Source: a virus (taxonomy: Duplodnaviria > Heunggongvirae > Uroviricota > Caudoviricetes > Demerecviridae). From it: a DNA stretch of 64,000 nt. Under the pieces are notes generated by a model. The model had not been told where the DNA came from, ran no database searches, and was given only the letters and a program-made list of their open reading frames with translations. The stretch lies in the IMG/VR virus record IMGVR_UViG_2757320985_000001; one strand, written 5' to 3'. The translations under genes and the position numbers were made by a program. Below, one piece after another: positions 1-64,000 of the stretch (position 1 is the stretch's first letter; each line of letters opens with the position of its first letter).

Positions 1-79
1 GTATCCGGGTGGATCTCTTTATTCTATGTTATTTCATAGAGTTATTATAACATGCAGAAATCATAACGTCAAGTAGAGT

Positions 80-970
80 TTATTCATCGAACATGAGGTT
101 TCCTTTCATCCCCATCTCCGCATACTCCATGAGTTCTTTGATGGATTTCACAGGGTAATCTACTTTACTGAAGTTATCATAGATCTTACATGAACTCTCG
201 TACAACTCGTTAGGTATCTGCAATTTGTTATCAGTTAGCTTTTCATAACGTGGGGAAGATTTTGTACCTTCAAACAGAACTGCAATAACTGCGGCGATTT
301 GTTTGGTAAGATCATCTGCTCCTAGAATTATTCTATTAATAGCAATCGTTACTTCATGCTTAGGTTTCACAGGTGGAAGGATAGGCTTGAGATCCTTAGG
401 TAAAGGTTCTGTTCCTAGGAATCCTTCTTTTGTGCGGAACCAATAATTGTCTAGATCAGATATTGTCTTAGACTTATTCCATATAGTGAAGCAAGGTTTA
501 TTTCCCTCACGATCTCTGTATTCACGAACTGGAAGATAATGATCAGGGAATGAATTTAGTGCATCATGCATTGGTGAGCCTGTCTTTTTAAATGACAAAC
601 CGTACAACTCATTATAATTCATAACTTCATCTTCATAAACATGGAAGTCTTTATATGCTGGAAGATTAAACCATTCCTGAAGTGAATGAACTGCAAAACG
701 TTGTGCCCAAGCATGCATCACTAGAACTCTGTATTCTTTTACTTCATCTTTTGGAGAAGTACCTCTAACTGTCCTAGCTGACCGAATACAGAACATCTCA
801 ACAACACGTTTCTCGTTTAAAGAAAGCTCAGAGTAACAACGTTCATGGCAACCTTCTAGCATTTCTAGAAGTTCACGTAGTTTCTCTACATCGACCGGTG
901 GAAAAGGTCTCTCTTCCACCGCGAATTTACCAACTACACCTTTCGGCTTTCTATTACTATAAAATCCCAT
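80..970 (-). CDS. hypothetical protein, 296 aa
   Basis: Long ORF at the downstream end of a minus-strand unit. No family motif recognised. Confidence 0.5.
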   Translation of the reverse strand: MGFYSNRKPKGVVGKFAVEERPFPPVDVEKLRELLEMLEGCHERCYSELSLNEKRVVEMFCIRSARTVRGTSPKDEVKEYRVLVMHAWAQRFAVHSLQEWFNLPAYKDFHVYEDEVMNYNELYGLSFKKTGSPMHDALNSFPDHYLPVREYRDREGNKPCFTIWNKSKTISDLDNYWFRTKEGFLGTEPLPKDLKPILPPVKPKHEVTIAINRIILGADDLTKQIAAVIAVLFEGTKSSPRYEKLTDNKLQIPNELYESSCKIYDNFSKVDYPVKSIKELMEYAEMGMKGNLMFDE

Positions 971-1581
971 TAACGACCTCTAGCCTTATCTGCATCAATA
1001 GCTTCGAATACTTTCGTTAACATTTCTTCAAGCTCACCTTCTTTGCTAGGATTGCTCAAACGAATAGTATATGAGTTCCTAGAAACTCCGGAGTCTTCTT
1101 GTGCTCCGCGATCTTTTGCAAAGCCCATCATTGCAACGCCAGCTTTATTCCACTCGTCTACGCTAGATGCTTCCCCAAACTTATATGATTGCGTATTGCT
1201 TATCACGCCACCACAAGGAACATTGTGCATATCCGACATTAATCTTTTATCGGAATTATTCAGCATTGCGATTGGTCCCGACTGCCACGGATCTCGAATA
1301 GTCACTGGAGTACTCGGGCGGTTCACTTCAGTCTTCACGAGTTTGTATCCTGCATCGATCAGTGCATTAATCAGATTATCAGCCGGGATGCGAGCCGTGC
1401 CAAAGATCTTACGAGCATTCATGAGCTTAGCCTGAAACTCTTTGCAAGCCTGAAGATCAATGTGCAAAAACGACAGTTGCATAGATTTAAACTGTACTGT
1501 AGCAGTCAGATCTTTAAAGCTGTAATCCCATGTGTCGAGTTCATGATCTGCAACTACTTTAATGGTTTGTTGTGTAAACAT
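970..1581 (-). CDS. hypothetical protein, 203 aa
   Basis: ORF abuts the neighbouring genes. No motif recognised. Confidence 0.5.
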   Translation of the reverse strand: MFTQQTIKVVADHELDTWDYSFKDLTATVQFKSMQLSFLHIDLQACKEFQAKLMNARKIFGTARIPADNLINALIDAGYKLVKTEVNRPSTPVTIRDPWQSGPIAMLNNSDKRLMSDMHNVPCGGVISNTQSYKFGEASSVDEWNKAGVAMMGFAKDRGAQEDSGVSRNSYTIRLSNPSKEGELEEMLTKVFEAIDADKARGR

Positions 1582-1766
1582 TATCTATTCTCCAGTTTAT
1601 CTAACAGCTTACGAGCTGCGATATTATGTTGTTTAATTTCTCGGTTAAGAATCTGATTCTCACTATCTAATTCTAGATTCTTAACATTGAGGCGACTACA
1701 TACAATTATCAAGCCTAGAATAGTTAAGAGTGAGCCACCTAGTAGTACAAGAAGTAATGTTTCCAT
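1581..1766 (-). CDS. small membrane protein, 61 aa
   Basis: Hydrophobic N-terminal helix (LLLVLLGGSLLTILGLIIV) followed by a charged tail. Confidence 0.45.
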   Translation of the reverse strand: METLLLVLLGGSLLTILGLIIVCSRLNVKNLELDSENQILNREIKQHNIAARKLLDKLENR

Positions 1767-1999
1767 TATTTGATTCCCATGTAACGTTTAAGATATACGA
1801 TGAAGTCTTCCGGTGCATGCTCTAGGCTACCTTGAGCCACGAATAGCTTGAGAGATTCACGTTGTAGTTTAAGAGTCGCCACCTCGCCACGTAACTTTGT
1901 TAGATCCTCTGCTAATTCTCTGGCTCTACGCATAATAACGAAAGATACAAGTATTACTATGAATAACATAACTACTAAGACGCTTGCTACAATTTCCAT
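1766..1999 (-). CDS. small membrane/coiled-coil protein, 77 aa
   Basis: N-terminal TM segment (VLVVMLFIVILVSFVIM). Gene abuts its neighbour. Confidence 0.45.
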   Translation of the reverse strand: MEIVASVLVVMLFIVILVSFVIMRRARELAEDLTKLRGEVATLKLQRESLKLFVAQGSLEHAPEDFIVYLKRYMGIK

Positions 2000-2286
2000 T
2001 AGTTACTCCAAATTAACATCCAACTCTTATCAAAATTAGATGCTCTATTAATTAATTCTCCCATAGAAACGTTATTATCGTCTATGGCTTCTTGTACAAA
2101 CTCTTTACCGAAATCATCTAATAGGTATTCTGTACCATTTATAGTAATCTTGTAGAGAATTGGGACTAAAGGATGTTGATGATTAAGGGGATTCTCATTA
2201 ACAGTTATCTCATTCCTTCCCCACGTCGTCTTGAACAGTTTGTGGGATAGTAGAGCTAAGGGGTTTGACCAGACTACGTACTCCAT
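1999..2286 (-). CDS. hypothetical protein, 95 aa
   Basis: ORF sits in the operon frame pattern. Confidence 0.4.
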   Translation of the reverse strand: MEYVVWSNPLALLSHKLFKTTWGRNEITVNENPLNHQHPLVPILYKITINGTEYLLDDFGKEFVQEAIDDNNVSMGELINRASNFDKSWMLIWSN

Positions 2287-2752
2287 CTTTCTTTAACTCC
2301 TGTTTTAACTTTTGATCTTTATTATACCAAATTATGTGCTCACCGTCAACTACAAATTTGTGGAAAGGTGCTGGTACGGTATACACTCCATATTCTGTTA
2401 AGCGTGTTACAACTTTATGAGCACATAATCGGCAACCATGTCCTTCTAAGTGAGACCGTGCAGTTTGTAAGAAGTAACCATCGTGATCTGGGCAATAGAT
2501 CTCAACCTGCTGTTGCATAGTTCTATACTTAACTCTTTCATATCCAAAGAACTTACCATGTGCTTCTACAGCTCTCCTGATAAAGATTAGATTAAGTGCA
2601 TCTTGCTGGAAGTCTGGATGAAGTTGTTTGAGTTTAATTCTATTAATAGATCCATCTGATTTAGTGAATCTATTTATGGGAAACTGTAATGCTTCCTCAT
2701 AAAGTAATTCGTTTATTTTATCTCTCATAGTATACACGAAAGGCCAGAACAA
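2210..2752 (-). CDS. hypothetical protein with Cys/His cluster (CPDH...HLEGHGCRLCAH), possible Zn-binding or nuclease-like fold
   Basis: 180-aa ORF. C-x2-H ... H-x2-H-G-C-x2-C-x-H motif seen in the translation. Confidence 0.45.
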   Translation of the reverse strand: MFWPFVYTMRDKINELLYEEALQFPINRFTKSDGSINRIKLKQLHPDFQQDALNLIFIRRAVEAHGKFFGYERVKYRTMQQQVEIYCPDHDGYFLQTARSHLEGHGCRLCAHKVVTRLTEYGVYTVPAPFHKFVVDGEHIIWYNKDQKLKQELKKDGVRSLVKPLSSTIPQTVQDDVGKE

Positions 2753-2772
2753 TTAAGTCCTGGCCTCTAGGA

Positions 2773-3222
2773 TTAGTGAAGTTGCTTGCCGTTTAAGGCC
2801 ATATCAGCAGTTTCCAGAAGAGATTCAGTAATCTCACGAGAAACTAGATATTCATCAATTGAGTGGCGGCGTTTATAAGCGTAAGCATTAACAATCAGAT
2901 CTAGAGCACCGAGAACATCATGAACAGTTACTTCTTCATTATTGTCTAGCTCTTCTTGGGTAATCTCAATTAACTGGCCAACTGCCATTAAAAGCCCAAG
3001 AATATCTGCTGTTTCACCTGCCACCAGCGGATTAGCACATCCTACTGTAAGATCGAAAGCATGATTGACAATTGACTGTCCATCAACGCTTCCTTCCTCA
3101 ATCTGCTTCTCCAACTGCTTCATCTGCTCTAGCACTGGATTTTTCTTTTGTGTCATGGTAAAGATTTCCTGTATCAGTTGGAAGGAATGCCGATTGTGCC
3201 TTCGGCGGATGTTGTTTAGCAA
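2773..3222 (-). CDS. hypothetical protein (start uncertain; overlaps the 3098-3565 ORF)
   Basis: ORF track. Overlaps the upstream ORF by about 125 nt, so the true start is likely internal (MTQKKNPV... near 3156). Confidence 0.35.
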   Translation of the reverse strand: MLNNIRRRHNRHSFQLIQEIFTMTQKKNPVLEQMKQLEKQIEEGSVDGQSIVNHAFDLTVGCANPLVAGETADILGLLMAVGQLIEITQEELDNNEEVTVHDVLGALDLIVNAYAYKRRHSIDEYLVSREITESLLETADMALNGKQLH

Positions 3223-3565
3223 TCCAGTTGAGGATCAGTACACGGCTAGGGACGATATCGGTATTATACCAGAAGTCATGAACCCAATGTCGTGCATCTT
3301 CGAACTTACCGAACTTATATGCTTTCTTAAACAGTTCAAAACCAAAACAGTCAGGTGCAAAATCTACATCACGATAAGGAATTACCTTAGAACCAGTGAG
3401 ATCTTGAATCGCTGCGTTAATCTCTGTATGCGAGAACTTCGTTTCATGGAAAGTATTAAAGAAGCGGTAATTAAAACGTCCGTTCGTTTCGACAAACAAC
3501 TGGATGAATAAATCATTAAATTGGCCATCAAACCAGTAATTCTGTAATCTTTGCAGTGCTGTCAT
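3098..3565 (-). CDS. hypothetical protein, 155 aa
   Basis: ORF track. Aromatic-rich. Confidence 0.45.
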   Translation of the reverse strand: MTALQRLQNYWFDGQFNDLFIQLFVETNGRFNYRFFNTFHETKFSHTEINAAIQDLTGSKVIPYRDVDFAPDCFGFELFKKAYKFGKFEDARHWVHDFWYNTDIVPSRVLILNWIAKQHPPKAQSAFLPTDTGNLYHDTKEKSSARADEAVGEAD

Positions 3566-3762
3566 TTACGAACTCCATTTATTGCTGCGATAACGCCTTC
3601 ATACATGAAAGGAAGAACTTGTGAAATGTGGAAATCTTGGACTGTCCAACCAGCTTCTTGATACATAATGTTAATGATTGCACAACTTAACATAAAAGCT
3701 GGTAGAATTATAAAGTAATCCCACGTTGCTTTCTGCAAGTTAGGGTTATAAAAATTAATCAT
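3562..3762 (-). CDS. small membrane protein, 66 aa
   Basis: Hydrophobic core (YFIILPAFMLSCAIINIM). Confidence 0.4.
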   Translation of the reverse strand: MINFYNPNLQKATWDYFIILPAFMLSCAIINIMYQEAGWTVQDFHISQVLPFMYEGVIAAINGVRK

Positions 3763-3862
3763 CTATTTTTAAGTCTCCGTATTACTTTGGCCTGCTCAAC
3801 GATTATGAAAACGGCAACCACTAAACCGAAGACTAGGATTGCCGTAACAGTTGTTAAATCAA

Positions 3863-4195
3863 TCAAGGCAGACGCCAAACGTAATGGGCTGTCCAAAGTG
3901 TTTCTGGTTCATCGTCATGATGCATCACTAAGGACTCTGGAGAATAACTATTAGCTAGTTCTTTACGAACCATCTCACGTTCTTCACCAGTTTCAATATT
4001 TTTAACAATCACTTTCATATTAAGAGGAGTTAACTCAGAAAGCGGTCGCCATAAGTCTTCCAGATCTGTTTTAGTTTTATTCTGGATAGATTGAAGGATT
4101 TCTAGTGTCTGGGGGTCTACGTTAATAAACCCACGTTCAGTAACAAAACCTAGAAACTCGTCCAGCAGGGTTAATTCACTAAAATTAAGCTTCAT
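3863..4195 (-). CDS. hypothetical protein, 110 aa
   Basis: ORF track. Confidence 0.45.
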   Translation of the reverse strand: MKLNFSELTLLDEFLGFVTERGFINVDPQTLEILQSIQNKTKTDLEDLWRPLSELTPLNMKVIVKNIETGEEREMVRKELANSYSPESLVMHHDDEPETLWTAHYVWRLP

Positions 4196-4430
4196 CTTTC
4201 AGAATATCCTCGATCAGGTCAGAAGATTGCTGTAGTTCGTCTACAATGCGTTTTACGTCAGTTTTTGTCACTTTACCTGCCAACATCGTGAACAACATAG
4301 CAACAATGATGATAGGGACTGGCAGAACAAACAGTGCTACTTTACCAACGTTCTTTGGAGTCCAGGTGTGATACTTAGTAACCAGAATACCAACAATAAC
4401 CAGATAAAAAGCTAAGATAATTAACATCAT
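4185..4430 (-). CDS. membrane protein, 81 aa
   Basis: Two hydrophobic segments. Confidence 0.45.
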   Translation of the reverse strand: MMLIILAFYLVIVGILVTKYHTWTPKNVGKVALFVLPVPIIIVAMLFTMLAGKVTKTDVKRIVDELQQSSDLIEDILKDEA

Positions 4431-4708
4431 TTCTTAATCTCCGTGATTACCTGAGCGCGCAGGACTTTAATAGGAAGTTTAGTGTTACCAACAAGAGCTT
4501 CAATATTCTTTAGCTTTTCTTTGAGAAGATCTGAACGTCTTTGTGTGTCCTCGATATCTTTTTCAGCAGCTATATATTTTTCCCAGAGCGCATTATTGGT
4601 GGCCTTCATTGCTTCCATATTTTTATTAGCATTAAGAATGCCAATGATTCCACCAATTGCTGCTAAAGTAGTGAGAACCAGCAATCCAATTAAAATTTCT
4701 GTAATCAT
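4427..4708 (-). CDS. membrane-anchored coiled-coil protein, 93 aa
   Basis: N-terminal TM segment followed by a coiled coil. Confidence 0.45.
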   Translation of the reverse strand: MITEILIGLLVLTTLAAIGGIIGILNANKNMEAMKATNNALWEKYIAAEKDIEDTQRRSDLLKEKLKNIEALVGNTKLPIKVLRAQVITEIKK

Positions 4709-5112
4709 TTAAATACTCCATTAGCACACCACATCGAGGGTGGTACTTCTTCTACATTTCCATAAAATTTGATCTTAAATAAGACACTACCACTATTTTG
4801 GCAGAAAATCTTTCCTTCCTCTACCATAATTTTTGCTTGATTTGTGTCTCCAGATCTTAAAACATCTATTACTGTAACCCCTGTAAATCTGGAGAATTGC
4901 TCATCAGCATATTCACCTTGTTGACGGTGTCTCTGCTCCATTTCCATGGCTGCTTTCTTTGCCTCTTCCCATTTATCCTTATGTTGGGTTGGGGTTTCCT
5001 GAATTTCTACTTTATCACGCTGGTTAAGTATGAAGTCGCTAACACCGAGGGTGATAGCTAAGGAAACTAGGGCATTCAGCCCTAGTACAAGTAAGAATTT
5101 TCCGTTAGTCAT
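4705..5112 (-). CDS. signal-anchored hypothetical protein, 135 aa
   Basis: N-terminal hydrophobic segment (LLVLGLNALVSLAITLGV). Confidence 0.45.
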   Translation of the reverse strand: MTNGKFLLVLGLNALVSLAITLGVSDFILNQRDKVEIQETPTQHKDKWEEAKKAAMEMEQRHRQQGEYADEQFSRFTGVTVIDVLRSGDTNQAKIMVEEGKIFCQNSGSVLFKIKFYGNVEEVPPSMWCANGVFK

Positions 5113-5381
5113 TATTTCTTACCTTTCAGTTGCTTAACTTCACGCTCAAAAGATGCTGCACGACGTTCGGCAGTTGCCTGATGCTCTTTCGCAAAACGTG
5201 CTTCTTGTTTCGCAAGGTTGAATGCCATAGCATTCTTGTTCAGAGAATCATACATCTTTTTCATTGCCGGAATAGACATCTTCATGAGCTGACCTTCAAA
5301 ACCCTGCATATCGAGGAGAATTGCCAGAACGTTAGCCATTTCAGTTTTAGTCATGTTTTCCATTAGAATTTCCTCTCTCAT
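5112..5381 (-). CDS. hypothetical protein, 89 aa
   Basis: ORF with an upstream RBS. Confidence 0.45.
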   Translation of the reverse strand: MREEILMENMTKTEMANVLAILLDMQGFEGQLMKMSIPAMKKMYDSLNKNAMAFNLAKQEARFAKEHQATAERRAASFEREVKQLKGKK

Positions 5382-5441
5382 TAATTTATGAACTTATTAT
5401 ACAGAATTTTAAAGCTAGAAGCAACTGAATTTTTTATTTAC

Positions 5442-5873
5442 TTACCAATCGTTAACGAAACCTGAGAACTCAGAAGCAAATACTAGCTCAAATTTCTCAG
5501 CAATTTCAGGGTGATCCTTACAGATCAGTTCAATGCACTTCTCAGGTTCCATACCATCTTCTTCAGGATCACCGTAATACTTGTCCCAAAGATCATCAGG
5601 AATAACTTGCTCAGCTAGATCTTGGAAGTTCACTAACTGATAGCGTGGAGTATCCTCATTAATAAAGATCTCATGCAATTCCTCAGATACTTCTCCCTTA
5701 TAATCGGAAATTAGCAGAGCATTGCAAGCAAAACATTCCCACATCATCAAACGCTCAGAAATAGGGTTAGATTTGTCTTGAACATAGGACTGAAAGACTG
5801 CCTTAAAAGTAGCTTTAACTTGCTCAAACTTATCTGCTGTTGCGATTAAAAGTGCTTTATCAATCTTTTGCAT
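5442..5873 (-). CDS. hypothetical protein, 143 aa
   Basis: ORF directly downstream of a conserved early promoter cassette at about 5885-5945. Confidence 0.55.
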   Translation of the reverse strand: MQKIDKALLIATADKFEQVKATFKAVFQSYVQDKSNPISERLMMWECFACNALLISDYKGEVSEELHEIFINEDTPRYQLVNFQDLAEQVIPDDLWDKYYGDPEEDGMEPEKCIELICKDHPEIAEKFELVFASEFSGFVNDW

Positions 5874-5884
5874 TTTGATTCCTT

Positions 5885-5945
5885 CTCATCAATTTATAAA
5901 GTAATTATACAGAAAACTAAGCATTTTAGCAAATGAAGTTTTAAA
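5885..5945 (-). promoter_or_regulatory. early promoter cassette (-35 TTGCTT, 17 bp, TG-TATAAT, conserved leader + GAGAGG RBS)
   Basis: Member of the family repeated at least 27 times. Confidence 0.55.
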
Positions 5946-6034
5946 ATAAAAGGCCTAAGCCTAGGCCCGTAAAGAAAGAGATAAGAACTACTATACCTAT
6001 TGCTATAAATATCTCACGAGCCATGCCATCAAAA

Positions 6035-6625
6035 TCAAACATTGATATCTCCTCTCAATACCGCCGCCACATCTTCATCGATTTGGAGTATTTCACCAGT
6101 AGTGCAGTTAACCACTTTATCATAGCTTGTGAACTTGCCAGACACAATATCCTCTAGAGGAATAGGAGTCTTGCTCATCTCAAAAGAGACGTTGATATAA
6201 CGTGGGTCACGCACAGAATTGGTGTGCACATGTCCGTGAATGTTTAGCTTACCACGAAGTTCTGCTTCGTGCAATGGACAGTGTGACAGCCAAAACTTCT
6301 TGCCACCACCTGTTTGCTTACCTAGAGCCTGAATATCATCATAAACGTCTACAAGATCTTTAATACGCAGACCCTGACGTTCAGCATCGTGGTTGCCCAT
6401 GATTAATTGGTTAGGCACATTGTGGATAACCGACTTCAATTTAGCCAACCCTTCACGCCCCACGGCAATATCTCCTAGCAATACAAGTTTTGTACGCTTG
6501 CCAATGTGCTTGGACAAAGTATCTAGGATATATTCATCGTGCTCTTTCATGTTCTTAAACCACGGACGGAAGCGAAGAGTTCCAGGATGGTCTAGGTGCA
6601 AATCCGACCAGAATTTAACTTTCAT
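6035..6625 (-). CDS. calcineurin-like metallophosphoesterase
   Basis: D-x-H ... GDxxxR ... GNHD ... GHxH motifs (SDLHLDH, LGDIAVG, GNHD, HGHVH). Confidence 0.7.
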   Translation of the reverse strand: MKVKFWSDLHLDHPGTLRFRPWFKNMKEHDEYILDTLSKHIGKRTKLVLLGDIAVGREGLAKLKSVIHNVPNQLIMGNHDAERQGLRIKDLVDVYDDIQALGKQTGGGKKFWLSHCPLHEAELRGKLNIHGHVHTNSVRDPRYINVSFEMSKTPIPLEDIVSGKFTSYDKVVNCTTGEILQIDEDVAAVLRGDINV

Positions 6626-6831
6626 TACTTATTCCTTACACAAGTTGAGGTAATAGTATAACTATCGTAGAATATACCTTTTGTGAGTCCAATTTGGATG
6701 CTGGAATTATCCAGCTCACCTCCAGCTACGTCACACAAGTGTCTAGTATCTTCTGCGGTGAATCTCATACTATTATCATAAGGATCACATCCAGCTAGTA
6801 TTAGTACTGATACTAGTAGTAATCTCTTCAT
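6625..6831 (-). CDS. small lipoprotein, 68 aa
   Basis: Signal peptide with lipobox (LILAGC). Confidence 0.5.
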   Translation of the reverse strand: MKRLLLVSVLILAGCDPYDNSMRFTAEDTRHLCDVAGGELDNSSIQIGLTKGIFYDSYTITSTCVRNK

Positions 6832-7199
6832 TACAGAACTTCCTCCGCATATTTATTCCAACCCTGACAATAACTACTAATACCACGAAGTTTGAATATT
6901 TCATCATAAACCTCATGGTGCTCTTTCGCTTCTTGGTAGCCTTTGTCAACCTCTTCCTGTCGTGCTTGTTCAAATTCAACACGATTCTCTAGCATCTTCC
7001 AGACTTCTTCGTACTCTGGCCAATCATGCTCTACCACGACGGTTTTGAGATCTTCTTTACCACGTTGTGCTCGACTATACCATAGTTTGGACAAGATATG
7101 TTCCAAAGTGGTAAAGTTACTCTGAGTGATATGCCCTAATTCTAGGGCTTTCTCAATATCAGACAGCTTTATAACTACATAACGTTCTTCACGTTCCAT
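6831..7199 (-). CDS. hypothetical acidic protein, 122 aa
   Basis: ORF track. Confidence 0.45.
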   Translation of the reverse strand: MEREERYVVIKLSDIEKALELGHITQSNFTTLEHILSKLWYSRAQRGKEDLKTVVVEHDWPEYEEVWKMLENRVEFEQARQEEVDKGYQEAKEHHEVYDEIFKLRGISSYCQGWNKYAEEVL

Positions 7200-8077
7200 T
7201 ATAGAATCCTCTGTACACCACAGCTATCATCTTTGTCAGTGGTAAATGTCATAATCTTACCAGCTTCATCCTTAACTTGCGCAACCGTCAACTGCCCGTT
7301 GAAAACACCGCCAGTATCGAGATAAACACGGTTCTTGTACAGAATTGGGTAAGGAACACCAGTGTGACCATGGAATACGAAATCTACACTTTCAACTTCT
7401 GGCACTTCCACAGTCAGTTCATCTTTAAATCCTGCATAACGCTGGAAATAGGGGTGCTCTGCACCTTGCTTAGACAGATGAAAACCAATTTCCTGAATTA
7501 CATCACGATCCCATAGATATGGCTCAATGTAATAACTAGGATGATCATTAGGATCATTTTCACTTGCAGCGATATGATCAATAATATCGTCCCAATTAGG
7601 TGTATGTACATCGAATCCCGCATCTTTATATTGGAATGGTATTCCACCATGAACAACACCGTATTTCTTGCCACGATGGAGTACAGTCATGAATACTGGC
7701 ATTTTAACTGCCATATCTTCTGCGATACCTTTAATTGTATCGGTATCCAGATCATTCATTGCCCACATTCCACCATTATACATCCAGTTGGCATAGTCAC
7801 CAGCAATCATAAACTGATCATGGTTGCCACGAACGCTACGGAAGCGTGGGTTATATAAGAATTTGGCTAGAACCTGTAAGTTCTGCGGGCCACGGTCAAT
7901 TAGGTCGCCAACACAGACAACATAATCACGCTTCTCTTTATACCCTGCTAGTTTAAGAGCATCTTCCAGCATATCATTACAGCCATGAATATCTCCTACG
8001 AAGAACAGGTTAACATCATCTGGTACTACTAACATTTCATGCAGGTTAAATTCTTTTTTCATTATCGAGTCATCCAA
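7199..8077 (-). CDS. Ser/Thr protein phosphatase (PPP-family metallophosphatase)
   Basis: GDIHGC, GDLIDRG, GNHD and HGG motifs. A T5-type phage Ser/Thr phosphatase is known. Confidence 0.8.
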   Translation of the reverse strand: MDDSIMKKEFNLHEMLVVPDDVNLFFVGDIHGCNDMLEDALKLAGYKEKRDYVVCVGDLIDRGPQNLQVLAKFLYNPRFRSVRGNHDQFMIAGDYANWMYNGGMWAMNDLDTDTIKGIAEDMAVKMPVFMTVLHRGKKYGVVHGGIPFQYKDAGFDVHTPNWDDIIDHIAASENDPNDHPSYYIEPYLWDRDVIQEIGFHLSKQGAEHPYFQRYAGFKDELTVEVPEVESVDFVFHGHTGVPYPILYKNRVYLDTGGVFNGQLTVAQVKDEAGKIMTFTTDKDDSCGVQRIL

Positions 8078-8442
8078 TTAGTGTGTTTTTCAGCTTCTGT
8101 ATCGTTTGGCTCAAAGACAACGTGACAGTCTACTGCTTCCCAGAAAGATTGACGGATGATAGCATTTTGTTCTGCAATATCCAACTCTTCCCATTCTTCA
8201 AGTGTTTCTAGATCTGTATCAACTTCGGTATCACAGCCCACCAGCCCCAGAGTAACAACAATAGTAACACGGCCTTCACGTTCTTCGGGATAAGCCTCAG
8301 CATATTCCCAAGCAGCTTGCTCAACATAATATTCTTGCTCCTTTTCAGGCAGTGACCTATATTTTTCTTCTGTGATTCCCATTTCTACAGCACGAGTACC
8401 ACAGACCACGTTGTTATGTATTATAAGATATGCGTAATTCAA
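8062..8442 (-). CDS. hypothetical acidic protein, 126 aa
   Basis: ORF track. Promoter cassette lies upstream at about 8455-8510. Confidence 0.5.
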   Translation of the reverse strand: MNYAYLIIHNNVVCGTRAVEMGITEEKYRSLPEKEQEYYVEQAAWEYAEAYPEEREGRVTIVVTLGLVGCDTEVDTDLETLEEWEELDIAEQNAIIRQSFWEAVDCHVVFEPNDTEAEKHTNWMTR

Positions 8443-8504
8443 TGTGATACTCCTCTCATCAATTTATACATATATTATATCAAAATTTTTAGCAGAAAGC
8501 AAAT

Positions 8505-8535
8505 AATAAAAAAGCCTAGTCAGCTAAGACTAGGC
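8505..8535 (-). terminator. rho-independent terminator
   Basis: GCCTAGTC..GACTAGGC hairpin plus U-run on the minus strand. Confidence 0.55.
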
Positions 8536-8543
8536 TTTGGGTA

Positions 8544-8834
8544 TTAATCTTCTGGATTATCTTCCAGGAAGTTTTTGATTGCATCGTGCATAGTTTCCTT
8601 ACGAAGCTGACGACCAATCAGAATGTGGTTGGCTTCCACACGACCATTCGGGAGACGATCTGCTAGAACTACTACAGGAACCTGACGAACGCCAAATTTC
8701 TGCATAAGTTCTGTGTTATCAGTCTCTTTATGAACTTCTAGACTGTAGTCCTGTACTACTTTATCAAATACAGGCTCGAACATTTTGCACGGATTGCAGG
8801 TAGATCCCTTTAATAGATATACTAATTTACTCAT
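8544..8834 (-). CDS. thioredoxin-like protein
   Basis: C-N-P-C active-site motif in a 96-aa thioredoxin-sized protein. Lies next to nucleotide-metabolism genes. Confidence 0.65.
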   Translation of the reverse strand: MSKLVYLLKGSTCNPCKMFEPVFDKVVQDYSLEVHKETDNTELMQKFGVRQVPVVVLADRLPNGRVEANHILIGRQLRKETMHDAIKNFLEDNPED

Positions 8835-9237
8835 GTTTATTAATGGCCTCCAAAAATGCCTTCATCACTTTAACAGTTGCAGTGCTAAGATCTAAGGTAG
8901 CACCTAAGCACTCAGATACAGCAGCCTGATAAGGGGCTTTTAGCCTGCCTTCCGGTACTTGTACTTTCTTATAGGTTTTCTTTTTGACTTTATCCAGCAT
9001 CGTTTCAAGAACATTGAGAGGCAACTTCTGACCTTCAATATTCACGCCAAGCTCTTCCATTAGCATGGTATTTAAGTCAATACGAGTAAGTTTCTTGCCA
9101 TTGCTAGACATACGAATTCCCGCCTTTTTCTCAAGTTTTGCACGCTCTGGTGAATCGAGGTCACGTAATGCGATGTTCAATTCATACGGAGCCATATTGT
9201 AATGGTTAGCCATCTGAGTATAGTAACGATCTGACAT
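8827..9237 (-). CDS. hypothetical protein, 136 aa
   Basis: ORF downstream of the promoter cassette at about 9245-9300. Confidence 0.5.
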   Translation of the reverse strand: MSDRYYTQMANHYNMAPYELNIALRDLDSPERAKLEKKAGIRMSSNGKKLTRIDLNTMLMEELGVNIEGQKLPLNVLETMLDKVKKKTYKKVQVPEGRLKAPYQAAVSECLGATLDLSTATVKVMKAFLEAINKHE

Positions 9238-9312
9238 TTGTGAAACTCCTCTGATTCAATTTATACAAATATTATATAAAAATTTCAGCGGAAAGTCAAC
9301 TACTTTTTTATA

Positions 9313-9729
9313 TTAGTGTGCTTGATGTGGGAATCTCTTCCTAACTAAGTACATAGTTATTGGATATATTGAATACATAAGTATAGGGGAGAAAAGGGTG
9401 AAATAAGCCGTGACTCCCCCAGCTAACATCAGTGGTATCAATGCTAGAGTAAGGGCCATAAGAATCATACCGAATGAGACAGCCAGGGCTACTGTGATGC
9501 AGTTCTCTAACTCCATCCAAAGCCAACAATATTTCGTATTCCTCTGGCAGTTGCATTTGCAAACGCCGAATGTGCCCATAATTATATACTCTAGCCCATG
9601 AACGACTTTCTTTAATGTATCATTTTGGGTAACTAGTGCGACAACAGTGAGAATTATCATTAAGATGAAAACTACTAGGCTTATTTTCCATATTCCTAGT
9701 AATATCATGGTGAATAGTTCTGCAAACAT
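9313..9729 (-). CDS. multi-pass membrane protein (holin candidate)
   Basis: 3-4 hydrophobic helices. Lies immediately downstream of the endolysin. Confidence 0.45.
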   Translation of the reverse strand: MFAELFTMILLGIWKISLVVFILMIILTVVALVTQNDTLKKVVHGLEYIIMGTFGVCKCNCQRNTKYCWLWMELENCITVALAVSFGMILMALTLALIPLMLAGGVTAYFTLFSPILMYSIYPITMYLVRKRFPHQAH

Positions 9730-9804
9730 GGCTTTCTCCTATCATTAAGTTTTTAAAGCCCCCTTTGCTTTAAAAGGCGGGAATTACCCCGCCTTGATTT
9801 ATTA

Positions 9805-10218
9805 TCAGACTAATTCTACGTGACCACCGTCGTAAGTACCACGATCGATCTCATCATGATAATCACCAGAACTATTCCAGTCGGCACCAAAACGAAGTTT
9901 GACACCAAGTTCCTTACCAGCTTGTTCAAAAGCCTTCTTAACAGCCCAAAATGCTTCCAGATCTTTCCAATCAATCTTACCATTAATATATGGTGCAAAA
10001 TCGATAGCGTCTCCAGTTACATGCTTACTTTTGCTAGGGTCTTTCAAAAATGAAGTACCATTAGCAATGTTTTGGGCACTTTGTGCTACTGTACGAATAC
10101 CTTGTACGATTGTGAAATCATATGGGGATAGTTCTAAAGCCCTACGAGCTACCTTTTGTAGCTCGGGCTTAACAGTTGCTAATTGTTTTTCGCTATTTTT
10201 ACCAAATTTAAAACTCAT
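9805..10218 (-). CDS. lys: endolysin, L-alanyl-D-glutamate peptidase (M15 family)
   Basis: 137 aa. H-x-x-G-D-A-I-D ... D ... GGHVE motifs of VanY/M15 Zn peptidases. Same size as the T5 endolysin. Confidence 0.8.
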   Translation of the reverse strand: MSFKFGKNSEKQLATVKPELQKVARRALELSPYDFTIVQGIRTVAQSAQNIANGTSFLKDPSKSKHVTGDAIDFAPYINGKIDWKDLEAFWAVKKAFEQAGKELGVKLRFGADWNSSGDYHDEIDRGTYDGGHVELV

Positions 10219-10871
10219 ATAGATCTACCTAATGATCTTTGCTGCGGTGAGCAAAGCTTTGTTAAGTACTCCTTAAATTGTTCCGAGTCAGCTGTATCTA
10301 CGGGTTTATCCTTCCAGGCAATACCTATGTATCCAGCATAGATATTATTTAGGTTGAAATACGGACAAGTATAGACGTAATTAAAAGTAACGTTCTTAAA
10401 CGCGGGTATATTTGACCCCATATATTTATTTACTTTTACACTTAAATCCGAAGCGTAGTTAAAGCCTTCCAGGTGACGTCTATAAAGTTCAGACGTCTTG
10501 TTTACTGCTTTATCGGCCAAGTCAGCCCTATCCAATTGCGCATTGCTTTCCCATGCAATAATGTTCGAATAATCGTTTATAGCATCGGGTTTATACTTGA
10601 CTACAAAAACAGCATCCGCACCCGTCTGAGAGAAAAGAACCATGCTCTTTTCTCGTGCTACATTAGGAAAGTTATCTATCCTTTGGGTTTGAACATCCTG
10701 TAAAACCGCAGACGTGGAGAAAGTCTTTAAAAATGACATCACCTCGCTAGTGTTACTTACAAACAAGAAAATAATGACAGCAACTAAGATAGTTAGCAGA
10801 CGTTTTAGTAGCGAAGCTGGATCTTTCGCTTCTTGGAGCAGTACCGTTAATAGTTGTAGAAACTTTTCCAC
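10215..10871 (-). CDS. N-terminally membrane-anchored protein (holin candidate or lysis accessory)
   Basis: A single N-terminal TM segment (LLTILVAVIIFLFV) followed by a soluble domain. Overlaps the endolysin start. Confidence 0.4.
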   Translation of the reverse strand: MEKFLQLLTVLLQEAKDPASLLKRLLTILVAVIIFLFVSNTSEVMSFLKTFSTSAVLQDVQTQRIDNFPNVAREKSMVLFSQTGADAVFVVKYKPDAINDYSNIIAWESNAQLDRADLADKAVNKTSELYRRHLEGFNYASDLSVKVNKYMGSNIPAFKNVTFNYVYTCPYFNLNNIYAGYIGIAWKDKPVDTADSEQFKEYLTKLCSPQQRSLGRSI

Positions 10872-10989
10872 TTGTAACCTCCTCTAACCATTACCATTAT
10901 ACTAATTCTAGAGGAAAATTACAACGTGTTTTTAAAGATCACTTCTGGAGCATAATTTTTTGTCGTTGTCAAGAAGAATTTTAGGCAAA

Positions 10990-11025
10990 AGAAAAGCCAG
11001 AGTCGTTAAACTCTGGCTTAAAACT
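10990..11025 (-). terminator. rho-independent terminator
   Basis: GCCAGAGT..ACTCTGGC hairpin plus U-run. Confidence 0.55.
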
Positions 11026-11027
11026 AC

Positions 11028-11627
11028 TTACACTTCTCCATGTTCTTCTGGATGTGGAGCTTGAGCTTTACTATATTGCTCTTTGCGATAATTCGCCAAA
11101 ATTTCAATACGCTTATTGATTTCTTTGCTGTTGAGGTAGATATTCTTATTCTCTTTTACCATGTCCTCGATCTCGTCAATAGAGAAGAACGGGAAGTAAA
11201 CATCGAGCATCATATCTTCTACAAACTGGTTGTAAGATTCATAGGCTTTCTTGATTTCTTGACCTTTCTCACAGAATCCGCCAGAGAACGTATGTCCCAT
11301 AAGCGTAGCATGTGGATGTACAACCCAACCATGGCAAGACAGGAAGATTGTGCAGTAAGCAGAAGCACTAGGACCGAGCAGGTGTCCAATAACCGTTCCA
11401 CGACAGTTAGCGATTAGGTTAGATAGTTGTGCAGCAGTATCAACGTAACCACCAGGCCCATTAATCATCAGATTAATTTCATCATCTTCACCAGCCTGCA
11501 TCAGTATCATGGATAGGTCACGATACTCATCCGGTGAGCCTAATTCTTCATCAAAGAAAAAGGTATATTCGTTAGATTGGCGAACAGTGTGAAACAGGTT
11601 AGTCTTTTCTTCTTTCTTATTAGTCAT
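11028..11627 (-). CDS. ClpP-like serine peptidase (S14 family)
   Basis: INGPGG ... GPSAS(A) ... MGHTFSGG aligns to the ClpP INSPGG/GQAASM/MIHQPLGG catalytic-triad context. Confidence 0.65.
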   Translation of the reverse strand: MTNKKEEKTNLFHTVRQSNEYTFFFDEELGSPDEYRDLSMILMQAGEDDEINLMINGPGGYVDTAAQLSNLIANCRGTVIGHLLGPSASAYCTIFLSCHGWVVHPHATLMGHTFSGGFCEKGQEIKKAYESYNQFVEDMMLDVYFPFFSIDEIEDMVKENKNIYLNSKEINKRIEILANYRKEQYSKAQAPHPEEHGEV

Positions 11628-11639
11628 AGTGATCCTTAA

Positions 11640-12392
11640 TTATCCAACTAGTGGTTCTAGCTCTAAGTCACAGAAGTGGTACACATCGGTACGAAGTGCA
11701 TCAAGTCCGTTGAAGGTATTCTCAAATTTATGAGAAATGTATTTTTCAGGAATACCGCTTTCAGACGGATGATCTGTCTCGATGCGATACTTATTAGTAA
11801 TACCAGATTCAACCTTAATAAGCATGGAATCCATATCTAGAGTATTGGTTTCCATGATTAGCTCTCCCTCATTGGGGAAACGCACATCGGTAACGATTGC
11901 GACGTCTGGGTCGTCTTTATCGATGGATTGCTCCAGAATTATGAGCCAAATGCGTTCATGCACCAGCTGCCTTCCTAACTCAGTACCTACAAGCTGTAGC
12001 ATTTTTCTTGGGGAGATAAATACGCTATACAGCGCATCATCAGCTTGCCCAATTAACTGCTGAGGATCAAGGTATTTTCCTTCAAATATCGGCCAAACGT
12101 ACGAGAAGTCCTCAAACTTATCGATACCATACTTAAACCATACGTCTCTAGCTCGCTCCAATTGAGATTGTGTGACCGTAAACCATTGGTCAATCTCTTT
12201 TCCCCTGCGCTCCCCCAGAAACTCTGGAGTTACCCCGAGGATTACGGATGCAAGTTCGTAAACGGGTTTAGCAAAACTATAACGACGGGATAAACACGTT
12301 GGGAACGTGTCATTACACCAGTCAATCATTAATTCTGCAACGGTATCTTTTCCCGCACCAGCCTCACCATGTAAACCGACTAATACTGACAT
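11640..12392 (-). CDS. dnk: deoxynucleoside monophosphate kinase
   Basis: N-terminal P-loop (GLHGEAGAGKDTVAE). Size and architecture match phage dNMP kinase. Confidence 0.65.
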   Translation of the reverse strand: MSVLVGLHGEAGAGKDTVAELMIDWCNDTFPTCLSRRYSFAKPVYELASVILGVTPEFLGERRGKEIDQWFTVTQSQLERARDVWFKYGIDKFEDFSYVWPIFEGKYLDPQQLIGQADDALYSVFISPRKMLQLVGTELGRQLVHERIWLIILEQSIDKDDPDVAIVTDVRFPNEGELIMETNTLDMDSMLIKVESGITNKYRIETDHPSESGIPEKYISHKFENTFNGLDALRTDVYHFCDLELEPLVG

Positions 12393-12745
12393 TAATCTTT
12401 CCTATTTGTAATGGGTGGATAGTAAACTAAGCAACGTTTTTCTTGTAAATCTTGACGATAGAAGCAAACCATACCGGTCAGTCGTGAAATGTAAGAGTAA
12501 ACTGCTTCCTCGCATTTTGCTTTTGCATTCCAATCTTTGTAAGGTACAACAACTACTACGCCATCTTCACCATTTGTAGCTAATTTCTTTTCGAATTTGA
12601 AATCAAAGCTACACGGCTGAAGTCCTTTAGGCCAGTCAACATGAGCTTGCTTTAACTCATGAGATGGCTCTGGTTTTATTTCTTCTGCACAGCCTGTGAT
12701 TGTGATTGCGGCTGCGAGCAGTACTCCAAGTTTCCAGTTAAACAT
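12392..12745 (-). CDS. o-spanin (outer-membrane lipoprotein Rz1-like)
   Basis: Lipobox (ITITGC). Overlaps the 3' end of the upstream coiled-coil TM protein by 70 nt in a different frame. Confidence 0.6.
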   Translation of the reverse strand: MFNWKLGVLLAAAITITGCAEEIKPEPSHELKQAHVDWPKGLQPCSFDFKFEKKLATNGEDGVVVVVPYKDWNAKAKCEEAVYSYISRLTGMVCFYRQDLQEKRCLVYYPPITNRKD

Positions 12746-13125
12746 GCTAATCTTTCCTCGAACTCTTTATTCTGCTTTTTAGCAATTAATGTTACCAATC
12801 CAGGCTTTGCAGCGATAACATCTTGACGACTAAGAGCTTTATCTAACTGCTTAATCTTTTTGTCTAGATCTGCTTGCGAAATATTATTCATTGTGAAATA
12901 CTGGTTCATTCGAGTCTCACGAAGTTCACTCTCAATTTTCACTTTATTAAGAGAAGTCTCTAGAGTGGAAATCTTTTTAGTCGCAACTGCAAGATCTCCC
13001 GCTAGGGTTTCAACCTTATTTACTAAGTGATAAGCACCGAATCCGATACCTATCGCAAGACCAGCTCCCAGGATATACCACTTACCTTGCCATATTCCTG
13101 AAAGAAGTTTTTGTATCAAATCCAT
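12676..13125 (-). CDS. i-spanin (Rz-like)
   Basis: N-terminal TM segment, then periplasmic coiled-coil domains. The overlapped partner gene follows. Confidence 0.6.
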   Translation of the reverse strand: MDLIQKLLSGIWQGKWYILGAGLAIGIGFGAYHLVNKVETLAGDLAVATKKISTLETSLNKVKIESELRETRMNQYFTMNNISQADLDKKIKQLDKALSRQDVIAAKPGLVTLIAKKQNKEFEERLACLTGNLEYCSQPQSQSQAVQKK

Positions 13126-13780
13126 GCGCTGCTAACCTGTCTTTATCTGATACGGTAATCATATCAGGCTCACCAGTTCCTAGTACACCGAAGATATACT
13201 GTTCGAGAACTTGGTGTAAACGGTATAAGTTACTTTCAATTTCCTGCCACGGAATACCTGACTGATGGAAACGAATGTTTGTCTGAATTACGAAGTTACG
13301 AACATCATCGTTATCGTTCTTCTTAATACCTTTCACATATGCAATTGGTACGCGCAGTTCAGATAAGATACGTTCTGCTTTAGGTTTTGCTTCAACCAAC
13401 ATATCTCGCATGGTTTCACGAACATCACCACGATTCTTATCTAGTAAGTAAGAACGGGCATGTAATCCCATTTCTTCCATTTTATCGAACACAGCATCGA
13501 TGTTGAATGTTTTGAAACTGAATGCTGGATGCCAGCAGGACAGTTCATGTAACCAGTAAACTTCACCTGCAATAAACAGTGGATTTACTGAGTATTCGAA
13601 GTCACCACGGAAGGATAAGGAACCCTCACGAAACACCTGACGATTATGAACGATATTCTTTTCTACATCGTCAGTTACTTTTACTAGCAGCTCTTCAGTT
13701 TTACGCTCCCAGACACGATCTGGATCAAATAAACTATTCTGCAAATCGTATACATCATTGAACTTTGAAATGATTCTCAT
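13082..13780 (-). CDS. hypothetical protein, 232 aa
   Basis: ORF downstream of the promoter cassette at about 13795-13850. Confidence 0.5.
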   Translation of the reverse strand: MRIISKFNDVYDLQNSLFDPDRVWERKTEELLVKVTDDVEKNIVHNRQVFREGSLSFRGDFEYSVNPLFIAGEVYWLHELSCWHPAFSFKTFNIDAVFDKMEEMGLHARSYLLDKNRGDVRETMRDMLVEAKPKAERILSELRVPIAYVKGIKKNDNDDVRNFVIQTNIRFHQSGIPWQEIESNLYRLHQVLEQYIFGVLGTGEPDMITVSDKDRLAAHGFDTKTSFRNMAR

Positions 13781-13856
13781 AAATTATCCTTTTGCCTCAA
13801 TCTATAAACATATTATACAATACTTGTGGCATCTGAGCAACTGAAATTTTATTACA

Positions 13857-13900
13857 AAAATAGCCCAGTCGCAAAATTGCAGGCTGGGCTTTGTCATTAT
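13857..13900 (-). terminator. rho-independent terminator
   Basis: AGCCCAGCCTGC..GCGACTGGGCT hairpin plus U-run. Confidence 0.55.
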
Positions 13901-13925
13901 TATTCTTGCTAGGAGGTGATTATCA

Positions 13926-14315
13926 TCACTCTTGTTTACTTAATTCTCTAGCACGACGTAGCGATCCAGCGGTTCTCCATAGTTTAATGTCGTCAACAAC
14001 TTCTTTGTAGGGAGCAATAGTAAGACCTAGCGGCCCCGCTACCAACAGTCCAAAGAAACCAATTACACGCATGTAAAGCAAGCATTCTTTGGGAGTCATT
14101 GACTGGACAGCCTGTCTTTCCTCAGTACTGTCGAACTCGTGTTCTTGATCGTCTAAACGTAGGTACTTAATAAACCATTCAGCAGAATATTCATCCAGAT
14201 GACGAATAACTGCAATAGCATAGCCTAAACCAGTAATAAACCATGCTGCTACAATGAATAAAATAAAGCTCATGATATCTCCAGTTAAAGTTGAGGTCAG
14301 CGACCAACTCACCAC
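13926..14315 (-). CDS. membrane protein, 129 aa
   Basis: Two TM helices. Confidence 0.5.
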   Translation of the reverse strand: MVSWSLTSTLTGDIMSFILFIVAAWFITGLGYAIAVIRHLDEYSAEWFIKYLRLDDQEHEFDSTEERQAVQSMTPKECLLYMRVIGFFGLLVAGPLGLTIAPYKEVVDDIKLWRTAGSLRRARELSKQE

Positions 14316-14389
14316 TTACCGCACTAAGGGGCACGACTCCCTTATCCGTAACAGTTGCAGGTGACGCAACTCGGTCCTACGCGAGTTCT

Positions 14390-14674
14390 TTACTTACTCT
14401 GCATTTCAGCACGGAACTTTTTCATCTTACGAGTTTTACGGAAGAAGAAATAAGTAGCTACTGGCCCGAACAAGGTGTCCATAATAAGCATACCTGACAT
14501 AATGAATTTGAACATCTTTTCATCGTCAAATTCTGCTAATTCTGGTGGACGATATTTGTTTATAACATAAAGAATAACATCTTTATTTTTAGAGATATAC
14601 AGATCATCAATCAGACTGTAAATCGCGACAACTGCACCAATAACAAACCACAAAGCAAATGGAGAGATAATCAT
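14390..14674 (-). CDS. membrane protein, 94 aa
   Basis: Two TM helices. Confidence 0.45.
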   Translation of the reverse strand: MIISPFALWFVIGAVVAIYSLIDDLYISKNKDVILYVINKYRPPELAEFDDEKMFKFIMSGMLIMDTLFGPVATYFFFRKTRKMKKFRAEMQSK

Positions 14675-14967
14675 TTAAGATCCTTTTCGTCAATTAGAAT
14701 AGTAACAAACAATGGTATACAACCTGGGCACAAATCTTTACCAAACTTTTCCATTACATCCCAAAGTGGTAAGGTAATCATACCATTTTTAACTCTAGGA
14801 TCTGTATACTCAGCTATTCGTTTATCCGCGAATGTTATTGCACTAGAAGTTTCTTCGTACTGTTCTGCATAGTTAGTCCAGAACTTAATATGTTCCTGCT
14901 TGAGGAAGTCTAGTACAGCATCAGTTGCTGGAATCTGTACTAGACTGTTGAGATTTAGCTCTTTCAC
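14671..14967 (-). CDS. hypothetical protein, 98 aa
   Basis: ORF track. Confidence 0.45.
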   Translation of the reverse strand: MKELNLNSLVQIPATDAVLDFLKQEHIKFWTNYAEQYEETSSAITFADKRIAEYTDPRVKNGMITLPLWDVMEKFGKDLCPGCIPLFVTILIDEKDLK

Positions 14968-15418
14968 GTTCTGCTCTCCGACGTTTGCGTTCTTTCATCA
15001 TGTAAGCTGCTACAACTTCATGATAGTAGTCGTTAATGTTGCCTTCAGGTAAGAAATGCTTAATCGTTTCTAGCTGGCAGACAACACGGTAAAGATGTTT
15101 ATTTGGTAGGCATAGCTTCATGCCCATAACAAATCCAGAGAATCCTGGAACACTGAACATGGGTTGGGCTTCTACGTTACCCTCGGGATTGATACTAAGT
15201 TCAATCGAGATACCCATTTTCATACTATAAAGCTGGCAACCTTCACCATTACCAAATCTTGACCAAACAGTGAAATCCTCATCGATTTGATCTTGGATTT
15301 CTTCAACTGCAAGTTTAATTCTACGGTCTAAATTACTCATCTTCACCTTCAAAGCCGCAGTCATAACGGCAAGTAAAAGAATCAGAACTATTAGTACGTT
15401 GAGTAGTGATTTCACCAC
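14921..15418 (-). CDS. signal-anchored hypothetical protein, 165 aa
   Basis: N-terminal TM segment. Basic C-terminus. Confidence 0.45.
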   Translation of the reverse strand: MVKSLLNVLIVLILLLAVMTAALKVKMSNLDRRIKLAVEEIQDQIDEDFTVWSRFGNGEGCQLYSMKMGISIELSINPEGNVEAQPMFSVPGFSGFVMGMKLCLPNKHLYRVVCQLETIKHFLPEGNINDYYHEVVAAYMMKERKRRRAERERAKSQQSSTDSSN

Positions 15419-15632
15419 GTTTACTAACAGTAACAGCCGGAGTAGAGAAGTTTTTATTAGTATAGATTTCTACTTTGCCATTACGTTCTTTTACATCACG
15501 TACTTTACCATATTCGGTGATAATGCCATTCTGCTGAACTTTAACATTACCATTTTTCATAGAAACTTTGGTAGATGCCAGAGAACCGAAACTGACTGCT
15601 GAAATTACCAGAGCAATAATAAACTTATTCAT
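15333..15632 (-). CDS. secreted small protein, 99 aa
   Basis: Cleavable-type signal peptide (ALVISAVSFGSLAS). Confidence 0.45.
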   Translation of the reverse strand: MNKFIIALVISAVSFGSLASTKVSMKNGNVKVQQNGIITEYGKVRDVKERNGKVEIYTNKNFSTPAVTVSKRGEITTQRTNSSDSFTCRYDCGFEGEDE

Positions 15633-15904
15633 TATTCTTCTCCTTCACAATCGGAACAGTAGGAACCTTCTTCAGAACGGTCATGCTCTGGACACCACCA
15701 ATTACAGTTACCACACTGGAAGACTTCAGCACTACTACAAGTTTCCATTAGAAGATCTTCAATTTCAGTATCTTCCATATGTACGCCTTTCTCGGCTAAC
15801 ATTTCCTGAAATACTACAGCAGACTCGAATAAACTATTGCAACTGCCTTGCATATAGGAAACGATGAATACTCTAGCCATTTCATTAATTTCTGCTTCTT
15901 TCAT
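15632..15904 (-). CDS. Cys-rich acidic small protein, 90 aa
   Basis: CGNCNWWC ... CSDCEGEE metal-binding-like cysteines. Promoter cassette lies upstream at about 15905-15965. Confidence 0.5.
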   Translation of the reverse strand: MKEAEINEMARVFIVSYMQGSCNSLFESAVVFQEMLAEKGVHMEDTEIEDLLMETCSSAEVFQCGNCNWWCPEHDRSEEGSYCSDCEGEE

Positions 15905-15980
15905 TTCAAAGCCCTCTCATCAATTTATATAAATATTATATCAAAAGGAGAGGGTTTTAGCAAATGAATTATTTATGAAA

Positions 15981-16376
15981 TTAGTCGTAAACCCACCATA
16001 ACCCACGCTTACGCAGGTCATGATCGCGATTATAGTCGTAATTTTCTGGATCTTTCATCACACGGTGAAGTTCACGACGGTTTTCCTGACGAACCATTTT
16101 GTTAGAATGCCACTTAACACTTTTACTAATAGAATCCCACCAGTGCCCATCTTTCTTCTCGTTACGAATGATGTTTTCCTGGATCTCCTTCTCAATTTCA
16201 TCCCAAGTTTTAGCCCATGCTTCATTGGATCGAACTTGATAATATTTCCACTGCTTACCATCCCTATCCGTGTAGATATACGGAATACGGATATTAGTGC
16301 TATGAAAATTATAAGTAGAACGATGTGCATCACGCCAGTGACGATTACCAGATTGTTTACGATATGTACGGCTCAT
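15981..16376 (-). CDS. basic Trp-rich hypothetical protein, 131 aa
   Basis: ORF track. Confidence 0.45.
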   Translation of the reverse strand: MSRTYRKQSGNRHWRDAHRSTYNFHSTNIRIPYIYTDRDGKQWKYYQVRSNEAWAKTWDEIEKEIQENIIRNEKKDGHWWDSISKSVKWHSNKMVRQENRRELHRVMKDPENYDYNRDHDLRKRGLWWVYD

Positions 16377-16434
16377 ATTACCTCCATTAAGTCTCTTAAA
16401 TTAACTTAATGTGGACGAACTTCAAAATATAACA

Positions 16435-16620
16435 TTAGTAATCTCCGTTGTCGTTGTATACTACCCCACTGCTAGGGAGTTCTTCTACTGTCACATTCTC
16501 GAATTCTATAGAACTTCTATGGTTTCTAGCCAGTTCGATTGCTTCTTCCGCAGTTTCCGCAACAACAATAGCTGTACCACCTAACCACAGGCCACTATAG
16601 TTCACTTTAAAAATTTTCAT
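16435..16620 (-). CDS. hypothetical protein, 61 aa
   Basis: Short ORF followed by a terminator hairpin at about 16640-16675. Confidence 0.4.
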   Translation of the reverse strand: MKIFKVNYSGLWLGGTAIVVAETAEEAIELARNHRSSIEFENVTVEELPSSGVVYNDNGDY

Positions 16621-16639
16621 TTCGAAAATCCTATATACA

Positions 16640-16675
16640 AGAAAACCCCAGACTACTTATTCAATAGCTGGGGTT
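16640..16675 (-). terminator. rho-independent terminator
   Basis: CCCCAGCTATTGAATAAGTAGTCTGGGG hairpin. Confidence 0.5.
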
Positions 16676-16684
16676 TGTTATTAA

Positions 16685-16978
16685 TTAACCTTCACCGAAA
16701 CCTACGAAGCCATCAAATTCATCATTTGAAATACCTTCGCCATATCCGATAATCAGCTCAGTCGATTCCATCTTTTTAATCTCCGAGATTTTCATGCCTG
16801 CTTTACTATTCTTATAGTATTTGCGAGGATTCCCACACATCCAACAAGAACAGATGCAAGGAGTGGTAGTGATAATGCCTAACCGCTTAGGACTTTCTTC
16901 GTGTGGGAAGACTGTCCAATACTTCTTGCGATTGTTTCTCACACGTTGCCGGTGATGGCGTCTTAATGCTCGATCCAC
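16685..16978 (-). CDS. hypothetical basic/Cys protein, 97 aa
   Basis: ORF track. Confidence 0.45.
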   Translation of the reverse strand: MDRALRRHHRQRVRNNRKKYWTVFPHEESPKRLGIITTTPCICSCWMCGNPRKYYKNSKAGMKISEIKKMESTELIIGYGEGISNDEFDGFVGFGEG

Positions 16979-17059
16979 ACATTTCTCCTAAAACTTGGGA
17001 GATAAATGGAGTTTGCTCGACTACCTTGCGTAGCTGGGAGAAATCGTATCCAAACCCCA

Positions 17060-17428
17060 TTATATCGCCTGAGTAAATGTACGACTAATAACGTCGTTCT
17101 GTTGTTCACGCGTCAATGCGTTAAATCGAACAGCATAGCCAGAGACACGGATGGTCAACTGAGGATATTTTTCAGGATGTTTCTGCGCATCCAAAAGCTG
17201 ATCACGGCTTAACACATTGACATTTAGGTGCTGACCACCCTCGACTTGGGGAACCACTTCCACATCTACAATGCGAAAGGCCTCAGGGTCAAAGTGAGGT
17301 GTGATACCTTCTAGATCTTCAACTAGAACTTTCTGTTTAAGTTCACCATCTTTAGAGTATAGTTGAATGATCTGATTGTTATGAACAATGTTAATTACGC
17401 CAGACTTAAGACTTTGATATGCTTTCAT
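17060..17428 (-). CDS. hypothetical protein, 122 aa
   Basis: ORF track. Confidence 0.5.
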
Positions 17429-17797
17429 TAGATCTCCCTGATGTTAGAATTTGGCTCAGCTTTTTGTTAACCCAGAAGCAAGATAAAAACTGGAAGGCAG
17501 GCTTGCTTATTATCTAATCACTAGCTACTGTTGGGGTGCTAGCATTCCGGTGAGATTGATGGTCTCGATTAGATAAATAAGCACTGGAACTTTGATTTTA
17601 ACGTTGCGATCTTCCAGGTCTGTTGCAACTACGTGATTGCTCACGCTAAGACAATGGCTATCTAAAGTCTTAGCTTCTACATTTATACTCCTGGATAGCA
17701 TGGAGTTGCAGTCTACTTCCTGCTGTCACGCCCGGCCATTTATAGAATGTGGACTCTCTTCTCAGCAGGATCTGGTACAATGACCTGATCCTCTGTT

Positions 17798-17873
17798 TGG
17801 TAGTTAGTAGTGGATTTGAACCACTGTAGTCGCTCCGTATGAAGGAGGTGCATAACCACTCTGCCAACTAACT
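17798..17873 (-). tRNA. tRNA anticodon CAU (Met or Ile2/lysidine type)
   Basis: Manual fold. Acceptor AGTTAGT/ACTAACT, T-arm AGTGG-TTCAAAT-CCACT, encoded CCA, anticodon loop containing CAT. Confidence 0.6.
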
Positions 17874-17879
17874 ATAATT

Positions 17880-17955
17880 TGGTACTCCGACTTGGGATCG
17901 AACCAAGATTTGACGATTATCGGTCGCCTGTTCTAACCTGTTGAACTATCAGAGC
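17880..17955 (-). tRNA. tRNA-Ile (GAU)
   Basis: Acceptor GCTCTGA/TCGGAGT, T-arm CTTGG-TTCGATC-CCAAG, anticodon loop CCGATAA, CCA encoded. Confidence 0.6.
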
Positions 17956-17956
17956 A

Positions 17957-18250
17957 TTACATCATTTCATCCAAGTAAGAAGTATACTGATATTTAGCTT
18001 CCCCAGTTTTATCTACTTCGACTTCTGTTCTAGGTACTTTTCGTACCAGACCGTGAATCATCTTGTACTGAATAGACTTAGATGGTTCGTGATCTTTTGG
18101 AAATACTTGTTTAACCGTTACTACTTTGAAGCCTTCACGAGGTGTTAGCACAACAACTTGATCACCCTCTTTGATTTTCCAAGACTCAGGAAATTCGTAA
18201 GTGTAGCGTTGACCACCCGTTTGGAATACGACAGAAAGATAACGTTTCAT
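17957..18250 (-). CDS. hypothetical protein, 97 aa
   Basis: ORF with the promoter cassette at about 18255-18310 immediately upstream. Confidence 0.5.
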   Translation of the reverse strand: MKRYLSVVFQTGGQRYTYEFPESWKIKEGDQVVVLTPREGFKVVTVKQVFPKDHEPSKSIQYKMIHGLVRKVPRTEVEVDKTGEAKYQYTSYLDEMM

Positions 18251-18254
18251 TTGG

Positions 18255-18310
18255 TTTCCCTCTCATTAATTTATATAAATATTATAACAAGAAATAAGAG
18301 AGAAGGCAAA
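18255..18310 (-). promoter_or_regulatory. early promoter cassette
   Basis: Family member immediately upstream of 17957-18250. Confidence 0.55.
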
Positions 18311-18324
18311 TGAATTTTTAAATT

Positions 18325-18399
18325 TGGTGCTCCCACCAGGAATCGAACCCGGTTCAGATGCTTACAAGGCAACTGCATCGCCAGCAATGCTTTAGGAGC
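18325..18399 (-). tRNA. tRNA-Thr (UGU)
   Basis: Acceptor GCTCCTA/TGGGAGC (one GU pair), T-arm CCGGG-TTCGATT-CCTGG, loop CTTGTAA. Confidence 0.55.
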
Positions 18400-18566
18400 A
18401 ATAAACCCGTTATTTCAACGGGATTTCTTTTTCAAATATAGGGGACTTATCAGACATTACTGTCATAGCCAACTGCTGTAGAAATTCGAATGAGAGTTTT
18501 AAACGTTCTTCTCCTAACTCAACCTCAACGCACTTCATTCGTTTATCTACTTTTAGCTTTAGATTA

Positions 18567-18788
18567 TCAGCCATCTTCGGATTCTCTTTGCTCAGCTATT
18601 GCTAGCCAGTCTGGTAAAAGAAACTTCGTACGAAATTCTTCATATGTTTCTTCTGGATGAAAGCTATAGCCTTGCTTTTCATCATTTAATAAAACCGAAC
18701 CGTCTTCCTGTTCATAAGCTCGGTATGTTTCACCAATAATTAAAACTCGTCTATTAGGATTTTTATTACGAAACTCAAAAACGTCCAT
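18567..18788 (-). CDS. hypothetical protein, 73 aa
   Basis: ORF track. Lies between tRNA genes. Confidence 0.45.
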   Translation of the reverse strand: MDVFEFRNKNPNRRVLIIGETYRAYEQEDGSVLLNDEKQGYSFHPEETYEEFRTKFLLPDWLAIAEQRESEDG

Positions 18789-18803
18789 AACGTTTCCTTA
18801 AAT

Positions 18804-18878
18804 TGGTGCGGGATACGAGAGTCGAACTCGTGTCTACTGGTTGGAAGCCAGTTATTCTAGCCACTGAACTAATCACGC
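18804..18878 (-). tRNA. tRNA-Gly (UCC)
   Basis: T-arm ACGAG-TTCGACT-CTCGT. Anticodon stem ACTGG/CCAGT with loop CTTCCAA. Confidence 0.55.
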
Positions 18879-18885
18879 ATTCGTT

Positions 18886-18961
18886 TGGCTGGAGAAGGAG
18901 GAATCGAACCTACCATTAACGGAGTCAAAGGCCGTTGTGCTAACCGTTACACTACTCTCCA
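18886..18961 (-). tRNA. tRNA-Gln (UUG)
   Basis: Acceptor TGGAGAG/TTCTCCA, discriminator G, loop CTTTGAC. Confidence 0.55.
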
Positions 18962-18967
18962 ATTGTT

Positions 18968-19043
18968 TGGCTGGGATGCCACGGATCGAACGTGGAACCT
19001 TCGGAGTCAGAGGCCGACGATCTGCCAATTGATCTACATCCCA
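18968..19043 (-). tRNA. tRNA-Gln (CUG)
   Basis: Acceptor TGGGATG/CATCCCA, discriminator G, T-arm CCACG-TTCGATC-CGTGG, loop CTCTGAC. Confidence 0.55.
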
Positions 19044-19050
19044 ATAATTT

Positions 19051-19251
19051 TTATTCTACAGGAACCGTGGCAATTGGATCTGGTTCTTCTAGACGTTTAC
19101 CATTATGATCAACACGAATAATACCACAACCTTCACAGATTACAACAGCACCATAGCCTTCTTTAACTTCGGCTTCTGTAATCAGACCAGAAAGATCACC
19201 AGTATCTTTGCCCCACATATCGATAGAGCATTCTTTGCAGAAATCAGCCAT
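19051..19251 (-). CDS. Zn-ribbon small protein, 66 aa
   Basis: CKEC ... CEGC paired cysteines. Confidence 0.45.
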   Translation of the reverse strand: MADFCKECSIDMWGKDTGDLSGLITEAEVKEGYGAVVICEGCGIIRVDHNGKRLEEPDPIATVPVE

Positions 19252-19275
19252 ATTTTAGTTCCTGTATAAGTTAAT

Positions 19276-19350
19276 TGGTGCATCCTCAGGGAATCGAACC
19301 CCGATCGTAAAGTTCGTAGCTTTACATTCTTTCCGTTGAAATAAGGACGC
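19276..19350 (-). tRNA. tRNA-Arg (ACG)
   Basis: Acceptor GCGTCCT/AGGATGC, T-arm CGGGG-TTCGATT-CCCTG, anticodon stem TAAAG/CTTTA with loop CTACGAA. Confidence 0.5.
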
Positions 19351-19356
19351 AATATT

Positions 19357-19433
19357 TGGGGTGGCTAGTGGAATTCGAATCCACATAGGCCTGATTCACA
19401 ATCAGGATCATTAACCAATTATGATATAGCCAC
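19357..19433 (-). tRNA. tRNA-His (GUG)
   Basis: Perfect acceptor GTGGCTA/TAGCCAC with discriminator C. T-arm GTGGA-TTCGAAT-TCCAC, loop TTGTGAA. Confidence 0.6.
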
Positions 19434-19744
19434 AATTGAAAACTCGCAGGGTTAGCGAAACCATCCTCAAATAGCATTTTCTAGAATACTAATCAAGTTA
19501 TCTCCTATTGCACGAAGCTCAAGACGAGTACGAATTTTCAATTGTGGTGGCTCTCCGAAACTCTTCCCACTTACAACTAGTTGATTACTCCTAGATTGTC
19601 GCCCAGGAAATTCTCTAGAAAGGAGCACCGTTACTCTTTGAGCCATTGATGATGGGATGGTCTCTCATCCCCACTAACTACTTAATCCTTACGATTCGTC
19701 GGTTAGCACGAGCAGCGACCCTTCATATATAATTTATAGTGCTC

Positions 19745-19900
19745 AGAAGGTCATTAGAAGCACTTATCAAGAAGCAGAAGGACTCGAACCTTCAAGAGAT
19801 AGACCATTTATCTCAGCCTCGTTTTCGGGTATCTTATGAGGAGTGGATGTTCCCCTTACGCCCTTTAGGAAGCCCCGTCTACCGATTCCGGCATACTTCA
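19745..19900 (-). pseudogene. tRNA-like remnant (intact T-arm GAAGG-TTCGAGT-CCTTC, identical to the tRNA-Pro T-arm; no pairing acceptor 5' strand)
   Basis: T-arm seen at 19780-19796. Upstream RNA contains a CTCATAA-like loop but no acceptor partner for TGCTTCT. Confidence 0.3.
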
Positions 19901-19904
19901 AGAA

Positions 19905-20111
19905 TTATTTAAAACTTGTAACCTTCGGGAACCTTATCCTTAACACCAATATACTCAGCTTGGATGTAGTATGTTGCACATGATCTTTAGGTAGATCTTT
20001 ATTTACATCATTAACTTCCATCAAGGCTTCGGCCTCGGTGTCAAATGGACGATACCAGCTTTCACCACCCCAGCCACGTTCGCTTTCGGTATACTTAACA
20101 ATGTGTTTCAT
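19905..20111 (-). CDS. hypothetical protein (internal start MKHIVKY chosen)
   Basis: The ORF-track ORF 19905-20162 would overlap the tRNA at 20130-20219. The ATG at 20111 has an AAGGA RBS. Confidence 0.45.
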   Translation of the reverse strand: MKHIVKYTESERGWGGESWYRPFDTEAEALMEVNDVNKDLPKDHVQHTTSKLSILVLRIRFPKVTSFK

Positions 20112-20129
20112 AAGGTTTTCCTTATTAGT

Positions 20130-20219
20130 TGGAGGAAGGTAATGGAGTCGAACCATCACCATATCGCTACAGCGGGCAGGTTTTCAAGACCTGTTACATA
20201 CCACTATGTCCTACCTTCC
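20130..20219 (-). tRNA. tRNA-Ser (UGA), class II
   Basis: 90 nt. Acceptor GGAAGGT/ACCTTCC. Anticodon stem CAGGT/ACCTG with loop CTTGAAA. Long variable arm. Confidence 0.6.
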
Positions 20220-20226
20220 AGTTGTT

Positions 20227-20318
20227 TGGCGGAAGAAGAGAGATTCGAACTCTCAAGCCTGCTTTAACAAGTCAGCCACTTTCCAAGCGGTTTTCGTCAC
20301 CTATCGATTTGCTCTTCC
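20227..20318 (-). tRNA. tRNA-Ser (GGA), class II
   Basis: 92 nt. Acceptor GGAAGAG/TTCTTCC, T-arm GAGAG-TTCGAAT-CTCTC, loop TTGGAAA. Long variable arm. Confidence 0.5.
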
Positions 20319-20492
20319 GTAGATCTCAGGATTAAATCATAAATTTCATTAGCGGATACTGGAAGTATGAGATTATACATCTTTTGGTCATACCTCTGAC
20401 CATACTCTATAAACACATACTCTTTAGTTAATGTATTAACAGCTAACCAGATATCAGTTATAGGAGTTTTCATCATGAGTTAATTCAATGTT

Positions 20493-20573
20493 TGGTAGGG
20501 ATGGAGGGACTCGAACCCACACCCGAAGACTAGAACCTAAATCTAGCGCGTCTGCCAATTTCGCCACATCCCC
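20493..20573 (-). tRNA. tRNA with anticodon UAG (Leu-type anticodon), 81 nt with a 9-nt variable region
   Basis: Acceptor GGGGATG/CATCCCT. Anticodon stem CTAGA/TCTAG with loop TTTAGGT. Confidence 0.5.
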
Positions 20574-20580
20574 ATTTTAT

Positions 20581-20799
20581 TTAGTTAGAAATAAATAGTA
20601 ACCCTGCAACAACGGAACCTATACCACTGAATACCATTATCAGCATAGCTTCTAAGCTGATAAAGCGGACGGTATATGGCGCGCCCCAAGAATAATCAGT
20701 AAAGAAAGTTTTCTTTTCTTTAGCTAAATCTTTAATAGTTCTAAAGTAGATAGCTAGTGCTAAAGCTGCAAGAACTACAGAGGCTGCTAAGAATACCAT
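20581..20799 (-). CDS. small membrane protein, 72 aa
   Basis: Two hydrophobic helices. Confidence 0.5.
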   Translation of the reverse strand: MVFLAASVVLAALALAIYFRTIKDLAKEKKTFFTDYSWGAPYTVRFISLEAMLIMVFSGIGSVVAGLLFISN

Positions 20800-20818
20800 A
20801 TTATTTCCTTAATTTGTT

Positions 20819-20894
20819 TGGTGGAGTCACTCAGAATTGAACTGAGTTCCACTGCTTGCAAGGCAGTAAGTTTAACCAAATAACCTATGACCCC
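20819..20894 (-). tRNA. tRNA-Ala (UGC)
   Basis: Acceptor GGGGTCA/TGACTCC carries the G3:U70 Ala identity pair. Anticodon stem ACTGC/GCAGT with loop CTTGCAA. Confidence 0.6.
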
Positions 20895-20899
20895 GAATT

Positions 20900-20978
20900 T
20901 GGTGGAGAATAAGAGATTCGAACTCTTCTGATATCCTCGGTGCAAGCGAGGTGTCCACTCCAAGCAGACCCATTCCCC
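20900..20978 (-). tRNA. tRNA, 79 nt, anticodon loop CTTGCAC (UGC), also with G3:U70
   Basis: Acceptor GGGGAAT/ATTCTCC, T-arm AAGAG-TTCGAAT-CTCTT, anticodon stem CCTCG/CGAGG. Looks like a second Ala-type tRNA. D-arm unclear. Confidence 0.4.
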
Positions 20979-21184
20979 AAAATCTTTAAGTTTACTAAGG
21001 CTATTAGCTCGGTGTGCGTATTACCCTCAGACATTAGCCAGTAGAGGATAACCGCTCTTCACAAACCCGATACACTATTCAGTTGCCGCTGAATCTAGTG
21101 GACTAGTCTAGAACTTCTCCCGAGTCGTAGGGATCGTGCTTTTTGGCAGCCAGTCCTGGGTCGAGCTAATACCTTAGTGAACTT

Positions 21185-21245
21185 TGATGAGGATTTCTCC
21201 TCATCAATTTATATAAATATTATAACAAGAAATTAAGCATCAAGC
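21185..21245 (-). promoter_or_regulatory. early promoter cassette driving a non-coding leader and a tRNA sub-operon
   Basis: Family member. No ORF downstream, only non-coding RNA and the tRNAs at 20819-20978. Confidence 0.5.
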
Positions 21246-21599
21246 AAGTACATTTTTAGCGATTTCTTGTATTTCCTTAACGTCACTAACGAAAAGGTAA
21301 TCAGAGCTTCCAGAGTGCATACTCTGCATAACCACACCATCCTCTGGTGCATCTTCTTTCAGTGTGATACCTAACCAGAACTCGGCAAAACTAGGTGTTA
21401 CCTCACCTTGACTTGCCTTGAATACATCGGCTTCTGTAATCTCTTGACCAGTGGAGAGTCCCATGTATGGTACGTTCAGATCAATATCTTTGTAGAATTC
21501 AGCTAGATCTTGTTCGAAGTCCCAACCTTTAGAGATAGCGAACTCCATTGTTACATGACCGAAATAGCCTTGAACCTTGCTTGATAATTGCATTTGCAA
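21240..21599 (-). CDS. hypothetical protein, 119 aa
   Basis: ORF track. Confidence 0.5.
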   Translation of the reverse strand: MQMQLSSKVQGYFGHVTMEFAISKGWDFEQDLAEFYKDIDLNVPYMGLSTGQEITEADVFKASQGEVTPSFAEFWLGITLKEDAPEDGVVMQSMHSGSSDYLFVSDVKEIQEIAKNVLA

Positions 21600-21618
21600 T
21601 TCCTTATTTTGAGTTAAT

Positions 21619-21692
21619 TGGTACTCGGTGATAGAATCGAACTATCGCAACCGCCGTGTAAAGACGGGGTTCTCCCATTAAACTAACCGAGC
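21619..21692 (-). tRNA. tRNA-Val (UAC)
   Basis: Acceptor GCTCGGT/ACCGAGT, T-arm GATAG-TTCGATT-CTATC, loop TTTACAC. Confidence 0.55.
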
Positions 21693-21825
21693 AAAAGACG
21701 TCCTATAATATAGGCTTCAACTACAAATTCACAGAAACCTGCTAAAAACATACCTATTGTAAAATCGGCAGAGAATACATAGGAATCTTTTATTTTCTGC
21801 TTCATTAAGTAAAACCAGATAGTCA

Positions 21826-22143
21826 TTAAAATCTCTCCATTCTAAAGCCAATGAAGTAAGGTGCATTACATGGAACATGCTTAAGATCTTTAAGAGTAAT
21901 TTTACGTCCTAAGCGTCGTTCCATACAAGTGAAACATAGAACAATATCTTTGGGCTGCTCTTTTCTTATCTGATCCCAGACCCAATCTTCAACCATACAC
22001 ATTTCATGGTATTGTTCACAGTCTCGACAATAATGACACTGATGTTCTGGTACTTTTTGATTTTTAATACACAGTTCAGTAAAGCGTTTTCCGGCTCTGC
22101 CAGACATTTCTGATATTGTTTCTAGAACTTTGTTAATATTCAT
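21826..22143 (-). CDS. Cys-rich hypothetical protein, 105 aa
   Basis: HQCHYCRDCEQYHEMC ... CFTC motifs (Zn-binding-like). Confidence 0.5.
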   Translation of the reverse strand: MNINKVLETISEMSGRAGKRFTELCIKNQKVPEHQCHYCRDCEQYHEMCMVEDWVWDQIRKEQPKDIVLCFTCMERRLGRKITLKDLKHVPCNAPYFIGFRMERF

Positions 22144-22160
22144 AACAAATTCCTTTAAAT

Positions 22161-22239
22161 TGGTAGACCGCCTGGGACTCGAACCCAGAACCTTCCGGTT
22201 AAAAGCCGGGTGCTGCTAAACCAATTGAGCTAGCGATCT
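22161..22239 (-). tRNA. tRNA-Lys (UUU)
   Basis: T-arm CTGGG-TTCGAGT-CCCAG. Anticodon loop CTTTTAA, identical to enterobacterial tRNA-Lys. Confidence 0.55.
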
Positions 22240-22427
22240 ATTTAATACATGTATACTTCTTTAATAGAGTAAACTTTTAAGTAAGGATGATTAATACCAA
22301 ATTCCGCCATCACTTCGTTTTCATCTTTACCGTAATGGGCTAGTGGATACTTCTTACGATCTTTGCTAGATCGCAGGTCACTTACTTTTAAACGAAATAA
22401 TTTCATTTCGAAATCCTTCTATTAAAT

Positions 22428-22504
22428 TGGAAGCGGGTGCAGGAATCGAACCTACCTCTTTCTAGCTTATGAGACTAGCGATCTCTGCCAGAGATCTAAC
22501 CCGC
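22428..22504 (-). tRNA. tRNA anticodon CAU (Met; 1:72 mismatch, possibly initiator-like)
   Basis: T-arm GTAGG-TTCGATT-CCTGC. Anticodon stem CTAGT/GCTAG with loop CTCATAA. Acceptor GCGGGT/ACCCGC. Confidence 0.45.
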
Positions 22505-22511
22505 AATTGTT

Positions 22512-22588
22512 TGGTCTCCAATGAAGGACTCGAACCTTCAACCCCACCGCCCCAAACGGTGTACTCTAGCCAATTGAGCTAATCGGAG
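22512..22588 (-). tRNA. tRNA-Pro (UGG)
   Basis: Acceptor CTCCGAT/ATTGGAG, T-arm GAAGG-TTCGAGT-CCTTC, anticodon stem CACCG/CGGTG with loop TTTGGGG. Confidence 0.55.
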
Positions 22589-23119
22589 AATATTATCTTT
22601 TTAACCATAGTAAGGATAGACCTAACATGGTGAACCCAGTACCCAGCCCAATACTTTTCTCTATGAAATTGAAGGTATCAGTATTGACTGCTGTAATTAG
22701 TATAGGTATAGACCATACTACCATAAATACTTGAGCTATCTTATATTTCATTTTGCTTTCCTTCTCAACACTTTATAAGATATATTATACAGAGAATTAA
22801 GCGAAATAGCAAATGAGTTTTTAATAAATTTACTTATTGCGTAGGCCACCTCACGCTTCAAACGCTCTGCTGACAAAGAAGTTTGCGAGACTTCTCTTAA
22901 ATGCCAGAATAGACCCGCCGATCTATCGGAACCTACTCAATAAGTAAACTTTCGTTTACTTACACTCCTGCGTTTCCATTGGGCCTCCAAAGAGGTATCC
23001 ACGACCTGTTATTCAGAAGATTTTACCACGTTGAACGGCCGGAACTCCGTGGCTTGTTTACTATCACCTTACGGACGCATAAGTTATTACACGAATGCGC
23101 AGGCTTGGTTTGATAGATT

Positions 23120-23195
23120 TGGTGCGGTCGGAGGGACTCGAACCCTCAACTTCTGGTTGGCAACCAAAAATTATACCTTTTAACTACGAACGCAT
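23120..23195 (-). tRNA. tRNA-Gly (GCC)
   Basis: T-arm GAGGG-TTCGAGT-CCCTC. Acceptor GCGTTCG/CGACCGC (one mismatch). Loop TTGCCAA. Confidence 0.45.
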
Positions 23196-23199
23196 AATA

Positions 23200-23331
23200 A
23201 GTCAATCTAGGCAGGACTTGAACCTGCTATCACTTGTGCGGATTTACGAGAACCATTCTTTCACTCGAATCGAACGAGCTTCTACCCTCGGCAAGCTGGT
23301 GTCCCCTCTCCACCACGCTAGAATGTTTAAT
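23200..23331 (-). pseudogene. tRNA-like remnant(s) with two T-arm-like hairpins (CTCG-TTCGATT-CGAG and GCAGG-TTCAAGT-CCTGC) and no complete cloverleaf
   Basis: Manual fold failed to find acceptor partners. Confidence 0.3.
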
Positions 23332-23409
23332 TGGTACACCTGCTGAGATTCAAACTCAGGATCTTCCGATTAAGAGTCGGTTGCTTTAAATCAACTAAGC
23401 TACAGATGC
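23332..23409 (-). tRNA. tRNA-Lys (CUU)
   Basis: Acceptor GCATCTG/CAGGTGT, T-arm CTGAG-TTTGAAT-CTCAG, loop CTCTTAA. Confidence 0.5.
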
Positions 23410-23949
23410 ATTTATATCTTTATAGGACTTACCAGTCAGTCTTGTATAGCGTTTTCGCAGACCATTATCTGACATGCCCAATTCTCTAGAAGCTCTAGAC
23501 CATGAGTAATTTTTAACCCAGTACTCTATTTGTTCTACAGTAATTTCTTGTGGATTTTGACAGTGCTGTTTGCAGTAACTAGCTCTTTTAGCTATTTCTT
23601 TGTTGCAAATAGGACAGAAATTTTTATCTGAACTTAATCCACGTTCTTCTATAGTTTTGAGAATATGATCAGCTTTACTTCGTACAATCAGATTTTCAAG
23701 AGAGAAATTTAGTTTGTTTGTATCATCATGATCTACTTCTAAGTCAGAACTCAAAGATGGTAGATCTTTGTATACTCTCGCTAATACTCTGTGTAATAGA
23801 AGATGTTTTGATTTTCCATTATGTTGAACAGTAAAGAAAGGATACCCAGAAGTATTAATCTGTATTGAAAGTATACGATTAACTTTAGTACTAAATACTT
23901 CCCCAGTCTCACTTATTAAGTATTCTGGATATTCGGGTATTTCTTTCAT
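23395..23949 (-). CDS. HNH-family homing endonuclease (HNH_3 core with C-terminal HTH)
   Basis: GYPFFTVQHNGKSKHLLLHRVLARVY core. C-terminal WVKNYSWSRASRELGMSDNGLRKRY helix-turn-helix. Embedded in the tRNA array. Confidence 0.7.
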   Translation of the reverse strand: MKEIPEYPEYLISETGEVFSTKVNRILSIQINTSGYPFFTVQHNGKSKHLLLHRVLARVYKDLPSLSSDLEVDHDDTNKLNFSLENLIVRSKADHILKTIEERGLSSDKNFCPICNKEIAKRASYCKQHCQNPQEITVEQIEYWVKNYSWSRASRELGMSDNGLRKRYTRLTGKSYKDINASVA

Positions 23950-23966
23950 TACTGTTCCTTATAATT

Positions 23967-24043
23967 TGGCGCGACCGATGGGATTCGAACCCACATTCTC
24001 TCCCGTGACAGGGGAGTACCATTACCAAGCCAGCCCCGATCGC
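23967..24043 (-). tRNA. tRNA-Asp (GUC)
   Basis: Acceptor GCGATCG/CGGTCGC, T-arm GTGGG-TTCGAAT-CCCAT, anticodon stem CTCCC/GGGAG with loop CTGTCAC. Confidence 0.6.
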
Positions 24044-24052
24044 ATAATTTAT

Positions 24053-24238
24053 TTACTCAGCTTTGAGTTTTTCGATAGCTTCCTCAACCTCTTTTAGAGC
24101 TTCACGATAACGATTCAAGTTATGTAGTTCTTCCAGAAGATCAGCCTTCTGAGTTTCTACCCAACGTTCACGAACCTTAATGTTGTTTTTAATATTATCA
24201 CGATCAGCTTCTAGTCGAGCAATTGCATGAGTTGTCAC
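24053..24238 (-). CDS. coiled-coil small protein, 61 aa
   Basis: ORF track. Confidence 0.4.
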   Translation of the reverse strand: MTTHAIARLEADRDNIKNNIKVRERWVETQKADLLEELHNLNRYREALKEVEEAIEKLKAE

Positions 24239-24265
24239 ATCTATTTCCTCAGTTATTAATGAAAT

Positions 24266-24348
24266 TGGCGGGCCGTGTAGGATTCGAACCTACGTTGTCT
24301 TTCAACATGGATTAACAGTCCACCGCCAAACCGCTTGGCTAACGACCC
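24266..24348 (-). tRNA. tRNA, 83 nt, anticodon loop CTGTTAA (GUU, Asn-type) but with a 13-14-nt extra arm
   Basis: Acceptor GGGTCGT/ACGGCCC, T-arm GTAGG-TTCGAAT-CCTAC, anticodon stem GTGGA/TCCAT. Variable hairpin GTTG-AAAGA-CAAC. Confidence 0.5.
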
Positions 24349-24355
24349 TAAAATT

Positions 24356-24431
24356 TGGACGACCGCATGAGATTCGAACTCACATAAGGAGGTTTTGCAG
24401 GCCTCCGCCTAAGCCATTCAGCCAACGGTCG
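24356..24431 (-). tRNA. tRNA-Cys (GCA)
   Basis: Acceptor CGACCGT/GCGGTCG, discriminator U. Loop CTGCAAA. Confidence 0.55.
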
Positions 24432-24609
24432 ATTTATCTTGTTTTTCGAGATCAACGAACTCTAAATCGTTGAAGTCTCCTAGAGTACGGGAGTAATAAC
24501 CGTCTCCAGCATCATAGCCTGATTTACCACACTTACACATCTTAAACTCACGTAGACGTGTAAAGATATGTTCAGAACCACAACACTTAAATTTAACTAA
24601 CTTTTTCAT
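24418..24609 (-). CDS. Zn-ribbon small protein, 63 aa
   Basis: KCCGSEH ... CKCGK cysteines. 3' end overlaps the tRNA-Cys 5' region by a few nt. Confidence 0.4.
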   Translation of the reverse strand: MKKLVKFKCCGSEHIFTRLREFKMCKCGKSGYDAGDGYYSRTLGDFNDLEFVDLEKQDKSTVG

Positions 24610-24848
24610 TTAACACGCTCCGGTAAATCTTCTAGTTTATATTGAGTAGCCACATTAGCAGCATCTAATAATAAACCCATGTGTTTAAGAATCCTAGTGA
24701 TAGCCTCGCCTTCTGCTTCTTCTACAAAGCAACGTAGATTAACGAAGTCAATACCACCATCCATACCAGAGAAAATGTTTAGTAAGCGAAGCATTACCAG
24801 CTTACGTTCTTTCAATTCTTGTTCTGTCATGTTGCTTCTCCAGTTCAA
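24606..24848 (-). CDS. hypothetical protein, 80 aa
   Basis: ORF downstream of the promoter cassette at about 24845-24900. Confidence 0.5.
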   Translation of the reverse strand: MNWRSNMTEQELKERKLVMLRLLNIFSGMDGGIDFVNLRCFVEEAEGEAITRILKHMGLLLDAANVATQYKLEDLPERVK

Positions 24849-24880
24849 TTTATGTAATAATTATACAGAACTTTAAGCGG

Positions 24881-25168
24881 TTAAGCAACTACATTTTTCA
24901 GAAATATGATGCCTTTCTTTTTCTTCTTATATTTCCACGTTAACGGGTTCTGTCGATTATGAACGCTTGAGATCTTTGTCTCGTCAAAGTTCTTCAATAC
25001 CATGTAATCACAGGCCAACTGTTCTAGTGGGATGTGATCTCCGTCAAAAGCATAAACATAAGGCTGTTGACTAGCACGATAATGATAGACTTTGTTAATT
25101 CTGCGTTTCAGTGACTTATCCGCACAGTAAATAAAGAAGTTTTCAGGATGCATCAGCATCTCCTTCAA
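24881..25168 (-). CDS. hypothetical protein, 95 aa
   Basis: ORF track. Confidence 0.45.
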   Translation of the reverse strand: MKEMLMHPENFFIYCADKSLKRRINKVYHYRASQQPYVYAFDGDHIPLEQLACDYMVLKNFDETKISSVHNRQNPLTWKYKKKKKGIIFLKNVVA

Positions 25169-25170
25169 AT

Positions 25171-25245
25171 TGGTGCACCCCGTTGGTAACGATCCAACCT
25201 CTCAAGCTCTTCAGGCAAGCGCTAATCCATCTCAGCTAAAGGTGC
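25171..25245 (-). tRNA. tRNA-like gene with a non-canonical T-loop (ATCGTTA) and an irregular anticodon arm
   Basis: Acceptor GCACCTT/GGGGTGC, discriminator A, CCA encoded, D-stem GCTG/TAGC. The anticodon stem only forms 4 bp, with loop GCCTGAA. Confidence 0.35.
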
Positions 25246-25251
25246 AAATAT

Positions 25252-25327
25252 TGGCAAACCTACTAGGACTCGAACCTAGACCGTACGGTTTTGGAGACCG
25301 ACATGCTGTCCAGTAACACTCTAGGAA
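25252..25327 (-). tRNA. tRNA-Trp (CCA), acceptor stem imperfect
   Basis: T-arm CTAGG-TTCGAGT-CCTAG. Anticodon loop CTCCAAA, identical to E. coli tRNA-Trp. Discriminator G. The acceptor 5' strand could not be paired cleanly. Confidence 0.4.
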
Positions 25328-25336
25328 TGCAGAAAT

Positions 25337-25413
25337 TGGCGTCCTGTGCGGGGATCGAACCCGCAAATCCTACCTTGAAAGGGTAGTGACTTTACCAGTT
25401 TGTCTAACAGGAC
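25337..25413 (-). tRNA. tRNA-Glu (UUC)
   Basis: Perfect acceptor GTCCTGT/ACAGGAC, T-arm GCGGG-TTCGATC-CCCGC, anticodon stem CTACC/GGTAG with loop CTTTCAA. Confidence 0.65.
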
Positions 25414-25423
25414 TTAAATTTGA

Positions 25424-25511
25424 TGTTGGATGATGGAGTCGAACCACCCGAGACCCTTCCGAGTCGGCAGATTTACAGTCTGCTTCGCTACCTCTACGAT
25501 ACTAATCCAAC
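25424..25511 (-). tRNA. tRNA-Tyr (GUA), class II
   Basis: 88 nt. Perfect acceptor GTTGGAT/ATCCAAC. Anticodon stem GCAGA/TCTGC with loop CTGTAAA. Long variable arm. CCA not encoded. Confidence 0.6.
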
Positions 25512-25637
25512 ATATTTGAATGAAAAGTAAGTCGGTTAAACTCAAGGTGGAATATTTCAGGAAATCCTGACTTTACCCCTAAAAGCAACTCGCTTAGTTA
25601 CTTCTCATTCAGATATGTTTTCCAAATTAGATAACTA

Positions 25638-25675
25638 TTATATCAAGTTTTGCAGGACTGAGCAAGTCAAATTTT
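25638..25675 (-). promoter_or_regulatory. candidate tRNA-operon promoter (TTGCTC-17-TATAAT)
   Basis: Minus-strand reading: GACTTGCTCagtcctgcaaaacttgaTATAAT, upstream of tRNA-Tyr/Glu/Trp. Confidence 0.4.
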
Positions 25676-25701
25676 AAAGAACTTGCTCAGTGCTATATCA
25701 G

Positions 25702-25977
25702 TTACTCGAAGCTAGGAGTGACACTCAGTTTGAATGGAAGCTCGAACACTTCTTCATAATCATCATTGAGCGTAATTACACGACCTTCTAGCTTAGTCAT
25801 GGTGATTTCGATATCAGCCTTTGCATCAGGAGCCATACCAGCTTCCACACATTTAGCTTTAACTTCCGGCAGAAGTTCTACATCGTAGAAATAAAGCCAT
25901 TCAATCTCACCTTCCCAGCCACCCCAGGATTTACAAACAGCACTTTCAACACCAGTTGCAGTAACACGTTTTGACAT
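25702..25977 (-). CDS. hypothetical protein, 91 aa
   Basis: ORF downstream of the promoter cassette at about 25980-26040. Confidence 0.5.
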   Translation of the reverse strand: MSKRVTATGVESAVCKSWGGWEGEIEWLYFYDVELLPEVKAKCVEAGMAPDAKADIEITMTKLEGRVITLNDDYEEVFELPFKLSVTPSFE

Positions 25978-26067
25978 TCGTTAACTCCTTCATCAATTTA
26001 TATAACTATTATAGCAGAAATCTTAAGTAAAAAGCAAGTACATTTTTAAAATTTCTGCTTGGAGGAG

Positions 26068-26274
26068 TTAAACTCCTGATTCTTCTGCCAGATCAAGCCC
26101 AACCAATGTGATTGCCATAATAGCCGCGCCATGTTCTTTCTCTCCTAGCTCTTTGGCTTGAGTGAGAATATTTAGGAACTGCTTTTGAAAATCTGCAACT
26201 TCTTCTGTCATGCCTGCTTCAGCAATAATTCCTTTCAGCATAAAGCGTTGTGCCGTAATTTCAGGATTAGCCAT
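26068..26274 (-). CDS. hypothetical protein, 68 aa
   Basis: ORF track. Confidence 0.45.
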   Translation of the reverse strand: MANPEITAQRFMLKGIIAEAGMTEEVADFQKQFLNILTQAKELGEKEHGAAIMAITLVGLDLAEESGV

Positions 26275-26425
26275 TTATTATCTCCAGTTATTTAGAATGT
26301 AAGCCAAACTTAGGATCATAGCGATCGTAAGTCGTACCATTAGTTGAAGCCTTGATGTTATGAAAACGACAGTACATAAATTTACGTAGTGCTTTCTTAA
26401 TAGCTTTCATTTTATTTCCTTAATT

Positions 26426-26502
26426 TGGTAGGGGTGGTGGGATTCGAACCCACAAAACCTGAATTTTAAGTCCAGTACCTATGCCAATTCGATTACACCC
26501 CC
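26426..26502 (-). tRNA. tRNA, 77 nt, anticodon UAA (Leu-type) but class-I architecture
   Basis: Acceptor GGGGGTG/CACCCCT, discriminator A, T-arm GTGGG-TTCGAAT-CCCAC. Anticodon stem CTGGA/TTCAG with loop CTTAAAA. 5-nt variable loop. Confidence 0.5.
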
Positions 26503-26594
26503 ATGTAATCAGTTTATCAGTTGATATAAGTTGTAGCCCAGCGAAAATCCTACTACTAGCCCTACAAACCAACCAATATAATAATCTTTTAGTT

Positions 26595-26942
26595 TCATAG
26601 TTCATAACCCTGAATGTATCGAGCAAAACCAGTAATTTCAAACTGAATTGCCCAAACTACTTCCATATGTTCAATCTTCTCAAACCGAGCATCAGATTGC
26701 TCTAGGAAATAACGAGAGATTGTAGGAAATTCAATGTCGAAATCTTCCTTATCCATGCCATAGTAGAACTTTTCAGGAATATTACGAACTTCACGGAAGA
26801 AATCCTCGATCTGAAAATCCATTAGAGGATGTGTAACTTCCTCTTTGCTATCATCCGTCTGGAAGAAGCGGAAATGCACAAGGCAAGAGCCAATCAGGTT
26901 TATTGCTGGTGTAGTATAGATATCCATCTTAGCCTCGCTCAA
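26595..26942 (-). CDS. hypothetical protein, 115 aa
   Basis: ORF track. Confidence 0.5.
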   Translation of the reverse strand: MSEAKMDIYTTPAINLIGSCLVHFRFFQTDDSKEEVTHPLMDFQIEDFFREVRNIPEKFYYGMDKEDFDIEFPTISRYFLEQSDARFEKIEHMEVVWAIQFEITGFARYIQGYEL

Positions 26943-27114
26943 TATCTAGAGAAATACCACATTTAGGATTAATACCAGAACCATTACAATGTGTACAAAC
27001 GTATGTATTATACCATGTATCCCCGGGTTCAGCATCGTTCCATTCACCTGCTCCAAAGCATTTTGGACAGGCACACTCTTCTAGTTCCTGCTTCATTTCA
27101 TAGAATCTAGACAT
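26929..27114 (-). CDS. Zn-ribbon small protein, 61 aa
   Basis: CPKC ... CTHC motifs. Confidence 0.45.
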   Translation of the reverse strand: MSRFYEMKQELEECACPKCFGAGEWNDAEPGDTWYNTYVCTHCNGSGINPKCGISLDIERG

Positions 27115-27131
27115 ATAGTATCCTAGTTAAT

Positions 27132-27209
27132 TGGTGGCTCCCGGAGGATTCGAACCTACCTACCTTTCGCTTATGAGGCGACGGCTCATACCAAATGAGC
27201 TTGAGAACC
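27132..27209 (-). tRNA. tRNA anticodon CAU (third CAU tRNA; Met or Ile2)
   Basis: Acceptor GGTTCTC/GGGAGCC, T-arm GTAGG-TTCGAAT-CCTCC, loop CTCATAA. Confidence 0.5.
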
Positions 27210-27214
27210 AAATT

Positions 27215-27308
27215 TGGAGGAAGATGCCAGATTCGAACTGGCACACCGTGTCTCCACAGCTACTGGCTGTTTAGCAAACAGCTCCCTTACCTTTAGGGTT
27301 AATCTTCC
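27215..27308 (-). tRNA. tRNA-Ser (GCU), class II
   Basis: 94 nt. Perfect acceptor GGAAGAT/ATCTTCC, T-arm GCCAG-TTCGAAT-CTGGC, anticodon stem GCTGT/ACAGC with loop TTGCTAA. Long variable arm. Confidence 0.65.
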
Positions 27309-27359
27309 GAATTTATGAATATATTATACAGAAAATTTCGGCATTAAGCAAGTGAAATT

Positions 27360-27674
27360 TTACTGAACATTGCACTGATATACTTGTTTGATACGTGTCA
27401 CTGACTTCTTAGTTGGGTTGATAGAAGAACCCTGCCACCAACGTGATTCTGAGCTGAGAACAGCCCCAGGAACAGCTTGTTCTTTTGGCAGAACAATATC
27501 AAAACACTGTTCACCCATATTATCTTTAATGTGCGACCAAATGTCTAGAGTAAATCGTTCTAGCTTATTACAAACTTGAACTTGACAAAGTTCCTGTTGT
27601 GGAGCAGCAAATACAGAAGTAGATACTAGAGTCAATGCAAGTACAATGCGTTTCATGTTTGATTCCTCTCTCAA
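27360..27674 (-). CDS. secreted hypothetical protein, 104 aa
   Basis: Signal peptide (LALTLVSTSVFAAP) and 4 Cys. Promoter cassette lies upstream at about 27660-27725. Confidence 0.5.
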   Translation of the reverse strand: MREESNMKRIVLALTLVSTSVFAAPQQELCQVQVCNKLERFTLDIWSHIKDNMGEQCFDIVLPKEQAVPGAVLSSESRWWQGSSINPTKKSVTRIKQVYQCNVQ

Positions 27675-27725
27675 ATTTATAAATATATTATACAGAAATT
27701 TTCTATATAAAGCAAGTGAAAATTT
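27666..27725 (-). promoter_or_regulatory. early promoter cassette
   Basis: TTGCTT at 27710-27715 (RC), TGTATAAT at 27687-27694 (RC), GAGAGG leader. Confidence 0.6.
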
Positions 27726-27762
27726 CTGTATAATAGCCCTCGCTTAGAGGGCTATAACTACT

Positions 27763-28455
27763 TTATTTGTTAACTCTTACAAAGTAGCCTTTATAGGCTC
27801 CCATAATAGAGTTACCTAAGAACACCAGCCACATTGCTAGGATTGCATAGGAAGCACCCGTAGATTGGGCAGTTACAAGCCAAATGTACACAGTGCCAAT
27901 GTTAATAGCAATCCAGATCAGCCACTGTTCAGCGTACTGCTTAACCATAAGCCACATAGCAATCACACTACCGACCGCAGTAAATGCATCCAACATTGGG
28001 AATGGATCAGCTGTGGTAGCAAGGAAGCTGCCGTAACCTAAAGTAGCTACTGCTAGAACCCCTAGAGTCAGCAAAGCTTGAGCTTTGGTCAGAATCTTAG
28101 TTGGAACATCTGGCAGATTACTTGGCTTATTTTTATGCCATAAGTACATTCCATAAAACTGCATAGGAACGTAGTATAGTAGGTTTAGTGCAGCGTTACC
28201 ATAAAGATCTGCGTTTAAAGCTGTAATACCATATGTAAGAACACCCACTAAGCCCCAAATATAGTTGGAAACACGTCCTTTTGCAACCAGAATAACACAA
28301 ACCACATTGGTTATTGCAGTAGCCCAATCTAGAGCTGTACCATTATAGTTTGCTAAACTAATAAAGGCGACTGCTATAAACAGCCACAGATATTCCAAAG
28401 GTTTCCAGTTTTTAAAGTCATTTACAAGATAGTTAGTCATATTAAAACTCTCCAA
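27763..28455 (-). CDS. pnuC: nicotinamide riboside transporter PnuC
   Basis: 230-aa polytopic membrane protein with PnuC-like helices. Lies immediately downstream of the NadR-like gene and overlaps its end. Confidence 0.65.
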   Translation of the reverse strand: MESFNMTNYLVNDFKNWKPLEYLWLFIAVAFISLANYNGTALDWATAITNVVCVILVAKGRVSNYIWGLVGVLTYGITALNADLYGNAALNLLYYVPMQFYGMYLWHKNKPSNLPDVPTKILTKAQALLTLGVLAVATLGYGSFLATTADPFPMLDAFTAVGSVIAMWLMVKQYAEQWLIWIAINIGTVYIWLVTAQSTGASYAILAMWLVFLGNSIMGAYKGYFVRVNK

Positions 28456-29548
28456 CGTTAAAGTGATGAATCAGCCAGTCTACTGCGTTTACTGCTTCGT
28501 CCATACGAACTTTGTAGTCCGGGGAGTCGATGTAAACAGTACGCCCTTCAGGGAACTGATTTGGAAATTCTTTCTTCATCTGCTCGAACAGTTCAGAAGT
28601 AATTGAACGATCGGAGTTAATACGTAAACCATCATCTACCCACTTAACAGTAGGCGCTAGAACAATTACTAAATCGTAATGTTCTTCTTTTGCAATTGCT
28701 GTAACCACAGGATTCTTACGATGTTCATAAAGTCTGTGGTAGAACTCAGTAATAAAAGCATTTGTATCCACAAACATGATCTTATTTGCAGTACGTTCTG
28801 CTTCAAACTCTAGCTCTTTGTGTCTGAACGCAATTTTACTATAATCTTCACTGGTAAGCAGATTTTCGTTACCAACTAGATCAACTTCACAATACGTTCG
28901 GCCATATTCTTCTACCCACGAAGTGTTGTATAGCTTCGCAAGGTATTTTGTTAAAGTAGTCTTTCCCGAGCTTTCAGTCCCAATGATTACAACCTTACGC
29001 ACGTAATCTTTACGAACTACGCTAGGAAGAAACTCCCAATACTTCATAAGATCATTACGAATCATTGTAGCTGAGATTGGAACACGAGTACGATCAGAAT
29101 CTACAATATAATGACCAAACTTCGGCAGATATTTCTTATATTCTGCATCATAGTCTAGTTCGCTAGAGAAAATGGTGATCTCAGGCAAATGTCCGTAATT
29201 TTCATTAAGGATTCTAGCATATTCCGGCCAACCATTCGGATATTCAGGAATATCATCTTCAATAATGTACTCTACCGAAACGTGCTCAATATCCGCGTAA
29301 GTTTGTTCTAACCAACGAAGTCGATTCTTTAACTGTAATACTTCCTGATCACGTGTGTTCTGCTTATCCAGCCAACGATTATCATGACTAACTACAACAA
29401 TAACTCGTTCACACATAGTTGCTGCTGTGTTTATTAGGTTAATATGACCACGCGTTAATGGTGCGAACTTACCAATTACTAGACCAGTCTTAATCATATT
29501 TGATTCCTCTCTCAAATTTATAAATATATTATACAGAGAATTTAGCAT
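28442..29548 (-). CDS. nadR: bifunctional NMN adenylyltransferase / ribosylnicotinamide kinase (NadR-like, no HTH)
   Basis: N-terminal nucleotidyltransferase with GKFAPLTRGH (HxGH-type motif). C-terminal P-loop kinase (GTESSGKTTL). Confidence 0.7.
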   Translation of the reverse strand: MLNSLYNIFINLREESNMIKTGLVIGKFAPLTRGHINLINTAATMCERVIVVVSHDNRWLDKQNTRDQEVLQLKNRLRWLEQTYADIEHVSVEYIIEDDIPEYPNGWPEYARILNENYGHLPEITIFSSELDYDAEYKKYLPKFGHYIVDSDRTRVPISATMIRNDLMKYWEFLPSVVRKDYVRKVVIIGTESSGKTTLTKYLAKLYNTSWVEEYGRTYCEVDLVGNENLLTSEDYSKIAFRHKELEFEAERTANKIMFVDTNAFITEFYHRLYEHRKNPVVTAIAKEEHYDLVIVLAPTVKWVDDGLRINSDRSITSELFEQMKKEFPNQFPEGRTVYIDSPDYKVRMDEAVNAVDWLIHHFNVGEF

Positions 29549-29570
29549 TCAAGCAATCGAATTTTTAAAC

Positions 29571-29647
29571 TTTTTAGTGGAAAATCGCAGGGCACTTAAG
29601 GGTAGCAGGTGAGTGGTGAGGTCCAGAAATTGTTACCCCACTAAAAA
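29571..29647. repeat. Perfect 10-bp inverted repeat (TTTTTAGTGG / CCACTAAAAA) enclosing 57 nt
   Basis: Seen directly. Lies between the nadR start and the TTGACA promoter of the plus-strand island. Confidence 0.5.
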
Positions 29648-29672
29648 TCCGGGGGCAATTTTTAAAGACCCC

Positions 29673-29701
29673 TTGACATTTTCGCTGGGGTAGTGTAAAG
29701 T
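29673..29701 (+). promoter_or_regulatory. sigma70-consensus promoter: TTGACA, 17-bp spacer, TAAAGT
   Basis: TTGACAttttcgctggggtagtgTAAAGT. The -35 context TTGACATTTTCGC is shared with the promoter at 59241. Confidence 0.55.
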
Positions 29702-29762
29702 ATATGTTATGGATGAGTGATCAAAGAGACACACATTTTCTATATACTAGGAGGTGTCAAAA

Positions 29763-30749
29763 ATGACAGATGAAGTAACTAAGAAACCTGAGACCGTAAG
29801 TGAAGTCGCAGCAGAACTGAGACGTCATGAGGAATCAGACAAACATAAGTGGGAGAAGGTCAAAGCCTACGAAAAAGAACATCGTGAACACGATGAAGAT
29901 GATGAAGAAGATGACGATGATGAACATTGTCATAAACATGGAAAACATAAAATGCAAGAACCAGTAAACGTATTCACTAGTGGCTTCCCTGGCCTAATGG
30001 GTGGTTACCCAGCAGTTGCTAACGGTGCTTTCGGTGGTGAAGGTATGGGTCTATTCGGAGCTATCTTAATCGGTGCTCTATTAACAGGCGGATTCGGTGG
30101 TTTCGGTGGTTTTGGCCGCGGTGCTGGTGTTGCCGCTGAGGGAACTGCTGTGGACGCGATCCTTTCTAACCAGGATACTGCAAGTATTCTAGCTGCAATT
30201 AACACTGCTCGTACTGAAGCGAATCAAGGTACTGGTGCTGTTCTGAGCGCTGTTAATGGTGTAGGTGCTGCTCAAGCTTCTAGTACTCAACAGATTCTGA
30301 CTACTGTGTATGGTACTGGTGCTAACCTGTCCAACCAGATCTGTCAGGAGACTCGTAACGTTATTCAGGGTCAGTTTGATCTTTCTCGCCAGATGGATCA
30401 AGCTTTCGCTGCTAACCAGATCGCTCGTGCACAAGACAAGTTTGACTCTGCTCAGATTGCTTTCCAGCAGTCTCTTCAGACCAATAACCAGTTTGCCGCT
30501 GTTCAGGCTCAGATGTGCGCTAACCAGAACGCTATCGAACGTCAGCTTGCTGAGTGCTGCTGTGAACTTCAGACTGCGATCGCTGGTGTAACTACTGCGC
30601 GTATCCAGGACGAACTGAACGAATGCCGTCTGCGTGAAGCAATCGCTGCAGGTAGCGGTGCAAATGGTCAGGTAATCAACCAAATCGCTGTAAGCCTGGG
30701 TGCAATTACTCAGACTCTAGCAGCTCTACAGGCTAAAGTACCAGCCTAA
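29763..30749 (+). CDS. Gly/Ala/Gln-rich protein with an acidic/His N-terminus and a GFGG hydrophobic segment
   Basis: ATG at 29763 with an AGGAGG RBS (the ORF-track start at 29754 is GTG). Host-like codon usage. Function unknown. Confidence 0.6.
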   Translation: MTDEVTKKPETVSEVAAELRRHEESDKHKWEKVKAYEKEHREHDEDDEEDDDDEHCHKHGKHKMQEPVNVFTSGFPGLMGGYPAVANGAFGGEGMGLFGAILIGALLTGGFGGFGGFGRGAGVAAEGTAVDAILSNQDTASILAAINTARTEANQGTGAVLSAVNGVGAAQASSTQQILTTVYGTGANLSNQICQETRNVIQGQFDLSRQMDQAFAANQIARAQDKFDSAQIAFQQSLQTNNQFAAVQAQMCANQNAIERQLAECCCELQTAIAGVTTARIQDELNECRLREAIAAGSGANGQVINQIAVSLGAITQTLAALQAKVPA

Positions 30750-30771
30750 TCTTTAAGGGGAGGAGCCCATT

Positions 30772-31200
30772 ATGAGTAAATATGGTTTTGTGAACAACGG
30801 ATTTAATCAACCAATGGGCTCCCAGCAGCCCATTCCGGGTCTGGATAACCCCTACTTACAACAGTTGCAACAGCGTTTAGCAGAAGCGCAACAGATGCAG
30901 CAGCAACTTCAGCAAAACCCTGGAAGTGTGAGCCCTATGCAAATGATGCAGCAAATGAGTGGGCAGTCGCAAATGCCTCAACAAATGCCTCAACAAATGC
31001 AGCAACAGGTGCCACAGCAGCAAGTTCAGCAACAAACCCAACAACCGCAGGTATCTGCGGAAGGACAGGCAGTACTAGCCCTTTTCGAAGACTTCGCAAA
31101 GACAGAGGACGGGAAACAGCTTGTATCACTTATGGGTAAGTTTAATAGCTTCTGCCAAAGCCAAGTTGCAAAAGCTCAAAATGGTGGTAATAACTCCTAA
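30772..31200 (+). CDS. Q-rich (prion-like) low-complexity protein, 142 aa
   Basis: QQMPQQMPQQMQQQVPQQQVQQQTQQPQ tract. GGAGG RBS. Confidence 0.55.
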   Translation: MSKYGFVNNGFNQPMGSQQPIPGLDNPYLQQLQQRLAEAQQMQQQLQQNPGSVSPMQMMQQMSGQSQMPQQMPQQMQQQVPQQQVQQQTQQPQVSAEGQAVLALFEDFAKTEDGKQLVSLMGKFNSFCQSQVAKAQNGGNNS

Positions 31201-31209
31201 GGAGGAATT

Positions 31210-31404
31210 ATGTGTTGCAGAAAATCTGTTTCGTGCTGCCCAATGCCTGTAGCACGTTGTTGCTCTCCAGCAATGTTTACGCAAATACCGGTGTTCAATC
31301 CGTTTGCCTTTAAGCCTACTCTTATCCTGCCCCCTAGAGTAGATTTTCAGTCAAGATTGGTCTCCCGTATGGGTGGTTGCTGTACACCGAGAGTATGGTT
31401 CTAA
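31210..31404 (+). CDS. Cys-doublet small peptide, 64 aa
   Basis: Four CC doublets (MCC, SCC, RCC, GCC). AGGAGG RBS. Followed by a terminator. Confidence 0.5.
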   Translation: MCCRKSVSCCPMPVARCCSPAMFTQIPVFNPFAFKPTLILPPRVDFQSRLVSRMGGCCTPRVWF

Positions 31405-31407
31405 ACC

Positions 31408-31445
31408 AAAAACAAAAGCCCCTGCCGAAAGGTAAGGGGCTTTTT
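31408..31445 (+). terminator. rho-independent terminator (GCCCCTGCC-GAAAG-GTAAGGGGC then TTTTTC)
   Basis: Hairpin plus U-run seen directly after the 31404 stop. Confidence 0.65.
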
Positions 31446-31457
31446 CTTTTGCCTTAA

Positions 31458-31497
31458 ATACAGAAAAGCCCGCGCTCTCGGAGGAAACGCGGGCTTG
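31458..31497 (-). terminator. hairpin terminator (GCCCGCG ... CGCGGGC) after the minus-strand SPFH gene
   Basis: Inverted repeat seen directly. Convergent with the preceding terminator. Confidence 0.5.
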
Positions 31498-31519
31498 GTT
31501 CGAAGATTACGTGTAACTA

Positions 31520-32464
31520 TTACTTGTTACGCATATCCATGATCATTTGACCATCGTAGCCAGTACCGACAACAGTCTGCGGCACACCACCTTGGTATTT
31601 TTCAGCACGAAGCATTTCAACTTCCAGCTGCTTCCAACGAATCATTTCAGGAGTAATAGTACGTTGCAGAGCGGCGTTAGCTTCAGCTTCTTTCTTAGCT
31701 GCGTACAGTTTAGCATCTGCGTCACGTTCGTTAGCTACTGCCATGTTTTCACGAGCGGAACGATCTGCCTCAGCTTGCTTAACTTTCTGCTGTGCTTCTT
31801 GTTCAACACGAGCCAGTTCAGCTTTTGCAGCGTTAACTTGTTCTTCACGAACTTTGGTGTTCTGTACCTGTTCCATGATTACCGGTGGCAGAGTAATATC
31901 CTGAAGGAATACTTGCTTAACGGTGTAACCATAAGGACGCGCATACTCCTCTACTTCTTGCTGAATAGCAGTTTGCAGTTGAGCCTGAATCTTAGCGTCG
32001 AACAGATCTTGTGCTTTTGGTACAGACTTACCAAACTCACGAATCGTAGATAGCATCTTCTCTTCAACGTACTTGTTCAGAGCTTGATCCTGAGTACCTG
32101 CGTTAACACGGTTCATAGGAGCTTTAGCACCATCAAACTGCAACATAACGGTAATGTCAACTGTAGACTTAAACTTATCCTGGCTAGGAACCTGAAGTTT
32201 ATCCAGTTTCATAGAAATATCTTTCGTACTAAAAGTATCAAAAGAGGCGAATGGGTTGACAATATGGAACCCCGGCAATACAGGATTAGGACTAACTTTA
32301 CCCAGGAAAGTCTGAGTTTTAACCGTACCGTCCTGAACAACTGTATAGGAATTGAGAGCCAGAATAAGAGCGCCAAGACCAACTACAGCACCAACACCCC
32401 AACGTTTAATAGTACGAATTACTTTTTGATCGGAAGTCAGTTCTTTAGTGTTTTTAGTAAACAT
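31520..32464 (-). CDS. SPFH/band-7 (HflK/C-prohibitin-like) membrane protein
   Basis: N-terminal TM segment, SPFH core, and a long Ala/Glu/Gln-rich coiled-coil C-terminus. Confidence 0.6.
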   Translation of the reverse strand: MFTKNTKELTSDQKVIRTIKRWGVGAVVGLGALILALNSYTVVQDGTVKTQTFLGKVSPNPVLPGFHIVNPFASFDTFSTKDISMKLDKLQVPSQDKFKSTVDITVMLQFDGAKAPMNRVNAGTQDQALNKYVEEKMLSTIREFGKSVPKAQDLFDAKIQAQLQTAIQQEVEEYARPYGYTVKQVFLQDITLPPVIMEQVQNTKVREEQVNAAKAELARVEQEAQQKVKQAEADRSARENMAVANERDADAKLYAAKKEAEANAALQRTITPEMIRWKQLEVEMLRAEKYQGGVPQTVVGTGYDGQMIMDMRNK

Positions 32465-32475
32465 ATATTTCCTTA

Positions 32476-32676
32476 TTATTTAGAAGAGTTAGCTACTACA
32501 GTTACTTTAGTTGCAGAAATAAACAGGCTAGCATCCACAGCAAATTCAGGAGCTTTGATATCTCCGTTATGAAATATGACTATACCGGAGACTACTTCAA
32601 ATGCTAGCGCTGTAACATCGGTGGTATTTACTTGTGAATGTTCACCTACTACTTTTACTATATATCGTGTTTTCAC
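32476..32676 (-). CDS. NfeD-like small OB-fold protein (partner of the SPFH protein)
   Basis: 66-aa beta-rich protein encoded immediately upstream of the SPFH gene, as in bacterial nfeD-SPFH operons. Confidence 0.35.
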   Translation of the reverse strand: MKTRYIVKVVGEHSQVNTTDVTALAFEVVSGIVIFHNGDIKAPEFAVDASLFISATKVTVVANSSK

Positions 32677-32702
32677 TTTATTTTCCTAGCAGTTAATAAA
32701 AT

Positions 32703-32777
32703 TGGCCGAGGTGACAGGATTCGAACCTGCATAAAGGAATTTAGAAGACTCCTGCCTATCCCTTAGACTACACCCCG
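32703..32777 (-). tRNA. tRNA-Arg (UCU)
   Basis: Acceptor CGGGGTG/CACCTCG, T-arm GCAGG-TTCGAAT-CCTGT, anticodon stem GGAGT/ATTCC with loop CTTCTAA. Confidence 0.55.
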
Positions 32778-33299
32778 TTTAGGTATTTTTAAGAACTCTT
32801 ATAAAAGCTCTTAAAGATACCCGACGGTAGGTAGGATCAGCCCCCTCAGATTAAGCTCTGCAGCCCTTCCGTCAGACAATATCTTCCAGTTTAAGTCAGG
32901 GTGACTTTGTGGTTATGTTCTCCGTATGTGAAGAACTCGGTTAGGCTTAGGTCATGACTCCCAGCCTACTGCTGCCGCTCAACAGGAATTATCGCGAATT
33001 ACCTGTACTATTGGGCACCATTAGTGACATCTCTCATGTCAGCGTTTCCCACTCTCATATTCACGCGGTCTGTTAGAATCGCACCTCCGATTTTCGATGC
33101 GAAGCTGTATGCCTAGTCTCAGGTTAAACGGGGCACACACTAGGCAGTGATCCCGAGTTCCGAGTTTGGTTGAGGCCGTCAGGTTTCCTCGTGGTTTAGC
33201 TGTTTCGATTCTAACCTAATACTGATCAGGTGGCGTACCTCCTGAACCGTCATAGTATGTACTCCAGCAGCGAATGCTTATCCGGTATAAGCCCGAGTT

Positions 33300-33395
33300 A
33301 TCTGATTCTTTCCGACCGCAGGATTCGAACCTGCATCTTCCACCAGTTACGGTTTGATATTACCGTTTATACTAGGACGGCAGTGTTATCACATA
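33300..33395 (-). pseudogene. tRNA-like remnant (T-arm GCAGG-TTCGAAT-CCTGC, 8-nt anticodon-like loop)
   Basis: Lies in an 840-nt non-coding stretch. Acceptor stem does not pair. Confidence 0.3.
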
Positions 33396-33675
33396 AGTCA
33401 GTTCGACACCCCACTAACATAAACTAGAGAAGAGTTTACGAGATTTCGGGACAGCTCCCGAGTTTTCCGCAGATTTTCAGTTCCCTATCAATAGCAATAA
33501 GCGTTAGCTCGTAGCCTCTCTCTCAGAGTACTTACTAGTCTCCAACTCACCGACTCTATTCAGTGGAATAGCTATCCTAGTAGGAATCACTAAACTCACT
33601 CAGCGTAATCGGCTCGCTGTTCTCTAATTTATGAATCTATTATACAGAATTTTGAGGCGTTTAGCAAATCAATTT

Positions 33676-34119
33676 TTAATTAAATTCTCCAGCAACCTGA
33701 GCAGCAATGCCACCGTCGTAACGACCAGGAAACTCTTCCTTAATCGCTTTCATCAGCATACCTTTTGTAATCCCAGGGTTCAACTTAACTAATTCTGCAA
33801 AGTATTTGCGAATCTCAGAATCAGATAACTGAGGCGGCAGATACTGTTGTAGCCATTTGTTCAGTATATACTCATACTGAGCAGACTGCAAGCTATAATT
33901 ATCAAGGTCTTGACCGTGAAGTTTAGCTTTCGTCTGATTAATGCTTTTCAGTTGAGCTTTTAGATAAGATACAAACTGTTCAGAAGTAATGAAATCTTTA
34001 TCAACACGCTGAAGATCTCCGATTATGGTCTGGTAGCTTTTAGCTACTTCTTTATCAGAACCATTAAACTTAGACTCCTGCAAAGCCCTACGCAAAACAT
34101 CTAGAATATTCTCTTCCAT
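33676..34119 (-). CDS. GatB/YqeY-domain protein
   Basis: 147 aa with the YqeY-family architecture. Promoter cassette lies upstream at about 34290-34350. Confidence 0.55.
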   Translation of the reverse strand: MEENILDVLRRALQESKFNGSDKEVAKSYQTIIGDLQRVDKDFITSEQFVSYLKAQLKSINQTKAKLHGQDLDNYSLQSAQYEYILNKWLQQYLPPQLSDSEIRKYFAELVKLNPGITKGMLMKAIKEEFPGRYDGGIAAQVAGEFN

Positions 34120-34357
34120 TATTTAATTCCCAGTGCTTGGTTAAAAGATTGTTCTGTCATAACTGCCGAGACTTTAGCGAAATCAAACTTCTTAGGGTTT
34201 GTAGTAATTTCAGCAACGTTAGTAGTTTTAACTGTTTTCGTAGTACGGATACCACGAGTATTAACACCAATAATTACAACTGATTTCATATTTCGCTTCC
34301 TCTCATTAATTTATGAAAGTATTATACAGAAATTTAAGGCTTTAAGCAATCGAATTT

Positions 34358-34825
34358 TTAAGTTTTCTTAACCACAGGCTTGTAGAACGTATGGCCTTGA
34401 ATCTTCGTTGTTTTCTTAAACTTCTTTGTCCAGTACGGTTTATCTTTACCACTATGGAAGTATAACGCTCCATGTGTTGGATCTTGTGGTAAATCAACGT
34501 AGTATATCACTCTAGCTAAATTCTTAGCAATTTGCCAAGCCTCATCGGTTTTATCAACTTTTGGTCTCTTGGCCACCCAAGAGAACTGGTTAGACTGATA
34601 TACTACTTTACAGTAAGAATCAGGAAAAGTACCAGAGTTAACACGGTTTTTAGTAACCTGTGCAACTGCGATCATTCCTTTAGTGCCCTCACCTCGTGCT
34701 TCGAAGTAGATATTTTTTGCAATGCAATCAATCTGCTTTGAGTCGTAGGTCGCATGACTATTGAAGCTATAGGTTAGGGCAGCTATTAAAAGCAAAGCTG
34801 CCTTCATTTTATTTACTCCGGCCAA
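34358..34825 (-). CDS. secreted SleB/CwlJ-family cell-wall hydrolase
   Basis: Signal peptide, then the hydrolase_2 motif NIYFEARGE ... AVAQVTKNR. Confidence 0.65.
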   Translation of the reverse strand: MAGVNKMKAALLLIAALTYSFNSHATYDSKQIDCIAKNIYFEARGEGTKGMIAVAQVTKNRVNSGTFPDSYCKVVYQSNQFSWVAKRPKVDKTDEAWQIAKNLARVIYYVDLPQDPTHGALYFHSGKDKPYWTKKFKKTTKIQGHTFYKPVVKKT

Positions 34826-35130
34826 TCGTACTCAATACGATTAGGGCTTTCTTGATACCCTTCGTCTAGGAGATCATTACGCATGGTCTCTTTAGCTACT
34901 GGGTTCGAGGTTACTAGTACCACTTTCTTGGGTCTCTGACCAAATTCTAGGAGTAATCGAAGAATTTGATAACCTTCCATACCATCTACAGCCAGATCGT
35001 TATCCATATAAACGAAATGTCCGGTGGTATCGGTTGTATTCAGAAACTCAATAGCGGCTTCGGGGGTTCGAATGATAATATCCATCCCATGCAGGTCACG
35101 AACATCATCAATCAGAATATGAAAAATCAT
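34813..35130 (-). CDS. orphan receiver (REC/CheY-like) domain protein
   Basis: LIDD acidic pair, YMDNDL Asp pocket, VVLVTS Thr/Ser and a conserved Lys, in a 105-aa protein. Confidence 0.45.
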   Translation of the reverse strand: MIFHILIDDVRDLHGMDIIIRTPEAAIEFLNTTDTTGHFVYMDNDLAVDGMEGYQILRLLLEFGQRPKKVVLVTSNPVAKETMRNDLLDEGYQESPNRIEYDWPE

Positions 35131-35569
35131 AATAGCCTCGTCTCATCAATTTAAAAATATATTATATAGAAAACTAAACTAATTAGCAAATACATTTTTA
35201 AATTGAGAGACTAGTAAACCGATAAACAGCCTAGAGGCGCCACAGGCCATATCTTATGAGCCATGTACCTTTGATCTAGGGTTTGAATCATCAACGAATA
35301 CTTTGCATCTTTTAGCTTTAGAAGGTTAGAAGTTTGAGTGCTTTTAACTTTTCAGCTTTCATACTTGAGCGTTGATCTTTGAAGTTGTGTTGGTACTACC
35401 AACGACCGTTTTTACAGTTCAGCTTAAGAGGCTGGTGTAATAAACATAATCTCCAATAGATTATACTTTATAGTATGGTCAGCGGTCTTATTTAACCTCG
35501 TATTTCAACCGCTGCTGCGAGGTAAGATGCTTGGGCTTTCGTCTACCGATTTACTAGTCTTTTAAATTA

Positions 35570-36208
35570 TTACTCTACTTCGATAAAAGTAGAGGCGTTG
35601 GACTCAGACAGAACAAAGTCAACGTTGGTTGCAAAGTCCTGGTATTCTTCGTCGTGTTGCTTGATCAGCTTTTCCAGCTCCAGCGGATCGATCAGGAACG
35701 GAGTGTTCTTGAGTTCCAGCAGGTTAAGCTGCATCTTAACTTCATCCTCGGAAGTCTTCTTGTCGCGGGTAGCCATGGTATCCTGCAAACGCTCATACTT
35801 GGCATCAAACTGAGCCTTCTGAGTGTTAAACTTAACAGTAGCAGCATGGAACTGCTTACGCATGTTAGCCAGCAACTGAGCCTTGAGTTCCATAGAACGC
35901 TTAGCTTCGATTGCTTCCGCAACAGTCATAGAGCGAGAGCCGATCTCTACAACAGTTTCAGCATTGCTCTTGATCAGCGCAGCTTTCAGACGATCACGCT
36001 GGGACATCATATCCAGCAGAGACTGGAAATCAGTCTTAATACGAGTAGACAGAGCATCTACTTCGATTGCAGCGCCAACTACAACTTGGTTCTTGTCCTT
36101 ACCTTCACCAACAGCAATCAAAAGCTGTTGTTCAGTAGCTTTACGGATTTTAGCTTCCAGAGACTTGATAGTTGCCAGAGCACGAGTTTTAGAGATACGA
36201 GTAGTCAT
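35570..36208 (-). CDS. abundant-type acidic coiled-coil protein, 212 aa (host-like codon usage)
   Basis: GC-rich codon choice distinct from the neighbours. Function unknown. Confidence 0.55.
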   Translation of the reverse strand: MTTRISKTRALATIKSLEAKIRKATEQQLLIAVGEGKDKNQVVVGAAIEVDALSTRIKTDFQSLLDMMSQRDRLKAALIKSNAETVVEIGSRSMTVAEAIEAKRSMELKAQLLANMRKQFHAATVKFNTQKAQFDAKYERLQDTMATRDKKTSEDEVKMQLNLLELKNTPFLIDPLELEKLIKQHDEEYQDFATNVDFVLSESNASTFIEVE

Positions 36209-36261
36209 TATTTGCTTCCTTATATGAAGTTTGAGATTTGAATTTGTTTTAAAATGGTCTA

Positions 36262-36444
36262 TTACAGACCGATTGCCAGCAGAGTGCGCAGAACAGTATC
36301 AGAACTGTTATCAATATTCGGATTAGCGCGATTCAGCACGTTAAAGATTTTCTGGATGCCGGACTGACGCTCAGCCATACGACGCAGACCCAGGTTACGT
36401 TTTGCTACTTTACCATTTTTACGGACGTTTTTAGATACTGGCAT
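36262..36444 (-). CDS. small basic protein, 60 aa
   Basis: ORF downstream of the promoter cassette at about 36460-36515. Confidence 0.45.
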   Translation of the reverse strand: MPVSKNVRKNGKVAKRNLGLRRMAERQSGIQKIFNVLNRANPNIDNSSDTVLRTLLAIGL

Positions 36445-36514
36445 AATTATTTTCCTTTTGTTGTTCTCTCAAATTTATGAATATATTATACAGAATTTTG
36501 GAGCTGAAAGCAAA

Positions 36515-37216
36515 TCAAATTTTGATTTTTTCGATCATGACGGCTACACAATAACTTTCAACTAAAGCATCGAATGCGGGATCATGTTTCACTGGATAGA
36601 TTCCATAACGAATGGTGTCCATCTTTTCCATTTTAGCTTTTGCCCAGCTAGCACCTTCGGCTTCTAGATCTTTATAGCTATAACCAGCTTGCATCCACTG
36701 ATTACGGAAAGATCGAACGTTACCTAAGTTCCAGAATTTCCACGGAACTATTTCTTCATGGGTTCCTGCATGGAACGTATTTGCAGAGTAGATTGTCATA
36801 TCAAACTCTGGGCCATTGCCGTAATACAGAGCATTATCTCCTAGAGACAATTCCATAATGTTCTGAGCCATAGAGAAGGCAGCATAATTAGAGCCTACGT
36901 CATTAGTGCAGTGATGCTTACCATCACGGAAGGCAATCAGTTTAGGATTACGACCATTTAGAGCCTCCATAATATGGAGCGCAGATGGACTGTTTTTAGC
37001 TTGATCCATCCAGAAAGCTAGGGTAGACGCTGTAACTTTAGCACCTGCATTAAGCTGGTCTTGAACGTCTAGAGTAACGAATACCAGATCAGGATCTTTA
37101 TCAATTCCGTGCATCGCTACAAAAGCGAAAGAAGGCATTGCAATATGAGTAGTACCGCAATTTCCTGGAGTACCTAGAGATTCAATGTCCAGCATACCAA
37201 AGGGCTTGAATTTCAT
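36515..37216 (-). CDS. DEDDh 3'-5' exonuclease (DnaQ-like)
   Basis: Exo I DIESLG ... Exo III H-x4-D (HDPAFDAL). Confidence 0.6.
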   Translation of the reverse strand: MKFKPFGMLDIESLGTPGNCGTTHIAMPSFAFVAMHGIDKDPDLVFVTLDVQDQLNAGAKVTASTLAFWMDQAKNSPSALHIMEALNGRNPKLIAFRDGKHHCTNDVGSNYAAFSMAQNIMELSLGDNALYYGNGPEFDMTIYSANTFHAGTHEEIVPWKFWNLGNVRSFRNQWMQAGYSYKDLEAEGASWAKAKMEKMDTIRYGIYPVKHDPAFDALVESYCVAVMIEKIKI

Positions 37217-37246
37217 AATTATGTCCTTTATTGTTGTAGAAAACTA

Positions 37247-37459
37247 TTAAAGAGCTGTCTCTTTAATAGACTCCCACTGTTTGGGGTCTTTCAGAGGAAG
37301 TTCCTCTTCTTCAAACAGGTCTGTTCCATTTTCACTAACATCCCAGTTTTCTTCCATGATTTCTTCTAGAAGCTCATGTTTAGAAAGACGAGTGTAGTCT
37401 CTAGCAGACTTGTGAGTGCTAGCACGGTTAAAATCATTCTTTGCAACGAAGTTACGCAT
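37247..37459 (-). CDS. hypothetical acidic protein, 70 aa
   Basis: ORF track. Confidence 0.4.
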   Translation of the reverse strand: MRNFVAKNDFNRASTHKSARDYTRLSKHELLEEIMEENWDVSENGTDLFEEEELPLKDPKQWESIKETAL

Positions 37460-37500
37460 AGTTTCTCCAAATAAGAGGGGCTTTCGCCCCCTGATTTAAA

Positions 37501-37716
37501 TTACTTGCCCAGCAGTTTAAGGATATTTTCCTTAATAGTTTGAGCAGATTTTTCACTCTTATTGGTTTCAGCCAGTTTCAGAGCGAGTTCTTCCTGCTGT
37601 TTCTGAATATCAGCAGCAGTTTTCTGGTCAGCTTCAATACGAGCTTGAAGTTCATCAGTAATAGTGGTAAAGGAAGCAACGATTTCAGTAACGGAACGTG
37701 GTTTCTTAGAGAACAT
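37501..37716 (-). CDS. coiled-coil small protein, 71 aa
   Basis: ORF track. Confidence 0.4.
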   Translation of the reverse strand: MFSKKPRSVTEIVASFTTITDELQARIEADQKTAADIQKQQEELALKLAETNKSEKSAQTIKENILKLLGK

Positions 37717-37777
37717 AAAAATATCCTTAATTAGTCAGAGAAAGAGTTAGTATATGGGGCTTTCGCCCCATCAATCA

Positions 37778-38293
37778 TTACTTCGCTTTACGCTTACGAG
37801 TAGGTTTAGCGGATTTACGATCAGAAGCACCAGTAAACTTAATACCGATACCGTAGCACAGAGCGCGAACGTTGTCACGGCTATACTCTACACCGAAAAT
37901 ATTCGGTTTAACGGAGCCAAACTGTCCACGGGATTCACGCATTACGTCAGCCATTGGCTTACGCTTCTGATTGACTGCTTTTTCGTAGTCTTTCAGAGCC
38001 ATACCGTTGCGGGCGAACATCTCAGCACCGCCGTTAAAGCTCAGAGTTACCGGTACAGACTTATGACCTTCACCCTTGATGAACACAACCTGCTTAGCAG
38101 TTGCGCGAGTAGAGTTCTTGGCCTTCGGCTTCTGGCGAACCGGAGCCGCAGACTTCAGGGCAGTCTGAGCCTGAGCATCAGTAGGATGCTTACGCAGATG
38201 ACGTTCCAGACGAGCCTTACGATTGGCTTCGGTCTGAGCGAAAGTTTTAACTGCCGGAGCTGCCTGAGTTTTTGCGTTTTTCTGCTTAGCCAT
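37778..38293 (-). CDS. highly basic (Lys/Ala-rich) probable nucleic-acid-binding protein, 171 aa
   Basis: K/R/A-rich termini. Host-like codon usage. Promoter cassette lies upstream at about 38305-38370. Confidence 0.55.
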   Translation of the reverse strand: MAKQKNAKTQAAPAVKTFAQTEANRKARLERHLRKHPTDAQAQTALKSAAPVRQKPKAKNSTRATAKQVVFIKGEGHKSVPVTLSFNGGAEMFARNGMALKDYEKAVNQKRKPMADVMRESRGQFGSVKPNIFGVEYSRDNVRALCYGIGIKFTGASDRKSAKPTRKRKAK

Positions 38294-38376
38294 TATTTGT
38301 TTTCCTTTTTGTTGATCAATTTATGAGATATATTATACGAAATTTTGAAGCGTTTAGCAAATGAATTTTTTAAAAA

Positions 38377-38655
38377 TTATCTGCCGATCATCTTAGCTTG
38401 TTCCTCACTGGAAACGTACTGATAACCACCCTTGTTATATGCAGGAGCAGTACACAGTTTCTTGCGCTCAATTTCTTCTTGAGCTTTGCGTTCCCTTTCG
38501 GCTAATTCTTCATCTAGATAAACTAGACGCTGCTCCGGAGGTGGTGGAAGCCTAGTTTCTGGCTCACCAATATTTGCCTTTCTGATCTGACGCGGAGATT
38601 GTGCGCGTTTTCTCAAAGGTTTAAATCCTAATGAATTTGAGTTGTAAATTCGCAT
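38377..38655 (-). CDS. hypothetical protein, 92 aa
   Basis: ORF downstream of the promoter cassette at about 38655-38725. Confidence 0.45.
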   Translation of the reverse strand: MRIYNSNSLGFKPLRKRAQSPRQIRKANIGEPETRLPPPPEQRLVYLDEELAERERKAQEEIERKKLCTAPAYNKGGYQYVSSEEQAKMIGR

Positions 38656-38731
38656 AAAGCCCTCCTCACTTTCAATACGAATATTATACTAAATTCGAGG
38701 GCTTTAAGCAAGTGAATTTTTAAATTATTTA

Positions 38732-39220
38732 TTACATCTCAGCAAGTTCTTGCTCAGTAATTACAGTATTGCATAGAGCATCAACTTCTTCATTACCACG
38801 AATACCTGAGTGACCTTTAACCTTAACAAAGGTTGGATTGGTATCATGGAAGTTAATATACTGTTGAGTTAGTTTAAATGCTTCTTGCCAGAGTTCTAGA
38901 TTAAGAGGAGTTTCACCATCTCCCTTCTTCCAGCCTTTCTTCTGCCAAGACCACATCCAGCTTTCCATACCATTTTTGCAGTAAGCAGAATCAGTGTAGA
39001 TAATTACTGGACGATTATCTTTCTTAGTAGACCAACGAAGAACTTCTACAATTGCAGTAAGTTCCATTTCGTTATTAGTAGTTTTAGGGCTGAAGCCAGA
39101 TTTAGAGCCAATACGATCATCATTATCATTATAGACAACGAATCCCCACGCACCTAAACCAGGATTGCCTTTACATGCACCATCTGTATATATGTGGAAA
39201 ACCGACATTATTTGCTCCAA
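38732..39220 (-). CDS. rnhA: ribonuclease HI
   Basis: HIYTDGACKGNPG ... ELTAI ... IYTDS ... motifs of RNase H1. Confidence 0.85.
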   Translation of the reverse strand: MEQIMSVFHIYTDGACKGNPGLGAWGFVVYNDNDDRIGSKSGFSPKTTNNEMELTAIVEVLRWSTKKDNRPVIIYTDSAYCKNGMESWMWSWQKKGWKKGDGETPLNLELWQEAFKLTQQYINFHDTNPTFVKVKGHSGIRGNEEVDALCNTVITEQELAEM

Positions 39221-39477
39221 TCAATTTCAAGCCAAAAACCTTCACGCTGTTCATACTTAGCTTCTACAACATAACCTAGTTTGCTAAGTTTTTGCATGAC
39301 GCTATTTCTAGCGTTTTCTGAGTATTCAGTTAATCCCTGGATGTGACAGTTAAATTCTTTATCTTTAATAGCTTTGTCAATCTCTACGGCAATAAGTGAT
39401 TCTAGGTCAATTACTTCCTTTTTAATGCTAGCAATAGTATTTTGTTTTGCTTCTAAAGCAGATAAAAGAATAGACAT
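39208..39477 (-). CDS. hypothetical protein, 89 aa
   Basis: ORF track. Confidence 0.45.
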   Translation of the reverse strand: MSILLSALEAKQNTIASIKKEVIDLESLIAVEIDKAIKDKEFNCHIQGLTEYSENARNSVMQKLSKLGYVVEAKYEQREGFWLEIDWSK

Positions 39478-39479
39478 AT

Positions 39480-40058
39480 TTATTCTCCAATTACTAAAAC
39501 ATCATGTTGAGAAGATACACCACACATATAATCTGCACAATGCGTAAAAGCCAGATCAATGATTTCAAATATATCATCTACATCTAAATCTGTGGCTCGA
39601 CAATCCGCAATAGCTAAACCTGTACGAATACTGGAAAGTACATCTTCTCCTCCACAGCCTACACCGGCATATTCAACTTCTAGAATAGAAGCATTAGATT
39701 GGAAAATAAAGATTCTTCCTTTGTAGAGCATAATAAATTGTCCCAGATTAGGTTCAGCATATTTTTCATTTTTCTTTTCGCCAAAATCTTTCTGGTTAAA
39801 CATATCACGTAATTTAGGTACTATTTCCGTATATAAATATTTATCATCAGAAATATCTGCTAAACGTGGTGGTACAGTAAAGCTATGCTCTAGTAATTGT
39901 CCCATGTAGAAGGAACTAGTGTATCCGAAGTACAAATCATCAGAGATTTTGAATACTTTCGGATTTTTAACCAGCAGTTTCGTATAGCCATTAGAACCCA
40001 TACGATCACCAGCTAAGTATACTTTATCTTTATATTTAAATGCTACTATGGCTGTCAT
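39480..40058 (-). CDS. HslV-like Ntn-hydrolase peptidase (proteasome beta-subunit homologue)
   Basis: N-terminus MTAIVAFKYKDKVYLAGDRMGSNGYT parallels HslV [25 protein letters not shown], with Thr as the first residue after Met. GVGCGG Gly-rich loop. Promoter cassette lies upstream at about 40065-40130. Confidence 0.55.
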   Translation of the reverse strand: MTAIVAFKYKDKVYLAGDRMGSNGYTKLLVKNPKVFKISDDLYFGYTSSFYMGQLLEHSFTVPPRLADISDDKYLYTEIVPKLRDMFNQKDFGEKKNEKYAEPNLGQFIMLYKGRIFIFQSNASILEVEYAGVGCGGEDVLSSIRTGLAIADCRATDLDVDDIFEIIDLAFTHCADYMCGVSSQHDVLVIGE

Positions 40059-40156
40059 TATTAAATCCTTCTGTCAAATTAGAAGTATATTATATTTGAA
40101 TTTCACTCAGTAAGCAAATGAAATTTAAATATAATAGCCCCGAAGGGCTATTTGAA

Positions 40157-40510
40157 TTAGATTATAATCAAGATTATTAGGGCGTATGTCAGATAATGCA
40201 GTAACTGATCAAATCCTAAAGCTATCCAAAACTTAGCATCGCTTATAGCGTATTTACAGCGTTGTGCTTTCCAATAATCTATAATAAAGTGTAGAATTAA
40301 TTCCATAATAGCTAAAGCTATAGACATTCCTGGTGATGTGAATAGGATTAGAATTGCAAATGTTAATCCAGCATGTACTAGCGAATGGGTTAATAATGGA
40401 AGTTTCCACCCTATTTTATGCGTCTTTCTTAGCATATATGGTGTTTGGAGTGGATAATCGGCCATAAAATGTTTTAGAAAGAATATGACAAATAATAGTA
40501 TAATTAACAT
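40157..40510 (-). CDS. membrane protein, 117 aa
   Basis: Multiple hydrophobic helices. Confidence 0.5.
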   Translation of the reverse strand: MLIILLFVIFFLKHFMADYPLQTPYMLRKTHKIGWKLPLLTHSLVHAGLTFAILILFTSPGMSIALAIMELILHFIIDYWKAQRCKYAISDAKFWIALGFDQLLHYLTYALIILIII

Positions 40511-40513
40511 ATG

Positions 40514-41368
40514 TTACACCGTAAATGGATATGCAATAGCAGGATGGTGTTCATAGCCACGAACAGTAAAATCATCCTTACTTACCCACGTTAATACATC
40601 ATCCAAAGTTCTAATATTTGGATTGATTTCTAAAGTAGGAGGTGCAAAAGGTTCACGATCGAATTGCTTGTGCTCCATCAGAACATTATACTGATCTTCA
40701 TAGATATGAAGATTAATAATCTTTTGACGAGCAATACCTGGCTTAAGACCTGTAATCTGTGCCATAATAGCTAGAAGTGCATAGCATTGCACCATATTAA
40801 ATACTTGGCCCAGCAAGAAATCATTAGACCTCTGGAAAGAGTTTAGGTATAGTGTATCACCTAAAATAGAGAATTGATGGGTATGCATACACGGACGTAG
40901 GCATCCTTTACGAAATTCCCCAGGGTTCCAAAAAGTTAAAATTTCTCCACGATCGTCAATCCCTCTTTTCAAATTATGATAGACTTTGGCTAACTGATCA
41001 AATACCATACCATCAGAATTAGTCCAATGACGTCCTTGAACACCATAGACTCGTCCCATATCATCCTCGCCTTTACGGAATGGATTACCTAGCCAGGCAA
41101 TATTTTCATTTGCATTAGCATTCCATGTATTAACACCAATAGCGCGGAATTGTGCTGCTGAGTCGTACCCACGGAGATATCCGATCATTTCCATTATTGC
41201 TTGTTTAGCAAATGCTTTACGAGTAGTTACTAGCGGCAGTTCTCCTGCTCCTACGTTAAAGGTAAAGTCTGCATCAATAATGGTTAGGCAACGAACCCCT
41301 GTTCTAGGATTCGTTACCCATACACCCTCTTCAAGAATACGTTTTCCAGTTTCAATATATTGCTTCAT
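40514..41368 (-). CDS. thyA: thymidylate synthase (ThyA)
   Basis: [10 protein letters not shown] (catalytic Cys context), [13 protein letters not shown]-terminus matches ThyA. Confidence 0.85.
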
Positions 41369-41895
41369 TTAAATATCACCAATTCTTGTAAGAATGAAAG
41401 CGTTTTATCTGCATTCTGTCCTGCCACATAGTCCATTCTAGTTGCCATTGAATTAGTTAAAGTAATATGATGATGCAGATGTACATCAGCAGATAATGGT
41501 GTGGCTGAAGTAATAGTAGAGATATACGCCATATCTAGATGATTTTTGACATACATTTCAAGAAGCAGAGTTGCTCCCCCTAATACTACAGTTACCTCTT
41601 CCTTGAGAAAATCAGGCAGACGGTATCCAATGTTGCTTATGCGTGTAGCTGATCTTATAGAGTTCAGTAGTGGTCTATTTGCATAAATAAATAGGTCAGA
41701 ATCTCCTAGTATTCTTTTTTGCAGAGTCTCAGGGAATGCTAACCAAGTTCCTGCTCCTACAATAATATTGTCAGGTGCCAGAGAATCCAATGTAGCATAG
41801 AAGATATCTAGTTCTTCTTTGAAAGAACCCCAGGGGAGCTTACCATTGAGGCCGAACTCCCCATTCGGCCCAGTTGCATAGATTGCTGCTATCAT
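41365..41895 (-). CDS. frd: dihydrofolate reductase
   Basis: IAAI...G..G..LPW, VGAGTW and VLGGATLL motifs. Confidence 0.8.
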
Positions 41896-43040
41896 TAGAA
41901 CATGCCCTCAAATTCGTTACCCAGATCTTTCAGGGTATCAGCAGAAGTTTCAGTTACCTGACCCACACGATATGCTGCACCAATCTGGATTTCTTGTGGG
42001 GCAGGCTGTAAGGAAGTAGTATCCAGCCAGTTCATAATCCACGGAATAGGGTTCTTAGTAATTACAGGTAAGTGGCTTGGCCATTCTACACCAATGTGCA
42101 TAAATGCGTTACGTCCTACAAAGTAAAGGTATTCTTCAAGCAATTCTGCGTTCAAACCAATCAGACTGCGGCCTTTAAAGATAAAGTGGCCCCATTCAAT
42201 CTCAGTTTTCAGAGTTTTTAGGAGTTGTGCTGGTGCTTTAGCTAATGCTTCGTCTACCAGATCTTTATCAAACTGCTGGAACATAATCTGGATGATAGCT
42301 TTAGACATTTGAGTATGTAGAGCTTCATCTTTAGCGATTAATTGCAGGTTCTTAGCAATACCTTGCAGAATATCGTTCTCTGCTAGAGCAAAGGTACATG
42401 CAAAGGATGCGTAGAACTGCATTGCTTCCAGACCGTAGATTGCAAAGTAAGCATCTAACAGCTTAGCCTGAGTTTCACGTTTAACTTCAGGGAACTCAGT
42501 TTCTGGATAAGTATTATCACCACGATGATTACGTACTGCAAGGAAATACTGACCTAACAGATACAATTCATCAAACAGTTCAACAGAATCTGCGATACGT
42601 GCAAATGCTTCTTGGTTTTTAGTTACAGAATCAATAAATTCTGCTGGATCAGTCAGAACGTTACGAATAATATTACTATACGCACGGCTGTGCAGATCTT
42701 CGAAGTAGCTCCACTGCTTGAGCATACCCTCCAATTCAGGACGGCTTACAAGCGGCATAATAGCTGCTTCAGGAGCACGGCTAATGAAAGAATCTGTTTG
42801 GGTCTGCCATGCTAAGTTCAGGAGAGTAATTTCCTGAATATCACGCGGAAGGTTTGGCCATTGTTTCTTATCGGCTTCCAGACTGATTTCAGTTTCAGTC
42901 CAAAATTGAGAACGTTGCAGAAGTGCTAGACGCTCAAGTTCAGGATGTGCTACACGAACGTAATCTGCGATACCAAGAGAATCGCCCAGGAAAAGGTCAG
43001 CGTTAGTATGATCCCAATTCAGGTTTAGTAAAGTAGTCAT
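41895..43040 (-). CDS. nrdB: ribonucleotide reductase class Ia beta subunit
   Basis: 381 aa with the R2 di-iron ligand pattern. Lies adjacent to nrdA. Confidence 0.85.
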   Translation of the reverse strand: MTTLLNLNWDHTNADLFLGDSLGIADYVRVAHPELERLALLQRSQFWTETEISLEADKKQWPNLPRDIQEITLLNLAWQTQTDSFISRAPEAAIMPLVSRPELEGMLKQWSYFEDLHSRAYSNIIRNVLTDPAEFIDSVTKNQEAFARIADSVELFDELYLLGQYFLAVRNHRGDNTYPETEFPEVKRETQAKLLDAYFAIYGLEAMQFYASFACTFALAENDILQGIAKNLQLIAKDEALHTQMSKAIIQIMFQQFDKDLVDEALAKAPAQLLKTLKTEIEWGHFIFKGRSLIGLNAELLEEYLYFVGRNAFMHIGVEWPSHLPVITKNPIPWIMNWLDTTSLQPAPQEIQIGAAYRVGQVTETSADTLKDLGNEFEGMF

Positions 43041-43147
43041 TGATTTTCCTCTTTCTCACTATTTCAGGAATATTATAGCAAATCTGGTAGCGATTAGCAA
43101 GTAAAATTTCAAAGAAAAAAGGAGACCCGAAGATCTCCTTGTTTTTA

Positions 43148-45538
43148 TTATAGGTTACAACCACCTGATGCACAACCTGCTGCTTCTTCACCAGCTCCAC
43201 CACCATTTTCAGTGTTGAAGTTAGCGTAGTACCAAGTTTTCCAACCGTACTTAACAGCAGTCATAAAGTCACGAACTACTACTGGGCCTGGAATGATTTC
43301 ATTCTCGAACTTGGTGTAGTCATAGTACATATTCGTACTGATAGACTGGCTGAAGAATTTCTGCATGGTTGCTACCCATTTGATCCACTCGATACGATCT
43401 ACATCATAAGCCAGTTTATAGCTCATTAATGTATCCCAATCAGTTGCACCTGGAGCAATTGCAATTACTTTATTCACTGCACTACCCTTGATAGATACGA
43501 TCTTACGGGGCGGTTCGATAGAGTTAGTAACACCTAGCAGTACAGAGGAACTTTCACCTGGCATCTGAGCAGTCAGAACAGAGTTGCGCATACCATATTT
43601 CAGAATATCTGCACGCAGAGATTCCCAATCCATTTCTAGACCTACAGTTACCAGTTCATCAACAGTTTTCTTGTACGTGTCGATTACCAGAGTTCCTTGC
43701 GAAGGCTTAGTACGATTAAACCAGTCACATGCACCTTGTTCTTTAGCCAGACGTACAGAGGCTTTATGTAGGAAGTAGGACAGCTTTTCAGCTTCACGGT
43801 GAATCCAGTTACGGGCTTCAACACCTTCGTAAGCCAAACCTTCTGCTGCCATTGCACCTGCTGCGTTCATCAGACCAATACCAACGTTACGACGTTTCTT
43901 AGCCGTGTACTCCATAGTTGGGAATGGGTAATCCTGAATCTCGATGATTGTATCAACGAATTTCAGAAGAATGTAGCAAGTTTTCCCCCATTCAGCCAGA
44001 GATTCCATACGACCTAGTACAACACCACCTAAGTTACACAGAGATACTTCACCAATATCTTCTGGACGCATATCGTCTAACTGATCTTGGGTCTTATACA
44101 GCTCCGTAATGTGATGGAATGGACGGGTTGGCTGAGTAATTTCAACACAAAGGTTGGTCATACGAATCGGGTCAAGGAAGTTACCATGACGGTTAGATTC
44201 ACCAATGTGATGAGCATACATACGCCCTGTTTCCATACGGATACGTAACCAAGTATCTAGGATTTCTTTTGCAGAGATTCTAGGAGCTGCTGGAATTGTT
44301 TTTCCTTCGTGGTCGATCTTTGTAAGAGAAGCCACACGTTTCTCCGCTGCCACGTAGATTTCTTCAAACTTAGCCTCATCTTCGCCATAAAACGCTTCAT
44401 GAACTTCTGGTGCGTAGAAGTAGGACATTAGCGTAATATCTTCGTTTTTCAGGTAACGTTTTAATAGAAGGTTGTTAAAGCTCAGAGAGTAATCCATCTT
44501 ATCGATTTTATTCTCGTCTGTAGCACGTTGCTGCTTAACCTGCATCAACTGAATGATTTCAGGATCGAAGTATGGATAAGACACAGTAGCAGAACCGCCA
44601 CGGGTTTGCTGAGTGTTAGCTTTTACTGATCGGTCAATGTGTCGATAATATGGCAGTTTTCCGGAATGCGGGAATGCCCCATTTCGCACCGGATCAGCAA
44701 TTGATCGGCTTTCAAGATGATACCCGATTCCCGCTCTGGCTGCGACCATTTTGAAGACGATGTGCTCGGCTGTGTCGATTGAATCCAGCGTGTCAGTGGA
44801 ATCCACGAGACAACAACTAGCAAATCCACGGTCACTAGAGCGCAGGCCAACCAGTGGCGGCGTAGGAACGTTGATTTTGTGGAGCGACATTGCATTGTAG
44901 AGGTCGATTGCATCTAGAATTGTCCAGTTAGGTTGAGATAACATCGCCATTGCCATACCCATGTAAGCAAACTGCGGGGTTTCATAAATTTCACCAGTTG
45001 CAATATTACGACGGGAATACTTGTCGAAGAACTGTTTCAGCCCACCACTGGTGAATAAACGATCGCGATCATGATCAATAACTTGATTCAGAGCATCAAA
45101 CTGATCATCGCTAATCCATGCACTCATGTCTTCCCAGGCGCCAACACGAACCATATGATCGTGGAAGAAACGCAGAGAAGGAGGTTCAAAGGAATCATAT
45201 AGGCGTTTACGCATCTGCGCAAGACGTAATTCCTTTGCTACAGTATCATATGCTGGGTTGTCTTTGATAAGACCTTCAGCGGCTTTAATTAACACATCTT
45301 GGAGTGTATCGGAGTCTACAACACCTTTGGGTAGATTTTTCAGGGCAGCCATAACTACGGCAGACCAACTTACGTCAGTATCTTTACATGCCCATGCAGC
45401 CCAATCATTGAGTTTTTCAGGAGCAAAGTCCTGAACAGTACCGTCACGTTTAATTACTTTTTCTATACGATGGCTCATTTGGCTTTCCTTTTTGTAGTTA
45501 TCAGGATTTAGGAGATATTCTACTTTGTTTTGAGTCAT
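43148..45538 (-). CDS. nrdA: ribonucleotide reductase class Ia alpha subunit
   Basis: 796 aa. N-terminal ATP cone, catalytic core with the CNLG motif, and a C-terminal Cys pair. Confidence 0.9.
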   Translation of the reverse strand: MTQNKVEYLLNPDNYKKESQMSHRIEKVIKRDGTVQDFAPEKLNDWAAWACKDTDVSWSAVVMAALKNLPKGVVDSDTLQDVLIKAAEGLIKDNPAYDTVAKELRLAQMRKRLYDSFEPPSLRFFHDHMVRVGAWEDMSAWISDDQFDALNQVIDHDRDRLFTSGGLKQFFDKYSRRNIATGEIYETPQFAYMGMAMAMLSQPNWTILDAIDLYNAMSLHKINVPTPPLVGLRSSDRGFASCCLVDSTDTLDSIDTAEHIVFKMVAARAGIGYHLESRSIADPVRNGAFPHSGKLPYYRHIDRSVKANTQQTRGGSATVSYPYFDPEIIQLMQVKQQRATDENKIDKMDYSLSFNNLLLKRYLKNEDITLMSYFYAPEVHEAFYGEDEAKFEEIYVAAEKRVASLTKIDHEGKTIPAAPRISAKEILDTWLRIRMETGRMYAHHIGESNRHGNFLDPIRMTNLCVEITQPTRPFHHITELYKTQDQLDDMRPEDIGEVSLCNLGGVVLGRMESLAEWGKTCYILLKFVDTIIEIQDYPFPTMEYTAKKRRNVGIGLMNAAGAMAAEGLAYEGVEARNWIHREAEKLSYFLHKASVRLAKEQGACDWFNRTKPSQGTLVIDTYKKTVDELVTVGLEMDWESLRADILKYGMRNSVLTAQMPGESSSVLLGVTNSIEPPRKIVSIKGSAVNKVIAIAPGATDWDTLMSYKLAYDVDRIEWIKWVATMQKFFSQSISTNMYYDYTKFENEIIPGPVVVRDFMTAVKYGWKTWYYANFNTENGGGAGEEAAGCASGGCNL

Positions 45539-45601
45539 TTTGCAAGTACAATTTTACAGATAAAAAGAGCCCGGATATTTTCATACCCAGGCTCGTCTGT
45601 C

Positions 45602-45844
45602 TTACCATTTAAGTTTATCGGTCATATCAGTTAGTTTCTGTCGTATTTCCTTAGCCATAAGAATGTCTATAGAAGTACTCAGTTCATTATAGTTGAAAGG
45701 CCGATTTGGATTAGAGGCTACAATTTTCCACGCTAGGGTAGTCTTAGGACTTTCTTCCCCTTCCTTACGTGTAATCATATTAGCAGCACTCAATGAAGTA
45801 CGGTGGATCTTAGTTTTGCGGTGCAGATGTACGACGTTTCCCAT
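45602..45844 (-). CDS. hypothetical protein, 80 aa
   Basis: ORF track. Confidence 0.45.
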   Translation of the reverse strand: MGNVVHLHRKTKIHRTSLSAANMITRKEGEESPKTTLAWKIVASNPNRPFNYNELSTSIDILMAKEIRQKLTDMTDKLKW

Positions 45845-45845
45845 A

Positions 45846-46607
45846 TTACACCTTCCCCATATCCTTAAAGATATCGTAGAATGCTTTAGACTCTGGTGAG
45901 CGAACGTTGTCGATCAGTTCGATCATAGAGAAAGGAGAGTTTTCGTACTTCTCATAGACTTCCATAAGAAGTGCTAGACCTGAATCACCCTTGATGTCTT
46001 TCTGAGCTATATCTCCACAGATAATTAAACGACAATCTTGTCCTACACGAGTCAAAAGACAGATCATTGCTTCAACGGAGATATTCTGAGCTTCATCGAC
46101 AATTACATAGGAGTTGTTGAAAGTTCGGCCACGGGCATGTTCGATAGCCAGGAATTTAATTTTCTGACGTTCGACATATCCTTTGTAGGCGTGATCACCG
46201 ATTGCCCATTTCATGCCATCGGCTATTGGTTCCAACCAAGGCTCTAGCTTTTCTGCCAGATCACCTGGGAGCATACCAAGAGATTTACCTAGAGGTTCGT
46301 TCGGACGCACGAGGATCACTTGCTCAATATCTGAGTGAATGTCTACGAGTTCCTGAGCTGCAAGAACGGACGGAATAAAGGTTTTACCAGTACCTGGTTC
46401 ACCAATACCCACAGTCACTGTGTTGTTCTTGATCATATTGATATATGATTTTTGCTCACGGTTTTTACCAACTAGGGATTTAGCAACTGGATTGGCGTAA
46501 TCACCAGAGAAATCTGCTTGAATTACGTTACTCTCATACTTGTTGCCACGCTTTCTTGAACCATTGCGGTTCTCTCTTTTTTGACGTGCTTTTCCCATAA
46601 ATAACAC
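45846..46607 (-). CDS. phoH: PhoH-like ATPase
   Basis: Walker A GEPGTGKT. PhoH family length and architecture. Confidence 0.85.
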   Translation of the reverse strand: MLFMGKARQKRENRNGSRKRGNKYESNVIQADFSGDYANPVAKSLVGKNREQKSYINMIKNNTVTVGIGEPGTGKTFIPSVLAAQELVDIHSDIEQVILVRPNEPLGKSLGMLPGDLAEKLEPWLEPIADGMKWAIGDHAYKGYVERQKIKFLAIEHARGRTFNNSYVIVDEAQNISVEAMICLLTRVGQDCRLIICGDIAQKDIKGDSGLALLMEVYEKYENSPFSMIELIDNVRSPESKAFYDIFKDMGKV

Positions 46608-46654
46608 TCCTATAGTGTACTTCGCTAACAGAGGATCAACAAAAAGATCTTGTT

Positions 46655-46715
46655 TATCAACTTACAAATATATTATACCAATATATACGGGAGAAAGCAA
46701 CTACAATTTTAAATA
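46655..46715 (-). promoter_or_regulatory. early promoter cassette (TTGCTT-17-GGTATAAT) for phoH
   Basis: Member of the repeated promoter family. Confidence 0.6.
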
Positions 46716-46892
46716 AGCCTATGATATTGCATTTAAATAAAAAATTTGCTTGCTTTTATTGGGAGATGTATGGTACTAGATAATCATTTTATATCGCGTA
46801 CACGGGTGCGTGATTATACTATTTTTAGTAGAGGTTGGCAAATAAAATTTTTTGACTCAGATCATGTTACAGAACTTTATAGTAAAATATTG

Positions 46893-46921
46893 TTGACATC
46901 CGCCTTCGAATGAGTTATAAT
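46893..46921 (+). promoter_or_regulatory. sigma70-consensus promoter TTGACA-17-TATAAT upstream of nrdD
   Basis: TTGACAtccgccttcgaatgagtTATAAT seen directly. Confidence 0.65.
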
Positions 46922-46950
46922 AGTAGTCTTAGTTAGAGAAGGAGGGTATA

Positions 46951-48825
46951 ATGAATCGCAATGAAGAACTAAAGTATAAAGGAATGCAGTCCTTGATTCG
47001 AAACTGCAAAGAAATTATCGAAGGTTCAGCAGATGAAGAGCTGCTGTTTAATAATGCCAATAAGCCCTCAGAACGTTTCCCTACACAAAGGGATATGCTT
47101 GCAGGGGAATTGAGTAAATATCTGATTCTGGAAGAAATGCCAATCCAGATTCGAAATGCTCACATGATTGGTGATATTCACTTCCATGATGCTGATTACG
47201 CTGCGTTAGGTATGACTAACTGTTGCCTGGTTGCTTTGGAAGATATGTTGAAGAATGGTATGAAGGTTGGTAATGCTGAAATCAGTACACCAAACTCTAT
47301 TACTACTGCGGCTGCTATCACAGCTCAGATTATCACTCAGGTTAGTTCACATCAATATGGGGGTACTTCTGTAGACCGATTAGATGAAGTATTGGCTCCT
47401 TATGTTCGTAAGTCTTATGATAAGAATCATGCGTTTGCAAAGCGTTGGACTAAGGATGAAGCTAAAGCATCTGTAATGGCTACGGAAATGACTGAGAAAG
47501 AAGTTTACGATGCCTGTCAGGGCCTGGAGTATGAAATCAATACGATGTTCAACTCTAATGGTCAAAGTCCGTTTATTACCTTTGGTTTTGGTCTAGGAAC
47601 TTCTTGGGAAGCACGTCTTGTACAGAAAGCAATACTAGAAGTACGTATGGATGGTTTGGGTATCAATAAACGTACAGCTATCTTCCCTAAACTGGTATTT
47701 GTTTTGCGTGAGGGCGTAAACATGAAACCTGGTGATGTTAACTATGATATCAAGAAGTTAGCTATGAAATGTACTGCTGAACGTATGTATCCTGACTACA
47801 TCAGTTATGATAAGGTTGTAGAAGTTACGGGGGACTACAAAGTCTCTATGGGCTGTCGTTCATTCCTGGCTGCTGCGGAAGATGGTGAAACTTCTGGTCG
47901 TAACAACTTAGGCGTTGTTTCCGTAAACCTTCCTCGAATCGCTATCGAAGCGGAAGGAAATATTGATCTATTCTTCGATCTGCTTGAGCTGCGTGTGGAT
48001 ACCGCGTTAAAAGCATTGGAGTGGAGGGTTGATCGCTTAAAATACATTCAAGCTAAAGCTGCGCCCATCCTCTATATGTCAGGAGCCTTTGGATTACGTC
48101 TGGGGCCAGATGAATATGTATTTGATCATTTCTACAAGCGTGCTTCTGTATCTCTAGGATATATTGGTTGCCACGAAATGTTGCAGCTCATGTTTGGTAA
48201 AGATGTAGATACAATGTCTGAGTCTTGTATCAAGTTCGTTCAACGTGTGCTACAATACATGCGTGATCGTGCTGATCAGAAGAAGGAAGAGACTCAATTA
48301 GGGTATAGTCTGTATGCTACACCATCTGAATCTCTATGTGATCGCTTCTGTCGCCTAGACCGTGAGTATTTCCCAGAGCATGAAGATATTCTGGCTAAAG
48401 GATATTACACTAATTCCCATCACCTTGATGTAGAACGTAAGGTTGCTCCAAATGTGAAGTTTGATTATGAGTCTAACTTTACTCCTATTGCTTCTGGTGG
48501 GTGCATTTCCTATGTGGAATTACCGGATATGAAACGATTCCCTGATGCACTGGAATGGGTTATTAACTATGCTGCAAGTAAAGTTCATTACTTCGGTATT
48601 AATACTCCAGTAGACTCTTGTGGGGAATGTGGGTTCTTGGGTGAAACTATAGCTTCTGAGGATGGTTTCAAATGCCCAATTTGTGGCAATCATGATCCTG
48701 AGACTCTTGAGGTAACTCGTCGAGTTTGTGGATATCTTGGAAATCCAGGTGCTCGTCCGTTTAACCCAGGTAAACAACATGAGGTTATGGGTCGAGTGAA
48801 ACATCAAGACATTCGCGCTAAATAA
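46951..48825 (+). CDS. nrdD: anaerobic ribonucleoside-triphosphate reductase
   Basis: 624 aa. C-terminal glycyl-radical motif RVCGYLGNP. CxxC Zn ribbon upstream of it. Confidence 0.9.
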   Translation: MNRNEELKYKGMQSLIRNCKEIIEGSADEELLFNNANKPSERFPTQRDMLAGELSKYLILEEMPIQIRNAHMIGDIHFHDADYAALGMTNCCLVALEDMLKNGMKVGNAEISTPNSITTAAAITAQIITQVSSHQYGGTSVDRLDEVLAPYVRKSYDKNHAFAKRWTKDEAKASVMATEMTEKEVYDACQGLEYEINTMFNSNGQSPFITFGFGLGTSWEARLVQKAILEVRMDGLGINKRTAIFPKLVFVLREGVNMKPGDVNYDIKKLAMKCTAERMYPDYISYDKVVEVTGDYKVSMGCRSFLAAAEDGETSGRNNLGVVSVNLPRIAIEAEGNIDLFFDLLELRVDTALKALEWRVDRLKYIQAKAAPILYMSGAFGLRLGPDEYVFDHFYKRASVSLGYIGCHEMLQLMFGKDVDTMSESCIKFVQRVLQYMRDRADQKKEETQLGYSLYATPSESLCDRFCRLDREYFPEHEDILAKGYYTNSHHLDVERKVAPNVKFDYESNFTPIASGGCISYVELPDMKRFPDALEWVINYAASKVHYFGINTPVDSCGECGFLGETIASEDGFKCPICGNHDPETLEVTRRVCGYLGNPGARPFNPGKQHEVMGRVKHQDIRAK

Positions 48826-48830
48826 TGAAT

Positions 48831-48868
48831 CAGCCAGGTTGCTAGTCGACCTGGCTTTTATTTTATTT
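48831..48868 (+). terminator. rho-independent terminator after nrdD
   Basis: AGCCAGGTTGCTAGTCGACCTGGCT followed by a T-run. Confidence 0.6.
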
Positions 48869-48923
48869 GCTTTCGAGCTAAAACTTATGTATAATTGATT
48901 TATAAATTTGAGAGGAGAAAGCT

Positions 48924-49205
48924 ATGAGCGAATTGCTTCCGAAAGTAGATGTTTCCCATCTTGGAGAGCCTAGTGAAGAACGTAAGGCTCTAGATTGGTT
49001 GGGCGGATTTGATTATCGTCGTGTTGTTGCAACATGGAATGATAAGAAAGTTAAGAAGTTTCGGGTACATTATGTAGGTAAAGACAAGTGGCTCTGGATT
49101 GATTATGAAGAATCGAAGGGGTCTACTAAGGCTGTGAAAATTTATCGTATGTATGGGTATTATTATGCTCACTGTGATAAGAATGAATTTACAGTACAGA
49201 ACTAA
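48924..49205 (+). CDS. hypothetical protein, 93 aa
   Basis: Promoter cassette at about 48865-48923 with a GAGAGGAG RBS. Confidence 0.55.
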   Translation: MSELLPKVDVSHLGEPSEERKALDWLGGFDYRRVVATWNDKKVKKFRVHYVGKDKWLWIDYEESKGSTKAVKIYRMYGYYYAHCDKNEFTVQN

Positions 49206-49214
49206 GGAACAAGA

Positions 49215-49418
49215 ATGAAAAACGTAAAACATCTTAAATATCGCTTAATTTACAACGGACGTATGGAAACAGAAGATCTAGCTCAGCTAGCGATCAATTC
49301 AGATGAAGTTACAGTTCGTGCTTTGTCCATCGAGAAGCTGCGTGCTTCTTACGAAAATCGTATTATGGAATTGGAGGAAAAACTTTATGGACTTCTTGAA
49401 TCAGAATCTAAAAAGTAA
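49215..49418 (+). CDS. hypothetical protein, 67 aa
   Basis: ORF track. Confidence 0.45.
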   Translation: MKNVKHLKYRLIYNGRMETEDLAQLAINSDEVTVRALSIEKLRASYENRIMELEEKLYGLLESESKK

Positions 49419-49581
49419 TTTAGAAAATATGCTTATGGAGCAGTGGAATGCTGGGTATAATGCTGGAGTAGCTACCTGTATTGCTGGTTTGGATATGCTT
49501 ATTAAGCAAGAGAAGGTTCGCCCAGAAGAAGCAATTCTGCTCCAAAATATCATCGAAGGATTCAAGCAAGGAATCGTATAA
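49386..49581 (+). CDS. hypothetical protein, 65 aa (ATG with GGAGGA RBS; trimmed from ORF 49303-49581)
   Basis: RBS-supported internal start. Confidence 0.4.
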
Positions 49582-50432
49582 TGCGTAGACTAATCGTTGT
49601 TAGTGGTGCAGGTTTGAGTGTAGATAGTGGTGTTCGTGCTTTCCGTACTGATACTGCTAGTGGGAAATCCTTGTGGGATGAGTACGATCTAGAGGAAGTA
49701 TGTAGCTTGCCTAACTTTGAAGCTGGCTTCCGTCGCTTCTGTGGTGAAGATGATCCTAACTACTTCAGTGCTCGTTTCCCTGGCATTGATAAAGATGGTA
49801 ACGATCTGTATCTCAAGACTCATGAGTTCTACAACATGCGTCGTCAGGAATTACAGACTGTTGAGCCTAACATTGCCCATCTGCGAATTGCAGAATGGTT
49901 CCAGCGTTATGGTGCGGATAGCGTGAAGAACTTCACTACTAACGTTGATGACCTTCTGGAACGTGCTGGTATCCCTCGTGATGAAATCATTCACGCTCAC
50001 GGGTACTTGAAAGAGGTGATCTATCGTCGGGGTCGCAATCAAATCATCGAAGATGTTGGATACACTGCAATTGTTCCTGAAGATTACGAATGGATAAAAC
50101 CAAACGTGGTGTTCTTTGGTGAGACAGCTCCGTGGTACATGGGTCAAATCAACCTGTTTGATACTCTTAATAGCAATGACATGGTTATTGTGGTGGGTTG
50201 TAGCAACCAAGTTATCAACTTCAACTGGGAATTATTTCCTGCTGTATGTCGTGGAACTAAGATGATGGTTGTTAATCCTCAAGTTCGTTATGATGAACAG
50301 CTTGAGTATGAGAAACGTGGTGTTACTGTATGGAGGGTTGGAGCTGCCGAAGTTTTTGGTAATAAGCATTTCATTGGTCAAGTTGAAGCTTTTATGGAAG
50401 GAGCTATTTATGTCCCCGAAAAGACATCCTGA
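49581..50432 (+). CDS. Sir2-family (sirtuin-like) NAD-binding protein
   Basis: GAGLSVDSGVRAFR Rossmann start. PNxxH present. No obvious CxxC Zn module. Confidence 0.6.
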   Translation: MRRLIVVSGAGLSVDSGVRAFRTDTASGKSLWDEYDLEEVCSLPNFEAGFRRFCGEDDPNYFSARFPGIDKDGNDLYLKTHEFYNMRRQELQTVEPNIAHLRIAEWFQRYGADSVKNFTTNVDDLLERAGIPRDEIIHAHGYLKEVIYRRGRNQIIEDVGYTAIVPEDYEWIKPNVVFFGETAPWYMGQINLFDTLNSNDMVIVVGCSNQVINFNWELFPAVCRGTKMMVVNPQVRYDEQLEYEKRGVTVWRVGAAEVFGNKHFIGQVEAFMEGAIYVPEKTS

Positions 50433-50568
50433 TGATATAATTGTATGGCCAGATAAAACATGGTGCTATCGTGAAGAGTTGTGGGAAATGGATTATATGT
50501 CAGATGATTTCTGTGTAATCTATATAGACACACCGGAACATAAAGCGTTCCTAGAGGAGAACGAATGA
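50411..50568 (+). CDS. hypothetical small protein (RBS-supported start inside ORF 50269-50568)
   Basis: GAAGGAG RBS before the ATG at 50411. Confidence 0.35.
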
Positions 50569-50750
50569 TAAAGAAGATTTTTAAGGGTATCTGGAAAGGT
50601 CTAGTATGGTTTGTCAACCTAATCGGTATGATTACCATTTATTCTCTGTTCCTATCTGTTATGTGGGGTAAAGGTGAGCTGAAGGTTCCAATTCCTTTTA
50701 CTGATGAAGTTAAAGTCTGGACGTGGGATGCTACTGGTGGAAATAAGTAA
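50565..50750 (+). CDS. small membrane protein, 61 aa
   Basis: Hydrophobic helix (VWFVNLIGMITIYSLFLSVMW). Confidence 0.45.
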   Translation: MIKKIFKGIWKGLVWFVNLIGMITIYSLFLSVMWGKGELKVPIPFTDEVKVWTWDATGGNK

Positions 50751-51243
50751 TACTCCTATAATTTTCCTGGATATTGATGGGGTGCTCAATTCGAGCATCT
50801 CTCACCATCATGCTCCAGATAGTGAAAAGCTATTCTTTGGTGGTGATTGGGTTTACAAGCCATTACTCCAGGCTTTTCAGAACTTTCTTAAGCCATCCCC
50901 AATAATGATTGTTGGGGTATCTTCATGGTTTTCTGTACGAAATGAAATGGAGAACGTTCAGATTATGACCGGACTCGGTTTGATCGATCGTTTTCTTGGT
51001 ACAACAGATTTTACTGGAGGTGGTTTATCTCGGGGTAATTCTGTTTTACGTTTTGTCGAAAAATATAAGCTCAAGCATTGGTGTGTCCTAGATGATGCTG
51101 GTGCTATGATGTATCAATTTCCTACTGTTATTGTAAACGGCAGGACTGGAATAAACCTTCAAGATTTAAACGCTATCAGCTATATGCTGGAGTTTAGTCC
51201 AGATCTTGAAATGTGTAAGGCTCTTCAGAAACTTAAGGTATAA
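50704..51243 (+). CDS. HAD-superfamily phosphatase-like protein
   Basis: FLDIDGVLN motif I (DxDG). Start may be at the ATG near 50728. Confidence 0.5.
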   Translation: MKLKSGRGMLLVEISNTPIIFLDIDGVLNSSISHHHAPDSEKLFFGGDWVYKPLLQAFQNFLKPSPIMIVGVSSWFSVRNEMENVQIMTGLGLIDRFLGTTDFTGGGLSRGNSVLRFVEKYKLKHWCVLDDAGAMMYQFPTVIVNGRTGINLQDLNAISYMLEFSPDLEMCKALQKLKV

Positions 51244-51245
51244 GC

Positions 51246-51674
51246 ATGTTCAATAATATTTTCATGAAAGAGGTAAATCCTATGCTTCTCAACTTCTGGC
51301 GCTCTCTCCCTAATGGTATGTATAATGAAACCATCAATCTGCTCAAGATTTGGTGTGAGAATAACGATATCTTCTTATCCTTTAAAGGCCCGCTAGAGGA
51401 AGCTCCGTGTATTGGAGTTAGCGTGGATTTAGGGGAGGGAGTAGAAGAGATTGTAGACTGGAAAGAACTCGATGAAATGGGTCTGGTTTTTGCCTTGAAT
51501 CATAAGCTGTTTATGCCTGCAAATCACCGTCTTATTGTAAATTATCGCACTGGTGAAGCTCCTGCTTTCCAGGTAAATGAACGTGAGGGCTGGTCATATT
51601 CGCCCGAGGAAGTAAATGAGGGGATTCAGAAACTTCGTCGTTTCGGGTATATGATCCCAGGTTTAACTGCTTAA
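51246..51674 (+). CDS. hypothetical protein, 142 aa (paralog A)
   Basis: C-terminal half is similar to the next ORF. Confidence 0.55.
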   Translation: MFNNIFMKEVNPMLLNFWRSLPNGMYNETINLLKIWCENNDIFLSFKGPLEEAPCIGVSVDLGEGVEEIVDWKELDEMGLVFALNHKLFMPANHRLIVNYRTGEAPAFQVNEREGWSYSPEEVNEGIQKLRRFGYMIPGLTA

Positions 51675-51683
51675 GGAGGCAGA

Positions 51684-52079
51684 ATGGAACAAGTATTTTG
51701 GCGTCAGATAGATCCTAGTTTGGTAGAGCGTGCTGAGGGGCTCCTTGCACGTTGGTTGGGGGTTGACAAGGTTAGTGTAACATTTCCGTTTACTTCTGTA
51801 ACAGACCCTAGTGTAGGTGTCTTTGTGGACGAAAATGAAGATGATGGTTGGGAAGCTGACTGGAATGAATTGTCCAGCATGGGCTTGATTGTTGCCCTCA
51901 ACTTCTCTATATTCCATCCACGTGGCTTAGCCATTACACGTGACCCCGAAACTGGTGAATCCCCTTATCTTTTGCAAGTAGAAGATGATATTTGGGAGTA
52001 CACCGAAGATATTCTCGAAGAAGCTAAAGGTCAATTAAATCGCATTGGAATCTATGTCCCAGGCCTAAATGATGATTGA
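51684..52079 (+). CDS. hypothetical protein, 131 aa (paralog B)
   Basis: Shares W(K/N)EL..MGL..ALN ... TGE.P ... G(Y/I)..PGL with 51246-51674. Confidence 0.55.
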   Translation: MEQVFWRQIDPSLVERAEGLLARWLGVDKVSVTFPFTSVTDPSVGVFVDENEDDGWEADWNELSSMGLIVALNFSIFHPRGLAITRDPETGESPYLLQVEDDIWEYTEDILEEAKGQLNRIGIYVPGLNDD

Positions 52080-52085
52080 TTTTCA

Positions 52086-52130
52086 TTAGCTCAATCCTGA
52101 TTACCGAGTCATTTTGGCTCGGTTTTCTCT
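52086..52130 (+). terminator. rho-independent terminator (ACCGAGTCATTTTGGCTCGGTTTT)
   Basis: Hairpin plus T-run. Confidence 0.6.
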
Positions 52131-52149
52131 GTGCTCAAAGACACTGATA

Positions 52150-52215
52150 GCACCTTCGGAAAAATTTTACTTGCAGGATGCTCAAAATCTTGATATAATA
52201 TTTATATTGAATTGA
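52150..52215 (+). promoter_or_regulatory. early promoter cassette variant (TTGCAG-17-TATAAT plus conserved leader) with no ORF nearby
   Basis: Seen directly. The next start codon is at about 52767. Confidence 0.5.
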
Positions 52216-52766
52216 GAGACATTAGTAAAAATTGATTTTGCTAATTTTTCTTGTTTACAATCCGCAATACGGAACAGTTAGGCTGCCCCATTAAGGGTTG
52301 TTTTAACTATTACTAGTGTTTATACTGCATTAGTTAATTATCAATTAAGTGATCTGCGTACCCTGAATTCGGAAAGGTAAATCCAAACCGTGCATATTTA
52401 GCTCGTTATATAGGCAGAGCTTTATATGGGGGTGCGAACGAAAAGAGCAGCGAATGGTGACACGTCCAGTAGCCACCTACCAATAGGATAGTGAGGGCAA
52501 TCAGAATCGGCTTAGCGGCCAATGACCTAGGTTCTGATCTGGATAAGAGTTAAGAGAGCGCAGCACTGAGGTATGATAACTTATTCATACTGCTTGATGA
52601 TGATTAATGTTTGTGTAAATGGTAGTAATAGTTGTTCTATTCTTTTGAATAGTCCTAAAGAAAGATATCCGAATAACCAACATAGGAGTATTGTTGTGTT
52701 CTCAATCCTACAAGGTCACGCAGGATTTCCAGAGATAAAGCCACTGGCATCTGGAAAGAGATCAAA

Positions 52767-55484
52767 GTGGAAGACTACACCTTTGCAAAGCGATTCTCTA
52801 AAGAGCATCCAGAAGGTAAACCAGCTTCCATGCCCTTCAAATTTGATGTACTTGAAGAACTTGACCCGCAAAACCTTGCTGAAATGTTACCTATCATGCG
52901 TCGTCTTACCAAAGACCCGCATATTGTAGCTATTCGTGGTAAATGTTTAGCTCCAAAAGATAATGTGCGTCGTACCAGAGGAAACTTTAATGTATCCAAT
53001 CCTAGTCATATTATTGCTATGGACGTGGATGGTATTGTAGATACTGGTGGCTATGACAAGTTTAATCTTGTTGGCATGGCACGTCATATTATCAAGATGT
53101 TAAATAGTATTAGTGAGGATATGTTTCCTCTTGATGCAGGGTTTATTGCTCATGCATCATCTTCGGCTGGCTTAAAACCAGGTATCCGAATGCACTTAAT
53201 GCTAGAATCTAATGTCAAGGTAACGCAGGGACAGTTAAAGTTCTTATTTACATCTATCAATGACAGTAGTAAGCAAAAGTATGGTTTTGATATTGCTGAC
53301 TTAGCTTATTATTCTTCTGTTCAGCTTCACTATTTCGCAGATCCCTTATTTGATGATGGTATAGTCGATCCGTTTAAAGCGGAGAATAAACCACGTCTTG
53401 TGTATGTTAAGGGTTCGAAAGTGAATCTACCCAATAACCTAGTTGACTTTGAAACAACTAGAGGTGAGTTTAAAGAAGAATTCTACTCCTTACTTGACCA
53501 AATTAAAGGCAAGAAGGCTGCATCTGATAAAGTGGAAGAAACCATCAGCGAACTAGAAGAAGCTGAGGATGGAGTGTACCTGCGTATTATTCCAAAACTT
53601 TATCACAGAGCGTTAGAAGATGGTGTTGACTTTACGTGGTTAGAACGTGAGATTAAACCAGCTTTATCTGAGTATATTGCGACTAAAGATAATAGTCGCA
53701 ATATTCAAGATTACTTTAATAACGGTCGTAAGCAGGCTCTCAAAGCCTTTGTAAATAACTCCAAACGTGAGATTCCACCAAACTTAAAAGGTGTACCATT
53801 AAAACGTCTAGACACAGATTCTCCACCAGAAGTTCCATACCTGAAAATTAACATTGTACCACCAAAAGGACATTTAACATTTGTTAAGGCAAGTCTTGGT
53901 ACAGGTAAAACCACAGCAGTAACTAAGTGGCTAGATGCAGGTGTTCTTCCAGGAAACTTTATTGCAATCACGAATACTAGGGCACTTGTATCTTCAAACG
54001 CGAAGAAATTCGGTGCTGGTCAGTATGATAAGTCAGTTGATATGCTGAACTTCAAACGTGGTGCCATTGATCGTATGTCTTCAACTATTCACTCTATCCA
54101 TAAGTTCAAGAGCTTTGTGGGTCAGATTGATACGATCTTTATTGATGAATGTGACGCAGTAATGAATGATCTGTTATTCGCTCCGGTTGTTAAAAACCGT
54201 CGTGAATGTATACAGGTCCTTCGCGATATTCTTATTACTGCTAAAACGGTGATCTTATCTGATGGTGATATCAGTGCAGAAACGATTGAAGCCTATGGTT
54301 CTTTGATTGATTTTGATAAACCAGTTGCATTCTATAATCATCACCGTAAAATGCTGGCGAAAGCTCACGCTTATGAATTCCCTGACGAATCCAGTATTTG
54401 GGTTGCACTTCAAACATCTCTAGAGATGGGTGAGAAGTCAATCCTAGTATCTGACTGTGGACCGGATGAACTGAATGAAAAAGGAATGGCATTACGTCGT
54501 AATACTGGTGCGTTAGTTAAAGAAATTCACTCAAACTCTACGTCTGATGTAGATATCCGACGTATTCTGGATTATACAACTAATGAGCTAATTGATCAAC
54601 AGATTGATTGTTTGTTATGTAGTCCATCTGTAACGAGTGGTGTTGACTTTAACTATTTTGATAACGTATTCGTAATCACTAGAACCTCAAACCAAGCGCC
54701 AAACATGCGTTTCCAAGCAATCAGGCGCGACCGTGGTGCTCGGAACATTTATTATTTTATTGATAAATCTACGAGTGGATTTTCTGCGGGTTCCGAGCAA
54801 TATAATATTGATGAGGGTTGGGTTGAGTTAGCTCAGCAGCTGTATGCACGTCGTCGTGAACTGGAGTCCAGAAACTATACTAGTACTTTGCGTTATTATC
54901 TGCTTGATCAGGGTGCAACTATTGATATTTTCAGTGAAAGCTGGGGAACTATCGAAGGTGCAGGCAAAGAGTATACAGAAGAGCGAATCAAAGCTATTTT
55001 GCACTCAACTCCTGAATATTGCGCACCACGTCATGCAGATGCCTATGAAGCTAAATTGCTTCTGGTTCGCTATTATCACCTGGATTCTATTAAAGATGTA
55101 ACAGTGGAACACGTTGAACAATATATCAAAGATAAACCGAACGATAGAGCTGCATTTTTCCACAAGATGCACGATATGTTCTGGGAAGATATTAAGAAGT
55201 GTTCAAATGTAACAATCAAACCGTTTATCGAAGCTCTTAAGAATAAGAAGAAGGATTTCTTCCTTAAAACAGGTCAGAGTGCTAACCCAAAATATGCTCG
55301 TATGTACCTCGGCATGATGGGTATTGGTAAAGATCTGGATACGGAAAAGATTGTGGACTGGTACAGAACTTACTGTAAGATCGAATGTATGCCGATTCCA
55401 GTTAAGTTTATGACAGATGAAGAACGTCAGATGCATGAGGAAGCTCTTGCTGAATTGGGGGCTAGAAATGACAGCGAAGAATAA
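52767..55484 (+). CDS. putative replication protein: N-terminal primase-polymerase-like domain fused to a P-loop NTPase/helicase
   Basis: hIIAMDVDG (DxD-type), then Walker A SLGTGKTTAV and Walker B IFIDECDA. GTG start at 52767; an ATG near 52830 is possible. Confidence 0.5.
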   Translation: MEDYTFAKRFSKEHPEGKPASMPFKFDVLEELDPQNLAEMLPIMRRLTKDPHIVAIRGKCLAPKDNVRRTRGNFNVSNPSHIIAMDVDGIVDTGGYDKFNLVGMARHIIKMLNSISEDMFPLDAGFIAHASSSAGLKPGIRMHLMLESNVKVTQGQLKFLFTSINDSSKQKYGFDIADLAYYSSVQLHYFADPLFDDGIVDPFKAENKPRLVYVKGSKVNLPNNLVDFETTRGEFKEEFYSLLDQIKGKKAASDKVEETISELEEAEDGVYLRIIPKLYHRALEDGVDFTWLEREIKPALSEYIATKDNSRNIQDYFNNGRKQALKAFVNNSKREIPPNLKGVPLKRLDTDSPPEVPYLKINIVPPKGHLTFVKASLGTGKTTAVTKWLDAGVLPGNFIAITNTRALVSSNAKKFGAGQYDKSVDMLNFKRGAIDRMSSTIHSIHKFKSFVGQIDTIFIDECDAVMNDLLFAPVVKNRRECIQVLRDILITAKTVILSDGDISAETIEAYGSLIDFDKPVAFYNHHRKMLAKAHAYEFPDESSIWVALQTSLEMGEKSILVSDCGPDELNEKGMALRRNTGALVKEIHSNSTSDVDIRRILDYTTNELIDQQIDCLLCSPSVTSGVDFNYFDNVFVITRTSNQAPNMRFQAIRRDRGARNIYYFIDKSTSGFSAGSEQYNIDEGWVELAQQLYARRRELESRNYTSTLRYYLLDQGATIDIFSESWGTIEGAGKEYTEERIKAILHSTPEYCAPRHADAYEAKLLLVRYYHLDSIKDVTVEHVEQYIKDKPNDRAAFFHKMHDMFWEDIKKCSNVTIKPFIEALKNKKKDFFLKTGQSANPKYARMYLGMMGIGKDLDTEKIVDWYRTYCKIECMPIPVKFMTDEERQMHEEALAELGARNDSEE

Positions 55485-55701
55485 AAAGTGGGAAACAAGG
55501 AAGTTTCCCGTAAAAGAACGCAAAACTTATGTTTACGATACCGCGGAGAAACTATGTAGGGTTGTACCACCTCGTCTCGCTGGCATCCCTAACGTCTCCA
55601 TATGGTTACTTAAACAACGGAAGACTCGTGTGTCTCTTCGCATTGGCTTTGAGTTAGATAAAGTCTATGCTGAACTTGCTTCTTTGCTCAAAGAATCATA
55701 A
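55470..55701 (+). CDS. hypothetical basic protein, 77 aa
   Basis: GGGGG RBS before the ATG at 55470 inside ORF 55417-55701. Confidence 0.4.
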
Positions 55702-55769
55702 AAATTTATTTGCTTTCAGGAAAAATTTTCTGTATAATAGATTCATAAATTTGAGAGAGGAGTTTAAAT
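55696..55769 (+). promoter_or_regulatory. T5 PN25-type early promoter (TTGCTT-17-TGTATAAT, leader ATAAATTTGAGAGAGGAG)
   Basis: AAAAATTTATTTGCTTTCAGGAAAAATTTTCTGTATAATAGATTCATAAATTTGAGAGAGGAGTT matches the published T5 PN25 sequence as I recall it. Confidence 0.8.
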
Positions 55770-56474
55770 ATGGCTGGTTCTCGTAGAAAGAAACTTATCC
55801 ATGAAATCCCTGATGAAACCTTTAAAAAGGTTATTGAACATCTGGAGAATGGTGGTACTAAGAAAGCAGCATGTGAAATGCTCGGTGTTTCTTCTAACCC
55901 AACTATGGAACGAATGATCGAAGAATGGAGAGATCGTCAGGTTCAGGTTGCGGAAATGAAAAAGAAGAAGCGCGGAACACTGATTGAAGGTGTTGAGCTT
56001 GCAAACGTAATTGAACAGTATCTTTCTGGTGATTCTTTTGAAGAAATTGCTGATCGTAACTATCGTTCTGTAGCGATGATTAAATCTGTTCTGGAACGTT
56101 ATGGTGCTCTGCTTCGTTTAAACGATATTGTTGATCCATTGAATCCTCCGTTGATTCCTGATGATGCAATGGCAGAAGAATTTGAAGTTGGTGAACTTGT
56201 TTGGGTTCCTGGCTATCAGTGTATTGGTGAAATCAAGAAAGCAATGACTAACCCAGTTGGCTGCTACCGTGTTTGGTTGTTATCAGAAGGTAAACAACAG
56301 AACGTTCACTATATGCACTACGAATTAGCTTCTGTTAAACATCTGGAAAAGCTGGGAGTTGATGTTAAGGCTCTGGGCTTTAAATGGAGTCGTGAAGAAG
56401 TTATCACGTTGGTTAATGAAGCTGTTAAAGCTGCCTTGAAACTCGATAAAGAGAAAGGAAAACGCCGTGAGTAA
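55770..56474 (+). CDS. early protein with HTH motif (product of the PN25-driven gene)
   Basis: 234 aa. TKKAACEMLGVS helix-turn-helix-like segment. Confidence 0.6.
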   Translation: MAGSRRKKLIHEIPDETFKKVIEHLENGGTKKAACEMLGVSSNPTMERMIEEWRDRQVQVAEMKKKKRGTLIEGVELANVIEQYLSGDSFEEIADRNYRSVAMIKSVLERYGALLRLNDIVDPLNPPLIPDDAMAEEFEVGELVWVPGYQCIGEIKKAMTNPVGCYRVWLLSEGKQQNVHYMHYELASVKHLEKLGVDVKALGFKWSREEVITLVNEAVKAALKLDKEKGKRRE

Positions 56475-56730
56475 ACTAACTGATCTGTTAAAAGCTGGAG
56501 ACGTAAAATATCTCCAGCGAGATAGTTGGGTTAACTGGGATGTTCGTAGCTGCTACTCTACCATTATAAAGGTAGATGTTGATAATAATGATATTATCGA
56601 ATTTACTTGGTGGCCTGATGTAGATGGGTATACTAATCTCTCTTTTGAGAAAGCATCGTGGAAAACCACTGAGCTGACTCTAGAAGAAGCTCTGGCCGAC
56701 GATTGGGAGATCGTTGAACTAGATGTGTAG
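56467..56730 (+). CDS. hypothetical protein, 87 aa
   Basis: Start overlaps the upstream stop. Confidence 0.5.
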   Translation: MSKLTDLLKAGDVKYLQRDSWVNWDVRSCYSTIIKVDVDNNDIIEFTWWPDVDGYTNLSFEKASWKTTELTLEEALADDWEIVELDV

Positions 56731-56837
56731 CAGTTACTGAAAAATTTCAGTTGCTTAATCCTGTAATTCTTGATATAATATTCTCATAGTTTGAAAGAAC
56801 TATTCTGTTTAATTCTTAATTAAGGAAATCGAAAAAT

Positions 56838-57248
56838 ATGACTACTCCAACTCAGTGGACTGATGAACTGTTCGAAAAAATGTCTTCCGACTACGTTGCT
56901 CGTATGGAGCAATTCCCAGAAGATGAGCGTCCGGGCGTTAGCATGGAAATTGTTAGCGAAATTGCTCAGGAAAATGGTGTAACTCCGAACGGTTTTCGTA
57001 TGAAGCTGACCAAAGCAGGTCTGTATATCAAGAAAGCTGCTGGCTCTACTTCTAAATCAAGCGCATCTACTGGAGAAAAAGCTTCTGGTGGTTCTCGTAC
57101 TTCCAAAGCTCAGGCTCACTCCGATCTTCGCTCTGCATTCTCTGATGCTGGCTTAGCACCGGACTTCCTGGACGACGCAATCATCGACAAGCTGACCGGT
57201 AAAGCAGCTGCTCATCTAGCAGAAGCTGTCCGAGCTATCACTAAGTAA
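56838..57248 (+). CDS. hypothetical Ser/Ala-rich protein, 136 aa (host-like codons)
   Basis: Strong RBS. Low-complexity middle. Confidence 0.55.
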   Translation: MTTPTQWTDELFEKMSSDYVARMEQFPEDERPGVSMEIVSEIAQENGVTPNGFRMKLTKAGLYIKKAAGSTSKSSASTGEKASGGSRTSKAQAHSDLRSAFSDAGLAPDFLDDAIIDKLTGKAAAHLAEAVRAITK

Positions 57249-57284
57249 TTCTTAGATAAATCCACCAACACAAGGAATACAGTT

Positions 57285-57581
57285 ATGAATAAAGCTGAAA
57301 TTATTGCTCAATGCGAAAAATTTGGTGAGTTTTATCTTCATTACGAAAAACTTCGTCAGAAAGGAACCACGTACCTTCAGGGTACGATGGAATTTGATCC
57401 AGCTCAGGATAAATACCTGGCTGAGCGTATTAAACGTGAGCGCATCCGTAAGCCGAAAGAAGATGAAATCCTCGTTTTCTCTCGTACTAACGATAGCTTC
57501 CGTTTCATTCCTGTTGCGAAAGTTCGCCGTGTGACGAGCCTCCAGTCAGAGTTAGATCGTGCTTCTCCAGTAGGCCGATAA
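57285..57581 (+). CDS. hypothetical protein, 98 aa
   Basis: Followed by a terminator at about 57585-57612. Confidence 0.5.
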   Translation: MNKAEIIAQCEKFGEFYLHYEKLRQKGTTYLQGTMEFDPAQDKYLAERIKRERIRKPKEDEILVFSRTNDSFRFIPVAKVRRVTSLQSELDRASPVGR

Positions 57582-57631
57582 GAAACCAATTAGCCCCTAT
57601 ATGGGGCTTTTTGTGTATTTGGGATATGTAA

Positions 57632-57940
57632 ATGAGCGATCAGGTAAATCAAAACTATGAAGGACACGTTGACGACCAGTCCATCATGCTTTGGGAGAAG
57701 GAGGGAGAACAAGTAAGACTAACCGTATCTGAATTTCGTGGGAATCTATACATGGGAATTCGTTACTGGCTCCAAGATATTACTGGAGAGTGGTTTCCAA
57801 CGAAATCCGGCTTCTCTTTTCCTTATACCCTAGAAACTACATCACAGCTATTTTACGCTTTTACGCAAATCCTCAGTGAATCCGAGGTCTTGCATGAAGT
57901 ACAGAAACGAGCTGAAGAACTCAAAGCCAAGAATGCCTAG
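57632..57940 (+). CDS. hypothetical protein, 102 aa
   Basis: Followed by a terminator at about 57918-57952. Confidence 0.5.
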   Translation: MSDQVNQNYEGHVDDQSIMLWEKEGEQVRLTVSEFRGNLYMGIRYWLQDITGEWFPTKSGFSFPYTLETTSQLFYAFTQILSESEVLHEVQKRAEELKAKNA

Positions 57941-58007
57941 TTCTTGGCTTTTTCTTTATAAATGTACTTGCTTTCGACTCAGTTTTCATATATAATATTT
58001 ATATAAA

Positions 58008-58226
58008 TTGATGAGAGGATCAATTATGGCAATGACAATAACACTTCCAAAGATTCAAGCAAAACTTAATTTACTCTCCGTAGCAAGAATCAATTACCAA
58101 GATAGTATCGGCACTCCAAACCAGAAAGCGTACAAAGATGCGTGGTTGAAAGAAGCTGCTGATTTAGCTGGTATGGCTGCTCAGTATAACAAAGAACTCA
58201 AAATGGAAATCGCAGACGATGAATAA
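58008..58226 (+). CDS. hypothetical protein, 72 aa
   Basis: Promoter cassette at about 57960-58010. Overlaps the ligA start. Confidence 0.45.
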   Translation: MMRGSIMAMTITLPKIQAKLNLLSVARINYQDSIGTPNQKAYKDAWLKEAADLAGMAAQYNKELKMEIADDE

Positions 58227-59190
58227 TGTAAAAGACTTTATCAAACGTTGTCAAGAAGCGTACTACCAGGGAATGAGTCTTATTTCCGATGAAGAATATG
58301 ATCGTCTGATTAAAAGATTCCCGCTAGAGGAAGAAATCGGACCGAAAGGTGATATCCCTCATTTGTATCGTATGTATTCTTTGCAGAAAGTCTATTACGG
58401 TCGTGGTGATAAAGCTCCGTTCAATCCACTTGGTCAGGTTGAAACTGATAAGTTAGATGGTTGTGCGATTTCCCTATTATATATTAATGGTGAGTTTGTT
58501 CAAGCATTAACTCGTGGTAACGGTATTCTAGGGAATGATGTAACGCATAATGTTAAAATGCTGAACATCCCTAAAACTATTTCCCAAAAAGTTCCAACTC
58601 AAATCACTGGTGAAGTTCTCATTACTAAAGAAGTAGAGAACAAACGTAACTACGCTTCGGGTGCTATTAACCTGAAAGACAGCGATGATTTCATGCAACG
58701 TATTGGTGAAGGTGGTTTAATCTTCGTTGCATATGGTATCCAGTGTTCAGCGGAAACAGTCGGTATTACAGAAGCCTATTTAAAAGATATGCTTTGGCTA
58801 GAGAATGAGAACTTCTTGACAGTTGTTAATGTTCGTTCCTTCTTTAAGTGGATTCCGACGGATGGTAAAGTTGTTCGTATTAATGATAACAACAAATTCT
58901 TCCGTGAAGGTTGGACTAATAAATTTCCTCGTGGTGCATTTGCTATTAAAGAGGATGAAGAAGGCGAAATTACCACACTTGTTAAAGTTGAATGGCAAGT
59001 AGGGGCTTCTGGTAAAGTAACTCCAGTTGGTTATTTCGAACCGGTGATTATTGATGATGCCACAATCGTTAAAGCAACTCTTAATAACGTTGATTATATT
59101 AACGCTCTCGATTTAGAGATCGGTTGCCAGATTCGAGTGATTCGTGCTGGTGGTGTAATCCCTTGTATAGTAGAGCGAGTATACGACTAA
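58219..59190 (+). CDS. ligA: NAD-dependent DNA ligase, subunit A (adenylation + OB domains)
   Basis: LigA Ia/adenylation domain with the K-x-D-G lysine motif (KLDGCA) and OB fold. Stops before the Zn finger. Confidence 0.8.
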   Translation: MNNVKDFIKRCQEAYYQGMSLISDEEYDRLIKRFPLEEEIGPKGDIPHLYRMYSLQKVYYGRGDKAPFNPLGQVETDKLDGCAISLLYINGEFVQALTRGNGILGNDVTHNVKMLNIPKTISQKVPTQITGEVLITKEVENKRNYASGAINLKDSDDFMQRIGEGGLIFVAYGIQCSAETVGITEAYLKDMLWLENENFLTVVNVRSFFKWIPTDGKVVRINDNNKFFREGWTNKFPRGAFAIKEDEEGEITTLVKVEWQVGASGKVTPVGYFEPVIIDDATIVKATLNNVDYINALDLEIGCQIRVIRAGGVIPCIVERVYD

Positions 59191-59240
59191 TTCGTAACCC
59201 TTTGCTACCCGTTTACCATGTCGGAATTATAAAGTGGTTA

Positions 59241-59269
59241 TTGACATTTTCGCCGCTTAGGTATATACT
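59241..59269 (+). promoter_or_regulatory. sigma70-consensus promoter TTGACA-17-TATACT inside the ligase split
   Basis: TTGACAttttcgccgcttaggtaTATACT. The -35 context is shared with the 29673 promoter. Confidence 0.5.
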
Positions 59270-59389
59270 ATTATCATTCAGTTGAGGGATAGAAAGTTAT
59301 GGCGAGGGTAAGCAAAGTTAGTTAAAATTGTAGTTGCTAAATGCTTAAATACTTGCTATAATATTTATATAAATTGATAAGGAAGAAAT

Positions 59390-60172
59390 TTGATGAAAAT
59401 CGAAATTCCAACACAATGCCCCTCTTGTGGTTCTAAGCTAGATCTTGTCAACGGGCAATTATTCTGTAGGAATAAGTCCAACTGTCCAGCGCAATCAAGT
59501 AAGTTAATCGAGAACTTCTGCACAAAAATGAAGTTAAAGGGCTTTGGCCCGAAAACTATTGAGAAGCTGGAGCTGACTAAGATCTCAGAACTGTTTTACC
59601 TGACCGAAGAAGATTTGGTCGGAGCTGTGGGTAGCAAGGTTGCCGCTAAATTGATTAGCGAGTTAAATACTAAGGTTCGCGGAGACACTGACTTTGGTTC
59701 AGTTCTCGGTTCTTTAGGAATTACTCTTATTGGAGAGGTTGCAGCAAAGAAACTGTCCCAAAATTGCACTAGCTTCCACGATGTGAAGGCTGACGGCAAG
59801 GCTGGAGAAAATTACAAAACCTGGCTAAATTCCCCACAAGGCAAGGATGTTATTGAATTACCATGGAAATTCTCAACAGGTATTCGAGGTGCTAAAGCAG
59901 ATATAATCATTACAGATGATTTAGTTGCCCAGCCAAATGGAATCACGGTCTGTATTACCGGATCTTTGCAAGATTTTGCAAATAGAACGGATGCAACAAA
60001 CTATTTAGAAAGTCTAGGATATACGGTTAAGAAGTCCGTTACCAAAGACGTCAAATACCTAATCTGTGAGGATGAATCAAAACGTTCTTCCTCATCTTAT
60101 AAGAAAGCCGAAACGAATGGGATAGAAATCCTGTCGATTAAAGAACTATTGGAGAAAAATAATAATGTCTAA
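59390..60172 (+). CDS. ligB: NAD-dependent DNA ligase, subunit B (Zn finger, HhH, BRCT)
   Basis: CPSCGS...C Zn finger, helix-hairpin-helix region and C-terminal BRCT-like domain. Continues the LigA architecture. Confidence 0.75.
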   Translation: MMKIEIPTQCPSCGSKLDLVNGQLFCRNKSNCPAQSSKLIENFCTKMKLKGFGPKTIEKLELTKISELFYLTEEDLVGAVGSKVAAKLISELNTKVRGDTDFGSVLGSLGITLIGEVAAKKLSQNCTSFHDVKADGKAGENYKTWLNSPQGKDVIELPWKFSTGIRGAKADIIITDDLVAQPNGITVCITGSLQDFANRTDATNYLESLGYTVKKSVTKDVKYLICEDESKRSSSSYKKAETNGIEILSIKELLEKNNNV

Positions 60173-60932
60173 ACTGAACTGGAACGTAGAAGGTGTAACC
60201 GAGTCTCTGAAAGCAAAAGCCACTGCTCTGGGTGTTGCTGTAATCTCTCAAGAACAAGTAGCTGCTATCGCTGCTGAATTGGCTGCCGAGACTGGCAAAG
60301 ACGTTACCGCTCGCTCTGTTGGCTCTAAGCTGCGTAAAGAAGGTTTCGAAGTACAGAAAGCAAACGAAGTACAGAAATCCCCGTGGACTCCTGAGCAGGA
60401 AGCTGAACTGGTTGATTTCCTGAACGCTCATGCTGGTCAGTATACTTACGCTGAAATCGCTGCTGCTGTAGCTGGTGGTCAGTTCGGTGCTAAGCAGGTA
60501 CAGGGTAAGATCCTGAGTCTGGAAATGACTGCTTCTGTTAAGCCAACCGAAAAAGCTGCTGCTGTTCGTTCCTTCACTCCTGACGAAGAAACTGATTTCG
60601 TTAATCAGGTTGTTGCTGGTGCTACTATTGAAGCTATCGCTGCTCACTTCGGTCGCAATATTAAGCAGATCCGTGGTAAAGCTCTGAGTCTGCTTCGTGA
60701 AGGTCGTATCGCTGCTATGCCGGTACAGGAAACTTCAAGTGCTAAAACTCGTGAAGATCTGTTAGAAGGTCTGGATCTGGCTAACATGACTGTTGCTGAG
60801 ATCGCCGAGAAAACTGGTAAGTCTGAGCGCGGTGTTAAATCTATGCTGTCTCGTCGTGGTCTGGTTGCTAAGGACTATGATGGTGCCGCTAAGCGTGCTA
60901 AACTGGATGCAAAAGCTGCGGCTGCTGAATAA
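60165..60932 (+). CDS. Ala/Glu-rich abundant-type protein, 255 aa (possible DNA-binding early protein)
   Basis: Host-like codon usage. Internal repeat (EAIAAHFG... / AEIAAAVAGG...). Confidence 0.5.
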   Translation: MSKLNWNVEGVTESLKAKATALGVAVISQEQVAAIAAELAAETGKDVTARSVGSKLRKEGFEVQKANEVQKSPWTPEQEAELVDFLNAHAGQYTYAEIAAAVAGGQFGAKQVQGKILSLEMTASVKPTEKAAAVRSFTPDEETDFVNQVVAGATIEAIAAHFGRNIKQIRGKALSLLREGRIAAMPVQETSSAKTREDLLEGLDLANMTVAEIAEKTGKSERGVKSMLSRRGLVAKDYDGAAKRAKLDAKAAAAE

Positions 60933-60937
60933 TCTGG

Positions 60938-60985
60938 TAAATTAAACCTAAGGGGAGGGGGCTATGCTCCTTCCCCTTTTTGCAT
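60938..60985 (+). terminator. rho-independent terminator (AAGGGGAGGGGGCTATGCTCCTTCCCCTT then TTTT)
   Basis: Seen directly. Confidence 0.6.
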
Positions 60986-61014
60986 TTAGAAGGCACGAAA
61001 GCGTGCAAAGGAGA

Positions 61015-62487
61015 ATGACCTTGTTTAACGTGCAAGCTGTAGTGTTGAAGATGCTTCTCGCTTCTGAACAGAAGCAAATAGCATTGGAAACATTCTCAAA
61101 ACTGCATAAAGATCATTTTAATGACGCTTTCTCCTCAATTTACCAAGCCGTCCAGAATTATTATAAGAAATATAACGCAATGCCGTCCATTGACGCACTG
61201 ATGCTTGAGGCCAATAGGAACGCCCGCCTTTCTCAAGCTCTTGTCGTCTTAGCTAACACTCAAATTCCAGAAGTGAGCATGGAACAGGCACTTGAAGTCC
61301 TAGAAGCCGAATATACACAGGATCTATTCCTGAAACTTCTAGAAACAGACGTGCTTCAAGATTTAACAATGCTGGATCAGGGAGAAATTCTCAACCGAGT
61401 TGCCTCCCTTCACTTAAAATTAGAAGAGAAAGTAACGAATACTGGAAAGGTATTCAACGCAGACACAATGCGTATTTTCCAGAGAGAAGAAGATACCAAA
61501 CTGAACTTGATCGCTCTTGGTATTTGTAATGAGTTCGACGCTCAAATTGGTTTAGCTCGCACAGAAACGTTACTGCTTGGTGGTTGGCGTGGTACTGGTA
61601 AATCCATTATCTGTTCAAACATACAGGTTCAGCAATATTTGAATGGAGACATTGCTCCATACTTCTCAATTGAGATGAAAGAGCACGAAGTGTTTAGACG
61701 TAATCTGGCTATGTTAGCTGGAGTATCTGCATTAGCAATGCGTAATAACACTCTTGAAGGTGCTGCTCTGTTGAGATTAGCCAGAACTAGGGCTAGGATG
61801 TTTAATGGGGGTGAAGAGCTTTTCGATAACTTCGTTAAGCAATACACTATGGCTAAAATGAGTGACTTCTATGATATGGAAAGTAAACTCCTTGAAGGCT
61901 ATGAGCTTCACACTCCTATGATCATCGTTTACGATCCTGAACTGTCTATTACGACGGTTGACGTAGAATTAAATAAACTAGTTGCTAAATATGGTGATAA
62001 GGTTACTGTAGCTCTTCTAGACTATATTAACCAAACAAGACTTCCAGATTCAAAGACCATTGATATGTATGACTGGAAAGAACAGATGGTTGTTAGTTCA
62101 TCTTTCAAATCTATCTGCCAGAAACATAACGTGGCTGGTGTTGCCCCTTACCAGATTGACCAAGATGGTAGAACGCGTATGTCTAAAGGGATTCTTGATT
62201 CCGCAGATATGGCTGCTAATCTTAATGCTGCAAAAGCTGATAACGGTCAAGGTGCTATTATGTTTGACTTCGTTAAGACTCGTTCCTCTGATAGTGTGAA
62301 GTTTATGCCTAAGATGAACTGGGAAACTCTGCGAATGGATAACACTACCAACCTAGCAATGGAAGATATTGCGCAAATGGAAGCTGAGTTCGTTATTCCT
62401 ATTGAAAAGGATAAACCAGCTCAACCTAAACGTGCTAAGAAAGACAAAGCTGAAAATTCAACAGGTGAACAGGCCAGCGATATATGA
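61015..62487 (+). CDS. DnaB-like replicative helicase
   Basis: P-loop GGWRGTGKS. RecA-like core. The start chosen is the ATG with an AAAGGAGA RBS, inside ORF 60964-62487. Confidence 0.55.
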   Translation: MTLFNVQAVVLKMLLASEQKQIALETFSKLHKDHFNDAFSSIYQAVQNYYKKYNAMPSIDALMLEANRNARLSQALVVLANTQIPEVSMEQALEVLEAEYTQDLFLKLLETDVLQDLTMLDQGEILNRVASLHLKLEEKVTNTGKVFNADTMRIFQREEDTKLNLIALGICNEFDAQIGLARTETLLLGGWRGTGKSIICSNIQVQQYLNGDIAPYFSIEMKEHEVFRRNLAMLAGVSALAMRNNTLEGAALLRLARTRARMFNGGEELFDNFVKQYTMAKMSDFYDMESKLLEGYELHTPMIIVYDPELSITTVDVELNKLVAKYGDKVTVALLDYINQTRLPDSKTIDMYDWKEQMVVSSSFKSICQKHNVAGVAPYQIDQDGRTRMSKGILDSADMAANLNAAKADNGQGAIMFDFVKTRSSDSVKFMPKMNWETLRMDNTTNLAMEDIAQMEAEFVIPIEKDKPAQPKRAKKDKAENSTGEQASDI

Positions 62488-63374
62488 GTAGAATAACAGA
62501 ACTACTTGATCTGAAAGGCATTGAATACAAAGACACAGGTGGGGACATCCTCATCTGTTGTCTCAATCCAGATCATGATGATAAACACCCAAGTTTGCGT
62601 ATTGATCCTGAATCAGGTATTATGCACTGCTTGAGTTGTGGCTTCGGTAGAGGAATACCGAGCATTTACCATTATTTTAATGAGACTCAGTACAGACAGT
62701 CACCAAGATTGTCACAAGTACGTAAAAAGATTTCAGAGATTAGGAATGGATCTACGAATCTTGCAATTCCTGAATCTGCTTACCTTTTCGAAGGTGATTT
62801 CCGAGGTATCAGTTCTAAGACCTTGAAGAAATATTTTGCTTTCCAACATCAAGCAGACTGGGAAGGCAGAATTGTATTCCCAATAACAGATGCTGTTGGA
62901 CGCAATATCCTATTTCTGGGACGTTCTATAAACAGTTCTGCCCCTCCTAAATACTTAGTAAAACCAAAACAAGTTTCACCACCGATTTTCCCTGTACGAT
63001 ATAATACACCAGTTCTTGTTCTAGTTGAAGGTATCTTTGATATGTTAAATCTAGAAGATAACGGTGTGGATTATGCTTCTTGCTGCTTTGGTACACATCA
63101 GTTTACATCTGATAACATTGCTGATAAGTTCAGTCCTTACATTATTGCTGGAGTAAGAGTAGTAGTTATCCTATTAGATAATGATGCCTCTGGTAATAAA
63201 GCTGCTCAAGCACTAGCGAAGCTAATTCGTACAAAAACACGTTTAACACCTGTAGTTGGTAACTTCCTTCTTCCAGAAGGCAAAGACCCAGGTGATTTAA
63301 ATAAAGAAGAGATCGATATGTTGGCTCAACGTATTGAAATTTTAGTTGCCGAATCGCTCAAAGATTTGGTATAA
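62484..63374 (+). CDS. DnaG-like DNA primase (Zn ribbon + Toprim)
   Basis: CCLNPDHDDKHPS...HCLSCG Zn ribbon. Toprim LVLVEGIFDMLNL and DNDASG. Confidence 0.7.
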   Translation: MSRITELLDLKGIEYKDTGGDILICCLNPDHDDKHPSLRIDPESGIMHCLSCGFGRGIPSIYHYFNETQYRQSPRLSQVRKKISEIRNGSTNLAIPESAYLFEGDFRGISSKTLKKYFAFQHQADWEGRIVFPITDAVGRNILFLGRSINSSAPPKYLVKPKQVSPPIFPVRYNTPVLVLVEGIFDMLNLEDNGVDYASCCFGTHQFTSDNIADKFSPYIIAGVRVVVILLDNDASGNKAAQALAKLIRTKTRLTPVVGNFLLPEGKDPGDLNKEEIDMLAQRIEILVAESLKDLV

Positions 63375-63436
63375 TATATTGGTAAGTTAGAGAAGAAACA
63401 CTGAAGTTATACTTACTTACCAAAAGGAGACTAAAT

Positions 63437-64000
63437 TTGAAAATTGCAGTAGTTGATAAAGCTCTAAATAACACTCGTTATGATAAACACTTCCAGCTTT
63501 ACGGTGAGGAAGTTGATGTATTCCATATGTGTAACGAGAAGTTATCTGGCCGTTTGCTGAAAAAGCATATTACAATCGGAACTCCAGATAACCCGTTCGA
63601 TCCGAACGATTACGATTTTGTTATACTGGTTGGTGCTGAACCTTTCCTGTATTTCGCAGGTAAGAAAGGTATCGGTGATTATACTGGTAAACGTGTAGAG
63701 CATGGCGGCTATGCCAATTGGATTGCAAGCATTAGTCCAGCTCAGTTACACTTTAAACCTGAAATGAAACCAGTTTTCGATGCAACTGTAGAAAGTATTC
63801 ACGATATTATTAATGGTCGTGAGAAGATCGCAAAAGCTGGTGATTATCGTCCTATTACTGATCCAGATGAAGCTGAAGAATACATCAAGATGGTGTATAA
63901 CATGGTTATCGGACCTATCGCATTCGACTCCGAAACCTCAGCTTTGTACGCTCGTGATGGTTATCTGCTTGGTGTTTCTATGTCTCACCAAGAGTATCAG
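63437..64000 (+). CDS. DNA polymerase (family A, T5-type), N-terminal part; TTG start; runs off the window
   Basis: AAAGGAG RBS then TTG. N-terminus KIAVVDKALNNTRYDKHF matches my recollection of the T5 polymerase start. FDSETSAL exonuclease Exo I-like motif. Confidence 0.65.
   Translation, partial: MKIAVVDKALNNTRYDKHFQLYGEEVDVFHMCNEKLSGRLLKKHITIGTPDNPFDPNDYDFVILVGAEPFLYFAGKKGIGDYTGKRVEHGGYANWIASISPAQLHFKPEMKPVFDATVESIHDIINGREKIAKAGDYRPITDPDEAEEYIKMVYNMVIGPIAFDSETSALYARDGYLLGVSMSHQEYQ

Follow-up and report, generated by a model that had tools for sequence, protein, structure and literature searches.

What is the element of about 60 bases that is reiterated through the window, the 64,000-nucleotide stretch of phage DNA analysed here, and why does its conservation extend into transcribed sequence? 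The window matches the T5-like Salmonella phage 100268_sal2 (Epseptimavirus, Demerecviridae) at 100% and is the early region of this unannotated phage. The reiterated element is real and corresponds to the long-known strong early promoters of phage T5; as that known set, the repeat is therefore ordinary. Its members include a counterpart of N25, the promoter employed in expression vectors. The original descriptions are reportedly those of Gentz & Bujard 1985 and Kammerer et al. 1986.

Copies and their anatomy

A preliminary description had proposed at least 27 copies between 5885 and 59390. We built a 65-column weight matrix from these 27 window sites only, and scanning the window with it yielded 31 sites at 25.9–70.4 bits (Table 1); the best score in any of 20 Markov-1 randomised windows did not exceed 2.3 bits. 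The motif was present at all 27 given positions. Four further strong copies, all outside the training set of the matrix, have −10 hexamers at 5401(-), 25642(-), 56774(+) and 63370(+), bringing the total to 31 and correcting the span to 5373–63398. In addition, the exact 9-mer TGTATAATA occurs 11 times in the window, against 0.9 expected from shuffles. Every copy is co-directional with the surrounding genes, with a switch from the minus to the plus strand after 46.7 kb. A generic TTGACA/TATAAT scan of the window revealed no enrichment, because TTGCTT shares just three of the six consensus −35 bases.

In the alignment of the 27 sites, high information content extends from about −47 to +16. From 5' to 3', the conserved blocks are AAAA at −45 to −42, TTGCTT, TATAAT (exact in 27/27 sites), a discriminator of the pattern A-T-(A/T)-T-n-T, a purine-rich initial transcribed sequence (ATAAATTGA, +1 to +9) and GAGAGG, an arrangement that supports the proposed sigma-70-type promoter with a fixed short leader and Shine-Dalgarno sequence. 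The exact 17-bp spacer claimed to follow TTGCTT holds for 29 of the 31 copies and fails at 26013 and 63370, where it measures 18 bp. The claimed extended −10 is not borne out: canonical TGnTATAAT is present in just 12 of 31 copies, the usual form being CTG-TATAAT, with TG directly adjoining the hexamer. The A-rich tract, previously likened to an UP element, corresponds to the UP element marked in the T5 literature (legend to Fig. S5 of PMC7472727; PMC12464699); according to that legend, the published T5 alignment marks −10, −35 and UP elements. An ATATT discriminator is common to all known T5 early promoters (PMC7472727); all 31 discriminators in the window are AT-rich, and seven contain exact ATATT.

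Table 1. Copies of the element in the window, with downstream features, matrix scores and T5 counterparts.
Feature	Extent (strand)	−10 at	Downstream	Bits	T5 ortholog and remarks
Early promoter + leader	5373..5436 (-)	5401	ORF32, ATG at +27	58.3	T5 16276, annotated promoter; earlier unlisted
Early promoter + leader	5881..5944 (-)	5909	ORF33	63.6	P-F30; intrinsic terminator 5968-5951 directly upstream
Early promoter + leader	8451..8514 (-)	8479	ORF39 (TTG start codon)	58.0	A-tract replaced by T-run of upstream terminator (8538-8511)
Early promoter + leader	9248..9311 (-)	9276	ORF41	51.0	−35 TTGACT
Early promoter + leader	13789..13852 (-)	13817	ORF49	47.7	
Early promoter + leader	15912..15975 (-)	15940	ORF55	61.7	
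Early promoter + leader	18258..18321 (-)	18286	ORF61	65.4	P11
Early promoter	21196..21259 (-)	21224	No ORF after	67.0	P13b (in T5 upstream of stable RNA 'RNA2H' and tRNA-Ala); leader with 10-bp hairpin (MFE -15.7 kcal/mol, z -4.45)
Early promoter + leader	22761..22824 (-)	22789	ORF73	47.4	P13a
Early promoter + leader	24837..24900 (-)	24865	ORF77	55.1	P14b
Early promoter	25614..25677 (-)	25642	tRNA-Tyr/Glu/Trp cluster	45.3	P14a; earlier unlisted
Early promoter + leader	25985..26048 (-)	26013	ORF79	34.0	P15c; 18-bp spacer
Early promoter	27300..27363 (-)	27328	tRNA-Ser(gct), 27308-27215	61.3	P15b; ATAAATT retained, no Shine-Dalgarno; transcript would begin 8 nt before tRNA if start is N25-like
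Early promoter + leader	27664..27727 (-)	27692	ORF84	62.8	No T5 counterpart; 39-nt identical run in common with copy 29533
Early promoter + leader	29505..29568 (-)	29533	Nicotinamide-nucleotide adenylyltransferase gene	70.4	P15a; identical to T5 up to ATG except at two upstream positions and one in the leader, where T5 TCTAAT reads TCAAAT; following gene differs from that in T5
Early promoter	33616..33679 (-)	33644	No ORF after; ~850 nt untranslated (T5 'RNAX' region) and tRNA-Arg	63.3	P16-17
Early promoter + leader	34298..34361 (-)	34326	ORF92	68.9	P-D/E33
Early promoter + leader	35138..35201 (-)	35166	ORF94	66.1	
Early promoter + leader	36462..36525 (-)	36490	ORF96 (ATG at +35)	64.9	
Early promoter + leader	38309..38372 (-)	38337	ORF100	50.0	P-H207
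Early promoter + leader	38660..38723 (-)	38688	ORF101	48.4	Leader ATTGAAAGTGAGGAGGG departs from family consensus
Early promoter + leader	40066..40129 (-)	40094	HslV-family peptidase gene	44.0	
Early promoter + leader	43049..43112 (-)	43077	nrdB	40.8	Terminator 43140-43119 upstream
Early promoter	46649..46712 (-)	46677	~67-nt leader, then phoH-like gene	56.0	
Early promoter + leader	48855..48918 (+)	48890	ORF113	53.8	Overlaps T-run of nrdD terminator (48832-48856)
Early promoter	52159..52222 (+)	52194	~570-nt leader, then origin-binding protein gene	47.0	Strong hairpin at leader start (z -4.13)
T5 P-N25 ortholog	55698..55761 (+)	55733	D2 gene	69.3	T5 63086, annotated 'promoter P-N 25'
T5 P-N26 ortholog	56739..56802 (+)	56774	52-nt leader, then D3 gene	48.2	Earlier unlisted
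Early promoter + leader	57956..58019 (+)	57991	ORF129	60.2	Terminator 57923-57951 upstream
T5 P-K28a ortholog	59322..59385 (+)	59357	DNA ligase subunit B	66.6	
Weaker family member	63335..63398 (+)	63370	DNA polymerase gene	25.9	T5 71030, annotated promoter; 18-bp spacer; earlier unlisted

Relation to the early promoters of T5

The window-derived matrix matches 33 of the 39 annotated T5 promoter features (AY543070, 9 to 76 kb), including P-N25, P-N26, P-K28a, P-H207, P-D/E33, P-F30 and P31A/B, as well as P11, P13a/b, P14a/b, P15a/b/c and P16-17 (collectively P11-P16); just two T5 matches, both weak, fall outside annotated promoters. For 28 of 29 window copies, the closest match is the syntenic T5 ortholog, with an identity of 0.86 for orthologs versus 0.53 for paralogs. 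Recovery of the annotated promoters together with these syntenic best matches therefore places the copies in the known T5 early sigma-70 class, and transcription start sites and timing in phage 100268_sal2, transferred here from T5, would be those of its counterparts.

The syntenic pattern indicates vertical inheritance and argues against homogenisation. It is very improbable that the copies constitute a mobile or recombining regulatory cassette, similar to the PeSL of T4-type phages, spread and held similar by duplication or gene conversion and offering crossover points for module swaps. Some observations do point in that direction: six copies adjoin an upstream terminator hairpin, an inserted pnuC/nadR-type module brings an additional copy, identical to the neighbouring one over a stretch of 39 nt, and at P15a the sequences of the two phages stay closely similar up to the ATG and diverge directly after it. 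Moreover, of the 70 homology-block ends in the comparison with T5, 13 are no more than 60 nt away from a copy, where about four would be expected; however, this enrichment is also expected from conserved promoter islands beside diverged genes, and in the comparison with the close relative EPS7 (95–98% identity) copies are found near only 1–2 of 38 indel ends, where about 2.6 are expected.

The motif belongs specifically to early-class promoters, and its conservation within Demerecviridae extends to Vibrio phages. The late genes and terminal repeat of T5 (45.7 kb) gave no good score except at the lpp promoter. The other 49 kb of the Salmonella phage hold only three good-scoring sites, two of them P31A/B orthologs and the third preceding a Cor/llp-like gene, with none in the structural-gene block or the pre-early-gene repeat. 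When sites were chosen by T[TA]G-N20-TATAAT only, leaving downstream bases unconstrained, +1 to +9 carried 4.4–5.4 bits of information in T5, the window and two Vibrio phages (D2 protein about 37% identical); the values for Pectobacterium My1 (2.6 bits) and Proteus phage PL1 (1.6 bits) were lower.

Restriction to early-class promoters in T5 and this phage, together with retention in Demerecviridae infecting Escherichia, Salmonella and Vibrio, could also mean that the discriminator and +1 to +9 act as a class tag, read by a phage factor that shuts off or modulates early transcription, and thus as a regulatory site beyond promoter strength. We judge this unlikely, and the same class specificity is equally expected if very strong host-type promoters are required by early genes alone. 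In uninfected E. coli, where phage factors are absent, N25 shows very high activity, so the element is dispensable for the positive action of any factor. Hypothetical candidate readers would be D5, described in the T5 record as DNA-binding and involved in shut-off, and the RNA-polymerase-binding protein gpT5.026. The discriminator is the main difference between early and late promoters, and gpT5.026 loosens polymerase contact with the −5/+2 region and reduces early transcripts in vivo, but its effect in vitro is small (PMC7472727).

Constraint on the transcribed leader

That conservation reaches into the transcribed leader, as first proposed, is supported both by information content and by comparison with T5 orthologs. 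Identity between window and T5 orthologs is 1.00 for the −10 hexamer, 0.97 for the −35 hexamer, 0.95 for +1 to +9, 0.91 for the discriminator, 0.82 for the spacer and 0.74 for +18 to +28; the +1 to +9 segment is under purifying selection. The suggested selection on 5' UTR structure is not supported: predicted folding of the leaders is no more stable than that of shuffled controls (median z -0.08), and RNAalifold returned zero consensus base pairs for 23 leaders.

Translation could instead be the main reason for conservation, with an unstructured, A/U-rich, S1-friendly leader and a fixed Shine-Dalgarno sequence and spacing ensuring that each early gene is efficiently translated once transcribed, and with RNA polymerase taking no part in the constraint. 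The leaders are indeed essentially without structure, the position of GAGAGG or GAGG is fixed at +11 to +17, and among the 23 copies that have an ORF nearby, 20 place the start codon at +22 to +28. The eight copies lacking a nearby ORF, whose transcripts are tRNAs, stable RNAs or begin with long leaders, separate two segments. Their match to the consensus over +10 to +17 is 0.41 versus 0.63 in the others, and this decay indicates that translation constrains the Shine-Dalgarno part, whereas +1 to +9 stays conserved (0.72 versus 0.80), for example at 27328, where the tRNA starts from +9; the +1 to +20 sequence is 72% purine. Furthermore, the untranscribed discriminator is likewise conserved, and the N25 initial transcribed sequence affects transcription in vitro, where ribosomes are absent (PMC12464699 and PMC5961368). 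Translation initiation, also invoked in the preliminary description, would account for the Shine-Dalgarno part only and not for +1 to +9, and is rather unlikely as the principal constraint.

Retention of +1 to +9 in tRNA and stable-RNA copies fits a role in promoter escape of the N25 type rather than in translation. When the initial transcribed sequence of N25 is altered, productive RNA synthesis drops by a factor of about 10 and escape becomes slower (PMC12464699). As cited in PMC5961368, Kammerer et al. 1986 found effects of this sequence exceeding 10-fold in vivo, and its purine content correlates with productive yield. N25 is the sole member known to have an experimentally shown escape function, and a class-wide role would hold by analogy. 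If +1 is the A located 7 nt after TATAAT, the N25 ortholog in the window has its first C at +30, in agreement with the 'C30' run-off product of N25(-C) (PMC12464699).

Proposed working of one copy

For the start site, UP-element function and promoter escape, we draw on the P-N25 literature or infer them. The A-tract at −45 to −42 would offer the alpha subunit a proximal contact of the UP-element type, and the combination of a deliberately non-consensus TTGCTT, a 17-bp spacer and a perfect TATAAT would allow fast polymerase binding. After an AT-rich discriminator (consensus ATATTT), transcription would start at the A 7 nt past the −10 hexamer. The first ~9 transcribed bases (ATAAATTGA) run on into a purine-rich, C-poor tract, and both may form an initial transcribed sequence adapted to fast escape from the promoter. 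Where a protein gene follows, GAGAGG at +11 to +16 serves as the ribosome-binding site, within a short, unstructured leader of 21–27 nt. The copies very probably represent the early promoter class of a T5-like phage, recognised by host sigma-70 RNA polymerase, each of them a compact five-part expression unit.

T5 early promoters in Salmonella phage 100268_sal2

The window is a 100% match to Salmonella phage 100268_sal2 (KU927497.2 / NC_031902.1; record positions 11824–75823), an Epseptimavirus of the Demerecviridae and hence T5-like. Its content is that of an early region, with small ORFs, tRNA genes, minus-strand nucleotide-metabolism genes and plus-strand replication genes; the two gene blocks point away from each other at about 46.8 kb, and the sign of the GC skew flips at the same place. 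No promoters are annotated in the 100268_sal2 record. We read each of the 27 positions at which a reiterated promoter-leader cassette had been listed from the sequence alone, and the motif was present at all 27. The exact 9-mer TGTATAATA occurred 11 times in the window, where dinucleotide-preserving shuffles would give 0.9. We derived a weight matrix of 65 columns from the 27 sites only; it returned 31 sites scoring 25.9–70.4 bits, compared with a maximum of 2.3 bits in 20 Markov-1 randomised windows. The 9-mer excess and the matrix scores rule out a chance or low-complexity AT-rich origin of the copies, which are designated here by the start of their −10 hexamer. Four copies were new to both the list and the matrix training, and all 31 are oriented as the local genes are. 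Scanning the window with the generic TTGACA/TATAAT sigma-70 consensus revealed no enrichment; such a scan is blind to this promoter family because TTGCTT shares only three of six bases with TTGACA.

The T5 record AY543070 carries 75-bp “promoter” features across the early region, many with historical names (P-N25, P-N26, P-K28a/b, P-H207, P-D/E33, P-F30, P10a–P16-17 and P31A/B). Using the matrix derived from the window only, we recovered 33 of the 39 annotated T5 promoters, with just two weak matches outside the annotations. The best T5 match of a window copy was its syntenic counterpart in 28 of 29 cases, and mean identity was 0.86 to these orthologs versus 0.53 to paralogs, that is, other T5 copies. 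This excess of ortholog over paralog likeness rules out concerted evolution or recent duplication. The copies thus form an ancient set, passed on vertically and kept similar by selection. T5 early promoters share with them the A-tract, TTGCTT, the 17-bp spacing, TATAAT, an AT-rich discriminator, ATAAATTGA and GAGAGG. The differences from T5 are that the window phage belongs to another genus (Epseptimavirus, from Salmonella), that copy 27692 lacks a T5 counterpart, and that some downstream genes are not the same, e.g., nadR/pnuC instead of T5.076.

The copies represent a known class, the early promoters of T5, in an unannotated relative, and the interpretation given in the preliminary description was partly right. 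T5 early promoters were sequenced in the 1980s, the original description reportedly being that of Gentz and Bujard in 1985. Widely used expression vectors rely on P-N25, which has also served in a long line of work on promoter escape. Since these promoters have long been known and annotated, the value of the family as a discovery is small; as a by-product, 31 promoter positions are now listed for a Salmonella phage that had no such annotation. By analogy with T5 N25, the unmodified RNA polymerase of the host would transcribe from the copies with early kinetics, starting at the A located 7 nt after the −10 hexamer.

Other features of the region are collected in the table. ARAGORN identified 29 tRNA genes at window 18325–27308 (−), compared with 21 in the RefSeq record; six of the eight missing from RefSeq were confirmed by Rfam, which gave an additional weak match at 25174–25245. 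Promoter-like sites of a second kind combine a TTGAC-type −35, a 17-bp spacer and TATAAT with no family leader. PMC10644984 speaks of two early sub-classes, Ea and Eb, with which this distinction might coincide.

Selected promoter copies and other features of the early region (copies and second-kind sites are located by the start of the −10 hexamer and by the −10, respectively)
Feature	Window position (strand)	T5 counterpart	Observation
Promoter copy	55733	P-N25	nearly identical; upstream of D2
Promoter copy	56774 (+)	P-N26	new to list and matrix training
Promoter copy	59357	P-K28a	
Promoter copy	38337	P-H207	
Promoter copy	34326	P-D/E33	
Promoter copy	5909	P-F30	
Promoter copy	5401 (−)		new to list and matrix training
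Promoter copy	25642 (−)		new to list and matrix training
Promoter copy	63370 (+)		new to list and matrix training
tRNA-Thr	18325 (−)		missing from RefSeq record
tRNA-His	19357 (−)		missing from RefSeq record
tRNA-Ser(gga)	20227 (−)		missing from RefSeq record
Second tRNA-Ala	20900 (−)		missing from RefSeq record
tRNA-Met	22428 (−)		missing from RefSeq record
tRNA-Asp	23967 (−)		missing from RefSeq record
tRNA-Trp	25252 (−)		missing from RefSeq record
tRNA-Ser(gct)	27215 (−)		missing from RefSeq record
Second-kind site	49		
Second-kind site	2326	annotated promoter	
Second-kind site	10901	annotated promoter	
Second-kind site	46916	annotated promoter	
Divergent control region	46649–46921		between phoH-like gene (minus) and nrdD (plus); GC skew sign change; holds family copy 46677, a second site TTGCCA-17-TATAAT (46841–46813) and a perfect-consensus TTGACA-17-TATAAT without family leader (46893–46921)
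Stretch without ORF, ~850 nt	32780–33630 (−)	position of “RNAX”, annotated as stable RNA of unknown function	downstream of copy 33644, upstream of tRNA-Arg; unannotated in 100268_sal2 record; sole Rfam match marginal and tRNA-like (33310–33381, 29.3 bits)
Stretch behind copy 21224	20980–21212 (−)	P13b (promoter); position of stable RNA “RNA2H”	no ORF behind the copy; leader with 10-bp hairpin TTGATGAGGA / TCCTCATCAA (−15.7 kcal/mol, z −4.45) burying Shine-Dalgarno-like bases
Stretch behind copy 52194, ~570 nt	52206–52767 (+)	same arrangement: promoter at 59042, origin-binding protein gene at 59545	lies between the copy and the origin-binding protein gene; opens with a strong hairpin (−12.3 kcal/mol, z −4.1)
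Inserted module	27360–29568 (−)	T5.076 in its place	ORF84, pnuC-like NMN transporter gene, nadR-like adenylyltransferase gene; T5 homology stops just past the ATG behind a P15a-type leader; copy 27692 inside, sharing a 39-nt identical run with 29533
Site of hegH absence	43065–43070	hegH (HNH homing endonuclease, ~523 bp) between −10 hexamer and nrdB start	hegH absent; several further gaps versus T5 are other single-gene HNH insertions in T5
Two-gene island	29754–31496 (+)	T5.077–078, driven by own, different promoter P12	opposite to surrounding genes; G+C 0.48 versus ~0.40; ends in strong hairpin (31466–31496) whose positional counterpart is a terminator annotated in T5 as bidirectional
ORF101 start	38616–38655 (−)	T5.090	annotated start (38616) probably 13 codons too far downstream; ATG 38655 at +22 of promoter copy, preceded by GAGGAGGG ribosome-binding site; product of 92 aa, the length of T5.090

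Anatomy of the copies

When the 27 seed sites were aligned on TATAAT, information content proved high between about −47 and +16, bearing out the earlier observation that conservation runs into the transcribed part. The conserved blocks comprise AAAA at −45 to −42, TTGCTT at −35 to −30 and TATAAT (27 of 27), followed downstream by the discriminator A-T-(A/T)-T-n-T, ATAAATTGA at +1 to +9 and then GAGAGG; the 3′ half of the spacer is A/T-rich. Within the −35 hexamer, third-position G was found in 26 and fourth-position C in 25 of the seed sites, i.e., TTGC. TATAAT was retained in all 31 copies, and the spacer, described as exactly 17 bp, has this length in all but two of them. An extended −10 element had also been assigned to the cassette; the canonical TGnTATAAT is present in 12 copies and missing from the other 19. 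The commonest context, CTG-TATAAT (13 copies), places TG directly against the hexamer, one base too close, and TG is absent from six of the 31. With TG canonical at −15/−14 in only a minority, the family as a whole differs from extended −10 (TGn) promoters, and the strong conservation of the −35 hexamer means that the copies are not promoters working without a −35 element.

The consensus of the proximal UP subsite is AAAAAARNR. The A-tract, likened to an UP element in the preliminary description, does sit at this subsite, with A in 23–25 of the 27 sites at each position from −45 to −42. As in UP-element promoters such as rrnB P1, an A/T-rich proximal subsite (about −46 to −38) is common to the copies; unlike those promoters, they have no conserved distal subsite (about −57 to −47), the 27-site alignment giving at most 0.3 bit per position upstream of about −48. 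In three copies (8479, 48890 and 57991), a T-run belonging to an upstream terminator takes the place of the A-tract. Published figures label the A-tract as an UP element in N25 (PMC12464699) and in T5 early promoters (PMC7472727). An ATATT discriminator is common to all known T5 early promoters (PMC7472727). In the window, the discriminator consensus is ATATTT, with exact ATATT in 7 of 31 copies and AT-rich variants, e.g., ATTTAT and AGATTC, in the others; the feature thus holds for the consensus and not for the exact sequence of every copy.

Transcriptional and translational parts of the leader

Leader conservation had been ascribed to selection on 5′ UTR structure or translation initiation. 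Folding gave no indication of the former: for +1 to +50 of each copy the median z was −0.08 relative to shuffles, RNAalifold found 0 consensus pairs in 23 leaders, and the Rfam scan returned tRNAs only and no curated cis-regulatory RNA family. Small hairpins with the Shine-Dalgarno sequence in the loop occur at copies 5909, 27692, 29533 and 57991; we dismissed them as conserved structure because the stems of 5909, 29533 and 57991, the three with a T5 ortholog, are broken in T5.

Setting copies that precede an ORF beside those that do not is a natural comparison that separates the transcriptional from the translational part of the leader. Eight copies lack a nearby ORF, namely the tRNA drivers 27328 and 25642, copies 21224 and 33644 at homologues of T5 stable RNAs, and 46677, 52194, 56774 and 63370, which have long leaders. 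The match to consensus over +1 to +9 was 0.72 in these eight copies versus 0.80 in the others, and over +10 to +17 it was 0.41 versus 0.63. Because ORF-less copies keep the first segment and lose the second, GAGAGG is a ribosome-binding site, and ATAAATTGA is constrained for a reason independent of translation. Selection on translation initiation, as originally proposed, accordingly applies to the GAGAGG segment and is not needed to explain +1 to +9. A constraint through translation only would account for the Shine-Dalgarno segment and nothing more, leaving both +1 to +9 and the untranscribed discriminator unexplained.

Identity between window copies and their orthologs was 0.97 in the −35 hexamer, 0.95 at +1 to +9, 0.82 in the spacer and 0.74 at +18 to +28, and purines make up 72% of the leaders over +1 to +20. 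When the N25 initial transcribed sequence is replaced, productive synthesis falls about 10-fold and escape becomes slower (PMC12464699). In vivo effects of more than 10-fold (Kammerer et al, 1986) and a correlation of productive yield with purine content are both reported as cited in PMC5961368. The conservation of +1 to +9 fits this experimental record of N25 on escape.

Early-class specificity, family breadth and gene replacement

The 64-kb early window holds 31 copies, compared with only three strong matches in the remaining 49 kb of the same phage. Two of these three are P31A/B orthologs within replication genes and one precedes a Cor/llp-like gene, so that all stand upstream of early-type genes; the structural block of ~28 kb and the terminal repeat gave no strong matrix match. 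Across the remaining 45.7 kb of T5 (the late genes and the terminal repeat, where the pre-early genes lie), the sole strong match was the promoter of the lytic-conversion lipoprotein (lpp), and the T5 late promoters P-G25 and P-J5 lacked the motif in the matrix scan. For a comparison across the family, sites were picked by T[TA]G-N20-TATAAT alone, leaving downstream bases unconstrained. Information at +1 to +9 amounted to 4.5 bits in the window, 5.1 in T5, 4.4 and 5.4 in Vibrio phages 234P1 and PG07, 2.6 in Pectobacterium phage My1 and 1.6 in Proteus phage PL1, and the A-tract and TTGC −35 were kept in all six genomes. The D2 proteins of 234P1 and PG07 are only ~37% identical to that of the window. 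The literature accessible to our search held no statement on family-wide conservation of the early-promoter signature, which represents a modest extension of known facts.

Promoter-early stem-loop (PeSL) cassettes are known from T4-type phages (PMC2839356, PMC4122927). Like the copies, they occur as numerous, almost identical early sigma-70 promoters dispersed over a variable, small-ORF-rich region, some adjoining terminator hairpins and some at gene-replacement borders. Their sequences are unrelated to the copies, and every PeSL unit unites promoter and stem-loop, whereas a terminator-like hairpin adjoins only ~6 of the 31 copies; the copies also differ from PeSL in evolving vertically and in attracting no excess of indels between close relatives. 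A role as PeSL-like recombination cassettes bounding gene replacements is suggested by the T5 comparison, in which 13 of 70 homology-block ends fell within 60 nt of a copy versus ~4 expected. At P15a, homology with T5 is close up to the ATG and followed by complete divergence, and the inserted pnuC/nadR-type module has an extra copy with a 39-nt run identical to its neighbour. Against the close relative EPS7, however, only 1–2 of 38 indel ends lay near a copy versus ~2.6 expected. Because of this result and the vertical evolution of the copies, the T5 block-end pattern is better explained by conserved promoter islands beside replaced genes.

T5 early and late promoters differ mainly in the discriminator, and the class-switch mechanism has been described as unknown (PMC7472727). 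Beyond serving as a strength or escape element, the discriminator and +1 to +9 might form a class-specific tag read by a conserved phage factor that times early shut-off, for instance D5 or gpT5.026 in complex with RNAP. Such a tag is compatible with the class specificity and with deep conservation spanning coliphages and Vibrio phages, but N25 is fully active in uninfected cells and factor binding is putative, and we regard this possibility as improbable. If true, it would provide a handle on the early-to-late switch of T5. Across the family, the signature with its transcribed part has been retained, and in the early class only, which makes it relevant to the question of T5 early shut-off.

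What the first reader, a model, noticed from the sequence alone, without database searches (positions are those of the whole stretch)
17798..27308. About 31 tRNA genes in an array, including structurally atypical species
Manual folding found tRNAs for Met/Ile (CAU, three copies), Ile, Thr, Gly (two), Gln (two), Arg (two), His, Ser (three, class II), Ala, Val, Lys (two), Pro, Asp, Cys, Trp, Glu and Tyr.

Four genes are odd:
- 24266-24348 has the Asn anticodon loop CUGUUAA but a 13-14-nt extra arm, giving class-II architecture.
- 26426-26502 has the Leu anticodon UAA but class-I architecture with a 5-nt variable loop.
- 20493-20573 has anticodon UAG with only a 9-nt variable region.
- 25171-25245 has a non-canonical T-loop (AUCGUUA) and an irregular anticodon arm.

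These could be decoding-modified tRNAs, mis-chargeable or suppressor-like species, or decoys for host anticodon nucleases. All calls are approximate.
Basis: seen in the sequence. Interest (0 to 1): 0.65.

Follow-up and report, generated by a model that had tools for sequence, protein, structure and literature searches.

The report
Phage tRNA cluster with odd-shaped tRNAs
This is the known tRNA gene cluster of a T5-like Salmonella phage, but its oddly shaped asparagine and leucine tRNAs are real, conserved, and belong to tRNA shapes that are common in phage tRNA clusters, rare in the cellular genomes sampled, and not described in the papers I could search.

Summary
The window is Salmonella phage 100268_sal2, a T5-like Epseptimavirus (100% identity). 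The array is real. There are 29 tRNA genes at 17798-27308, all on the minus strand, and with Arg(UCU) at 32703-32777 they cover all 20 amino acids. Seven T5-type early promoters lie inside the array.

All four "odd" genes are confirmed at the stated coordinates:
- **Asn(GUU):** carries a 13-nt extra arm, GUU-GAAA-GAC plus AAC.
- **Leu(UAA):** has class I shape with a 5-nt variable loop.
- **Leu(UAG):** has a 9-nt mini-arm.
- **25171-25245:** this is tRNA-Phe(GAA). Its first 50 nt are identical to T5 tRNA-Phe, and its T-loop pair 54/58 is swapped to A/U.

None is a suppressor. Each keeps the determinants its cognate synthetase reads (Asn: GUU and G73; Leu: A73, A15, U48, G18G19, A20a), so cognate charging is the likeliest outcome.

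The new result is the wider distribution:
- Long-arm Asn tRNAs are diverse in viral contigs (103 unique, 90% G73, covarying GNRA-capped arm).
- They were rare in the capped cellular-genome scan, and about half of those lay in tRNA arrays.
- Of 146 phage Leu tRNAs sampled, 63 lack the long arm.

Why phages remodel this arm is not known. Escape from host tRNA nucleases is plausible but untested.

The parts
17798..17873 (-). tRNA-Met(CAU), elongator type
   Evidence: ARAGORN; Rfam 51.5 bits; 76/76 identical to the annotated T5 tRNA-Met
17880..17955 (-). tRNA-Ile(GAU)
   Evidence: ARAGORN; Rfam 57 bits
18325..18399 (-). tRNA-Thr(UGU), class I
   Evidence: ARAGORN; Rfam 47.4 bits; 72/75 identical to T5 tRNA-Thr, one of the T5 tRNAs that counters PARIS (PMC12409363). 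Not annotated in RefSeq
18804..18878 (-). tRNA-Gly(UCC)
   Evidence: ARAGORN; Rfam 65.5 bits
18886..18961 (-). tRNA-Gln(UUG)
   Evidence: ARAGORN; Rfam 50 bits
18968..19043 (-). tRNA-Gln(CUG)
   Evidence: ARAGORN; Rfam 56.4 bits
19276..19350 (-). tRNA-Arg(ACG)
   Evidence: ARAGORN; Rfam 53.4 bits
19357..19433 (-). tRNA-His(GUG)
   Evidence: ARAGORN; Rfam 59.9 bits; not annotated in RefSeq
20130..20219 (-). tRNA-Ser(UGA), class II
   Evidence: ARAGORN; Rfam tRNA 29.1 bits, tRNA-Sec model 40.5 bits
20227..20318 (-). tRNA-Ser(GGA), class II
   Evidence: ARAGORN; only 26.5 bits to the tRNA-Sec model; not annotated in RefSeq
20493..20573 (-). tRNA-Leu(UAG) with a shortened 9-nt variable arm (2 bp closing a UUCG loop)
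   Evidence: ARAGORN; Rfam 53.5 bits. A73, A14/A15, G18G19, A20a and U48 read from the sequence. At least 99% identical in 140 phage records, and relatives are 83-87 nt. T5's copy is 85 nt
20819..20894 (-). tRNA-Ala(UGC) with G3-U70
   Evidence: ARAGORN; Rfam 59.6 bits
20900..20978 (-). Second Ala(UGC)-like tRNA, 79 nt, with G3-U70, A73, CCA and an irregular D-arm
Evidence: ARAGORN; Rfam 38.1 bits only with lax filters. 96% and 82% identical copies in contigs that also carry the T5-like long-arm Asn (L059, L003).
21619..21692 (-). tRNA-Val(UAC)
   Evidence: ARAGORN; Rfam 57.8 bits
22161..22239 (-). tRNA-Lys(UUU)
   Evidence: ARAGORN; Rfam 54.3 bits. Positions 36-41 read UAACCG, against E. coli UAAUCA, the AriB site given in PMC12409363 (sequence)
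22428..22505 (-). tRNA(CAU), initiator type
   Evidence: ARAGORN; Rfam 41.2 bits; 77/78 identical to the gene annotated as tRNA-fMet in T5
22512..22588 (-). tRNA-Pro(UGG)
   Evidence: ARAGORN; Rfam 55.4 bits
23120..23193 (-). tRNA-Gly(GCC)
   Evidence: ARAGORN; Rfam 60.6 bits
23332..23409 (-). tRNA-Lys(CUU)
   Evidence: ARAGORN; Rfam 61.2 bits. Its 5' end overlaps the stop of the HNH endonuclease ORF
23967..24043 (-). tRNA-Asp(GUC)
   Evidence: ARAGORN; Rfam 46.8 bits; not annotated in RefSeq
24266..24348 (-). tRNA-Asn(GUU) with a class II-like variable arm: 3-bp stem GUU/GAC, GAAA tetraloop, then a 3-nt spacer AAC. G1-C72, G73, CCA encoded. It is the only Asn tRNA in the window
   Evidence: ARAGORN; Rfam 59 bits; five-arm minimum-free-energy fold. 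At least 95% identical in 264 phage records, and about 77% identical full-length copies in T4-like Klebsiella phages. The arm helix covaries
24356..24431 (-). tRNA-Cys(GCA)
   Evidence: ARAGORN; Rfam 40.7 bits
25171..25245 (-). tRNA-Phe(GAA): two U-U mismatches in the anticodon stem, 4-nt variable loop AGAG, T-loop AUCGUUA with A54/U58, A73, CCA
   Evidence: Rfam 33.4 bits; ARAGORN misses it. An identical sequence is annotated tRNA-Phe in phage EscoHU1. Nucleotides 1-50 are identical to T5 tRNA-Phe. Positions 54/58 covary across six phages
25252..25328 (-). tRNA-Trp(CCA) with two U-U mismatches in the acceptor stem
   Evidence: ARAGORN; Rfam 36.3 bits; not annotated in RefSeq
25337..25413 (-). 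tRNA-Glu(UUC)
   Evidence: ARAGORN; Rfam 61.1 bits
25422..25512 (-). tRNA-Tyr(GUA), class II. The 3' end reads A-UCA, not A-CCA
   Evidence: ARAGORN; Rfam 32.6 bits; alignment with T5 tRNA-Tyr; flagged as a pseudogene in RefSeq
26426..26502 (-). tRNA-Leu(UAA) of class I shape: 5-nt variable loop GUUUU, Leu-type D-loop GAAUUGGCAUA, A73, G1-U72
   Evidence: ARAGORN; Rfam 57.4 bits. At least 99% identical in 293 phage records. ARAGORN finds no Leu(UAA) in the T5 tRNA region fetched, and none is annotated there
27132..27209 (-). tRNA(CAU), Ile2 type (AUA-reading after lysidine modification, by homology)
   Evidence: ARAGORN; Rfam 40 bits; 86% identical to T5 tRNA-Ile2(CAU)
27215..27308 (-). tRNA-Ser(GCU), class II
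   Evidence: ARAGORN; Rfam 48.4 bits; not annotated in RefSeq
32703..32777 (-). tRNA-Arg(UCU), outlying member of the set
   Evidence: ARAGORN; Rfam 49.3 bits
18281..18309 (-). T5-type early promoter (TTGCY, 18-19 nt, TATAAT)
   Evidence: 30 matches in the window against 0.38 expected; seven lie inside the array, all in the tRNA orientation
21219..21247 (-). T5-type early promoter
22784..22812 (-). T5-type early promoter
24860..24888 (-). T5-type early promoter
25637..25665 (-). T5-type early promoter
26008..26037 (-). T5-type early promoter
27323..27351 (-). T5-type early promoter upstream of the first tRNA pair (Ser-GCU, Ile2)
23395..23949 (-). HNH/NUMOD4 homing endonuclease ORF inside the array
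   Evidence: Pfam NUMOD4 27.1 bits and HNH_3 24.9 bits; annotated as HNH endonuclease

Best explanation
This is the early-expressed tRNA gene cluster of a T5-like phage.

**How the array works**
- Strong T5-type promoters transcribe the tRNAs together with small ORFs, and host enzymes process them (inferred).
- The set decodes all 20 amino acids. It can keep phage translation running when host tRNAs are scarce for phage-preferred codons, or are destroyed by host defence nucleases.

**The four atypical genes**
- They are working isoacceptors, not suppressors, mis-chargers or wrecks.
- Each keeps the nucleotides its cognate synthetase reads. The deviations sit in regions the synthetase ignores.
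- Asn has gained a short GNRA-capped variable arm.
- Leu(UAA) has lost the long arm, and Leu(UAG) has trimmed it.
- Phe has swapped the T54-A58 pair to A54-U58 and carries a loose anticodon stem.

**Wider pattern**
- The Asn and Leu shapes are recurrent architectures of phage tRNA arrays.
- The A54/U58 swap recurs in related Phe genes of two other phages (three of the six compared).

**Why they are maintained**
- The most likely reason is that changing the tRNA surface away from the host shape lowers recognition by host tRNA-targeting nucleases or toxins without costing aminoacylation. This step is inferred.

**Shown:** structure, conservation, covariation, identity nucleotides, distribution.
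**Inferred:** charging, use in translation, and the selective reason.
For: **Identity of the locus**
- 100% match to Salmonella phage 100268_sal2.
- Much of the array and several of its non-coding RNAs are homologous to the T5 tRNA region.

**The genes are tRNAs**
- Rfam scores are 59 bits for Asn, 57.4 for Leu-UAA, 53.5 for Leu-UAG and 33.4 for Phe.
- All but Tyr encode CCA.

**Asn**
- GUU plus G73 is the E. coli AsnRS identity set (PMC9976931).
- 103 unique viral long-arm Asn tRNAs: 93 have G73, 61 have U1-A72, and 92 have a fully paired 7-bp acceptor stem.
- The arm folds at -2.73 kcal/mol, against -0.65 +/- 0.09 for shuffles. 82% have a hairpin of at least 3 bp, against 31% for shuffles. 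There are 54 distinct stems, and 55 of 90 loops are GNRA.
- All four arm pairs show changes on both sides in a 16-sequence alignment.
- The arm has a 3-4 nt 3' spacer, as in Tyr. In the same loci Ser has 1 and Leu has 2.
- Other long-arm class I isotypes keep their own discriminator: Cys U73 12/12, Asp G73 5/5, Ile, Met and Lys A73.

**Leu**
- A73, A15-U48, G18G19 and A20a are present (sequence).
- E. coli LeuRS charges tRNA-Leu that lacks the long arm (PMC9976931).
- 63 of 146 unique phage Leu tRNAs have a variable region of 8 nt or less. All 63 have A73, and 59 have U48.

**Phe**
- The first 50 nt are identical to T5 tRNA-Phe, which E. coli PheRS recognises (PMC9976931).
- Positions 54/58 are U/A or A/U in six phages, never mixed.

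**Codon supply**
- In the phage, CUA is 16% and UUA 19% of Leu codons, and AGA is 15% of Arg codons.

**Defence context**
- T5 tRNA-Lys, Thr and Asn rescue cells from PARIS AriB (PMC12409363).
Against: - No expression, processing or aminoacylation data exist for these exact genes.
- The long arm plus G73 is also part of the Ser identity set, so some Ser charging cannot be excluded from sequence alone.
- The Asn anticodon stem-loop keeps UAAUCC, the same site as the AriB-sensitive E. coli tRNA-Asn (PMC12409363). If it escapes AriB, the arm would have to do it, and that is untested.
- The frequency of the UAAUC site does not differ between long-arm and short phage Asn tRNAs.
- T5 itself uses an ordinary class I Asn gene, so the arm is not required for the T5 lifestyle.
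- Single-sequence folds of both Leu genes do not give a cloverleaf as the minimum-free-energy structure.
- The frequencies come from row-capped scans of biased samples.
Confidence: 0.65

Rival explanations
1. Neutral relic. The odd shapes carry no benefit. The long-arm Asn descends from a class II tRNA-Tyr by an anticodon shift (GUA to GUU) plus A73 to G. The Leu genes simply lost an arm that LeuRS does not need. The genes are functional, but the architecture is drift that is tolerated because the synthetases do not read it.
For: - The arm geometry of long-arm Asn matches Tyr in the same loci: 3-bp stem, tetraloop, 3-nt 3' spacer.
- Tyr is the commonest nearest neighbour within a locus (17 cases). 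In phAPEC8 the Asn gene lies directly after Tyr and is 77% identical to it.
- Variable-arm length drifts within the Leu(UAG) lineage, from 81 to 87 nt.
- T5 and this phage differ in which shape they carry.
Against: - 61 of 103 long-arm Asn tRNAs have U1-A72, which is typical of bacterial tRNA-Asn and unlike E. coli tRNA-Tyr (both from memory).
- With the anticodon masked, the window's Asn body is closest to Asn tRNAs, long and short alike.
- Long arms also occur on Thr, Met, Ile and Lys, whose anticodons are at least two changes away from GUA.
- The arm is kept as a covarying, GNRA-capped hairpin across very divergent sequences. That points to selection on the arm itself.
- Long-arm class I isotypes cluster in the same arrays (odds ratio 5.2, p = 0.0003).
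Confidence: 0.25
2. Decoys. The odd tRNAs are not used for decoding. They bind and soak up host anticodon nucleases or other tRNA-binding defence proteins.
For: The authors of PMC12409363 raise the possibility that overexpressed viral tRNAs inhibit AriB by competition. The Asn gene keeps the host-like UAAUCC site (sequence).
Against: - This is the only Asn tRNA in the window, and Asn is 5.1% of phage codons.
- The acceptor stem, discriminator, encoded CCA, T-arm and anticodon loop are all conserved as in working tRNAs.
- A decoy would not need G73 or a perfect 7/5 acceptor branch.
Confidence: 0.07
3. Deliberate mis-translation or recoding. The long arm recruits SerRS (or TyrRS or LeuRS), so that AAC/AAU codons are read as another amino acid, as with nematode nev-tRNAs or bacterial allo-tRNAs.
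For: A long variable arm plus G73 are the main Ser identity elements, and SerRS ignores the anticodon (PMC9976931 and PMC5389517).
Against: - The arm is short (3-4 bp) with a 3-4 nt 3' spacer. Ser tRNAs of the same loci have 5-bp stems and a 1-nt spacer.
- A73, needed for Tyr and Leu, is absent in all 103 sequences.
- Discriminators of all long-arm class I isotypes follow the anticodon, not the arm.
- Mis-reading 5% of all codons would be highly damaging.
Confidence: 0.04
4. Decaying pseudogenes in a mosaic region.
For: RefSeq flags Tyr and Ser(UGA) as pseudogenes and omits nine genes. Phe, Trp and Tyr score low in Rfam, at 33-36 bits. The Tyr gene lacks an encoded CCA.
Against: The four odd genes are at least 99% identical in 67 to 293 phage records (Asn: at least 95% in 264). 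Changes between lineages are compensatory.
Confidence: 0.03

Closest known systems
tRNA gene region of phage T5 (NC_005859), with its annotated promoters, HNH homing endonucleases and stable RNAs
   Same: - Same genome position, strand and promoter type.
- Interspersed small ORFs and HNH genes.
- Several genes nearly identical: Met 76/76, fMet 77/78, Thr 72/75.
- Homologs of T5 RNAIII, RNA1, RNA2H, RNAIV, RNA2 and RNAX are present.
   Different: - T5 has a class I, 78-nt Asn of unrelated sequence, plus the tRNA-like RNA3.
- T5 has no Leu(UAA) in the region fetched.
- T5 has an 85-nt Leu(UAG).
- T5 has a canonical U54-A58 T-loop in Phe.
- This phage has additional genes: Arg-ACG, Gly-GCC, Lys-CUU and a second Ala.
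Bacterial class II tRNA-Tyr
   Same: The variable arm has the same build: about 1 nt, a 3-bp stem, a 3-4 nt loop, then a 3-nt spacer. G34 and U35 are shared.
   Different: The anticodon is GUU, not GUA. The discriminator is G73 in 90% of cases and never A73. Many members have U1-A72.
Non-canonical V-arm tRNAs: nematode nev-tRNAs (Hamashima et al., cited in PMC5389517) and bacterial/phage allo-tRNAs (PMC5389517)
   Same: A long variable arm on a tRNA whose anticodon belongs to a class I amino acid. Some are found in phage tRNA clusters.
   Different: - allo-tRNAs have 8/4 or 9/3 acceptor branches and are predicted or shown to take Ser or Ala. nev-tRNAs take Leu (from memory).
- Here the acceptor branch is the normal 7/5, and the discriminator follows the anticodon.
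Animal mitochondrial tRNA-Leu and minimal E. coli tRNA-Leu variants without the long arm
   Same: tRNA-Leu of class I shape is still charged by LeuRS through A73 and the D/T-loop core (PMC9976931).
   Different: These are natural genes of phages that infect bacteria whose own Leu tRNAs all have the long arm. They have a normal-size cloverleaf.
Phage tRNAs that neutralise tRNA-cleaving defences (T5 tRNA-Lys/Thr/Asn against PARIS AriB; phage tRNAs that evade retron effectors)
   Same: Same phage family and the same isotypes. Lys(UUU) and Thr(UGU) of this phage carry substitutions at position 39 and around it, where the published resistance mutations lie.
   Different: Published escape is by point changes in the anticodon stem and D-loop. 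The Asn gene here keeps the host-like site and differs by a whole extra arm. No experiment covers it.

Membership tests
tRNA (Rfam RF00005 / ARAGORN cloverleaf) | Score above the gathering threshold, or a cloverleaf with a 7-bp acceptor stem, 5-bp T-stem and 7-nt anticodon loop | tested here: met
   Asn 59, Leu-UAA 57.4, Leu-UAG 53.5, Phe 33.4 and the second Ala 38.1 bits, against a threshold of 29. ARAGORN cloverleaves for all but Phe.
Class II (long variable arm) tRNA | Variable region of more than about 10 nt that forms a stem-loop | tested here: met
   For Asn 24266-24348: a 13-nt arm with a 3-bp stem and GAAA loop. The helix covaries.
Class II (long variable arm) tRNA | The same feature, expected for every bacterial tRNA-Leu | tested here: not met
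   Leu(UAA) has a 5-nt variable loop. Leu(UAG) has 9 nt, with at most 2 bp around a UUCG loop.
Asparagine-accepting tRNA (E. coli-type AsnRS identity) | G34, U35, U36 and discriminator G73 | tested here: met
   Read from the sequence. G73 in 93 of 103 family members. Identity set from PMC9976931.
Asparagine-accepting tRNA (E. coli-type AsnRS identity) | Actual aminoacylation with Asn | not testable with these tools
   Needs an in vitro charging assay or acylation-sensitive tRNA-seq.
Leucine-accepting tRNA (E. coli LeuRS identity) | A73, A15-U48, G18G19 and A20a. The long arm is not required | tested here: met
   Both Leu genes carry these bases (sequence). A73 in 63/63 and U48 in 59/63 short-arm phage Leu tRNAs. 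Identity set from PMC9976931.
Serine-accepting tRNA | A long variable arm in the Ser orientation (stem of about 5 bp or more, 1 unpaired nt before the T-stem) plus G73 | tested here: not met
   G73 is present, but the arm has 3 bp and a 3-nt spacer. Ser tRNAs of the same viral loci have a modal 5-bp stem and 1-nt spacer.
Tyrosine-accepting tRNA | A73 and U35, with anticodon GUA | tested here: not met
   The discriminator is G. None of the 103 family members has A73. Tyr tRNAs of the same loci have A73 in 42 of 42.
Suppressor tRNA | Anticodon complementary to UAA, UAG or UGA | tested here: not met
   No CUA, UUA or UCA anticodon among the 29 ARAGORN-called genes (28 in the array plus Arg-UCU). 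The Phe gene, which ARAGORN misses, has GAA. The UAA and UAG anticodons read Leu codons.
Phenylalanine tRNA of the T5 type | GAA anticodon, A73, and homology to the T5 tRNA-Phe that E. coli PheRS recognises | tested here: met
   Nucleotides 1-50 are identical to T5 tRNA-Phe, with GAA and A73. Literature.
Canonical T-loop | U54-A58 reverse-Hoogsteen pair, U55 and C56 | tested here: not met
   Phe has A54 and U58, with U55 and C56 kept. The swap recurs intact in Acinetobacter phage Mithridates and Escherichia phage VivaForever.
AriB(PARIS)-resistant phage tRNA | Substitutions at the U36-A-A-U-C|A/C41 site relative to the E. coli tRNA | tested here: inconclusive
   Lys(UUU) reads UAACCG and Thr(UGU) reads UAAGCA, both changed at position 39. 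Asn reads UAAUCC, unchanged from the E. coli Asn site quoted in PMC12409363. Cleavage was not tested.

The most novel reading that the evidence does not exclude
Phages systematically remodel the variable arm of their tRNAs. They add a short GNRA-capped arm to class I isotypes, above all Asn, but also Thr, Cys, Met, Ile, Asp and Lys. They delete the arm from Leu. On this reading the remodelling is a shape-level disguise that keeps synthetase identity intact but blocks host tRNA-targeting immune nucleases or toxins that read tRNA architecture. The class I/class II rule of bacterial tRNAs would then be broken on purpose in the virosphere, and arm status would be a marker of past conflicts with tRNA-directed immunity.
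Probability: 0.3. Interest if true: 0.8.

Novelty: new variant of a known kind. Interest (0 to 1): 0.6.

Why it matters
In bacteria only Leu, Ser and Tyr tRNAs carry a long variable arm (textbook rule, from memory). Here a phage Asn tRNA carries one and a phage Leu tRNA lacks it. These are not one-off curiosities:
- About 8% of viral contigs sampled with an Asn tRNA of this T-loop type carry the long-arm form.
- About half of phage tRNA arrays that have a Leu tRNA carry an arm-less one.
- In the sample, arm-less Leu tRNAs occurred only in loci with five or more tRNA genes. Long-arm Asn tRNAs were rare in the capped cellular scan, and 7 of those 13 lay in such arrays.

tRNA-cleaving immune systems (PARIS, retrons, PrrC, Cas13 and Cas12a3 effectors) are now central to phage-host biology. 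These natural variants therefore give a direct way to ask which parts of tRNA shape the nucleases read.

They also matter for two practical reasons:
- **Annotation:** RefSeq misses 9 of the 29 genes here.
- **Engineering:** they are candidate nuclease-resistant or orthogonal tRNAs.

Tried and rejected
- **AriB site.** I asked whether long-arm Asn tRNAs differ from short ones at the AriB site. UC at positions 39-40 occurs in 52/103 long, 36/82 short in arrays and 23/55 other short ones. There is no signal.
- **PARIS paper and Bas34.** I hoped Bas34 would report on long-arm Asn. Bas34 is phage SelmaRatti, and its Asn gene is 77 nt, class I. The paper therefore says nothing about the long-arm form.
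- **Origin from tRNA-Tyr.** Within a locus, Tyr is the most frequent nearest neighbour, but in only 17 cases, with Ser and short Asn at 12 each. The result is not decisive.
- **Isotype by nearest neighbour, with the anticodon masked.** This is clear for Asn and Leu(UAG) but ambiguous for Leu(UAA).
- **Generic sigma-70 scan.** It is not enriched (19 found, 24 expected). The specific T5-type motif is strongly enriched.
- **Covariance-model search of the loci.** It hit every tRNA (437 matches), so its 150-row alignment was too mixed to use. I relied on the curated 16-sequence alignment and on per-sequence arm folding instead.
- **Link between long-arm Asn and short Leu in the same array.** There is none: 26/49 against 16/31.
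- **Literature.** Searches for long-arm phage Asn or arm-less phage Leu tRNAs returned nothing relevant. Subscription journals and the older T5/BF23 literature are not covered.

Full report
**What the window is**

The stretch 17600-27500 is 100% identical to Salmonella phage 100268_sal2 (NC_031902; Demerecviridae, Markadamsvirinae, Epseptimavirus). It is 82-96% similar over most of its length to hundreds of T5-like phages. Much of the region is homologous to the well-annotated tRNA region of phage T5. The array as such is therefore a known feature of a known phage family.

**Check of the observation**

- ARAGORN tRNA genes between 17798 and 27308, all on the minus strand.
- Rfam adds 25174-25245 at 33.4 bits.
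- With laxer filters Rfam also confirms a second Ala-like gene at 20903-20978, at 38.1 bits.
- That gives 29 genes in the range. Arg(UCU) at 32703-32777 and a marginal tRNA-like hit at 33310-33381 lie outside it.
- Together the set covers all 20 amino acids.
- All genes except Tyr encode the 3' CCA.
- The RefSeq record annotates only 20 tRNAs in this stretch and marks two as pseudogenes.
For the fourth (25171-25245, which ARAGORN misses), the T-loop AUCGUUA and the two U-U mismatches are read from the sequence.

**Context**

- A specific promoter motif (TTGCY, 18-19 nt, TATAAT) occurs 30 times in the window, against 0.38 expected. Seven copies lie inside the array, in the tRNA orientation. They have the same form and placement as the promoters annotated in T5.
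- Small ORFs without Pfam matches are interspersed with the tRNAs. One HNH/NUMOD4 homing endonuclease ORF (23395-23949) overlaps the 5' end of tRNA-Lys(CUU).
- The non-coding gaps are homologs of T5 RNAs annotated as 'stable RNA with unknown functions':
  - RNAIII at 19435-19540
  - RNA1 at 19765-19902
  - RNA2H at 21059-21171
  - RNAIV at 22838-22936
  - RNA2 at 23201-23325
  - RNAX at 32778-33436

**tRNA-Asn (24266-24348)**

The gene has these parts:

| Element | Sequence |
|---|---|
| Acceptor stem | GGGUCGU / ACGGCCC |
| Discriminator | G73 |
| 3' end | CCA |
| Anticodon loop | CUGUUAA |
| Variable arm | GUU-GAAA-GAC, followed by AAC |

- Its minimum-free-energy fold is a five-arm cloverleaf.
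- It is the only Asn tRNA in the 64-kb window.
- Copies at least 95% identical occur in 264 phage records. Full-length copies of about 77% identity occur in T4-like Klebsiella and Enterobacter phages such as JD18, and a related 86-nt copy occurs in phAPEC8.
- T5 itself has an unrelated 78-nt class I Asn gene.

**The long-arm Asn family in viral and cellular collections**

I scanned IMG/VR viral contigs for CUGUUAA followed 17-30 nt later by GGTTCGAATCC.
- Across those contigs ARAGORN called 117 Asn(GUU) tRNAs of 80-94 nt, about 104 of them unique.

Of 103 parsed unique sequences:

| Feature | Count |
|---|---|
| G73 | 93 |
| U73 | 10 |
| A73 | 0 |
| U1-A72 | 61 |
| G1-C72 | 40 |
| Fully paired 7-bp acceptor stem | 92 |
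| Variable region length | 11-22 nt |

The arm behaves as a selected hairpin:
- Mean folding energy is -2.73 kcal/mol, against -0.65 +/- 0.09 for shuffles.
- 82% have a hairpin of at least 3 bp, against 31% for shuffles.
- There are 54 different stems, and 55 of 90 loops are GNRA, of which 39 are GAAA.
- In a 16-sequence alignment all four arm pairs show changes on both sides and 98% of cells are paired. No shuffle out of 500 reached the observed values.

Estimates of frequency:
- A scan that also allowed class I spacing returned 110 class I loci and 10 long-arm loci. That is about 8% of viral contigs with an Asn tRNA of this T-loop type.
- Of those 13, 7 lie in loci with 6-23 tRNAs in at most 8 kb, which are phage-like arrays. 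Three are single archaeal genes in which the extra sequence is probably an intron; this is an inference, because ARAGORN was run without introns.

**What the arm says about identity**

In the same viral loci the three canonical class II isotypes differ in arm geometry:

| Isotype | Modal stem | Modal unpaired nt before the T-stem | Discriminator |
|---|---|---|---|
| Ser | 5 bp | 1 | mostly G73 |
| Leu | 2-4 bp | 2 | A73 |
| Tyr | 3 bp | 3 | A73 |
| Long-arm Asn | 3-4 bp, tetraloop | 3-4 | G73 |

- Long-arm Asn is therefore Tyr-like in shape but not in discriminator.
- E. coli AsnRS identity is the anticodon plus G73 (PMC9976931). Both are present.
- The arrays also contain long-arm versions of other class I isotypes. 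Each keeps the discriminator expected from its anticodon: Cys U73 12/12, Asp G73 5/5, Ile A73 9/9, Met A73 8/8, Lys A73 6/6.
- Such tRNAs occur in 43 of 98 arrays with long-arm Asn, against 6 of 46 arrays with only short Asn (odds ratio 5.2, p = 0.0003).
- About 100 other T5-like phages carry an 87-nt long-arm Thr(UGU), where T5 and this phage have a class I gene.
- I conclude that the arm is an add-on that leaves amino-acid identity unchanged. This is an inference from sequence.

**tRNA-Leu(UAA) 26426-26502 and tRNA-Leu(UAG) 20493-20573**

- Both have the Leu-type D-loop (GAAUUGGCAUA and AAAUUGGCAGA), A14/A15, G18G19, A20a, U48 and A73 (sequence).
- These are the elements that E. coli LeuRS uses. 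Its substrates remain active without the long arm (PMC9976931).
- Leu(UAA) has a 5-nt variable loop. Leu(UAG) has 9 nt, with a C-UUCG-G mini-hairpin.
- Leu(UAA) is at least 99% identical in 293 phage records. ARAGORN finds no Leu(UAA) in the T5 tRNA region fetched, and none is annotated there.
- Leu(UAG) is at least 99% identical in 140 records. Its relatives are 83-87 nt, so arm length varies within one lineage.
- Among 146 unique Leu tRNAs in the sampled viral loci, 63 have a variable region of at most 8 nt. All 63 have A73 and 59 have U48.
- Short Leu tRNAs were seen only in loci with at least 5-6 tRNAs. Their presence is independent of the Asn type.
- Single-sequence folding does not recover the cloverleaf for either Leu gene. 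Support for the cloverleaf therefore rests on the covariance-model scores (57.4 and 53.5 bits) and ARAGORN.

**tRNA-Phe (25171-25245)**

- Nucleotides 1-50, including the anticodon stem with two U-U mismatches, are identical to T5 tRNA-Phe.
- According to PMC9976931, E. coli PheRS recognises T5 tRNA-Phe in a Mg-dependent manner.
- Only the T-arm differs. One stem pair is flipped (C-G to G-C), and the loop changes from UUCAAUU to AUCGUUA.
- Related Phe genes occur in Acinetobacter, Stenotrophomonas, Salmonella and E. coli phages. Across these and T5, positions 54/58 are U/A in three and A/U in three, never mixed. The anticodon stem also shows compensatory changes, G30-C40 to C30-G40 and U-U to A-U or U-A.
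- The gene is therefore a constrained, folded tRNA with a swapped reverse-Hoogsteen pair. It is not a wreck.

**How it most likely works**

Shown:
- The genes are bona fide tRNA structures.
- They are conserved and covarying.
- They carry their cognate identity nucleotides.
- They lie downstream of strong early promoters.

Consistent with a supply role:
- The phage uses CUA for 16% and UUA for 19% of Leu codons, AGA for 15% of Arg, AUA for 10% of Ile and GGA for 22% of Gly.
- These codons are rare in enteric hosts (from memory).
- The array contains exactly the tRNAs that read them.

Consistent with an anti-defence role:
- T5 tRNA-Lys(UUU), Thr(UGU) and Asn(GUU) are needed to neutralise the PARIS nuclease AriB, which cuts between positions 40 and 41 (PMC12409363).
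- An AlphaFold 3 model in that paper places the second AriB subunit against the D-loop.
- This phage's Lys and Thr carry substitutions at position 39. Its Asn keeps the host-like UAAUCC but has the extra arm, which emerges between the anticodon stem and the D-arm core.
- Steric shielding by the arm is my inference. It has not been tested.

Rivals, each scored in its own section: neutral descent from tRNA-Tyr, decoy function, Ser or Tyr mis-charging, and pseudogenes.

**Comparison with what is known, and novelty**

- The array is already known and publicly annotated.
- Long-arm tRNAs with class I anticodons are known from nematodes (nev-tRNAs) and from bacterial and phage allo-tRNAs (PMC5389517). 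Those have unusual acceptor branches or take the amino acid dictated by the arm.
- Arm-less tRNA-Leu is known from animal mitochondria.
- I found no paper in the searchable library that describes a long-arm tRNA-Asn, or frequent arm-less tRNA-Leu, in phages of bacteria.
- That library omits most subscription journals and the older T5/BF23 literature, so prior description cannot be excluded.
- I therefore rate the atypical genes as a new variant of a known kind.

**Limits**

- All frequencies come from row-capped scans tied to one T-loop motif.
- ARAGORN calls were not cross-checked with tRNAscan-SE.
- No functional data exist for these exact genes.

Noticed in passing
window 19435-19540, 19765-19902, 21059-21171, 22838-22936, 23201-23325, 32778-33436 (minus strand): The non-coding gaps between tRNA genes are homologs (80-97% identity) of T5 RNAIII, RNA1, RNA2H, RNAIV, RNA2 and RNAX. 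T5's annotation calls these 'stable RNA with unknown functions', some of them tRNA-like. The RNA2 homolog contains two T-arm-like hairpins, and the RNAX homolog contains the marginal Rfam tRNA hit at 33310-33381. Their function is still unexplained.
   Followed up: partly
window 20900-20978 (minus strand): A second Ala(UGC)-like tRNA sits directly upstream of the canonical tRNA-Ala. It has G3-U70, A73 and CCA, but an irregular D-arm and a 7-nt variable loop. It is conserved in contigs that also carry the T5-like long-arm Asn (96% and 82% identical copies).
   Followed up: partly
window 25422-25512 (minus strand): tRNA-Tyr(GUA) is the only gene of the array whose 3' end reads A-UCA instead of A-CCA. 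Its acceptor stem also differs completely from T5 tRNA-Tyr. RefSeq marks it as a pseudogene. It would need 3' trimming and CCA addition to work. Phage tRNA-Tyr matters because the retron Eco7 defence degrades host tRNA-Tyr (PMC12673091).
   Followed up: no
L016 4406-4492 (Salmonella phage SP01) and about 100 other T5-like phage records: Many T5-like phages carry an 87-nt tRNA-Thr(UGU) with a long variable arm, where T5 and this phage have a 75-nt class I gene. Asn(GUU) and Thr(UGU), the two isotypes for which I found long-arm versions in T5-like phages, are both targets of the PARIS nuclease AriB. This may be coincidence.
   Followed up: partly
viral loci L003-L122 and L243-L352: Long variable arms (3-4 bp, a tetraloop, and a 3-4 nt spacer) also occur on phage tRNAs for Cys, Met, Thr, Ile, Asp and Lys. 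Each keeps its own discriminator base. They cluster in the arrays that also have long-arm Asn (43/98 against 6/46).
   Followed up: partly
window, whole length (30 sites, for example 5396-5424, 27687-27715, 55710-55738): A T5-type early promoter motif (TTGCY, 18-19 nt, TATAAT) occurs 30 times, against 0.38 expected. The first 24 sites, up to 46841, are on the minus strand. The last 6, from 48867 on, are on the plus strand. This marks a switch in transcription direction.
   Followed up: partly
window 33676-34119 (minus strand): This ORF is annotated 'tRNA amidotransferase'. It has only a sub-threshold YqeY-like match (24.9 bits, cut-off 27). It is a small putative tRNA-binding protein next to the RNAX/Arg-tRNA block.
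   Followed up: partly
window 23395-23949 (minus strand): The HNH/NUMOD4 homing endonuclease ORF ends 15 nt inside the 5' end of tRNA-Lys(CUU). T5's annotated HNH endonuclease genes overlap tRNA genes in the same way. Together with the mosaic gene content relative to T5, this suggests tRNA genes may be exchanged as cassettes.
   Followed up: no
window 25252-25328 (minus strand): tRNA-Trp(CCA) has two U-U mismatches at acceptor pairs 2-71 and 3-70 and scores only 36.3 bits. It differs strongly from T5 tRNA-Trp.
   Followed up: no
window 17060-17428 (minus strand): An ORF of 122 aa just downstream of the array has a glycyl-radical domain (Pfam Gly_radical, 66.3 bits). It looks like a stand-alone glycyl-radical protein.
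   Followed up: no
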